Shown: positions 1-64,000 of the stretch, piece after piece
How positions within the stretch are numbered: the first letter of the stretch is position 1
Layout: each line of letters opens with the position of its first letter
From: Selaginella moellendorffii
Taxonomy: Eukaryota > Plantae > Lycopodiophyta
Length of the DNA: 64,000 bases
Assembly (NCBI RefSeq): GCF_000143415.4
Contig: NW_003314332.1
Coordinates: 186,001 to 250,000 of the forward strand
Direction: 5' to 3'
Made by a program: the position numbers and the translations under genes
The notes under the pieces: model-generated
What the model was told of the DNA's origin: nothing
The model's input: the letters and a program-made list of their open reading frames with translations, nothing else
The model's database searches: none

Positions 1-1179
1 TGTGCGCGCTGCTCCAACGCCACGAGGTGGAGCAAGTCGAGTGTATGTACGCATACAGTATCTGTGAGGCTCTCCGGCTGTTCCAGAACGAGTACTGGGA
101 AGAGCTTTGCAACGACATAAGAACCGCCAGCCTGAGCAAAACAAAAGTCACGGATCCAAAGCTGAGGAAAGCGTTTGAAAGAGCTGGAGTTTTTCGCAGC
201 AAATGTGGCAACGCAATGGAAGCCGACAAAATCTTCAAGATCTGCAGCAACGAATCGTGGTCTGGAATTCTTCCGCTGTTGTTCCCCAAAGCGAAGCTCG
301 TGTCAGCGGTGGTAACGGGCGCGATGACACACTACGTTCCGACGTTAAGCTTCTATGCCGGGGATCAGCTTCCTATCGTTGGGCAGGGTTTCTTCTCGTC
401 CGAGGGAGGCATCGGGATCAACATCGATCCTCTTTCTCCTCCAGAGGGCGTCATCTATACTGTCACACCCCGATCTCTTTACTACGAGTTTCTTCCACTT
501 GGTGCTACTGAAGCTCTAAGCATGCATGAAGTGGTTATTGGGGAGCTGTATGAGATTCTCGTGACAAACTTTGCAGGTAGACGACAATTTGGTTCTTTTC
601 TTTATCTCTAACAGCAATCTTTCATGAAAATGTATAGGTCTTTACCGCTGCCGGATGGGCGACGTTGTGCAAATAACAAGCTTTTTCCATGGCGCTCCTC
701 AGATGGCTTACCATCACCGCAAGAACGCAGTGATGTGCATAAACAACGAGACTGTGGACGAGCAAATGCTACAAAACGTGGTGAACAAGGTCTCAAAGGA
801 TGCCGGAGTTGAAGTGTTGGACTTCATGATCTATGGCGATCCAGTTGCCGTTCCTCCTTCCTACACGATCTTCTGGGAGCTCGGGAATGCCAAAGACTAC
901 TCCAAAACTCAAGTCTTGGAGCAGTGCTGTGCCAACGTACTTAAGTCTTTCAATCCAGAGCATACGAGAAAAGGCACGGACGGGCTGATCGATTCGTTCG
1001 AGCTGGTGATTGTCAAGAAAGGAACGTTTGAGAGGCTGATGGAGGAGGCTGTCAAGAACGGCGCGTCTCCAGCTCAGTACAAGACCCCTCGCTGCGTCGC
1101 GTCCTCGAGAATATTGGAAGCTCTCAACTCTGGACGCGTTCACAGCTACAAGAGCTCTGCAATGTCGAAAGTCAACTAG
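1..1179 (+). CDS. GH3: GH3 acyl-acid amido synthetase, 3' part (5' end outside window); exons <1..576 and 638..1179
   Basis: GH3 motifs FFSSEGGIGIN, YYEFLP and AQYKTPRCV. Removing the GT-AG intron 577..637 (61 bp) joins the two ORFs into TNFAGLYRCRMGDVV. Confidence 0.93.
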
Positions 1180-1293
1180 GATAAATTAATCTATATTTAT
1201 CTTTGACCGTGACTTCAGCATTATTCTAACTAAATCTACATTCTTCGTCTTTGACTGTGCCTGCGATCAAACTTGGCTGCAAGACTCACTAAA

Positions 1294-1394
1294 CTTAGAC
1301 TCACGACTTGAAGAACTAGAAAAAAGCCTTAGACTCACGACTTGAAGAACTAGAAAAAAGCCTTAGACTCACGACTTGAAGAACTAGAAAAAAG
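1294..1394. repeat. Perfect tandem repeat, 34-bp unit x3
   Basis: CTTAGACTCACGACTTGAAGAACTAGAAAAAAG(C) at 1294, 1328 and 1362, with no spacers. Confidence 0.95.
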
Positions 1395-1563
1395 ATCTCT
1401 AAATTCTTCCAGCGCATCACTTTGGATCATGAGAGGAGCCTGGTTCGTGCATCAACGTGAAAATTTCTCTAAGTGAAGAACTGAGTCATGCATATACTGT
1501 ACTGGTCAAAAGCTCTACATAAAGAATGGCCTTTTTGACACGACACGAAAGATCTCAGCTAGT

Positions 1564-2975
1564 TTAATGCTGCTTATAAAACTCGACGAGGCTTTCCATG
1601 TCAAAGCTAGACGCGGGATCAAACGATCTTTCCACGGCTCGGTCACTTGTCACAAGTGTAACGTGTTGCACACGACACAGATTGATGACCTTTTCAACTG
1701 CATGAGCAGCTCTCCCCAAGTCGGGCCTCAAGTCGAGTTCTTCTTCTTCTGGACTTTCCGAAACGAAAAGGCGGTGAATTCTCAAAAGGCATTGACCCAA
1801 AATTTCGTCCTCGGCATAATCAAACTCCAGCTGCCAGCCACAAAATCACAGGTTCACTGCAAGTGTTAGAGTTTAGAGAACAAGCAACTAGGCTGAAAAC
1901 TCACTTTCGCAAGGAAACCGAGCCCAAGCTCTAGCTCCTGGTATTCGTCGACCATGTTAAATCTGAGCAAGAACAGTTCGTAGAAATCAACAGAATCATG
2001 GCCAAATCCAAAATCATCCTTGAGAGACATGTCAGTTTTGATAGAGGAAGTGTTTCGAGCTGTTCATCTTCCCACTCATAACCCGCCAACACAAGCCCGA
2101 ACGAACGTTCCCAGAGATTCTCACTCGCAAAATTGATGTATACCGGCTTAGCCACCACCTTTTCAAGAGATTCCGCTGATACTAGAGTCACTTTTCCTCC
2201 GCCGTCTACTTCACTGGGAGAGACGATAAGTTTCTCAAGCCTTGGAGCACTCACGATGCAAGAAAATCTGGACGAGATCTCGAGCTCGAGAGCATACTTT
2301 CCGGTGTTTGGAGGCGTTTCAAAGTAGAACCCATTGACGTCATCGTTAATGTCGGGGTTACCATAGTCGTCATGCAATTTGAGGTATATATGTTTGAGGT
2401 TTGGGCACTGGCGCAAGAATCTGTTGAGTGCCTGGTCCTGCTGCGGAACTGGCACCGTAAGATCGAGATGCAAAGTGTGAAGCTCTGGCAGGACGCATAA
2501 ACCCGTTGTAATTTGCCCAAAATCCTCTCCTGCGACCCGAGGCCGTCAATTCGCAGCTCTTGGAGGTTGATGCACTCGGTGGAGATACGCTGCAAAGTTA
2601 CATTCCATCCAATCTCTAGCCCCAACAGCGAACTCCCCAAGAGCTTCGTCCAGTTTAGACAGTCTACTTTCAGGGAAGTGCTGCAAAGGCAGAAGCTGGT
2701 GATTTTTTGTAGCCGGGAAGTGACCATGGAGACCGAGGTTTGCACACAGTCGCATTCGTCCAGCTCTGCCTTGTGCTTGCAACACCGGCCCATTTCCGGG
2801 CATGAAATGCTGACGCCCTCGAACCATTTCGTGTGATCGCGCCAGGAGCGGCAGACCCCCGAGAGCGCCAGCAAGAACCGAAATTCATCCAGGAGGCCAC
2901 GATCTGATATACTTTCAAGAGGACATCAAGCGGCAGTGGGGTCTGTGCACGAGGAAAAGCCGAGGCCATCGTTAA
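1564..2975 (-). pseudogene. F-box (LRR/RNI-like) gene with at least two frameshifts
   Basis: F-box-like PLPLDVLLKVY...FLLALSGVCRSWR is split across frames near 2890. A second shift lies near 2500 (LPELHTLHLDL). LRR-like segments CINLQELRI and CPNLKHIYL. Probable 3' exon 1564..1830. Confidence 0.7.
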
Positions 2976-3202
2976 TGCCGGGGTTACAGACCCCACTCGT
3001 GCACAGACCCCACAGACCCCAATCGACATTCTGTGCACGAGGAAAAGCCTCGCAACTTACTCCTTTTCCATAGAAACGAGCCCTAAAAACCGTTTCCTTT
3101 CCAAGGAACGGGAAGACGTTTGAAGAATATGCCAAATGGCATCTTTTTTAGGGGTTTTAAGGATTAGGGTTCTTCCAAGAATGCGGGCGCGATGGTGGGG
3201 GG

Positions 3203-5602
3203 ATGATCCTGTCGGCGCTCCTTGCGGCGATCAAGGAATGCGGCATCGCCAGAAATCTGGAGCGCGGGCGCAGGCTTCACGAGCAGGCCATCCACAGCGG
3301 CCACGATTCAAACAAGTATGTGGCGGGCAGCCTTCTCAGCATGTATGCCAAATGCGGCAGAATGGAGGAGGCGCGCATGGTCTTCGATTCCATGCGCCAC
3401 CGCGATGTGGTTCCCTGGACGGCGCTGGCAATGGGTTACGCGGAGAATGGACAGGAGGAGGTCGCGCTGGAAATTTTTGGGCGGATCGAGCAGCCCAATG
3501 CGCTGAGCTTCGTGGCGGCCATGAGGGCCGTGACGGGGCTAGCGCTGCGCGAGGCGGGGAGATTGTTCCATGGGAGGATTGTCAGGGTGGAATCGCTCAA
3601 GAGAGGCGAGTGGATCCATTCGCAGCTCCACTGCCTCGTGTCGGATATGGTGGCGAATTCTCTGCTCGATATGTATGCCAAGTGTGGATGCTTGGAGAGG
3701 GCGCTCTGGATTTTCGAGAGGATGCCTTGCCACAGCATCGTGTCTTGGAACGCTCTTGTGCTGGGCTGTGCCGAGAATGACGAGGCAGCCATGGCGGTGG
3801 AGCTGTTTGAGAGAATGGTGGCCGGCAGCGCTTCTGGCCAGAGCTCCACTCCACCGCCACCGAATGGAAGAAGTTTCGTCTCGGCGCTCAAGGCTTGCTC
3901 GGTTCTAGCATCCCAGGAAGAGAGCAAAGAGATGGTGGATGGAAGAGCTGTGAAGAGTCGAGCTTTGGAGAGAGGGAAATGGATCCACTTGAGACTTTGT
4001 AGCAACAGCGAAGTTGGCCGAGACCACTATGTGTCGAGCGCACTTCTCGACTTCTACGCAAAGTGTGGGAGCATGGTGGACGCGCGCAGGGTGTTCGATC
4101 GAATGCCACAGCACGACTCGGTCACTTTGAACGCGCTACTGCTCGGATACACGGACAACGGCGAGGACGAGATGGCCTTGGAGCTGTTCTTGAGCCTCTC
4201 CAGAGTTCTCGGTGATGGGAGGAGTTTCGTGGCTCCTCTCAAAGCTTGCAGCAATCTGGCTGAGAAGGAACTAGGCCAAATCGTCCAAGGCCATGGGAAG
4301 CTTGTCAAGCTGGAAACTCTGGAAAGAGGCATGCTCGTGCACTCGCTGGCAGTGAAAAGCCAGTGTGAGACGGACGTCTTCGTGGCGAGCATCTTGGTGA
4401 CGATGTACGCGAGGTGTGGAAGCATGGTGGACGCTCGCAAAGCGTTCGACAGGATGCCAAGTCGCAATGTGGTGTCCTGGAACTCACTCATCCTGGGATA
4501 CTCCGAGAATGGAGAGCCCGAGCTGGCTATCGAGTCCTTCGAGAGCATGGAACTCCAGGGAAACTCTCCAACTTTTCTAGCAGCGCTCAAGGCTTGTTCC
4601 AGCCTTGCCGACAAGGAAGGGGCGAGCTACGTCGATGGAAAGCTTGTCAAGGCCAAGTCTCTCGAGAAAGGCGCAGCTCTTCACGTCCAAGCTTCCAGAG
4701 CTGGCTGCGACTCGGACACCTTTGTGGCGAATTGCTTGGTGGACATGTATGCCAAGTGTGGGGACTTGGCCGAAGCGAGCAGGGTTTTCGAGAGCATGAC
4801 GAGCCACAGCGTGGTTTCTTTCAACGCTCTCATGCTGGCCTACGCCGAGAACCAACAGGGGGACGTGACTTTCGGCTTTTTCTCTCGAATGGTGCCGGAG
4901 GGATGCCAGCCGAATGCTCTCAGCTATGTTGCAGCGATCAAAGCGTGCTCGAGCTTGGTCACTCTAGACATTGGCAAGGGAATCCAGGCTCAAGTCTGCC
5001 GCCGCGGCTTGGAGAGTGACCCGGTTCTAGAGGCCAGTCTCGTCGACGTCTTTGGCAAGTGTGGAAGCATGATGAACGCTCAGCTGGTGTTTGATTCAGT
5101 CCCCGGCAGGGATCCAGTGACTTGGACTTCTCTCATGGTAGGCTACAGTCGACAATGTGATTCTCACATCGTTTTCGAGCTTTTCCAGGAGATGAAAGAG
5201 CAGAGCTTGAGGCCAGACGCGGTGACTTTCATCGCCATTCTCACTGCTTGCAGTCACGCGGGCCTGGTGGAGAGAGGCAAGGGCTACTTTCGAGAGATGA
5301 GCTCCAGGTATGGAGTGGAGCCCCAGATCGAGCACTACTCTTGCATGGTGGACATTCTGGGACGAGCAAACCGGCTGCCCGAGGCGGTGGAGCTGCTGGA
5401 AAGAATGCCGGTGAGAGCGAGCAGGATCACTTGGTCGACGCTGCTGGGCGCGTGCAAGAAGTGGAAGAACTTGGAAGTCGGGAGGTTTGCGTTTGATTCG
5501 CTCATGGCGCTGGATGACAGTGATCCCGCGGCCTATGTGCTCATGTCCAACCTCTATAACCAGAGCTCGCAAGAGATTGTGCCTCATGGAAGTTCTTCTT
5601 GA
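3203..5602 (+). CDS. PLS-class pentatricopeptide repeat protein with C-terminal E-like domain, 799 aa, intronless, no DYW
   Basis: Repeated MYAKCG..A..VF..M..R.VVSWN motifs. C-terminal HYSCMVDILGRA / TWSTLLGAC / AYVLMSNLY typical of the P2-L2-S2-E end. Confidence 0.95.
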   Translation: MILSALLAAIKECGIARNLERGRRLHEQAIHSGHDSNKYVAGSLLSMYAKCGRMEEARMVFDSMRHRDVVPWTALAMGYAENGQEEVALEIFGRIEQPNALSFVAAMRAVTGLALREAGRLFHGRIVRVESLKRGEWIHSQLHCLVSDMVANSLLDMYAKCGCLERALWIFERMPCHSIVSWNALVLGCAENDEAAMAVELFERMVAGSASGQSSTPPPPNGRSFVSALKACSVLASQEESKEMVDGRAVKSRALERGKWIHLRLCSNSEVGRDHYVSSALLDFYAKCGSMVDARRVFDRMPQHDSVTLNALLLGYTDNGEDEMALELFLSLSRVLGDGRSFVAPLKACSNLAEKELGQIVQGHGKLVKLETLERGMLVHSLAVKSQCETDVFVASILVTMYARCGSMVDARKAFDRMPSRNVVSWNSLILGYSENGEPELAIESFESMELQGNSPTFLAALKACSSLADKEGASYVDGKLVKAKSLEKGAALHVQASRAGCDSDTFVANCLVDMYAKCGDLAEASRVFESMTSHSVVSFNALMLAYAENQQGDVTFGFFSRMVPEGCQPNALSYVAAIKACSSLVTLDIGKGIQAQVCRRGLESDPVLEASLVDVFGKCGSMMNAQLVFDSVPGRDPVTWTSLMVGYSRQCDSHIVFELFQEMKEQSLRPDAVTFIAILTACSHAGLVERGKGYFREMSSRYGVEPQIEHYSCMVDILGRANRLPEAVELLERMPVRASRITWSTLLGACKKWKNLEVGRFAFDSLMALDDSDPAAYVLMSNLYNQSSQEIVPHGSSS

Positions 5603-5688
5603 TCAACGGCCTTTCAGCTGATATGGAACGACCAACGGCCAAGTGCCGTACTACCCTCGCGAATATTCGTACGAAACGCATAGCGACC

Positions 5689-5697
5689 TAGGGTTTA
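5689..5697. promoter_or_regulatory. Telo-box (AAACCCTAG, reverse strand) just upstream of the microprotein ATG
   Basis: CTAGGGTTT lies about 14 bp before ATG 5711. Telo-boxes are known cis-elements of plant housekeeping genes. Confidence 0.45.
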
Positions 5698-5710
5698 TCG
5701 TGAGAGGGAC

Positions 5711-5943
5711 ATGGCGGCCAAGATCCAGCTTCCCTCCACGTTCCTCTCGTATCTCATCATGTTCACGGCGGCGTTCACCGGTGCATCGATCGTCCACAAC
5801 ATCGCCAAGCCGGATCTGGTAAGCGCGATTGATCCATCGATTATTTCTTTCTCATCCACTTTTTCGTGGGGCAGAGATTGCCGAAGGTCGATGAAGCAGG
5901 CAACAAGATAGATGCTCGCGATTCTTCTGATTCTAGGGGATGA
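5711..5943 (+). CDS. UQCC6: BRAWNIN/UQCC6 (DUF4516)-like mitochondrial microprotein, 58 aa; exons 5711..5818 and 5875..5943
   Basis: Spliced product MAAKIQLPSTFLSYLIMFTAAFTGASIVHNIAKPDL|RLPKVDEAGNKIDARDSSDSRG*, with a 56-bp GT-AG intron. One TM segment plus GASIVHNIAKPDLRLP resembles the BRAWNIN signature GAEVVHRYYRPDLTIP. Confidence 0.75.
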
Positions 5944-6049
5944 AGGAAGAATGCCGCTCTATTGCGATCGAGAAAGCCACAGCTTAGCAGCTCTGGCCAG
6001 CTTTCGCTCCATCTGACGATCCTCCCATCCATCCTGGTGCTTCTCTCCC

Positions 6050-7960
6050 TCTCAGCCAGAGCCGCGCAAGCCATAGCCACCACTAAAGTAGCACCGCTAG
6101 GCGAGGAGCTTGGAGAGAGGGATGGCTGTCTAGCGGCCAAGTGTGGCTGGGACTCCAACCTCTTCGTGGCCAACACGCTCATTGGTATGTACTCAAAGTG
6201 TGGCTGTGTGGCCGAGGCTTACGCTGTTTTCTCCAGGTTGACGCTCTGTCTTGGAACTCTCTCATGCTCACTACACTCTCGGGCTATGGAGCTGGGCTTT
6301 GTGTCGGATGTCTACGTTGGAAGCACGCTGGTCGACATGTACGCGAGCTGTGGGAGACTGGGCCGTGCTCGAGAGGTGTTTGAGAAGATGAGGCAGCGGG
6401 ATGCTGTGTCGTAGACCACCATGATCCAGGGATGCATAAACAACGAGGAAGGGGAGATGGCTTTGCAGCTGTTTCGACGTATGAGCTCCTGCGAAGATGG
6501 TGTTCTACCCGATGGTTCCACCTACGTGGCGGTGTTAACGGCTTGCGCTGGCCTGGCTGCGAGAGAAGTGCTCGTATGAGGATCCGGGAAAGCTGGTGAA
6601 GCTCCAGTCTTTGCAGAAGGGGATGGAGATTCACAGGCAGGCTTTAAAGTCCGGCTACTCTTCGGACTTCTTCGTGGCCAGCTCCTTGGTGGTGATGTAT
6701 GGCAAAGTGTGGAAGTATGGCGGATGCTCGGGCAATCTTCAACAGGCTTCCTCGTTATGATGCGGTGTGCTGGACGGCACTGATACTCGGCTACGCGGAG
6801 AGCGACGAGGCCGAGCTAGCTTTGGAGCTCTTCTGGTGCATGCAACGAGAAGTAGGCTGTCTTCCGCGCTCTCGGACGATTGTCACAGCACTGGTAGCTT
6901 GCATGGGACTGGCAGCGAAGGAACAAGGTCAGCAGATTGATGGAAAGCACGTGAAAGTTTCGTGTTTGGACAAAGGCATGGGTATCCACTGTGAAGCTGC
7001 GAAGTTCGTTTTCGTAGCCAGCAGTCTCGTCGACTTTTATGGGAAGTGTGGAAGCGTGCTGGATGCGCGGCTTACCTTTGACAGAATGCCGCGGCATGAC
7101 ACGGTGGTGTGGACAGCGATGATCCAGGCCTGTGGAGAGAATGGAGAGGATGAAGCGGCAGTGGAGTTATTCCATTGCATGGAGACTCGGGGGCTGCTGC
7201 CAAACGCTTGGACCACTGTCGCTGCGCTGAGTTCCATTGCTACTTTGGCTGCTGCAAGGGAAGAAGAGGACTGCGTGGGGACGGACTACTTGGAGAGCGT
7301 GACGAGCATCTCTCGCTGCCGCGACGTCCACTTTTATCATGGAGAACACGCTGATTGACGCCTACTCCAAATGCGGTAGCGTGATGGATGCCCGGAAGGT
7401 GTTCGAGTCCTGGAACGCTCTCATACTTGGGCTCGTAGACAACGGGGAAGCCGAGCTTGCGACCGAGATGTTCGCACGCATGACGCAGAACGAGAGCAGT
7501 CCAGCAGCGGCGAACACCCGGACTTTTGCCGCCGTGCTCACGGCTTGGAGCAACTTGGCAGCCTTGGAGACTGGAAAGCTCGTCCACGCTCGCGTTTGCC
7601 GGCTGGGGGTGGAGTGCGAGCCATACGTATCCAACTGCCTGGTGGGACTCTACAGCAGATGCGGGTCTATAAGCGACGCCGAGGAGCTGTTTGGTTCCAT
7701 CAGCGACCGGAAGAGCGCGGTGGCATGGTCGGCGCTGCTAGGCCAAGGAGCTTGCGAGAAAGTGTTTAGCTTGCTCGAAGGATCCGCAGGGAAGGCTTAG
7801 CATGGCGTGGTACAGGAGCTCAAGCACTACCACTGCATGATCGATATGCTTGGAAGGGCCAACCTGGTGGGTGAAGCGGTGGAGACGGTGGAAACCATGC
7901 CGTATAGAGCAACAGCCATGACTTGGACGATTGTCTTGGCGGCGCGCCGCTGGGATTGGT
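6050..7960 (+). pseudogene. PLS-class PPR pseudogene, paralogue of 3203..5602
   Basis: PPR motifs (MYSKCG, MYASCG, FYGKCG, AYSKCG, LYSRCG, HYHCMIDMLGRA) spread over several frames, with a premature TAG at 6412 and multiple frameshifts. Confidence 0.88.
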
Positions 7961-8709
7961 GAAGCTGAGAGAACGCGGCGGCCTACTTACAGCCACCGGG
8001 AGGTTGATCTCTCTCGCAATTAGTCGGTTTGGTTCCACGTCAGCTGAAAGTCTGATGTCAGCACCTAGAATTTTACATGGATTTGATGTGGCACCCTGAG
8101 AAGAATGGAGGGAGCGAAGCCCAAACCATCGAGGATGAGAAGTGGATGCGATTGGAGGAGGCTTTGTGTTTTGATCCCTTCGAAAGCTGACGATTCGATC
8201 AAACTTCGTGTCTTGGCTTTGGTTCCTCCAGTGGTAGTGGCGTTGCCTTTTTGCAGCATTATTCGTTGCCACTACATTTGATGGTTCCACGACGGGCCAC
8301 GTTCACAGTGTTCTCATGGAAATGCAAGTCAGAGCTTTGAAAAACCATGGAACTTAAATTGTTGCATCTTCAGATGAGCATAGCAACGGCTTACAGAGTC
8401 CCACAAAAAGTACGCTCCATTTCACAAGTAATTTCCTTTTTCTATTTCTCTGTTCTTGTCGTTCCCAATGTGATAATCTCGTGACAGCTTAAGCTCTCTG
8501 GAAAAACGAGAGGCTTGTAAAGACTGCCCGAGGTTCCAATGTTATTCAAGTAATTTACATGTTTCAGTGCTTTTTTATCTCTGGTGTGGAGTATGGATGT
8601 TTTTACTAATCAACAGGAAATGGAAGAAAATGTTTCAGTTCGATCAAATTCGCTACTCCATCGTTTCTGCGCATTATTTAAATTTAAATTATCATAACTT
8701 GGTTCCTCA

Positions 8710-9320
8710 GTGCCTTTCCTAAGTTCAGGGCCCGACTTGGGAAGAGCTGCTCATGCAGTTGAAAAATGGTCATCAATCTATGTGGTGTGCAACGCGTTAC
8801 ACTTGCGAGAGCCGTGCAAAGAACGTTTGATCCTGCATTTAGCTTCGTCAAGTCTTATAACCAAACCATGCATTAAACAAGCTGATCTTTGTGATCTTCT
8901 TTAGGATCATAGCTGCACAAGCATTTGCATGGCTCTTCCGAAGCCGGTCCCATGCCCAAACAGGCTGCTGTGACTGTAAAAACATCTATCTTTCTATCTT
9001 TGTAATCTCTAAATTCTTTCGTCGCGTCATGGAAAATGAGGCCAATCCCAAGAATGAGTCAATTTTGTCTTTTTGACACAACATGGTAGACAATTGGACG
9101 CTGGAAGCTATAAGTAAGCTTTATAGTGAACTACAAATCTCAGTGTGGACGAGAGAAGCATGAGATTAAATTTTTTTTTAGTTAGAGGTCTAAAAGTCCA
9201 GAGTCCAGAGTCGAGAGCATCCGATGTTCTAGAGGCACAGCGAGGGGTCTTAAACTGAGCTGGGCGTTTCTGACGGCCTCCTCTGACCAGCTCGAATGAA
9301 TCGATCACCCCGTCCATGAT
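8710..9320. pseudogene. Degenerate duplicated fragments of the F-box 3' end and the GH3 3' end, inverted relative to the originals
   Basis: 8730..8890 matches the reverse complement of 1550..1725 (PDLGRAAHAVEK). 9200..9317 (-) encodes DGVIDSFEL...PAQFKTPRC, matching GH3 980..1135. Confidence 0.85.
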
Positions 9321-11573
9321 TGTGTATAGATAATATTCTTAAAAAGGAATATGAGATGTCAGCCATACATGAATGGTTCATTTTGTGTTAAGGTTACACT
9401 TAATAAAAAACAATGTGAATGGAGATTTGTCATAGCCACTCCCAATCTTATAGGCTGTGCCAAAAATATATAAATCAAACCAAAAAATGTATTAATTATT
9501 TTGTATATTAATCATACATATCAAGCTTCAAAATAAAATTAGCATTAATATATTATTTTTAATAAAAATTTAAATAAATTTTATAATAGAGTAAATTAAT
9601 TTTAGTGGAAAATAGTTCCCAAAAATAAAATTTAAATGATCATATATTTTAATATGAAATTTTTATGACCCCATAAAGAAGTATTATTTTAAAATAAAGA
9701 TATAATTTCTACAATTTTAAAACACATTTACAATTTCATAATACCTACTAAAATATATTTTTCTAAGTTAAATTCTTTTAAAAATGTTATTGTTAGTCAC
9801 TCTTTAACTTAACATTAATTTATTTTTACTATCAGTAATATTGGTATTAAATAAATGATATGGAAAATAGTTGTATAAAAATGCATAAATAAAATATATT
9901 TTACAATTGTAAAAAGTAATACTGATACTCTTATACTTTATAAGAACATGACAATTTTAGTGATGTCTAAATTGTTTTTATGAAGTAAGGAGGAAGAAAA
10001 CCAATAACAAATTATAGTAATGTGTATTTACATACCAAATAATAAATAATAAAATCAAATAAATTACTTAATAAATATCTTTAAATATAGAATTATTTAA
10101 TATAAAAATTACAATTGTGAATCAAATTCTTATAAATATAGTTTTAGTTAAATTAAAAAAAATTATTTAAAGAAAACTACTAAAACTACCAAAAGATTTT
10201 ATTTCTCACTTAGAATTTATTAAACAGTCAAACTAGCTTATTAACATTGTTTCATTATAAAAGAATTTTATATAAATATACATATGTAAAGATGAGGTGA
10301 GACCATTTCTTGCAATTCAGGGCCAAAGGAATTTCCTTTAGAAGCTCTATAGCATCAACTAAATGGATTCCCCTTCCCATGATTATATAATCATAATGAT
10401 ATTTTTTAGTTTCAATAGTTCCAAATTATCTTTTAGATGCTTATTGCAAGGACACTATCATACTAAACTTAAATGAAGCATAACATTGAAAAATTTGCAA
10501 GCTCTTCCATTTTGGGCATAAGCAGAAATCATCTAATATCAATCTCGTTAAAGAGAATCTATGCATTATTAAATTATTTTGTGTTTGCTAAAGAACGAAA
10601 AAAGAAAAATATGGAAGCTACTAAGTTATATGCTACCAACAAATATGGGTAAAATAATGCCATGGAGCAGTATAAATTGTTTCTTTTACTAAAGATATGA
10701 GTTTAACGTTGGTAATATATCAGATTCTTGTGAAATAATGGTTTGTGTTTTATGTATTTTTAGAGCTTTCAAACCAGAGTGAAATAGTATATTTTAAGAT
10801 GATGTTGCATATCAAGTAGTGGATCGTCTGGGAAACACCAGGAACCATGTAAGAAAAATATACTTGAGATCAAAAACATTACAAATAAGGAAGACAAAGT
10901 AATTATTAGTAAGCATCAAAACATAAAATAATAATGATATAAAACTTTTTGTGTTTGAAATTTAACTAAAAAATATAGTATCATAACTGAAAATGATATT
11001 ATCATCAATGTGAGTATTTAAAAATCTATCTAAATTTTTTTCCATAGTCCTTTTTAAATTTAACTTTATAGTAGACTTAATAATAATAAATATTAAGTCT
11101 AGTATTTTAAAATGTTTACTATTATTTAATTGTATATATTTTAAGATGGTTTTCGAGTTTTATAATAATTAAAGAATAAAACTTAAAATTTATTAATATT
11201 CTATATCTTAAAAAATATCATATCAAAAATTAAATAATTTAATATTAATATATTTAAACTATAGCTAATGAAATATTATTAGAAAATAGATAAAATCTAT
11301 TAATCTCAAAAGCCTACTAAAAAACTGCATGTTGAGAAAACCATTATGGATTCATGTAAAAATATGCATTTAAGGATTTAGTGAAGAAATTCCATTTTAC
11401 ATGTAAATTTAGAGTTGTACACTTTATGTTTTTGAGAGAAAACTAATAATAATTTTTGTGATAGAAATTATAAAATTTGATATATTCATCCTAAATCTTT
11501 TAGCAAAAGGGATATTTTATATTATGAAATAAATCAATATTTTAGGAAAAAACCATTAGGTATAAATTTTAAA

Positions 11574-11584
11574 CTCTCTCTCTC

Positions 11585-11627
<43 letters not shown>
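11574..11627. repeat. (CT)n(TA)n microsatellite
   Basis: Directly visible. Confidence 0.95.
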
Positions 11628-11629
<2 letters not shown>

Positions 11630-24089: not shown

Positions 24090-25058
24090 CTCCCACACCC
24101 GCTTAGATCACTAGACTTCTCTGGAGCAGCGCTGCCCCGTCTTTCCTTGTCCATGCGTCGTGAATCGCCCGTCGCAGCAGCAGCGCCTCTACACCCTACC
24201 TATCACGAACAGCGCGAGCATCGCACGATCTTGCTCCGGCGGCAGCGGCTGCGCGATCTTCGTCGATATAGCATCAGCCATGGCGTCAGTGGTGAGATCG
24301 CTCCAGCGCCAAGCCGGACGAAGCGGGACCCGAAACCCTAGCGCCATCACTACTAGCACAAAAGAAGAATACTACAAGCCCCGCCCTTTTATACCCTCTT
24401 CCTTCCAGAATATTCTCTAGCTCTAGGGTTCTTCCGTGGGAGAAGCGCGGGAAATGCAGCCGGGGCGATCGATCACGCCAGCCGCGACATCGCGAATCCG
24501 GCCGCATTCGCTAGGTCCGGAAATATTCCTCGCGGATTGGAGCTCGAGGCACTGGCGAATATGGCCGTCCGGGTGGAGCTCGCAGATGGGGCGAAGCTCC
24601 AACGCTCTTCCCGCAAAGGTCGGGGCTGCGATCTCTCATTTCTTCTCTTCAAGCTTCTCATAGCTTTTTCGTATGTTTTTTTTTCCTTTCTTTGTTTGCT
24701 TTAGCTTCCGCCAGGCATTGAGATGGCTATCGATGCCACAGGAACTCCACTTTTTGGAGATTGTTGTTTTTCTGGTGCGTTGATAAGCTTTCAACCTATA
24801 GATTCTTTCCAATGACAGGTTCTCTCTTCTTCTTTATAGAATCCAATACGTTACTGCTCGCGTCGCCAAGATATTGTTCATCTTGTGTGGCTGCTAGCTC
24901 GATGCTTGTCTCAGTGGACGTCTACGCTCTCCAAAGGTACATGGCGCGAACATCCTCACTGTTGTGGATAAGCCACTCAAGGGCGTCACGCCACTGGAGA
25001 TCCATCTCCTGTTGCTTAACTTTTTTCGTTCTCTATGCCAAGGTAAGTCTCTGCGGCT

Positions 25059-26093
25059 TTAGCCTTCACTGAGAGTGTTGTCTTCCAGGTGAGCTGGATC
25101 ATCATCAATCCTACACGTTTGTGGAGCTTCCATCCCCGCCGCCACGAAAAACTTCTTCCAGCCGACATAGAGGCCTTCGGTGTAGATGGCAATGAGTCGG
25201 CCGGGATCTCGGGTCTCTGAAGACGATGCGTGCTGCCCCTCCTCCTGAAAGCAGCTGCGGTACAAGCCATAGTCAACAATGTCTTCACTGTCCACCAGGT
25301 ACGCATTGTTGGGGGCCAGCTGAGGTGTGATGCTGGAGAGGAGATAGGTGAGCAGGAGCCTTCCGACCCGTCCGTTTCCGTCTCGAAACGGATGAATAAG
25401 CTCGAAGTTGAGGAAGAAATCGACTGCCAGGTGCAAGAGCTTAGCAGTAAAGGTTGCAAGATCTTCTTGCTCGGTGCAGAAGACGTCGTCCAGCTTGGTG
25501 TTGGTGTCGAGGATAAAGCACACAGTCGGCGGTACTCCAGTGCAGGGCGTGACTGCCGTCGGTAAAGCTTTTTGTGTCCTTTTTTNNNNNNNNNNNNNNN
25601 NNNNNNNNNNNNNNNNNNNNNNNNNNNNNNNNNNNNNNNNNNNNNNNNNNNNNNNNNNNNNNNNNNNNNNNNNNNNNNNNNNNNNATCCCCTCCATCATC
25701 GCGGTCTGGAAGAGGACTTGTGGAGCCTCTGGATGGCCGATATCGTCAAAACTGGCTGCCGGGACTCGCCAGCAGCTTGCTCCCCAGGCGATAGGCGTCG
25801 TGCAGGTTGACGGTGACAATGAAATCCTCCTCGTGTTGCTGCTGCGCGTCTCCTCGAGTAACTGCATCAATGACGGCCCGCGTCTGAGGGATGGAATCGT
25901 AGCCTTCGCCGTTGATGGTGTTGACTTGGTACACGAAATCCACTAGCATTTGCTTCCGGCAGAGGGCCGCCGCTGCCTCGTTGATCTGTGTCGATGATTT
26001 GTAGAACTCGCCAAGGAAGCTCGCGATGGCTCTTACCAGCCAGGTCGTGCTGCGCCGCACCCTCTTCCGCCACGCCGGATGCTCAATCGCCAT
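25059..26093 (-). pseudogene. Second, divergent Fic-domain gene, frameshifted and spanning an assembly gap
   Basis: FELIHPFRDGNGRVGRLL. The N-terminal YQVNTINGEG resembles the inhibitory-helix region. LTISAIQRLHK is recovered only after a frameshift at ~25750. Confidence 0.8.
25586..25685. other. Assembly gap (100 N)
   Basis: Run of N. Confidence 1.
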
Positions 26094-26959
26094 CTCTTGT
26101 GCTCTGCCCTAAGGTTTGAAATAGGTGCAACACTTTTCTATTTTATAGAACGCACTACCTTTTGTTATGAATTTATCCATGTTGCTATTCCTTTTATATT
26201 TATAAGCCTTTTTTGGGCATGTGACAGTGGTACAAAAGTACAGTGACCATTTTGAATTCAAACACATAGGCAAATTAAGATTTAGAGCTTGCACAACTGC
26301 TTTATTGTTTGCGTGCTTCATAAACATGTTGAGCAACATTAATAAAAAACACACCACCATCAACAAGTTGTAGCAATTGTGCCAAAGCTCTAAATCTATG
26401 CATTTGAGTTTTAGATGGTCTCTGGTATAATACATATTTAATGGGATAATACACAACACCAAAAATGGCTTTTTTTTTTTTCCAAATTAAAGGCTGGTAT
26501 GTGAGGACATGTATTCTAAGTTTCATAATTTTCTCATAAGTTAAACTTTATATCACCTTACACTTTAGCCAATATTATAAGATACCTTTTGTCCTTTTTT
26601 CCTTAGTCCCTTGCCCTTTTGAGAAATACTTAATTAGTCACCAGTCAAAAGAGAGAGAAATTAATCATGTAATGGCACTAAAGAAGAAAATAAATAATTA
26701 TATAGAAAGTCATTAGTACTTGTATTTAGCTCCTAAGCATTTTATATCAATCCCTATCTCCATCCCCAAGTTCTACCAATATTCCACTTTCACCTCCACT
26801 TCTTTCTTTTGTAAAGTTGAACTAGAGTTTCCTATATATAAAATTCTAGATTTTGCTACTAGAGAGGGATTGGCTTTAGTGCTTCAAAAGCAATGCCACA
26901 TGTTTTTGCAAGATTTAGCTCTTAATATGGCACAACTACTTGAAAGTATAGAATATTAT

Positions 26960-29900
26960 TGTCGCAAATGTGACTTTGGGTATCGAAAGATATTTGTTGG
27001 TCAGTCCTTACAGACACTCTTTCCTTATTGCCATGAGGGTAGAAGGTTGGTACAGTTGATTCCCTTTATCATTCTCACTTGAGCTAGTTGAGAAACTAGT
27101 CAATGACCTTATACTTAAATTAGATAAACATAAGGTAAGAACCCTATGTGTTTTTTGTTGAGCATACTCGGCCTAGTTTGAGAAATTCGTGTCATTGTCT
27201 TGCACTTGCTAGTATCAAGAAACCCACGTATTGAGACTAATCCCCAATATCGTTGAATGATAGCTTATCGTGACTGCCAAACACCCTCGTTATCATGCCC
27301 TTTGTGTTGGTCTCATTTTAGTTTTAAATGCTATTTATGGAAAGTGTTTGGATTTGTTCATTTGGCATATCTATAGAATGTAGAGATTGGCATGAACACA
27401 ATGGTGTTCGTCCCGTGTCCAAATTCGTAATCTAGGGACATTCCATATTTAATAAGTTTCGAACTTGTCTCAGAGACTAACTCCTAGTACTAAGGGAGGC
27501 TTGTGAAAGCCCAAAGTATGTGTTCCTCAAGGGGGGGGGGGGGGGGAAGGGGGGATGTGGGGGGTTCCAAGTATATAGTAAGGATAATGGTTGGAATGCA
27601 TGTGCGACTAGATATTAGTTTGGCTCATGCTGGGCTGTGTCGCTCCTTGTTCTGCGTTCAGCTTGGGTCTAAGCACAAGCTCCATGCTGCTCTAGTTGCT
27701 GGGGTACCCTTCTCGCGTTAGGCCACCGGTATGCCAAAATAGTGTCAGAATTCTATGCCAAAATTGTGCCAGACTTCGTCTAACACCATTTTGCATGCAA
27801 GTGTTGGATATAGGGAGCTGGTGCTCATGGGATTGTACCAAACCCTCGTTTCGTAGAGCAACGGGCTTGGAGTTTGGCTCCAAATTTAGGTGTGCTACAT
27901 TTGGTATCAGAGGAAATGTCACAACGATTCCTATCCAACTTTTGTCAGATTTCCTGACTCAAGTTGCATACGCAGAGACTTTTTTAGTAGATCCAAAGCA
28001 ACCTATGTAAAATTAGTTGGATTGCACCATTCGGTAAGAATGTTGTATGAATGTTCAATTATTGATAGAGGCATGCATGCAGCTAGCGGAATGGTGAAAC
28101 GGAACTGTGCTGATGATGTTGAAACCTCTAGACAGGCGAATTGAGAGGAGGAAACTCCTGCTAGAGATGCTTTGGAAGAGGCAAAGGCTGAGTTAGAAGA
28201 GGAAGAGCCAGATGCTGCGGCACTGCAGCGTACGGCTCAAGAAGTCGAGATCAAGAATTTGCAAAGGGAGATTCACAAATTGAAGAAGGAGAACAAGAAG
28301 AGGAAGAAAGAAGCTGAGGCAGCTAGACTAGCTAAGCCTAAGCAGCCGGACTCTTCTTCAAGTTTTGAGGATGATGAAGTTCTACAATCGCCCCCGGTTG
28401 CATGAGTTTCAAAGTTCAAGCCTCTAAAACCATCCAATTTTAGCATGCGGGACTATCAGACTAGGTCTACGATATGGAAAATTATTTCATAGCGGTAGAC
28501 GTAGATGATCATACGAAAGTTGCGTGTGTGCAATTTTTTCTCACCGATCATGCCAAAACTTGGTGGTGCCAGGTATGTGCTGAAAAAGGGCAGACCAAGA
28601 TGCGGTCTTATATCCATAAGGAATACTTGCCGGATGATCTTGGTCTGAGACTTCACGCAGAGCTGCGGCGGTTAAAGTAGTGAGGGGATCTCATGCATTA
28701 CGTTAATGCATTTTCTCAGAAGCACATTATGGTTGCAAATATGAGTGATGAAGATGCTCAGAGTTATTTCCTAAAGGGTTTAAGTTCACTTTCTCACAAT
28801 GAGATTTTGAAATTTAAGCCAAAGATGTACCTAGAGTGTAAGGAGGTAGCACAACAAGTTGCCTTTAGCCATTCACTCATAGAACAATATCAGCAGCCGT
28901 ATGCTAGTACCTCGGACAAAAATAAGAATTCTGGGAATAAACAAAGTGATCGAAAACAGAGGGTGGAAGGTAGGTTTTGCCCCGGGGGCTCATAAGCAAC
29001 GGTTAACAAAGGTGGTGGTGGTGGTTCGAGACCACCAGTAGCTTCTTCTAGTCCTAGACCCTCTATTCCTCCTTTTGGTGGGTACAAACAGTAGCAACCT
29101 GCAAAACTTGCTCCTAGCGGAACGGATAGTGTGGGTTATTGCTTCCATTGTGGAGAGTCAGGACATAGATCCTCGGAATGTCCCAACAAGCATAAGAAAA
29201 TGTCTCGTGTTAATGTCATGAGGGAAGACAATGGTGGTGAAGCTGAAGGGTTGACGAGTTGGTCAATGCAGACTATGAGGAAAAGGAGGTGAGTTACTTT
29301 CGTTGCTTTCCTCAAGCTTTTCTGGCAGTCAATGCAAACACTAATCTATTGATGTACCTGGTAGGCTTTGTCTACAGACACCAAATCCAAGTGATAATTG
29401 ATAGGAGAGCTACGCATAGTGTGATATCCAAAAACTTAGTTAAGTTGTTAGGATTGAATGCTGAGCAAATGTCGCCTGTGCACTTCTAGTTTGCAAAAGG
29501 TGGGCAAGTAACCAGAAAGTTTGTGAGTGATGTTCCAATAAAAATATCCAAGTGGAAAGAAAGAGTGGACATGGTAGTGTTGAACATACCAGATTTTTAG
29601 ATGATGTTTGGTATGGATTTCTTCAACAAATATATAAAAGGGATTTATGGTGCTGGACAAAGTTGCATCACATTGAAGTTAGAAGGATGTCCTAATGTGT
29701 CCTTCCAGTTGCAAAAGTGCTCCTCAAAGGATTGGGATGCTAAGTTCCTGATTGCGAGAGCCGCTCAAAAAGCAGCTAAGAAGGGATGTTGGACCTTTTG
29801 GGTTCAAGTGATGAAAGTTGAGTGTGTGGGTGACTCAATTCGGATCAGTGACGGGGTTGATCCTATACCAAAGAAGATATTAGAGTTGTTGGAGCGGAAT

Positions 29901-32900
29901 CAGGATATCTTCCCGAAGGATTTGTTGCCAAGGCTACCTCCTAGCTGTGAGGTTGATCATCGGATTGAGGTTATTCTGTGTTCTAAACCACCTACAAAAG
30001 CTCCATATTGATTGAGCATCAAGGAGATGGCTGAACTCAAAAAGCAACTCACAGAGCTTCTTGACAAAGGTTATATCCGACCAAGCAAGTCACCTTATGA
30101 AGTGCCGGTCCTTTTTGTTATGAAAAAGGATGGAACCATGAGGATGTGTATTGACTATCGGGCACTCAACAAGATCACAGTTAAAAACAGTTATCCTTTG
30201 CCTCACATTGATGACTTATTTGACTAACTCTTAAAGGCTAAGTATTTTATGCGACTTGATTTGTGGTCCGGGTATCATCAGGTATGGGTGGCGGATCAGG
30301 ATGTGGAGAAGATAGCCTTTAAAACTCGGTACGGATCTTATGAGTTCTTTGTCATGTCGTTTGGGTTATGAAATGCTCTGACAACGTTCAACACTATAAT
30401 GGATAGAATATTCAGAGATTATTTGGACACATTTGTTGTCCTATATATCAATGATGTTCTACTCTTCAGTGAAAAGTTGGAGGATCATTTGAAACACTTG
30501 GAGTGGTGTTTCAGAAGTTGCGCAAACACAAACTGTATACTAAGGAAACTAAATGCGCTTTTGGACAATTGCGTGTAAACTTTCTCAGACATATAGTTGG
30601 TGGTGGCGTAATTGAGGTAGATCCAAAGAAGGTGGAAGCGGTGAAGTCCTAGGAAGTCCCGACAATTGTATTAGATGTTCGTTCCTTTCTCGGTTTGGTG
30701 GGATACTATTGCAAGTTTGTCTGCAATTTTGCAAGAATTGCTTGTCCGTTGACTGAATTAACGAAGAATAGTATACTGTTTCATTGGACACCAGCTTGTC
30801 AGCGTACTTTTGTACGATTGAAGGAAATCTTGACTACGGTTCCTATTCTTAGGATTCCAGATCTTGATAAATCCTTTGAAGTGCATTGTGATGCATCTGG
30901 CTATGCTATTGGTGCCATGTTATAGCAAGATTGTGACAAAGCAGTTTGTGTTACGCTAAAGCGACATGGTTGTCCCATTGCATTCTATTCCAAGAAATTA
31001 GATGACACTCAACAAAGATAGCCAACCCATGAGAAAGAGGTGTTTGCTATAGTGTTGGCTCTGGAACACTAGAGACACTACTTGGGTAGACATACCAAGG
31101 TTTATACAGATAATAACATATTGAGCTACTTTGCTACATAGCCTAAGCTTATGCCGAAGCAGGCCCATTGGCAAGAGAAGCTCGCTAGATATGATATTGA
31201 AATCATATATAAACCTGGTAAAGACAATATTGTTTCGGATGCATTGAGTCGTTAGGTTCAATTCCGGGCAATATCGACATTTAGTTCGGACTGGTTGGAG
31301 GATGTTTGGGCTTTGTATGGAAGTGATACATTGGCAAAGGGAATCTTACAGCATGTGGAGGTGTTGAAGCAGAACCCTGTAGCGAAGCAGCAAAAGTTGC
31401 TAACCACACCAATGCGAAGCTTCACTTCTCAGTTCGGGATGGGCTTATATTCTATAAGCAAGAAAGATTGTATCTTCCCTCTAAGGATCTACAGCAGTTG
31501 TTTCTGTGGGAACATCATGATGTTCCGGTAGCAGGACAAGGTGGAAAGCGAAAGACTTTGTCTTCATTGAAAAAGGGATTTTTCTAGTCTGGTATGGAAG
31601 GTGATGTAGTAGACTATGTCCATTCCTACCCTATATGCCAGCAATGTAAGCGTAGAACTGAGAAGCAAGCTGAAAAGTTGCAGTGCATTCCAGCATCGGC
31701 AAGGCCATTTCAGAGTGTGACACTTGATTTCGTCACTTGCTTGCCAAAATCTAATGGTTATGATACTTTGATGGTGGTTGTGGATCGGTTGTCAAAGATT
31801 GCATACTTCATTCCAACTGTGGGAATAGTGAATGCGAAGCAAGTAGCAAAGCTCTTTTTTCATGAAGTAGTGCGGGTTTGTGGTCTTCCAGAAGAGATGA
31901 TCTCGGATAGAGATTCGAGATTTACGGGGAAGTTTTGGGGCACACTGTTCTAGTTGTTTGGTACTAAGTTGAAGTTTAGTACAGCTTATCATCTTTAAAC
32001 TGATGGGTAGACCGAACGCGTGAATGCTCAAGTAGAGGATTATGTATGGTACTATGTCGCAGCGGACCAATGCGATTGGGTTGAGCATTTAGATACAGCA
32101 GAAATTTGTTATAACAACACATTTCACAACGCTATTGGCTGTTCTCCATGGGAGATGCTGCAAGGAAATGTTTGTGGGGTGCCTCAATAGATTGTTGTAC
32201 CGAAACCAATGTCCGAAGTGTTGGTCCTGGCTGTTGAGACTTATATGGAGCAGCTACACCAAGGTTGGTCTAGAGCTACTGAGGCGATGGGCAAAGCTTA
32301 GGATAGGTATCTATAGGATAAGGATCAGTATCGTTGGGATGTATCCTATCAAGTGGGAGATCAAGTGTGGTTATCTTTTTGGAACTTAAATATTAAGGGC
32401 TCCTTGTCCCGAAAGCTATTACCCAAATATGTTGGACCCTATCGGGTATTGAAGGAAGTTAGAGATATACCCTATAAGTTGGATCTTCCAAATGAGTTGT
32501 CCCATGTACATGATGTGTTTCATATCAATTTATTAGCACCATATCATGTTGATGCAGATCACTCTATGGACGTTCATCCCCCTCCGGAAGTTGTGCATGG
32601 TGACCTTGAGTATGAGGTCGAGGTGATTCTCTTGTCCTACAAAGCTTGTGGTGGTCATTCCAAGGAATATCTAGTTAAGTGGAAAGGTTACCTGACTTGT
32701 GAATCAACTTGGGAACCTTGTAAGAATCTTGCACATGCTCGTGAGCTTGTCATGCAATATCACAATAGTAATAAAGACTAGCTTTTGTAAATGTTGTAAT
32801 AAATCTTGCAAATAAATAAAGTAATATATTTCTATAAATCTCAATTTCATCTCTCTTGTTCGTTAGTACTTGGGTCAGTTTTGGCAGGCTGACTTCGGCA

Positions 32901-34371
32901 CTTCGGTGCATGGGTCCAATCCATAACCATGGGGATAACTATTATAGACTGATCACAAGTCCCCGCCTCTCTCTCGATGACTCATTTTAAAAAAGGGGCG
33001 TGGTCGTGTCTGCAGCTCAATGCCTTTTGAAGGCTCTTGGGTGAAGGCTTTCAGAGGCACTTCCAGGAAAATCTCCCCCTTAATCAACTTAATTTTCCAG
33101 TTCATTATAGTTGTTTAAATTTTCTTGACGGGGTTGATTTCTTGCTCAAGGGAAGTTGGGCCTTTGGCCTTCTCCATATGTCTCTACGGGTAGGGATGTA
33201 TCATTCCTTTGTAAGCCGAGTGGTACTCGAAGTAGCAAGGGTGGCTAACTTCGTTAGTCATTTCCTTGTCAGCGACGGCCGGAGGGTGTCTGAGTCTTAA
33301 CGTCTTTGGACGTAAAGGAGAGGTTGTTCCATAACTCATTTAAGTCGGTGCGTTTCCCATATAGTGTGCTTTCCATTAACTTTTGGAGTTATTTCCTTGA
33401 CGGTTTGCTAGACTCGGGTATGCATCAACGAGGATGTCAATCTTCCCCAAGAGGGGGAGAGTGTCGCAAATGTGACTTTGGGTATTGAAAGATATTTGTC
33501 GGCCAGTCTTTACAAACACTTTTTCCTTACTACCATGATGGCAGAAGGTCGGTACAGTTAGTTCCCTTTATCATTCCCACTTGAGCTAGTCAAGAAACTA
33601 GTCAATGACCTTGTACTTAAATTGGATAAACATAAGGTAGGAACCTTATATGTTTCTTATTGAGCATACTTGGCCTAGTTTGAGAAACTCCTGTCATTAT
33701 CTTGCACTTGCTAGTATCAAGAACCCCCACATATTGAGACTAATCCCTCAATATCGCTGAATGATAGCTTACCGTGTCTGCCAAAAACCCTCATTATCAT
33801 GCCTTTTGTGTTGGTCTCCAAATGCTATTTATGGAAAGTATCTGGGTTTACTCATTTGGCATATTTATAGAATATAGAGATTGGCATAAACACAATGGTG
33901 TTCGTCCTATGTCCAAATTTGCAATCTAGAAACATTCTATATTTAGTAAGTTTTGAACTTGTCCCAAAGACTAAGGGAGGCTTGGGGTGAAAGCCCAAAG
34001 TCTGTGTTTCTCAGGGGCCGGGGGGGGGAGGGGGCCGGAGGGTTGTGAGAGGTTCCAAATGTATAGTAGGGATAGTGGTTGGAATGCATATGCGACCATT
34101 TGAGACATTAGTTTGGCTTCCACTGGGTTGTGTCACTCCTTGTTCTGTGTCGAGCTTGGGTATAAGCCCAAGCTCCACGCTGCTCTAGTTGTTGGGGTAC
34201 CCTCCTCCTCGCGTTAGGCCACTGGTATGCCAAAATTGTGCTAGACTCCGTCTAACACCATTTTGCATGCAGGTGCTAGATATAGAGAGCTAGTGCTTGT
34301 GGGATTGTATCGGACCCTTGTTTTGTAGTGTAACGAGCTTGGAGTTCGGCTCCAAATTCATGTGCACTACA
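26960..34371 (+). mobile_element. Full-length but degenerate Ty3/gypsy chromodomain-type LTR retrotransposon; LTRs 26960..27899 and 33462..34371
   Basis: TG..CA LTRs, tRNA-Met PBS TGGTATCAGAG at 27902, PPT at 33449..33461 and TSD ATTAT/ACTAT. Fragments of gag zinc knuckle, protease, RT ([10 protein letters not shown]), RNase H (CDASGYAIGA), integrase and chromodomain (YLVKWKGY...TWEP). Many stops. Confidence 0.95.
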
Positions 34372-37300
34372 ACTATTATATTCAGTGTCTAATATGCTAC
34401 TTTATTTTGGATAAAACAAAGAGCTCTATAAGAAACTCATCTACAACTCTGAACCATGTTTAGATGACTGTCTTTAAGGATTTGATTGCAAACACCTTAC
34501 TTAATTTAGGCTGCCAAAAGACTCAATTAAATAAGGTTAGCTTGTAGGACTTATTACAAGGAGTATAGCCTACTATTAGCTTGTGGAGATACATTCATTA
34601 TATGTTACAATAATATCTTTTTCTTATATTATATTGTTTAGGGTAAAATCTTGGATGTGTGGATCTCAAAAGGGGAAGTTGCAATTAAAAATTAACTCCA
34701 TCCTTAAATTGAAATAAACTTGTCTATATGAGTTCATCCACAAAAGTTTATTTCTAAACCAAGTTGTGAATAAGTAGGAGCACCCCTTCATCTTCAAGAT
34801 GTGTACAATAGGCCCTACTTCTAGTGTTTGGGTCCAATGACCTTGCAAATGCATGGGTACATTTTAACCATATGGAGCGTATATTAAGTTGGACAACCAT
34901 AGGAGCTTATGTGCATGATCTAAGGTAATTTTTATTCTCATTATATTGAAATAGTTGTAATATTTATTTTTTCACAGACTACATTGTAACTTGACAATTG
35001 CGATAGTAAAGTTTAAAGTACAAGACTAGGCAATCCAAGAAATATTTTGGAAGTCCCTCTCTAATATTATACTAAAGTGGATTGCTAAGCTTGCAAATTT
35101 TTGTGGTTTAATGGTAGATAGGGCTCGTGCAACTGAAATAATGTCTAAACAAGTTTTGGGAATGGTTAACCATTGGAAAGTCATGAAAGGACTTATGAGT
35201 TTCATTAGGCTCAAAGTGAGTGGTTGGGGTGGTGGGAAGTTAGGATATTCTAGTGGGGACATCACTCTCTTTAGGTTGGTTTCTATTTTTTCTCCTTATT
35301 TTATTGCTTTTTTATATAGCCTTTTCCATTAGGATAAAACCACTTGAGGACCTCGCATATAGCCCAATTGTGAACCTCTCGGAAAGTAAGCATTAGAGTT
35401 GGCATTCCTTTGAGGCAAGAAAAGGGAAGATGAATCTATATGAAGCCTATCTATCAAATTTGCTACACACTATAGAGCAGTCTTCAAAATCATTAGCATT
35501 CAAGGAAGGAAGATACATGAGAACACCTTTTATTGAGATATTATATGATAGGTTGAAGAAAAAATTAACTCCAATTGCCCAAACAATAGCAATTAGTTGA
35601 GGAAGTGGTCCACAACACATACTCCCCGGGCTTTTATTGTGATATGAAATTGTTTGCTCAAAGTGTCACTTTTCCTTTGTTGGTAAAGTTTTTAGCACGG
35701 ACCTTGGAGCAAAAAGCTCTCATAGGCTTAATATTGATATCATTCTACTCCAAGATACCACCCTCAGACCAAACCACCTTAAATGGATAATGAAAAGAGT
35801 GTTGTAAGCAATTAAATTATCCATTCTACTTTAATCACTTAACCCCACATTTGACCACTTGGAAGAGTCTCACTCACAACCTCTATAAGTCTTATTCCTG
35901 ACTTGGGGATATACTAGCCACTATGAATGGCATTTATGACACTCAGCCTTTGCACTTGGTTCAAGTGCTCCACGTGTCTAATCCCATTATAGACACCCAA
36001 AGTTACTATTGACATATCAACTCATTACACTAAGGCTATGTCCATTCACCTTTTTTTCATTAGTAATCCAAGACCACCCATATCATAAACCTATTTCCCA
36101 AAGACTAAGCTATCTGTCCATGAATGGCTATCTCTTGACCACACTTGAGACATAAGGAACACCTCTCCCCAATATCCTTCCATTAGTCCCTACCAAGTCT
36201 CATTTGTCCACAATAGTACTTACTAACATTGCCATTGAGTGAAGGCCCAAATGCCCAACCACTAATTTCTATTGATATCTAAGACTTCCTCACCACGTGA
36301 CGATGCCCTTACTCATGACACAAGAAGATTATTCCTATTCTTTTCCACAATCTAAGACTTGGGATGACATTTCAAAACACCATAGCCCTATGTGAGCTCC
36401 AAATAGGTAGTGCCACCTACACTTGGATTGGGAGCATCATCCATTTGATCTCCCGAGGAAACTAAATCAGGTTCTTGAACACTTCACCAAGTTACCCCAT
36501 TTGTTTATTCGTGTTCACTTTAGCCTTGAACTCCTTAATGGTTATATTATCACCCACCACGTAGGTATAGCCTTCCTTGGTCACACTAGCCTTTCCTAGC
36601 TAAACTGGCTCCATTGGAGTCTTCCCCCTACTATACTTTTGGAGCTCACCAAACCCCCTAGGGTCTAGGAGACAATTGCTTTGGGCTTTCACCTTTGGAC
36701 TCGAACTCCGATTCCGACTCAAACTCAAACTTAAACTTGGACTTGGACTCAGACTTAGTCTCGGTCTCAGTTTCAGTTTCGGACTCGGTTTTAGTCTTGG
36801 TCTCAGTCTTAGTTTTAATCTCAGTCTTAGTCTAAGTCTTGGTCTTAACCTTGGACTCCATCTCAGGTCCATTTTGAGCTCAACCTTAGACTCCATATTG
36901 GGTCCATCTCAAACTTCATCTTGGATCCATCTTAGGTCCATATCAGACTCCATCTTGGACTCCATCTTGGGTCCATCTCAGGTCTATATCGGACTCCATC
37001 ACGGATTCCTTCTCAGACTCCTTCTCGGACTCCATCTCAAACTCCTCGAACTCCTTTTCGGACTCATTCCTAACACTTCTATATGTCATGACACTCACTA
37101 TATGTCCGTCCTTCTTGTGTCCCTTTTTAGAGACTCCTTCACCGATTTTTTTATGCTCATTCCTTGAGAATTTCCACTCATACTCTCGACTTTCCAAGTT
37201 AGAGCTTTTGATCCAAACATGTTATGCTTGTTAAACTTCCATTTCAACTACTATCATATGGCATCTTTTCGGCTCCACTTTGGGGCTTAAAGATTTGTGT

Positions 37301-38150
37301 CTCATAAGTGCATCACAACAAGTTGAAATTGCTTACGATAGCGTGGAGCCAAGACAATGGGAAATCCATTGAGTGCCAACAAAATCCAATATAAAATGTG
37401 TGAAAATGCTTCTGAGGGGCAAATATTAAGCTTGGATCTGTGGTGACAACTTTGTTTCTATTCTAACCCCATATTTCTATGGGGAACAAAAGCAAGTAGG
37501 ATTTTCGAGATAGTGCTAGCTGTATTATTGCAACAGCAATACTAACCATACAAAGTAGCTTGAAAACACTATAGTGACTAAATCTAATGCAATACCTAAA
37601 GAATGGTTGGTTGCTAATGGGGTTGTGCTCACCTTGGATGAAATTGAAAACCTTGAGAAATTTGGTTTTAATCTTGAGAAGAAAGTTGAAGACATGAGTG
37701 ATAAAACCAAGATTATTATATACAGGGGGCTAACAAGAAATTGTAAAGCAATTAAATTTATTGATACTATCTCCAAGTAGAAACAGAGTAAAATAAGCTT
37801 GGCTCAAATGCTTAAATATAAGATTCTCTCCATAAAGTACATCATTGCACTTGCAAAAAAGTACATAGTAAAAACAAAAGGTGGAAAGTACACAATTGTT
37901 ATTCAAAACTTTTCTTCTTGCAATGTCTAAACTTTACAAAGTGTGAGGAATATAGGAAGGTATATGCTCCTTGCAAGCATATGTACTACATTTATATCAA
38001 CACCTTACACCAAGATTCTAAACTGGAGATTCATATACAATAAGCAAACTTTACTATTTTCGAATTGTAGAAGACTTTTAGAGTTAACTAGATTTGGTAA
38101 AACTACCAATGTTTATTCTCTATCAATAATATAAATTTATTAGACTTTAT
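34372..38150 (+). mobile_element. Heavily decayed AT-rich element with a SWIM zinc-finger remnant (MULE-like); continues on the other side of the gypsy insertion (~26580..26959)
   Basis: 37888..37998 reads YTIVIQNFSSCN(C)...APCKHMYYIY after frame correction. The sequences flanking the gypsy join seamlessly in the inverted copy at 14200..14780. Confidence 0.5.
35803..37306 (-). mobile_element. Solo LTR, diverged relative of the LTRs at 50051 and 56204
   Basis: Homologous ends (TGTAAG...CCATTCTACTTT and TTTGTGTCTCA), the same GGACTC microsatellite core and TSD AGTGT/AGTGC. Confidence 0.85.
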
Positions 38151-38925
38151 ATAATTAATAATTAAATATTTTTTAATTTCATATACTTGTGTGTGTTTTT
38201 TTCAAAATACTCCCCATAGTACTGTAAGCCACAAATTTTTCCTTTCCAATTTGCCAGCTTACCTCGTCTATCCGACCAACACTGCCTTGGCTTTTGCTAA
38301 GTTCTCTCGCCAAGGTTCCCGCCTATGGTACCAGCTCCTACTTGGTTGTACTTGGTCTTAGCTACTCACTACACAAGCAACAGAGTGTTAGCCATCCATC
38401 CACGGATTCCCAAATCTCTCCCAATGCCCCTCTCCAGGTTAGACTGGACTTAAGGTTCAGCTACACTCCCTACAGGCACAAACAAGCTCTATTTTGTTAA
38501 AGTGGGAATTGTTATTATCCCACTTGTAAAATAAGGTTTCCAAACCTTTATATAGTATATAAATTTAATAAAATTCAACTGCATTGAGGCACATGCCATT
38601 TTATTTTAAACAAGGAAATGTCTACTCAATCACTTCTCCTCCCCCTGCCACTGCTTCACCTCTCTCTTCTCCTTGTCATCGTCGTCCAATTTCTTTCCAT
38701 CCTTTTAATATTGGCTTAGTTGCTCCGAGTCTAGGTGGAGCCCAAGTCCCCATTCAATCCTTACTTTCCCCTTATTAATAAAACAACTTTGTAGACTTCC
38801 AATAACATGCTGTAACACTTCTAGTATAATGCAAATCCTCTCAAAGAATTGTCTTTTAATATTAATACAATGGCATGGAACCCCATGCCATAATAAGTTA
38901 CATTTTTAAGTAAATACATGCCATC

Positions 38926-39810
38926 TCAGACTGTTATTTTTTGCCTCCAACGCCTATACAATAATCTTGGAATTTCATCACTCTCCACACTATCAGGATT
39001 TAAACCCAATAGTAATGCCATCTCTTCTCTAATACGTCCACGCTCATGTTCAGTGGTCGAAGAACCCATCCGGTTGAGTAGATTATGGAGATGCGGATAG
39101 TGCTTGGCTAGATAATATACATGCCATAAATGATGACTGGTGTCTGTCCGATCAAATGGCTTCTGATATACCGTTCCATCTGCCATTTGGTTGATTTCTG
39201 CAGCCACCTCCTGGACTGGCTGGTTCTCTATCACCATCGCTCCAAGCCGTTTTGCAAGGTCCCCCAGAACATACGGTTTCTTCTCCCTAGTTTCCATACT
39301 GCAAGAGATGGGGTGCACTGCATATGTGTGCGTGTTCGCTGCAGTTTTAATCGGCGAGTCATCGATGATGAGGATTTCACTTGACCTAGCAGTCCGGTTC
39401 ATCACTACAGCCTCTGGCTTGATGAAGATGGGCTTGCTACCCCTCACATGGACCATAGTCAAGCAATCCTCCTACGTTAGGAGAAAGTCAAATGGTAATA
39501 TTACTCGCATCTGATCGTGCATCATCTGTAGCAACGTTAATGCATTGTGGCGCATCATGGATGTCCAAACTCCCAATTGCAAATTGAACCCGGCCCTCTG
39601 TTTTAAGTGTCGCATGGTCATTATTAGATCCCGCAGTTTCTCCCGTGTGATTAATGTGAATCTGTCTCTTTTGACCAACTTGCGACCGTAGGCTTTGGAG
39701 GGTGCAGTGACATTCGAGGACGAGCCACGCTCATGGGAGAAAAGGACACCGTTCAGATCAAAAACGATACAGTACCTTCGCCGTGACTTTGAAATGAAAT
39801 GCGTCAACAT
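38926..39810 (-). pseudogene. FCP1/NIF-like HAD-superfamily phosphatase domain with a premature stop at 39472
   Basis: HAD motif I CIVFDLNGVL, motif II LGVWTS, FIKP and motif IV LIIDDSPIK. LLT*EDC is compatible with CAG>TAG. Confidence 0.75.
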
Positions 39811-41738
39811 AAAAAATGGTACAAGTCAATTTTACCATCTACAATATTAGCAAATGGTGCTCCCGATGGTCGTTGAGAGGGTTTTGGTCGAGGAAACGTG
39901 AAGGGCAGAAATACTCTCCTCTGCAATGTGGGGTCAATCGCATCCGATGGCGTGTGGGCACATGCCATTTCAGCTATAGACTCTGGTACAACTGGCTCAA
40001 CAGTGGCATGGGGTGGTTCCGATGGCGTGTGATCACACGCCATTTCAGCTGGTGCCTCCGTTGGCAAAGTGGACATGACCAAACAGGGAGCAGGGGCGGT
40101 GTAGGGAGGTTCTAACGGCGCGTAGTCAGACGATTGGGCACACGTTGAGTCCGTTGGAAATGAGGATACGACCGGTTCGGCTGCTGGGGCGGCCTCATGC
40201 GGGTCCAATGGCGCCTGGTCACCATCAGTTGGATACGTGGACAAGATTGACTCAGTGGTATGGGCAGCATCAAGTGGAGCGTGGTCAGCTTGCTTGGCGT
40301 TGATATGGATAGTAGCCTCCACCAGCTCTGATGACTCTTGCAGGTAAGTAGAGTCCACTGGCGGATCCATATGCATGTCCAAATATCTCCCTTCGATTGA
40401 GATGGTATCCTCCCGTGCTACTAAAAATAAACTCATTAGCACATTGAATCGACTATACTATATTTACCATCAACTACTATTGAGGAACTAGGATCGATAT
40501 CACTTGGGCGCATTGCTGATTTTGAAGGATTGGACATACGTTTCGACCCTTGCTTGGCACTATCCTTCCTCGACACTAAAGGCTAGAGTTTGTATCTTAA
40601 TTCAACTGAATAATCTCTACTTACCATTTGCTCTGCGACCTATATGGACAATGTTAGAAATGGTAAAAGGTTAGGAATGGATGTACTATTATTTACCTGA
40701 TGGTTTGTCTTGTATGACCTTCCTCTGCTGCTCTTTGGCCACCTCAGGCTGGCCATCGTCGTCATCATCGTCGTCGTCGTTATTGTGATCGTCACCATTG
40801 TGAGGACCATCCAAGTCCTCTTCGTCCTCCTCTTCTTTGTCCTCCTCTTCGTCCTTCTGCTCTTCCTGCTCATTATCTTTCTCTGGCTCCTCATCCCCCT
40901 CCTGCATTTCTTCCATAGGCTGCTCAGGCTGGATGGCTTGTTCTTCCAGGACCATCTTGGGAAAATCATCTGGCCGAGTCTCCATCTCAAAATACAAGAC
41001 ATCCATAGCCTGTTTTAGTGCGTGACCTAGGACCGTATCCTCACCCGACTATCTTAACATGGTTTCTGCACGTTCTTGCACCCTTCGAAGACGACGAGAT
41101 GAGAAAAACGTGGCCCTGACTTGAAAAGCATCCCTCATCCATTGTACCTCTCCATTGAGATTGGGGAAGGGGAGTCTGCCATAGGAATCTGAGTCAGGAG
41201 GTGGTGACTGGCTGCTTTCACTCAGCCCTTGATCTGCAATGAATGGCATGAGCACACACGCCATAACCGCGAGGCATTACCTATCATCTTTTCGTTGCCC
41301 TTCTTCCTTTTCGAATCAAACGCCTCTGATCCCGGCGACTGTCCAACGTGCTTTCGCTTTTTATGACCACTGTCAGTTTGAGCTTGGCTGGTGCTTGCCT
41401 GTTTTGCCTTTGAAGAAGTGTCTCCTGCAAGGAATGGCATGAGACCACACGCCATTGCAAATATAATTTGTACCTCCTTTTTTCCTATTGCTTGTCTGTT
41501 TGTCCTTCTTCGACGCGCCACCAGTGCGCTTTTCAGTCCTCGTGTCTGAATATTCACAACGATCTATAATCAAAATGGCGTGAGGCCTCACGTGACCTTA
41601 CCTTGTGCAGGTTGTGAGCTCGGCCCAACATGGGTATCTTCAATAGTAGCTATTAATGCCGTTTCAGCATCTGGGGGTGGCCACGCTCCTGCATACAGAG
41701 CTTGTGAGATAACATTTAAACTTAAAGTGCGTACTCAC

Positions 41739-44300
41739 CAGGTTCGCAGAGAAGATACTGTTTTTCTTTGGCAACTGTAATTATATGCTCCATTGAAGTC
41801 ACCTCTTCAATGGAGTTTGTCACCGCAACACACGGGACACCCTTGAGTAGTGCGGCTTGAAAGAATAGTCCACCGCAGTTGTACTCGACAACGCATTTGC
41901 CCTTGGAGTCGGAAGCAGGTGACCCACCCGCTATTGCGTTGAAGACCCAGCTGAGCATTTCCCATGCTGCACCTGGAGCTTTCTTTGGATTCGAAAGCTC
42001 CATAGCCGTCTTCAGTTCCTCAGGCACGGGTAAATTGACCTCCCTCAGATCAATTCGATCGGCCTTGTCGAACGAAGCTGGGAAGTCACTCCAGTCCCAC
42101 TTTGCTGTAGGACCAATAACAAGGGCGAGTGTGAAGATGCGGACATTTGTCGGTATCTTCTTCTTAGCCATTATCCCATGGATCTCCCGCATCTCCTTGC
42201 CTTTCAACCGAGCCTTCACCTCATTCAAGGCCTTCCAGAACTTGTGATAGGATTCGGAGTCGTAGATCATATAGTGGACTGAAGATTCCACCTCCGCAAG
42301 TCCCACCATTAAGTCAATGATGGAGCTGACTTCGTCTGCATGAGTGATCTCCTCGTTTGTGAAGTCCATCACACAAAAGATGTTCTTGACCTGCTCATCT
42401 CCGCGGGAAATGATGCTCCTCCACCTTTGATCCTCATCCGAATTCACGTATACCCGGTAAGGTTCTCGATAGGCCTCTGCTGCGGGGTCGAGCTGTTTCT
42501 GAAGCCGGCGGTCGACATCCCTCTTAATGAAATTTGGATACTGATCCAACTTCTCAGCTTTACTTTTCGTGGTATCCCGCAGCAGATCGATGAACTTGGG
42601 GGCCCCCTTCACGTACTCGTCGATGTCTTCATTTGACAACTCCAGCGCTTCCATCATCTCTTGCGTGGTGTCGATGCTCACCCTCTCCACGGCCACTTGC
42701 TCGAAGATCCAATCTTTCAATAGCGCACGAGCTCTCAGAGTCGTGCACAAGTCCTCGTATGTCACAATATGGCCGAAAGTCATTTTGGTCTTGTTGAAGA
42801 CTACCTCACCACGTAGAAGAGCATTAGCCACTGTCAGAAGGTCGTCGTCGTCTAGAGACCGCGACAAACACAAGGCGTTAAGCTTCAAATCATTGGGCTT
42901 CCGGCCGTCCTCCACACCCATTGAGTTTAGCAACTCCCCGTCATGGTACCTCCTCAGCACATCTACCCATTTGTCAAAAACAACTTTTGTCGCGAGTAGA
43001 ATGTTATGGATGCTGAGTGTGTCATTGACCCCCAGTTTTTTCGAGAGAAGACTCGAGAATTCCTGCAATGGAAATGGCGTGAGGCCACATGCTATGCCAC
43101 ATGCAACGAGGCTTACCTGCCAGGCGCTAGTTGCTAGTGCACGTCCTTGTCCTAGTTTTTGTGGCTTCTTCAGTTGAACCCAGAGCTTCTGTGTTCGTGC
43201 CAATGTCTCGTGCAGACCCAATTTGTAGCACGTTTCTTGCTTGACATTCTGTGCGTGGGAGATGTATATGATAGATCTGAGGGGCGAGTTGCCTTTTATC
43301 AGGCGGACAACTCTTGTCTTGAAGACTTTCTTCACCTCCTCGCCCACCATAATATCCACAACTATCTCTTGCATCGCCAAGCTAGAATGCTGCCCGGAGA
43401 CGGCATAGAACCGGATGTTCTGATCGTCCAACACCTTCCTATTGATCAAGTCTAGAAACCTCGTCTCGCCCTTCATTGTTCGGTAGTAGGGGATCACGTC
43501 TACGATGTCGGGTGTTACTGGACTTGCCAGCATCTTCTGCTTCAGTTTCTCCACCCACTCATCAGATACTAGCCTGTGGTTGTATTTGCTTTGGATGTCG
43601 ATACGGCTCACGTCGATTGTATATACTTTGTTGGAATAGTAACAAGTACTATTATCTGCGATGATTTTTGCTGCCTCTTCTTGCTCTGTCTGCTCTTTGC
43701 GGCTCTTCTTTTTGGTGGGTGTAGTGTTCGAACCCGAGGCAATGGCATCACCGAGTAGCTTCATTTTTGGAGGAGAGTCGGACGTCGGCTTGAGCTTAAC
43801 CATCCTTTTCTGCTTTGGGGTAGTTTCCAGATCGACCCCCTTCCCCTTCGCTTTGCGAACTAAAAGCACTCTCAATGGCTCAATGTTGGAATATAGTTTT
43901 TGAACATCGCCGTAGGTGAGGTCCATGGATTCCATGTGATCTTCATAGACCCACAGCGTCTTTGAAATTGTGGGCCTCCTGGACAACCTCTCCCTAGCTC
44001 CCTCTAGGAATTCCTCATAGCCGCTGCCCCCCTCCGGGAAGCCGCTAGGATGTGCAAGGTGGATCTTGAAGGCAACGTTGTCTCTACCACAAGTGCCAGT
44101 CCATATTCTTGCATGGAACTGCATAGAGTGTCTGTCACTTGGATGAGGATCCCCATGCATTCTTTTCTCCCACCATCTGTGTTGTACAGCCTCAGATCCT
44201 CGCCTTCCATCCCGAAAGTCCAACTGGTGAGCTCCTCCCCCTTCTTTGCATCCACATTGACAGTGGCTGGAAGAAGAACGCAATTCCTCACCTGTTCAGA
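41739..44300 (-). CDS. Large protein exons: ParB/Sulfiredoxin-like domain plus C-terminal beta-class N4/N6 DNA methyltransferase-like fold (likely inactive); further small exons continue toward 39.8 kb
   Basis: IDVSRID...NHRLVSDEWVEKLKQKM...FYAVSGQHSSLAM is a ParB/Srx/DGQHR-type core. KKAP...GKCVVEYNCGG.FFQAALLKGVPCVAV resembles MTase motifs X, I and II. In-frame intron 43063..43116 and splice donor at 41738. Probable frameshift at ~44085. Confidence 0.6.
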
Positions 44301-45570
44301 AATGCACAACAATTAGAGCTGACAGATGAAAAGCTAGCAGCTGGAAATAATGTGAGGCCACACGCCATTCACCATTGCATCAGATGTCTTGAGGCTGCAT
44401 CCTAAGATGGCCTGAGGCTACACACCATCTGTAACTGGACTGCACTCGAGAGCCCAATCGGTGCATGCCAATGTTGGTACTGAATGGCATGTGGCCTCAT
44501 GCCATTTTGTACTTGCCCTAAAAGACTTACCATTTGAAGCCGAATGGAGGCGTTACAACCGGACTCGCTGGCGAATGTGCACTGTGTGTGCAGTGGATCG
44601 TAGCAGCAAGGCTACTCTGCCACTTATAGTTGGAGAGTGGCGCTGAAATCTCCCGGGACGCCAAGTGGGGGCGGAGTTGGCGGCGAAGTTACAAACTGGG
44701 TGTGTCTTGAAGTGGATGCCGATGCACACGAGCGCGATGCGAGCGCGAGTGTGATGCAAGCGCGAGTGGACGCTGATGCACACGAGAAACCTGTAGAGAA
44801 GGTAGATGAGCGCGAATGTGAGCGTGATCGCGAGTGGGAGCGCGATGCGAGCGCGAGTACGAAGCAAAATGCAAAACCTAACCTCACACGCGCGAAATGT
44901 CACGACGGTTGGTAGTCCCGCCACGTCATCATTCCTCGGACTTGGGCGCCACCATTAATTTCTGGATCACCGCGCGCATGCATGCACGTGAAATCCAAAA
45001 GAAATCCGCAATGTCATCATTCCTCGGACTGCATGCACGCAAAATCCAAAAGAAAGATCATGATTGGGATATCATTTAATACCCTCGCTATATTTATACC
45101 ATGCATGATTGGATATTCCAAAGCATCTTGTATTTCCAAAAATGCTAGATGTTCAGCTAAATAAATTGTCAGAGGATTTGATGTGACGTTCAAGCGTGTG
45201 GGCTCATGCAATTTTGATCCCAAAAAATGCACTAAAAATTGCTCGGCGTCATCTGGCATTATCTCTTGAATGGTGTGGGGCCGCATGCCATTTTCAGGGG
45301 CACATAGGAGTATATTCCTAGAATATTCTAACACGCGCGAGATTGTTTTGAGTTTTCTGGAGATCCAACCGTTAGATTGCAACTAGATTTTACAGAATGG
45401 TATACAATGTCCTTCTTGATGACCCTGCAAATAAGCATCTCAATCGGACACCACATGAGACCACACGAGCCTTACAATGTTTCATGGGCATTTGCCATAG
45501 ATCCGACCGTTATTTTGCTCCAAGATTCTACAGTTTGGTGTGCATTGACCTTTCCATCGACACTGCAAAG

Positions 45571-48108
45571 CATAGTTACGAACACGAACATGGAACACGA
45601 ACAGGAGCCTCAGATTTCAGGAACCCGAACACAGAACACGATCACGGCCCACGATGGCTCACGAATATTCTACTGAATATTCTAAGAATATGTTATTTAA
45701 AAATTATATTCTTTTTCTTATTATATTATTATAGGAATATGCTATATTTTATTATATTATTCTTAATATTTTTATTTGCACATAAACTACTTCACACTTT
45801 TAAACTACTCAAATATCCTGCATCTCATCGTCATCTTCAACCTCATGATCTTCGACCTCACGATCTTCGACATCATCTCCATCTTCCTCTTCCTGTCCTG
45901 ACTCAAGCTCGTCTTCAAGATGAGGAACTGTGTCCAGGACTTTGTAGCTTACAAACTTGTCGTAATCACGATCATTTTTGCAGGTTAACAACCTGGTGTT
46001 GCAAGCCACAAAAACCAGATCCGCTGTCCTGTCCATGGTAAGTCTGTTCCTCTTTTTTGAAGAAACATGCTCGAAAGTACTGAACAATCTCTCCACCGAG
46101 GACGACGAGCATGCCTGACTTAGAACTCGAATGGCCAACTTTTGAAGAGCTGGAGAGTCATAACCATAGTCCTCCCACCAACGTACAGCTCCCCTCTTAG
46201 TGCGATCAGCCTTAGCATCATATGAGTTGAAAATGCCTCCTATCCTCCGGTAAGTTAAAAGCTCATCACGTATCACATCCCTCTCACTGGATGTAAACAT
46301 GGCCAGCAGATAAGCATTCCAGTCCTTCATGACCTCTCTGTTAGCATGCTTTTCATACTCCTAAAACTCGGGGTCCAACATGTATGCCACCGAGTGTATG
46401 AGCGAGTGATACTCATGCCACCTATTAGACATGATCTGATGAAGTTCCCTGTACCTGCCATAATCCGACTGTCCTTCCTCTAAACTTGCATCCAACCTGT
46501 TCATGCACTCATATATCTTTCCAATCGCAGGTATATCACCGTCCACAACACGAAGAAGCAGCATAACATCCTTGGACACCTCTAGCATGTCCTTAACCTG
46601 TTGCCAGAAACTGTCATCAAAAACCGTTGCATAACTGTCCCTTCCTGCTCTCGACTTCGACTCAGGCCTTGCTCTGTACGCAGGGCATACGAACATCTGT
46701 TGTAAAGCTTCTCGGAGCTCCACCAGCCTCTCCATCATAATGAAGTTGTAGCCGAACCTGGTATCACAATAACGCAGCAATCGCTTGTTAGTAAACTCCG
46801 CCAGCAGTGCCACTATATGAGAGTGGTTTCTAACGAAGATCACCAAAGACTTTCCACGCTCCAGAAGTGTTGCCATCCATGGAAGTACACCGAAGTCTTT
46901 CAAGGCATTGTTCAAGCAATGGGCAAAACATGCTGCCCATTGAATTTTCGGGTACCTCTATTGCAAAAGTGCTGCTGCTGCTCTGTTTGCATTTTCCCCA
47001 TCGGTCACAACCATGACAACGTTCTCTGCACCTACAATGTTAATGCCTTCTTCCCAGCAGCGCAGAGTATTTTCAGCTGTTTTTCCTGTTAAGGAAATGT
47101 CGATAGCCTTCAAAAAAGCTCCTCGTCCTTGACTATATGCCACAAGCCCCATGATATGCCGATTCCTCCTATCTGCCCACCCGTCTGCGCATATGGTTGC
47201 ACCCCTCTACTCCCACAGCTTCCTCAAGGACGCCATCTCAATGTCAATGAATCGTTTCTCTTTCACCAAAAGCTTATCCCGGAGATCATCATATTTTGGT
47301 GGTGCATAAGGCACACCATGCCTGGCAACTTCCTGTATCATGTTGAGGAAGTAAGGTGACCGAGCCTTGACAAATGGAATGTGTTCATTCCAGAAAAATC
47401 TTCCGATAGCCACATCAACTCGGTTCTTCCGCTCAGGATCCATCGAATCAACAATATGGACTTGACTCTGTTTGCTAAAAAACAGGGAACTGCAGCCACT
47501 TCCACTTGACTGGGATTATACCACCGGTGGAAATCCTTGGACATTGCCATCCATTCTCATAGAAGCACCACCAGATTCATTCGGCCGTTTCTTCCCCCTT
47601 GCCCCTTTCTCGAAATCAATAACCTTTTGCATATTGAGCAGATCCGCTTTCTTGTTACCTGGGATGAGAGGACAACTCACAATATCCTTGCTGCCTGGGC
47701 CTTCTCCTAACAGATGAGCTCCCACATGATCAACACCACTCAGTTTGTTCACCATTGGGCAGTATTTGCATGACCATAATTTGTGGCCATGCCCCCTGCT
47801 CTCAAGAACACTTACCTCATCCCACCATCGCGAAGAAGGATGCTTTCGCAGTATGCTGGATTGCTGCGCCATGCTTGTTTGCCTTGGATTGCTGCTGCTG
47901 TGCCCTGAAATGGTGCGCCCTGGCTAGATTGTCGTGTGATGCCGTGCGCCCTAAAACCAGAATATTCCGCGCGAGAATATTCTAAACAGTGGTCCGTGTT
48001 ACTAACACGGACCACTGTTCACGAACACGGCCGTGGGAACACGACCCATGGCCGTGTTCGTGAAACACGGTGAACACGGCCGGGATCCAGGCCGTGTTCG
48101 TAACACGG
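45571..48108 (-). mobile_element. hAT DNA transposon with 16-bp imperfect TIRs and 8-bp TSD
   Basis: TSD CTGCAAAG at 45563..45570 and 48109..48116. TIRs CATAGTTACGAACACG / CCGTGTTACGAACACG. Subterminal AACACG repeats. Confidence 0.95.
45809..47872 (-). pseudogene. hAT transposase (BED finger, DUF659-type core, hATC dimerisation domain) with premature TAG codons at 46958 and 46361
   Basis: WSCKYC..H, VMVVTDGEN, CDTRF, AYMLDPEF and WWEDYG...LAIRVLSQACSSSSVERLFS. Confidence 0.92.
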
Positions 48109-48310
48109 CTGCAAAGGGACATCACAATCAGATGCGGGATCACAAGAAACCAACTTCACTAACTCTGGTTTCACCAAGATCTACGTAAGGAGTTATGAAA
48201 TGAAAGGACCTTCTCTATTGAAATGTGTTTATGGTCCTAGGGGCATTGTGACATATCAAAGGATTTTGCATCAAGTTCTGTATTTGCATGTTTATCAAGC
48301 TACTGAATTG

Positions 48311-48344
48311 CTAAACCCTAAACCCTAAACCCTAAACCCTAAAC
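48311..48344. repeat. Interstitial plant telomeric repeat (CCCTAAA) x ~4.5
   Basis: CTAAACCCTAAACCCTAAACCCTAAACCCTAAAC. Confidence 0.92.
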
Positions 48345-50050
48345 ATGTGGCAAATGCTGCGTGGAGAAAGATGCCCTTTCTGGGCAAATGCTGTAAGAGG
48401 CAGATACCGAGCAGATGTATCTCAGGCTAGCGAAGGGGACAAACAAAAGCTAGCTATAAACATGACGGGATGCAAATAGATTACTAGGCTGGTCCTGCGA
48501 AAATCAAAAACCATAATTGAAAACATTGAAAATGCAAAAAGAAAGGTTTATAATATTTTTGAATTTTAAGCAACCAAAGGAATGTAAGTAGGGCATGTGT
48601 TTGTAAGTTTAAAAATGCCTCAACCACTTAAATTCCCAAGTAAATAAAGCTGTTTCTATTTTTGGTACAGGTAAACTTTATAGCATGTGGGCTCATGCAA
48701 TTTTGAACCCAAAAATGCACCAAAAAATGCTCGACTAGCATTATTCTTTGAATGGCATGTGGCCTTATATTGCCATAAATGGACGTACACACACAGCATA
48801 ATTATTCCTTTATACGGCGAATAATCTTGGCGCGGATCGCTGACACGGCATGGCAAAGTTCGAATCACTGACATGGCACAGCTGGATCGAGGCAAGGACA
48901 TGATGTGACAAAGTTCAACCTCCGACAGCAAAGTCTAGAAGCTACTCAGTTTGAAATTTGTCAGAGGAATCATAAGATCTGGTTTGTCAGACGATTTGAT
49001 GTGACGTTCAAGCGTGTGTTATTTTTGAATTCTCGAACTCATTCCTAGGTCTATCATTTTTGTGCGCCGTGTTCTTGGTTCCGTTGAGCGCAGTGAGCGC
49101 TGCTTGTGTAAGCAGCGTTGTGAGCTGTGGTTTATGCGTCTACAAGCGGTTGCGGCATTGCGAGCGCCATTGCGAGCGGCAGTTTATGCGAGTGGCAGTT
49201 TGTGCAAGCGGCGCTACGAGCAGTTGCGGTGTTGCGAGCGGCGCTACGAGTAGTTGCGGTGTTGCGAGCGGCACTGTCTTTGGTGTGGCTACCGCTTCCT
49301 CTTGATATTCGGCACTTGTGCTTCCTGGTATGTTCACCATGAAATGGCTTAGGACCACATTTAGAAATGGCATGAGGCCACATGCCATCTTGGGCCCTTG
49401 CAATTTCATGGCTAGCGTATTGTCATGTATGTCTTCGATGGGAATGTGGTCGCTATTGAACGAGGAGAGGTGGTCGTCGGGGTAAATGTTGTTGTTGCCT
49501 TGAAAAATCTGCAGAAAAAAGCAGATGTTGGGGACAGCGCAAGTGCGACGCATGTTCCCTCCGTGGATCTTAAGAACCGTGCTACATAGATTCAGGCAAA
49601 GGTGTTTCTAAACAACCCCGAGGGGGAGGTGGTAGCTGAGAGCTTAGCCACAGTTGTCGATCCAAGAGATGCGGTTGCTAATCAAGAATTGGGCTGGGAT
49701 GATATTGGAGTTGCGATTTTAGAGGTTGTTGACACAGAAGAAAACAGTCTGACTATTGGAAGCATTGTGCGGTGGAAATTGAGGCATTTAGTGTTTGAGA
49801 ATGTGAAGGATTCACAATCAAACACCACTACAACTGATGACAAAACATCTCTTCATGGGAAAAGAAAGTACACCTTCTTAAAGCGCAGCCAAAGGGATCT
49901 GAGCAACGAACCGAAAAGGCAGAAAATAGCGATGGAGGTTCGAATGGTCTCGACAGTTGCTTGTTACAAGAGGAGGTGCTGTCAACATGCTGATTCGGAT
50001 GCTATTGAAGAGGAGAGAGCAAGATACAAGACATTGTCCTGGAAGGCAGT

Positions 50051-51194
50051 TGTAAGAGACTAAATTTTCCATTCTACTTTAGTCACTTAACCACACCTCT
50101 GACCACTTGGAGGAGTCTCATTCACAACCTCCATAAGTCCAATCCAGGACTTGGGACTTGCTAGCCCCGAGAATGGCATCCATGCCACTCAACATTTGCA
50201 CTTGGTCCAAGTGCTCCACGTGTCCGATCCCATGACCGACACTCAAAGGTACCACCGACATAGCAGCCCGTTACGCTGAGGCCATGCCCAATCACCTTTG
50301 CCACATTGGTAGTCCAATACCACTTGCATCACAGTCTTGGCTCCCAAGACTAGGCAAACCATCCGTGAGTGGTCATCTCAGATCCACTCCTTAGCATCCT
50401 TAGGATGCCCACCGACAAGGGGATAGCCTTCCCCAATATCCCTCTGTCAGTCCCCACTAAGTCCCTTTCTGCCCCTGGTCGTGTTTGCCAAGACTGTCAC
50501 TGGATCGAGACCCACAGGCCCGACCACTAAGTCCCACAGTCCTCTGGGACTTCCTCACCACACGACTGTGTCCTTGGTCACTACCCCAGAGGACTGCTCC
50601 TCTTCCTTTCCACAGTCTGGGCCTTTGGGACAACATTTCGGAACACCGTGGCCTTACGCGAGCCACCTGGGTAATCTCCTCGCCTTCTGCCCTTGGGTGC
50701 TCTAGCCATGGGCTTAGAGCGGGTTCCGTTGAGCCACACCAGGTATCCAAGTAGGTAGTGCCACCCACACTTGGACTGGGAGCATCGGCCAGTCGATCTC
50801 CCGGGGGAACTAGAGCCGGCTCTTGAACACTTCACCAAGCTACCCCGCTTGTCGGTCTGTGTTCACTCTAGTCTTGGACTTCCCAGTGGGCAGCTCATCA
50901 CCCAACACTGGGTCCGGCCTTCCTGGGCCAAACTGGCCAAACTGGCCAAACTGGCCTTTCCTGGCCAAACTGGCCTTTCCTGGCCAAACTGGCCTTTCCT
51001 GGCCAAACTGGCTCCACTGCAGTCCTCCCCCTTACTATACTTTTGGAGCTCACCAAACCCCCCAGGGTCTGGGAGACGAACGCTTTGGGCTTTCACCCTC
51101 TCAGACTCGAACTCGGACTCGGACTCGGACTCGGACTCGGACTTGGACTCGGACTTGGACTCGGGCTCGGGCTCGGTCTCGGCCTCGGTCCCGA

Positions 51195-51232
<38 letters not shown>

Positions 51233-54200
51233 CCGGTCTCGGTCTCGACTTTGGACTCCATCTCGGACTCCATCTCGGACTCCATCTCGGACTCCATCTT
51301 GGACTCCATCTCGGGTCCATCTCGGGTCCATCTCGGACTCCATCTCGGGTCCATCTCGGACTCCATTTCGGGTCCATCTCGGACTCCATCTCGGACTCCA
51401 TTTCGGGTCCATTTCGGGTCCACCTCGGACTCCATCTCGGACTCCATTTCGGGTCCATCTCGGGTCCACCTCGGACACCATCTCGGGTCCATCTCGGACT
51501 CCACTTCGGACTCCAACTCGGGTCTATCTCGGACTCCACTTCGGACTCCAACTCGGGTCCATCTCGGACTCCATCTCGGACTCCATTTCGGGTCCATCTC
51601 AGGTCCACCTCGGACTCCATCTCAGACTCCATCTCGGGTCCATCTCGGACTCCATCTCGGACTCCATCTCGGATCCATCTCAGACTCCATCTCAGACTCC
51701 ATCTCGGACTCCACTTCGGGTCCATCTCGGACTCCATATCGGACTCCATCTCGGACTCCACTTCGGGTCCATCTTGGACTCCATATCGGACTCCATCTCG
51801 GACTCCACTTCGGACTCCATATCGGACTCCACTTTGGGTCCATCTCGGACTCCATCTCGGACACTTCCACGTGTCATGTGTTGGTCCTTTTGGGTCCCTT
51901 TTTGGAGCCTCGCTTTTTGCTCGCTTCGTGCTCATTCCTCGAGCACTTCTTTGGGAGTTCCACTCCCGCTCTTGACTTTTCAAGTCGGAGCTTTTGGTCC
52001 AAACGTGTTACGCTCGTTTGGCTCTCGCTTCAGCCACTACCACGTGGCACCCTTTCCGGCTCCACTTTGGGGCCTAGGGATTTTGTGTCTCACAACTCCA
52101 CCACCCATAGACAAAGTTCGATGTCCTCATCGAACGGTAAACCATTTTGTAAAGTAACACTTGCATGTGTTACCATTTCCATCCTTGGCACCTAGCCAAT
52201 ATTTGTCAATGGTTTGACATTGAAGGCTCACCATGCCTTTTGGATATGCCTCAATGGTTTGACACCAAAGGCTCACCATGCCTTGCCTATCCTCTAAGGA
52301 GGGTAGTCTCTCCAACTTAGAGACTGATTGGACCACATGTAGTGGTTCTCTCCTTTTATTGGTTTAGTTCTCGCTAAACCTCTTAGAGACCCTTCTCTAA
52401 GTCAATCCCACTACTCCTTCTTGAGTAGTTTCAATTTCCATCTATTGAATGTTTGCACCTTGGAACTTTTACTCTTTTGACTTTTGGAAGTCAATTTCCT
52501 AGGTGTCTCCAACACCTTGCATTGCACAGATTGTGCAACTCCACTTCTCTATCCTAGGAAGTTCATTACTTGAGGGCACCATCATCCTCTCTTCTATTTT
52601 GTGCCACCTTGGGCACTAAGTTCCATTTATCACACTTTGTGCTAGGGTTGTCCATCGCCCTATCATTTGGCTACCTTACTGCTCCCTCCATTGGAGCTTC
52701 CACTTTCACCAAATCGGAGCAATTCGGAATCCATCCTTGGAAACACACTTCCTTTCCCGCAATTTGTTAGCGTCCAACACATCAGTGTTCCTTGCCTAAC
52801 TTTGTCACTTGGATTCCTTCCCAGGGATTCCACGGCCCTATCTTGGCCACTCATCTTTTGCTCCTATCCGTTGATTGTTGCACCAAGCAACATCGAATCT
52901 CTACCTCCCTTCTTGAGGTATTCTTTTGATTCCATAGCAAAGGCTCTGCTTTGCCAAGACTAGGGTGTTCACCCCTAGTAAGTCTCTTTTAGCATCTTCT
53001 GCTGTGGGCTCTATCCTCGGCCCAGCTTTGTGACCCTCTCATGGGTCTCTTTAGAGACTACTTTCCTTGGACACCCTATGCCATCGCAATGACATAGCTC
53101 ATTTCCCTAAGGTGCTTTTCCCACTTGGTCACCTTGACCAAGCCACACCATCATCAATGGTTCAAATCAACACTTTGAACTAGGAACCTTATTCCTTAAC
53201 CCAAACAAAGACCTTGTCCTTATTTAGCCACAAGATCACCTAGTGATCTCACCTCGGCACCTTAACAGGTTTGCCAATAGGTACTAGGTCTTCCAGACCT
53301 TTAACTTGTTAACTACGACCCCGGGGGCATCCCCCACACTTGGCGGTGCGCCCAAGCCAGCCCTTCTGGCCAAGGGTCCATAGCAACTGAGATTAGGTGT
53401 CCCCATCTCACTCACCACGTCCTTGGTGCCACTTGCACCAAAGCGTTCAAGTTAGATATGCCGAGCTTTCACACTAAGCAATCTAACCGTGCATCACGAC
53501 TCCGAGGCATCCCTCGCTTGGCGGTGTGCCCAAACCAGTCTCCCCACTGAGAGTCCATGACCACCGAAATATGAGTGTCCTCATATTCCAAACCATCACC
53601 ACACCCTAGTGATTTGGGACTCGAACCCAAGCACTAGAGGGTCGGGACTCGAACCCAACCTCCGTATATGCATCTACGGACGGCATCACACAAGATGCCT
53701 GGCGTGACTCCCCACGCCGGTGCACCAACTTATTTTTAAAGTGCGCTACAGATCACAGCTTAGGAACCTAGTTCCTCCACACTGCCAAGTCCTCTCACTT
53801 GACATGTCTGTGATCATGCATGGACTCCTCCATGCTCGGCCCCATGGCCCACCCTTTTTGAAGTTATCACCTTCAACTAGGGTATTTGTTCCCCCGACGT
53901 GCCAATCTCGCTTGGCAAGTCCTCCGACCACTGTAACATGGTTCATGCATAAGCGTGAAAGTCCTTGACCATCGACTTTCGTTCAAAGCCCTCTCTTTGA
54001 ACACTCGGGAACTACTTCCCTAACCTTGATAGCCTTGCCTCATGGCAAGCTTCAAGACCACGCTTCTGCTGCACCACTCTGATTTTGCGCGTTCCATGAA
54101 CTATTTACACTTGGCCTTTCTAGGTACTAAGCTACCTAGAATCGTCTTTGGGAACCTTGAAGGAACTCTGTCCCTCAGCTTGCTAAGGCCTCCCTTTTTG

Positions 54201-57200
54201 CAAGCCTTCAAAATGCCATATAGTCTAACATGGACAATTCCATATTTTAGACTCTCCATGGCATCACGGTTGCTAGCGGTAACACCCTCGAGCCCCCACT
54301 TGATTCTCCACTGCCAGCTGGCATAACCAACCTTGGTTATGCCCTTTGATTCCTATGGTTCGGTTCTATCCTCTTACTTCTTGCTTTTTGGCTTCACACC
54401 TTTCCTTTGGTCATTCTCCTCCAGACCAGGAGGATAACTTTGCACTTTCTATCACGCTTTAGCAAGTATTCTTAGGGATGAACCTACCCAATAGCCTAGG
54501 GAGTGGTTCCTCAATCTAGGTATGCTCACCTTATAATCCCACACACTGGGATTACATTGTTGCTTATGGGCCTTTACATGCCCATCACTAGCCTTGCCAA
54601 AATTCCATTTTTGGCTTTGTCCAACTCGGGTAGACAGTCCTCTTCTATCTCCGCAACCTTGGACATTTGGATAACACCTTCTATTCATCATTCGCTAGAG
54701 ACTTAGTCCTTTGGGCTTTATCCATTGCCCTCGCGACATCAAACACCACCTTCTGGTGTTCTAGAGTGTCCGGGTGTCCCAATGATGGCTTTCTTGACAA
54801 TGAGTATTTCCTTTTATGACATTGACTTACTATATCGCAACACAAGCAACTTATCCCCCGTAAGGGTATATCCAACTTCCTTATGCTATTAAGAAGTCTT
54901 GGGTAGCTACCTTCTACCCGTTTAACCAGTTATTTTGCACCTCTTGCTTAGTTTCCTCATAGTTGTCAAGTCCTACAACTCATTGCTTGGTGCTTTCACA
55001 CCTCCTTCATTATCTGGGTCACCACACTCCAACTGCATGCTTTGCAGCTTAGGCTATGCCATTCCCATTTCCATTGGGATTCCTTTGGCAAGGGGTTCTC
55101 ATGAACCCACCAACATAGCCTCAAGGTATCACACCTTGGCACATTTGGTGTCTCCACACCATCGGCTCCACAAGCCTACCTCTATGACATTTCCCCTTCG
55201 TGTCTAAGTCTTTGCCAAGACCAACACCGCTCTTTCTCATGCCAACCATCCGTTAGCACTGCCCCATAGAGGTCACACACAACTTTATGTCAAAGTTGTT
55301 TTCTTCTGGGAACACCTTTCCCATAACTTTAGCATGGCACATTTTGCCATCGATGAGATACCCTCTGTTCTCATCCTTGGATCCTATGATCCCCCCCCAT
55401 CCTTTGTGGGGTACAACACACCTCAGTCCAAATGCTTCCATCAGTCCTTTTAGGACCATCCCTTGACTCTACTTGAGTCATCCAGCAGTTTTGGACTTGG
55501 TTAATCCACAGACCCGTAAGGTCCTACTTGTGAGGCACTAGCTCACTGGAATACACTTCTTGCATTCCTGTCCTACTCAAAAGGACTATTTTCACAAGTG
55601 TTACTCCGACACTTGATTTTGTTCTCTGGGGGCAACTTTTGCCCCTTAGGACTACTTGTCCATATGATGAGAATACCACTCATCTCTAAGTACACCCCCC
55701 AACTCCTTGGGTTGTTCCAGCATTTATTAAAGGTAGCCCCGGCTACCATTTCAAGGACTTGAGTCCTCTTCCGTATTTGACCTTCCACGGTCATTACCTT
55801 TGGCCTCACATTCATGAGTACCAACCTCAACTATATGAGGATAATCTTGTGACTCCTTTATTGTTTTGGAGTCTCTATCTTTCCCGTGATCCCAACTTTA
55901 GTTGTTTACCACAACAACCTTAGCCATTTTGTTGAGACAAATGCTCATCCGGATCCCATCCTCAACTCAATGAGGAAAACCTTGCACTGTTCCCAAGATC
56001 CCAAAGTCGTTCCATTATTGGCCCTTTTCTATCCACCACCTCGTCTACAAGTTCACACATGAACTGTAATGGAGAGCCATGTCTTCCCGACTTGCTACTC
56101 CTCAAGGATAGGCCCACTCCTCGGACCTTCCGATGCCAACACTAGTGGTGATATAGTTGAGCACCAATAAAAGTCGGACTAAGGAACAGCTCCGATACCA
56201 AATTGTAAGAGACTAAATTTTCCATTCTACTTTAGTCACTTAACCACACCTCTGACCACTTGGAGGAGTCTCATTCACAACCTCCATAAGTCCAATCCAG
56301 GACTTGGGGCTTGCTAGCCCCGAGAATGGCATCCATGCCACTCAACATTTGCACTTGGTCCAAGTGCTCCACGTGTCCGATCCCATGACCGACACTCAAA
56401 AGTACCACCGACATAGCAGCCCGTTACGCTAAGGCCATGCCCAATCACCTTTGCCACACTGGTAGTCCAATACCACTTGCATCACAGTCTTGGCTCTCCA
56501 AGACTAGGCAAACCATCCGTGAGTGGTCATCTCAGATCCACTCCTTAGCATCCTTAGGATGCCCACCGACAAGGGGATAGCCTTCCCCAATATCCCTTTG
56601 TCAGTCCCCACTAAGTCCCTTTCTGCCCCTGGTCGTGTTTGCCAACACTGCCACTGGATCGAGACCCACAGGCCCGACCACTAAGTCCCACAATCCTCTG
56701 GGACTTCCTCACCACACGACTGTGTCCTTGGTCACTACCCCAGAGGACTGCTCCTCTTCCTTTCCACAGTCTGGGCCTTTGGGACAACATTTCGGAACAC
56801 CGTGGCCTTACGCGAGCCACCTGGGTACTCTCCTCGCCTTCTGCCCTTGGGTGCTCTAGCCATGGGCTTAGAGCGGGTTCCGTTAAGCCACACCAGGTAT
56901 CCAAGTAGGTAGTGCCACCCACACTTGGACTGGGAGCATCGGCCAATCGATCTCCCGGGGGAACTAGAGCCGGCTCTTGAACACTTCACCAAGCTACCCC
57001 GCTTGTCGGTCTGTGTTCACTCTAGTCTTGGACTTCCCAGTGGGCAGCTCATCACCCAACACTGGGTCCGGCCTTCCTGGGCCAAACTGGCCTTTCCTGG
57101 CCAAACTGGCTCCACTGCAGTCCTCCCCCTTACTATACTTTTGGAGCTCACCAAACCCCCCAAGGTCTGGGAGACGAACGCTTTGGGCTTTCACCCTCTC

Positions 57201-57963
57201 AGACTCGAACTCGGACTCGGACTCGGACTTGGACTCGGACTCGGACTCGGACTCGGACTCGGGCTCGGGCTCGGTCTTGGCCTCGGCCTCGGTCTCGTTC
57301 TCGGTCCCGATCTCGGTCTCGGTCTCGGTCTCGGTCTCGACTTCGGACTCCATCTCGGACTCCATCTCGGACTCCATCTCGGACTCCATCTCGGACTCCA
57401 TCTCGGGTCCATCTCGGGTCCATCTCGGACTCCATCTCGGGTCCATCTTGGACTCCATTTCGGGTCCATCTCAGGTCCACCTCGGACTCCATCTCAGACT
57501 CCATTTCGGGTCCATCTCGGGTCCACCTCGGACTCCATCTCGGGTCCATCTCGGACTCCACTTCGGACTCCAACTCGGGTCTATCTCGGACTCCACTTTG
57601 GACTCCAACTCGGGTCCATCTCGGACTCCACTTTGGACTCCAACTCGGGTCCATCTCGGACTCCACTTCAGACTCCAACTCGAGTCCATCTCGGACTCCA
57701 CTTCGGACTCCAACTCGAGTCCATCTCGGACACTTCCACGTGTCATGTGTTGGTCCTTTTGGGTCTCTTTTTGGAGCCTCGCTTTTTGCTCGCTTCGTGC
57801 TCGTTCCTCGAGCACTTCTTTGGGAGTTCCACTCCCGCTCTTGACTTTTCAAGTCGGAGCTTTTGGTCCAAACGTGTTACGCTCGTTTGGCTCTCGCTTC
57901 AGCCACTACCACGTGGCACCCTTTCTGGCTCCACTTTGGGGCCTAGGGATTTTGTGTCTCACA
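50051..57963 (-). mobile_element. Non-autonomous (LARD-like) LTR retrotransposon; LTRs 50051..52094 and 56204..57963
   Basis: Near-identical TG..CA LTRs, TSD GCAGT/GCAGC, tRNA-Met PBS (reverse complement TGGTATCGGAGC, 56189..56200) and PPT at 52095..52107. No recognisable pol in the 4.1-kb interior. Confidence 0.93.
51100..51862. repeat. 6/12-bp microsatellite array (GGACTC, GGTCTC, TCGGACTCCATC) inside the LTR
   Basis: Directly visible. Shorter or diverged versions at 57200..57730, 36697..37070 and 61600..61860. Confidence 0.95.
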
Positions 57964-60899
57964 GCAGCTCGCAATTTTGTGTATGAGGCATTACGGTCAT
58001 CTGTTGATGCTTCAGAACATCAGGTGGGGGGCATGGTCTTCCAGAGGGGTTTGGTCTGTATGAAGGCATGGAGAATCATTTATGGAGTCCCTCGAACCAC
58101 ATTCTACAGAATCAAAACTGAGTTCGAGGAACAAAGGGTTCAACAGGCAGTCCATGGGAATGACAGTACGCACAAAACCAGGGGTCATGTTGTATATGGA
58201 GAGGCAATCTTCAAGAGGTTTGTCGAGACATGTAGCAAGCAGCAACCACATAAAACCCGCCTCTTGGAAGATGGAACACGAGACACCCAACGAGTTCTCC
58301 CTTGCATGTATACCAAGGGGGCCATATTAGAAGATGTGAATCGGGAACTCCAGAGTAATGGCTACAGGAAGCTGAGAAAATCTAGATTTAGTAAATTGTA
58401 GCAACAGGTTCAGGGATGTGAGTATAGGAAAGTACTCCAGCTTTTCAAAGTGTGACGAGTGCACTGCTATCAAAATTGCTTTGTCGAAGAATTCTTGCAG
58501 CGCTCAAAAGCGAGAGACGTTGGTTAGAAGGCGGCTCGACCACAACATCGAGCAGAGAAGCTGCAGGACTGCATATTATCATAACAGGATTCTCTCCATG
58601 GAGAGACCTGACTCTTACCTCTGCATCATCCACGACAAAATGGACTAGAAAAAGACGTGCTTACCTCGACTCAATCCTACCCCCAAGGCAATCTCTTCAT
58701 GCCTGTGTCTCTGTTTGGCATAATCGCTCATGGGCATGGTGCCCAGAACTATGGGAACTTCTTTATACCTCTATGGGGTGGCGGGGGTGCAAACATGATG
58801 ATTGCGTCCCTAGCAAAACACTTAAGGTCTCTGCAAAGTGCGCAGACTGAGCTGAACAGCCAACCCTTGCATAAGGCCCTTGTCGAACGAACCCCATACA
58901 GGGTTCAGCTGGAGGAGGAGCAAAGGCTTGCAATATCGCGTGGGGCCCCATGCCATCCCAGTGAATATGTTGGCCGTCAGATTGTAGGGTTATCACGTGA
59001 GGCCTCATGCCATTCCGACGAGGCTGGTCGCCCGGTGAATGCACAGCCTCATCCAAACGAAGTAGAATCTCAAGGAAGTTCTTGCGGCCGATGTGGCCTT
59101 CCACCCCATCTTCTGCTCCAAACAGACAATACTGGCAGTGAGAACAAAAACATGTACGTCTTCGCGTACTTGGCGATGCTTGTTGCCAAAGGCATATTTT
59201 AAACGGTTACACTTGGCTTTCTCATGGTTGGGCACACTCATGAAGACGTCGATGCCATGTTCAGTCACCTGGCAGAGTCCCTCCGGTGATCCAATGTCCT
59301 CACCCTCCCACATCTCTACGATGAATTCCAAAATTGCATCAAAGGCACTGTTGAAGCTGCACTTGTGACAGAGGTTCCAGACTTTAAGGGGTTTGTAAGA
59401 GGCTACATCAGGGACGGATCCGAAACGCTGATTGGCCACTCCAAGCCTCTTCAGTTTCATTTCAGCATGCGTGACGGTGCTCCAGTGATGAGGTACAAGA
59501 TGAGAGAATGGGACACAGTGTGGCTGCCAGTGGATGGCATTGAACTCTTCAAGGGAGATCCCATAACTGGGGAACCTATGATTCCTCAGGGTTCCCCACG
59601 GCCGATGCACCTGGATGGACTCAAAGACCAGGAAAGTATAGTGTCCGGGATTAGATAGCATATTGCCTTCTGGAAGAGGGGGTTGGTGTTTGGTGGAGAA
59701 TCCTATTTTAAGAGGTGCAAGCCTTTGCTCGAATACTGGGAGAAGATTATATCTGCTATCCAAAATGGGCCGGTTGTATATGAAGAATTGGAAGAGTCCT
59801 TTTGGCCAGAACCCAGAGCACCAAATAGTAGTGGAACAATGTCCTTTGGAAATGCAGTGACAGATAATGATGTTGAGGATCACTATTGTGGGCCGAGGAA
59901 CAAGAAGTCGGATTCAGCATTCAATCCAGTACAGGTCTGCAAAGGAATGGTCGTGCTTGTCAGACCCAGTAATAAAAAACAAATGATATGGGTGGGGCGC
60001 TGCATCACTGATGCAGAGGAGGAAGCGGAAACTAACTCCTTCAATGTAACTGTGGAGTGGTTCAAGCCAAGTTCCGGATATACGAAGGATTGCCTAGAAA
60101 AGAGATGGGTGCTAAATCCAAGGGATCCCAGCATGAGCATATCGGTGGATAATGTTGTGCATGGTTGGATGTGGAAGCAGAGTGCCACCATCACCTTGCC
60201 AGACCATGCAAGAGATGCAGCAAGAGCATTCATAACCCGGGTTCAAGGTGAGATTCATTAATATTCCTTTACTAAGTTTCTAATGTATTTGATTTCAAGG
60301 TGAACAATCCGAATCTGAATCAGAGGAGGCGTGATGGCATGGCGTGATGGCGTGAGGCGTGACACCAAAAAGGAGGTGTCCACTAGCGCTTAGGCTTATA
60401 ATGGCGTGTGCCCTCATGCCATTTACTTGATCACCAAATACCTTTTTCCCTTTGCACTAGTATATCTTAATACCGGTCTGAGAAATAGAATGGCATGTGC
60501 CCTCAGGCCTTTTACTAAATCACCTTTGAAAGAAATGCAAGCCTCTATGTCGTAAAAAAAAAGTACTAGAGAAATTCCTTAATAATATGAATGTTATTTA
60601 GTTTCATGAAAATACACTAAAGGTCAAATGAGTTAAATGACTTCTCCAGACTAGCAATGCCTCTTGCTACACCTTCACAATTAGATTCGTTAGAAAAAGA
60701 TAACATTGAATAATATCTAAATGTTCTCACCATTAAGTTATATGTCTGGCTAATAGGAATGACGTTCATCTTGGAAAGCTCACCACACGCTCAATGAACA
60801 AACAAATAGTGTGTGCGCGCATGCCATCGCTCTTCTTTAGCTTCATATTCGGCTTGTTCACCTTGACAATGAGATTTATTATACAACCAGATGGACTCA

Positions 60900-63800
60900 G
60901 TCTGGACACAAAGTCACCACGCTAGTCACCATGCCCCAGATATGTCTAGCCCCTGGACAAAAAACATATAATTTCACGTTATTTTCAAATACTTGAAAAT
61001 TTGTACCTAGTCCCATTTTACTGAATAAATCCCACTTTAACAAAATAGAGCTTAAACAGCCAAGCACATCAAGCCTCCAAGTTCCTAACATCCCTTGGTA
61101 CAACAAAACTTGATCATGAGACCCTCTAAATCCTAAGCCTTGGGTGCAACACTTGCTTCGGGATATTGGGGCAAAACACCATGGCCTAACGGCCCGGTGT
61201 GGGTACCTCTACCCCCCCACTTCTATCCCAAAGGGAAGGCCCAAGCCCCTAGGAAGGGTGAGGACCAATAAGCCATTAGGTACTCAAGTGGGGCACCACT
61301 CCACTTGAGCCGGGAGCACCGCAGTCGGTTTCCCTTTCGAGAGTGGGAGCTGCTCTTGAGCACTTCCTTGGGTAGCCCCTCCGGCACCACCTAAGTCCAT
61401 GCTCACTCCCACTCAAGGCCCCTTGGCCCCAATCTTAACCTCAAGTTCATTTGGAAGCACTGTTGGAGAGTTCCTTCAAACTGGTTCCTAGACCTCACTA
61501 TCCCTACTATACTTTTGGAACCCCCTGCATCCCCCCCCCCCCGCCCCCTGGGAGACGCACGCTTTGGGCTTTTACCCCTTGAACCCCTTGACCTGTATTA
61601 GTACTCAGTCTCAAACTCGATCTTGGACTTGATCTCAGACCTGACTTCGGATTTGGTCTCCGACTTGATCTCGGACTCGATCTCTGACCCAATCTCGGAC
61701 TCGACTTCGGACTCAACCTCGGACTCGGTCTCGGACCCGATCTCGGATCTTGGACTCTATCTTGAACTCGGTCTCTGAGTCGGCCTCAAACTCGATTCCA
61801 GACTCTATCTCGAACTCGGTCTCAGAGTCGGTCTTGGACTCGATCTCAGACTCGGTCCCATTCGATAAACTCTTTGTCATTTTGGTCATGCTTTCAGGGA
61901 TCCTTTAGCCTACGACACCTTGGGGAGTTGGTTCTTTACAACTCCACCACCCATAGAAGAAGTTTGATGCCCACATTGAATGTCTCTTTTTATCCTACGA
62001 CTTGTTGACCATGTCTCTGGGGGCATCCCCCCACTTAGTAGTGTGCCTAAGTTAGCCTCCCCGGCCAAGAGCCCATGACAATGGAATATAGGTGTCCCTA
62101 TACTCCTCACCTCACCACGCCCTAGTATGGGGTCAGGACTTGAACCCAGCCTTGCTTTACTAGGGGGTTGGGACTCGAACCCAACCTCCGTAGAATACGT
62201 CTATGGATTTGACATCCCTGTGGGGAGTCGAGTTTAGTTCCCTATGCCTGGTTGACCTAGCTAACCCATGCTAATTAGCTTACCTTTGGCGCGCCTTTGG
62301 GTCCCAACATATACCATTGCTCAACTTCACAAATTGATATTTTAATTGAACTTTGCATAAGTACATAGAGTTCTGCCTTGCAGAAATTCCTCCACTAGAT
62401 CTCGCGCTTCTCCTCCGGTTCCCATGTTGCTTCGCAGTGTGGAAATCCTTTCCACTTCATATGGAACTCTCTCACCTCGCGTCCTTGTCGCTTGCTCTTG
62501 CGCGCATTGAGGATGGCCTCGACTTTATATTCCTCTTCCCCTTGGATAACCTCAGGTAAAGGTCTTATTTGGTCCTTGAGAAGCGGATCCTCAAAGTACG
62601 GCTTGAGTAAGTTCATGTGAAACATTGGGTGCACTTCCCCATCTTTCGAGAAAGTCGGAGACAGTAAGCCACTTTACCGATTCGTGCCTCAATCTCGTAA
62701 GGCCCCGTGAACTTGCTTAAAGAATTCAAGATCAATTCATTTACAGGAATACATGCATTTTTACCTTTGGGTCAACTTTTGGCTGATCCCACTTGGTAGC
62801 CTGAGGTTCTTGGTGTTCAGCCACACCTTCTCCCCAGGTTGGAACTCTACATCTCGGCGCTTTTGGTTCATGTACTTGGTTTGCCTTTGTTGAGCCCGTT
62901 CCAAGGAATCCCTCACGAGATTCCAAATGTTGAGTCTTTCCGCTGTGAATGCCTCCACTGCGGGTGACTCTCCATGATACTCGGCCATGCCAAGTTCCAC
63001 AGGACTTTCAATAGCTCGCCCATTGATGACTTTCCATGGACTCACTCCAATACTCGAATGTGGTGAGCTGTTATAACACATTTCGCAAGTCCCAAATGAC
63101 TTATCCAATCGGTCTAGTCTCTCGAGACATAGCCTCGCAAATAATCCTCTAGCTGCCTATTCACCCTTTCCGTTTGCCCGTCTGTCAAAAAGTGTTAGTG
63201 CCATCAAACTTGACTTACTACCCAATACCTGTCTATGGGTGATAGGCTGTCCTGAATTTCAACTTGGTGCGATACTGTTCCAGGAGAGTTCTCCAAAACC
63301 TACTGATGAAGATCTTATCTCAATCTGAGATAATCTCTTCTAGCCTTCCCTACACTCAAACCACTTGTTCAAAGAACAGCTTCGCCACACCTTCCGCATC
63401 CACTTCCATTGTGGTGGGTATGAAATGTGCCATCTTCGAAAATCGGTCCACCACCACAAATATCGCATCGAACCCCTCGCTTGGGAGGAGTCCCATAATG
63501 AAGTCCATCGTAAGATATTTCCACGGACGATTTGGAATTAGGATGCTATGTAACAAGCCCTCACTCGCTTTAGTCACAGCTTTGACATATTGACATGTTG
63601 GACATGTCTTTACATAGTCTTGGACGTCTTTAGCTATATCTGGTCAGTGATACTTCCTTTTGAGTAAGCCCATTGTTTTGGGCACTCCACCATGTCCTGC
63701 AAAAGGTTCGTCATGACACTCTTCTAAGGCTACCTTCCTTAGTTCCCCTTCTGGAATATACACCCGTGTTTGCTTATAATAGATGAGTCCGTTGCATTCT

Positions 63801-64000
63801 GCATAGCCCGTTTTCTCTTTCGTTGGTAGCTCACCTCTCTGATGAGCTTCCCGTGCCTCTAGATTCCTCAGCAACACTTCTTGTGCTAGACCATCGTTCT
63901 CATATACTGTCCGCACATCATCCCAAAAGGTTGCTATCGCGCTAGATATTGCTAACTTCAAGCTCGACTTAGTGCATCTGCCACGATGTTGCTCTTCCCA
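60900..64000 (-). mobile_element. 3' part of a Ty3/gypsy chromodomain LTR retrotransposon (integrase, chromodomain, 3' UTR, 3' LTR with inner edge at 61940; outer edge uncertain)
   Basis: CHDEPFAGHGG, TMDFIMGL..VVVDRFSKMAHF and EEYKVEAIL...KWKGFPHCEATWEP. PPT at 61941..61953 is identical to that at 52095. Confidence 0.9.

Follow-up and report, generated by a model that had tools for sequence, protein, structure and literature searches.

The question raised by this locus of the lycophyte Selaginella moellendorffii is why one transposon should carry many dispersed copies of a single long palindrome. The window, the whole stretch of 64,000 nucleotides that was analysed, was scanned with a symmetric weight matrix for the 24-mer AATGGCRTG-WGSSCW-CAYGCCATT. 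At a threshold of at least 12 bits, 21 sites were found in 12,118 bp of element DNA, and none in the other 51,882 bp of the window, which consists of the left flank (38,483 bp), a nested hAT element (2,538 bp), a nested LTR element (7,914 bp, best score 10.5) and the right flank (2,947 bp). A 22nd copy, at 48751, is a bulged palindrome of 11.3 bits. The 17 starts listed in the original prediction all lie within one base of these sites, 48751 being the bulged copy. Its claims that the palindrome is confined to one element and spares the nested hAT and LTR elements were borne out at this threshold within the 64,000-nt window, and the scan found no comparable density in nested elements or flanks. 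The statement that nothing precedes 38.5 kb holds for the 24-mer, but not for exact half-sites, which occur 31 times inside the element and twice outside it (7802 and 22534); the expected run of half-sites near the right end is present. Since the matrix was trained on the same sites, less circular checks are provided by leave-one-out scores (12.3-37.0 bits) and by the histogram of spacer lengths. In 200 dinucleotide shuffles of the element the mean was 0.095 sites and the maximum 1.

Table. Features of the transposon and its palindromes; positions are those of the window
Feature	Position	Strand	Evidence or remark
Whole DNA transposon	38484..61053		Terminal inverted repeats, AAAC duplication, empty-site junction in runs X1, X3, X20
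Left terminal inverted repeat	38484..38513	+	Preceded by target duplication AAAC (38480-38483)
Right terminal inverted repeat	61024..61053	-	Followed by AAAC (61054-61057)
Nested hAT	45571..48108	-	Pfam PF05699 and PF04937, ends, 8-bp duplication CTGCAAAG; no palindrome
Nested LTR retroelement	50051..57963		5-bp duplication GCAGT/GCAGC; no palindrome of at least 12 bits
DUF7869 transposase gene	49539..60261	+	PF25273, E 2e-12
Cargo gene, mapped part	41050..44160	-	AlphaFold2, Foldseek, VIA, ESM Atlas; 957-codon frame once five putative introns are removed
Cargo: ParB/Noc-like N-terminal and helical domains	~42680-43680	-	Predicted models
Cargo: beta-class amino-methyltransferase fold	~41770-42470	-	Predicted models; basic and acidic tail exons follow
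Putative GT-AG intron, 54 nt	43063..43116	-	Holds palindrome 43073; start of putative helix-turn-helix
Putative GT-AG intron, 50 nt	41689..41738	-	No palindrome
Putative GT-AG intron, 38 nt	41564..41601	-	Holds palindrome 41574
Putative GT-AG intron, 49 nt	41425..41473	-	Holds palindrome 41433
Putative GT-AG intron, 47 nt	41234..41280	-	Holds palindrome 41242
Low-complexity open frame, 217 aa	39804..40457	-	Palindromes 39946, 40021; putative coding linker
NIF/HAD phosphatase-like remnant	38926..39825	-	Probably last part of cargo gene
Palindrome 24-mer starts, left part	38577, 38869, 39946, 40021, 41242, 41433, 41574, 43073		Weight matrix
Palindrome 24-mer starts, middle	44346, 44406, 44483, 45190, 45269, 48679, 49366		Weight matrix
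Palindrome 24-mer starts, right part	58934, 58991, 60346, 60400, 60489, 60805		Weight matrix
Palindromes 38577, 38869	38577..38892		Left non-coding end, 3' of cargo gene; weight matrix
Palindromes 44346, 44406, 44483	44346..44506		5' region of cargo gene; weight matrix
Palindromes 45190, 45269, 48679 and bulged 48751	45190..48774		Between the two divergent genes
Palindrome 49366	49366..49389	+	Probable intron of transposase 5' region; GT and AG around palindrome
Palindromes 60346, 60400, 60489, 60805	60346..60828		Right non-coding end
Half-site run	60328-60362		Right non-coding end, among palindromes 60346, 60400, 60489, 60805

After removal of the two nested elements the transposon is about 12.1 kb long. 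It is inserted in an LTR retrotransposon; a second insertion flank was seen in run X3, and the joint lacking the hAT element (45562 to 48109) in run X1. The 30-bp terminal inverted repeats are identical in their first 24 bases and at 28 of 30 positions overall. Sola transposons are defined by terminal inverted repeats and a 4-bp target duplication, both of which are present here. The transposase, for which the only Pfam family found is PF25273 (DUF7869), is labelled Sola-like on our assumption; its DNC..NKN and GH.H..D-like motifs we take to be those of Sola. The element is set beside that superfamily by this definition and these motifs. Sola1 is listed for Physcomitrella in the available text of PMC9033089, and a literature search found no description of a Sola transposon of 12-kb size with a ParB cargo gene. 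Besides being split by the LTR element, the transposase gene contains several stops and frameshifts. Upstream of its Pfam match is an insertion with an open frame, in which palindromes 58934 and 58991 are found, and the sister protein P0031 has one frame through the LTR insertion site and both palindromes.

That a transposase can activate its own copies in a sequence-specific manner is described in the available part of 10.64898/2026.08.24.746577. With this precedent, and with 6 of the 22 sites within 1 kb of an end, the transposase itself might bind the palindromes, as subterminal motifs or activator sites. We think this improbable: the other 16 sites are internal, more than 1 kb from either end, the word is absent from the 30-bp terminal repeats, and the ParB-like gene described below is left unexplained. 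The sites might also be neutral relics of small internal duplications. A single short duplication does flank the hAT element on both sides, carrying the pairs 45190/48679 and 45269/48751, and some sites form close pairs 54-89 bp apart. Such an origin is hardly credible, since outside that duplication the flanks of different palindromes are unrelated and near background (median -15.5), whereas the cores are conserved, in 21 of 21 and 19 of 21 sites at two arm positions. Because 16 of the 22 sites are internal and their flanks unrelated apart from this duplication, the palindromic word itself is what has been conserved.

In 13 of 15 half-site pairs (pairs within -4..30 bases) the 8-bp arms stand exactly 6 bases apart, and the original description of a center varying over 4-6 bp has to be corrected to this fixed length. 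Across the 12 mirror pairs, Watson-Crick pairing is about as frequent as independent columns would give (9 observed and 9.0 expected at mirror pair 7/18; 7 and 7.2 at 10/15); the biggest gap, at 12/13, is 12 observed versus 10.4 expected. Because the spacer is fixed and the arms do not covary, a protein site is favored over a hairpin. Hairpins in RNA or single-stranded DNA, aiding for example the splicing of very short introns, would be in keeping with the 8-11 of 12 mirror pairs that match in most sites, and with the four sites that lie in putative introns only 38-54 nt long, where the acceptor end is 3-10 bases away. They are nevertheless highly improbable. Their loop length never varies, and covariation is lacking; of 13 sites read on the transcribed strand, 3 have the non-pairing A-C or G-G at the variable pair and 4 have G-U, and copies also occur in intergenic and terminal DNA. 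The palindrome thus fits a site for a dimeric protein, as had been predicted, a reading supported by the fixed spacing, the lack of covariation and a predicted reader encoded by the element, which would bind it.

At their variable position the arms accept CG as well as CA/TG. The half-sites read CGTG in 14 of 42 cases and CATG in 20 of 42, and at least one CGTG is found in 12 of 21 sites. According to the available text of PMC4081100, NAC proteins have the palindrome CGT-N7/8-ACG, and one CGT[G/A] core alone can be enough. The reader could then be a dimeric transcription factor of the host, of the NAC type or a B3 protein reading CATG, the element having collected host sites for its expression. 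This is very unlikely, given that CGTG stands on both sides in only 2 of 21 sites, CATG is frequent, no site lies near the host genes in the 38 kb left flank, and 24 constrained bases exceed what a NAC core needs.

The sites are spread evenly from end to end of the element, with a largest gap between neighbors of 1,654 bp, and 8 of the 22 crowd into 44346-49366, the 5' and intergenic region of two divergent genes. Putative non-coding DNA (introns, untranslated and intergenic sequence) holds 18 of 22 copies. Those originally stressed as lying in coding sequence (MACAHTPS/MACDHTPS and SREASCH) are real open-frame copies, but the emphasis was overdone, with only 4 of 22 in putative coding DNA.

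The gene opposite the transposase is the source of the candidate reader. Removal of its five putative introns opens one frame, for which three of the four palindrome-bearing introns are needed, their length not being divisible by three. The introns make up 7.7% of the mapped gene yet hold all four palindromes there, an overlap that is partly circular because introns were sought around the sites. The named relatives of the protein come from Selaginella and a fern; the approximately 18 residues of the 54-nt intron are missing in the annotated ones, and P0003 and P0005 end at its donor. Among the joints listed, no splice joint was seen in reads. Run X24 had near-zero true RNA coverage (538 of 540 reads fit only partly; depth in 6 of 30 bins), and contigs of run X20, whose RNA status is a guess, were unspliced across 44259-44620. 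Fern proteins P0009 (E 2e-4) and P0022 (E 0.006), both of which carry PF03031, aligned by tblastn to 39265-39795, where frames of the window gave no Pfam match. By this likeness, the NIF/HAD phosphatase-like remnant is probably the final part of the cargo gene.

Sequence searches of the cargo protein returned no ParB or methyltransferase family match, and HMM search gave no Pfam PF12520 match. Structural models predict a ParB/Noc-like fold followed by a beta-class amino-methyltransferase fold. The AlphaFold2 models had mean pLDDT values of 62 and 70, with values below 50 for a putative helix-turn-helix at residues 167-202 (unspliced intron included). In Foldseek the top match was Noc bound to its site (E 1.6e-4), with ParB next. 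In VIA the predicted N-domain aligned with 7bm8, of the ParB/Srx fold, over 98 residues (Z 10.6, rmsd 2.2), and of the 190 residues of parS-bound Caulobacter ParB (6t1f) 178 were aligned (rmsd 4.5), in an alignment spanning the DNA-binding domain. Residues 404-636 matched M.MboIIA (Z 10.5, rmsd 4.9, 172 aligned), and residues 404-645 matched M.RsrI (Z 10.2) and M.PvuII (Z 9.2), which share the permuted methyltransferase fold (Foldseek E 8e-4). Phage ParB proteins of about 500 aa aligned over 638-695 columns (Foldseek E 2e-6 to 5e-6), the first-ranked unnamed and the second named ParB/Sulfiredoxin. The ParB-like part scored 0.97 against DUF3723 clusters in the ESM Atlas; the C-terminal score of 0.80-0.86 is a lead only.

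The canonical CTP motif of ParB comprises an arginine-rich GxxR and the glutamate of EN. The corresponding box is SGQHS here and SGLHS, SGQHS, DGQHT or SRLHS in 10 relatives, leaving the GxxR arginine missing, and the EN motif keeps N with E replaced in all rows checked. Methyltransferases have the catalytic motif IV (D/N/S)PP(Y/F/W) and the SAM-binding motif I FxGxG. Motif IV, placed by eye from strand order, reads DFTN here and DAAH, DMAH, DLRR, DSAN or DATT in nine relatives, with PPY missing; motif I reads VVEYNCGG here and VLDVFACG, VIDINTGG or IVEYGCGG in relatives, with the acidic residue kept and the glycines kept in part. The methyltransferase fold is probably inactive. No ParA ATPase gene was found among the element frames scanned with Pfam, short exons being left out of that scan.

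From these predicted folds, we give about an even chance to the palindrome being a self-tag of the parS kind, with the ParB fusion encoded by the element as its reader; the purpose would most likely be control of chromatin or expression, as with VANC. A dimer of the cargo protein would bind the 21 sites along the 12-kb transposon and could spread between them, coating the element; most likely the coat would hold the DNA open to transcription or exert some other control over its chromatin, much as VANC acts on VANDAL. With no PPY in motif IV of the methyltransferase domain and no GxxR arginine in the ParB box, active methylation or canonical CTPase activity is the less likely role for the protein, which would rather serve as a platform on DNA or a reader of bases. 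Since the arms tolerate both CG and CA/TG, neither CG methylation by the host nor the deamination that follows from it would be expected to destroy the palindrome. Bridging and condensation of DNA are known for ParB proteins, and the same evenly spread sites and predicted folds could serve a mechanical role: the protein might compact or bridge the 12-kb element to bring its ends together, or tether the excised element to chromosomes until it reinserts. This is unlikely; the methyltransferase-like domain and probable NIF phosphatase point instead to chromatin or transcription, and the crowding of 8 of the 22 sites in the 5' and intergenic region of the divergent genes also speaks against it.

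A fuller version of the self-tag reading we regard as rather doubtful. A phage-derived ParB-methylase would have been domesticated by land-plant transposons as a working nuclear ParB/parS system. Its clamp, gated by a nucleotide, would load at palindromes that are private to the family and placed in tiny introns and gaps, slide along the whole element, and deliver a NIF phosphatase and a catalytically rewired methyltransferase fold, acting as base reader or as shield against host 5mC; recognition helix and palindrome would co-evolve family by family. If the self-tag reading is true, a fold known from bacterial segregation would serve self-recognition in the nuclei of plants as well, and there would be a hint of what DUF3723-like cargo does; chromatin research could also gain a compact tool for sequence-specific spreading.

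The copy studied here shows signs of methylation and decay. Among the transition differences listed, 13 of the 18 checked fall at CG or CHG, against a background of 35% (p 0.001). With a CpG ratio of 0.69 the element does not exceed the nested hAT element (0.71), and its composition therefore lends anti-silencing no support.

Bacterial ParB, Noc and KorB systems have many dispersed palindromes on the replicon, with sites of 13-16 bp. The predicted ParB N-domain, followed by a helical domain aligned across DNA-binding domains, resembles ParB/parS, Noc/NBS and KorB/OB, and several palindromic sites lie on the own replicon as in ParABS, here 21 sites, each 24 bp long. Unlike bacterial ParB, the cargo protein has the GxxR arginine and EN glutamate replaced, extra C-terminal domains, and no ParA found with it. 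VANDAL elements are Mutator-like, with a VANC protein. Self-recognition and protection of multi-kilobase transposon bodies is known mainly from this pair. In Arabidopsis, the motifs bound by VANC21 are situated in introns, between genes and in terminal regions, and VANDAL21 shares with the present element a private short motif in non-coding regions and an element-encoded accessory reader (PMC5735166, available text); a like concentration in putative non-coding DNA was found here. VANC motifs have a length of 8-9 bases and were multiplied through tandem repeats, in contrast to the 24-bp palindrome here, whose flanks are mostly unrelated; the word 'palindrom' is absent from the main text of that paper. 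The present element differs from VANDAL/VANC in that the transposase is DUF7869 and not Mutator-like, the candidate reader has a predicted ParB fold, and the motif is not amplified by tandem repeats.

The DUF3723 cargo of fungal Starships is, like the protein here, conserved cargo of a large mobile element and is linked to it by the ESM Atlas score; the host element differs, palindromes are not mentioned in the available text of 10.1101/2021.12.13.472469, and PF12520 was not matched here. Phage ParB-terminase loci, with a ParB domain beside or fused to an amino-methyltransferase, offer a further likeness (PMC4738411, available text): the phage proteins match the predicted cargo model over its full length, whereas the catalytic motif appears lost here. 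Eukaryotic clades of ParB-linked methylases are given there for haptophytes, chlorophytes and chytrids, and 'Selaginella' is absent from the main text.

In red-algal Plavaka elements the ParB-like PAG3 adjoins inverted-repeat arrays, and binding to its own element was proposed (10.1101/2025.02.11.637652, available text). The likeness extends to a eukaryotic DNA transposon, a ParB-like accessory N-terminus, inverted repeats, and an N6-adenine methylase-like accessory gene in the PAG2/PAG3 elements. As far as that text goes, Plavaka is of the EnSpm type, its ParB is fused to a 2OG oxygenase with the methylase in a separate gene fused to SET, and its repeats form tandem arrays beside PAG3. The land-plant element has a DUF7869 (Sola-like) transposase, a predicted ParB domain joined directly to a methyltransferase fold that lacks PPY, with probable fusion to a NIF phosphatase as well, and 22 dispersed single sites, some apparently in tiny introns. 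A ParB gene beside inverted repeats has thus already been reported, and the present element is a variant of that kind. For ParB-like accessory genes, PAG3 and possibly Starship DUF3723, a target has so far only been proposed; here the candidate site is a sharply defined one of 24 bp that comes in 21 natural variants, and there is one candidate reader.

The palindromes were located by a regular-expression scan followed by a symmetric weight matrix with a cut-off of 12 bits. In the window the matrix returned 21 sites with the consensus AATGGCRTG-WGSSCW-CAYGCCATT (12.3–37.0 bits in leave-one-out scoring), all of them in the 12,118 bp of the transposon's own DNA. No site reached the cut-off in the left flank (38,483 bp), the nested hAT (2,538 bp), the nested LTR element (7,914 bp; best score 10.5 bits) or the right flank (2,947 bp). 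A bulged 22nd copy at 48751 scores 11.3 bits. Dinucleotide shuffles (n = 200) had a mean of 0.095 sites and a maximum of 1. Exact half-sites number 31 inside the element and 2 elsewhere in the window. The original prediction had named 17 starts, each of which lies no more than one base from a matrix-found site (48751 being the bulged copy), and its impression by eye that copies are missing before 38.5 kb and from both nested elements was borne out by the weight-matrix scan that it had proposed. The palindrome set is a real feature and, within the window, is confined to the element.

The spacer is exactly 6 in 13 of 15 left-right half-site pairs lying within −4 to 30 bases, and the centre of 4–6 bp first described gives way to one of fixed length. 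When arm covariation was checked, no compensation was seen across the mirror, 12 of 12 position pairs being near the expectation for independent columns. The fixed spacer and the lack of compensation favor a site of the dimeric-protein type, as had been proposed from the sequence, over a hairpin, and action of the palindromes as hairpins is highly improbable. Rfam had no family in 38400–61100. Recognition by host NAC/B3 proteins is very unlikely, as the NAC core stands on both sides in only 2 of 21 sites. The variable position of the half-sites reads CATG in 20/42 and CGTG in 14/42, and since it takes both forms the site would appear to tolerate CG methylation and decay.

Copies inside coding sequence, another part of the original prediction, account for 4 of the 22, which lie in open frames; the others fall in inferred introns, in the 5′ region of the cargo gene, at the ends or between genes. 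Four minus-strand sites lie within GT-AG segments of 54, 38, 49 and 47 nt in the cargo gene, the candidate source of a palindrome-binding protein. Excision of these segments, with a fifth of 50 nt that has no site, gives a single 957-codon frame starting at 44160 and closed by a stop at 41051, where contigs from the public sequencing runs X1, X3 and X20 show a different letter. The 54-nt segment falls where about 18 residues are missing from annotated relatives, and its donor is the point at which two unspliced relatives stop. The inferred introns make up 7.7% of the mapped cargo span, yet contain 4/4 of its sites; introns were looked for around sites, and the independent part of this result is the open-frame test. 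RNA gives no confirmation of the intron model. Among the joints displayed from the mapped runs none coincides with an inferred intron, 538 of the 540 reads placed from run X24 fit only partially, and X20 may be DNA rather than RNA. For the remainder of the cargo gene (40700–39830) no firm exon chain could be resolved.

One duplication links 45190/48679 and 45269/48751, and the flanks of the other sites are unrelated. The largest gap between neighboring copies is 1,654 bp, and 6/22 lie less than 1 kb from an end of the element. That the palindromes are sites for the transposase is quite unlikely, and that they are neutral relics is scarcely credible; these readings, like those of host NAC/B3 sites and hairpins, fit less well than recognition by the cargo protein. 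The fixed spacer, the absence of covariation, the 21 mostly independent places and the placement in introns and gaps together argue for selection for a dimeric DNA-binding protein. In another family copy, seen in an X3 contig ending at window 41386, the sequence goes on with an extra palindrome-like word where the window differs, which suggests gain or loss of palindromes between copies. Behind the transposase stop, 60295–60341 and 60820–60866 form a 47-nt imperfect inverted repeat (81%) with a half-site ending each arm; inversion of a short internal stretch may account for it, or it may be a miniature element nested there.

Locations of the palindromes and of annotated features in the window
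Feature	Position	Remarks
Host GH3 gene fragment	628-1179	ordinary
PPR gene with E motif	3161-5602	ordinary
Terminal inverted repeats	38484-38513 and 61024-61053	28/30 identical; AAAC on both outer sides
Nested hAT	45571-48108	duplication CTGCAAAG; Pfam matches
Nested LTR element	50051-57963	duplication GCAGT/GCAGC
Transposase gene	plus strand	DUF7869, E 2e-12 (Pfam); interrupted by LTR element
Palindromes, left end of element		n=2
Palindromes, cargo gene 5′ region		n=3
Palindromes, intergenic between two divergent genes		n=4 (bulged copy included)
Palindrome, probable transposase intron		n=1
Palindromes, right end of element		n=4
Palindromes, open frame	39946, 40021	low-complexity linker
Palindromes, open frame	58934, 58991	insertion also read in frame by P0031 (sister transposase)

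The inverted repeats, the 4-bp duplication and the transposase motifs match those of Sola transposons, and on these features the element fits a Sola-like transposon. The sister transposase P0031 is uninterrupted across the LTR insertion point. Public runs were mapped onto window 38300–48290 for junctions and depth. Contigs from X1, X3 and X20 part from the window sequence at 38481 and join directly to the right flank, revealing an empty site, an X3 contig begins at 38484 with a different flank, and X1 contigs jump from 45562 to 48109, as in copies without the hAT. The placement of 36,072 records and the second insertion flank point to a multi-copy family; summed X1 depth, which is not a copy number, was 6–9 × 10^5 over the element vs. 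3.6–8.9 × 10^3 inside the hAT. In one X1 contig a plant-telomere-like insertion replaces window 44072–44158. The window copy is decayed. Its differences from other copies are mostly A>G and T>C, and 13/18 checked transitions (39221–42880; from 40 displayed of 255 rows) are at CG or CHG vs. a 35% background (p 0.001).

The element is inserted in one Gypsy-type LTR element and is itself invaded by another. Gypsy-type elements or LTRs with common motifs, one with a chromodomain, occupy 26960–33974, 35801–37307, 50051–57963 and 61054–64000. The PPR and GH3 genes mark the host as a land plant, which may be Selaginella-like. The window is rich in PPR genes, among which lie a minus-strand Fic/DOC-domain frame (23226–24041; PF02661, E 6e-11) and a similar one at about 25059–25745 (minus strand), cut by a run of N. 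Bacterial-type Fic genes are unusual in plants.

Single-sequence searches with the cargo protein gave no match in Pfam, NCBIfam or PDB sequences, a word search gave none, and a profile search of PDB sequences gave unrelated helical matches only. Residues 170–400 group with DUF3723 clusters at 0.97 (ESM Atlas). An all-against-all HMMER round returned 9 proteins, 2 of which, a yeast repeat protein (P0002) and a bacterial repeat protein (P0006), were discarded as spurious, and the next round 8 more; those with a name belong to Selaginella moellendorffii or to the fern Adiantum nelumboides. Searches for related loci gave a phage locus (L001) and a bacterial glycosyltransferase locus (L002), both spurious and left unused. 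Two A. nelumboides relatives (P0009, P0022) carry a NIF phosphatase (PF03031; E values 6e-17 to 7e-17) in one protein with the ParB-like and methyltransferase-like parts; the fern relatives P0024–P0026 end after the methyltransferase-like part. A remnant matching NIF phosphatase lies at 39265–39795 on the same strand as the cargo gene, and a putative fusion of this kind is likely in the window element.

AlphaFold2 models of the cargo protein had mean pLDDT of 62.4 and 70.1, and their first Foldseek matches were Noc and ParB (E 2.4e-4 and 1.6e-4). For the predicted model, the N-domain match to ParB/Noc had Z 10.6 and rmsd 2.2 over 98 residues, parS-bound ParB aligned over 178/190 residues at rmsd 4.5, and KorB gave Z 8.7 (VIA). 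Residues 404–636 resemble beta-class amino-methyltransferases (M.MboIIA, Z 10.5; M.RsrI, 10.2; M.PvuII, 9.2; VIA). The weakest part of the model is the putative helix-turn-helix, with pLDDT below 50 at residues 167–202, unspliced intron included. Compared with the canonical forms, the ParB box is G-x-H-S/T in 11/11 covering rows (R for G in one row), the glutamate of EN is replaced, and motif IV keeps D and lacks PPY in 10/10 rows. These changes count against an active enzyme; by motif the protein is not an active-type methylase, and membership of ParABS was rejected on the altered CTP motif and on the lack of a ParA gene among the element frames scanned with Pfam. The best structural matches in a viral library were proteins of about 500 aa over 638–695 columns (E 2e-6 to 5e-6), the second of them named ParB/Sulfiredoxin; the exact palindrome pattern had no match in the viral contigs searched. 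The viral-library matches suggest that the cargo protein may derive from a phage ParB-methylase, loci of which are described in sections of PMC4738411.

The element's own cargo protein, given its predicted fold, is probably the reader of the palindromes. ParB, Noc and KorB bind dispersed palindromes. A dimer of the cargo protein would bind those of the element, and their placement would be steered into introns and gaps. The chances are about even that its purpose is to regulate chromatin or transcription within the element itself; a mechanical role of the protein in transposition is unlikely. CpG ratios were 0.69 for the element, 0.71 for the hAT, 0.29–0.60 for LTR element regions and 0.86 for a host PPR gene, and by CpG and CHG ratios the element could not be told apart from the hAT within it. 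Since the element and the hAT are so close in CpG ratio, anti-silencing gains no support from composition.

Literature searches found no description of a land-plant Sola-like element with a ParB-methyltransferase fusion and dispersed intronic palindromes. No paper was found combining DUF3723 and ParB, none joining ParB, methylase, transposon and Selaginella, and none from 2018 onward on a eukaryotic DNA transposon with ParB, palindromes and parS. Among the matches listed for ParB, transposase, VANDAL and accessory genes, the Bostrychia (Plavaka) preprint came first and there was no further eukaryotic ParB case; ParB is absent from the main text of PMC12973397 and PMC13547354. The supplements of the Plavaka preprint may give the repeat sequence and further PAG-bearing families, which could lower novelty.

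Identity of the element with VANDAL or Plavaka was rejected. In red-algal Plavaka, sections of the preprint describe a ParB-like accessory gene, PAG3, adjoining tandem inverted repeats, and an N6-methylase on a gene of its own; binding of the element by its own protein is proposed there (Petroll et al., bioRxiv 10.1101/2025.02.11.637652). Sections of PMC5735166 report that the private motifs bound by the VANDAL accessory protein VANC21 occur in introns, between genes and in terminal regions. Given this proposal and this binding, the idea is already in print. On the predicted model, the recognition mode of the palindrome system is likely to be like that of ParB/parS, and by analogy its purpose is perhaps like that of VANC.
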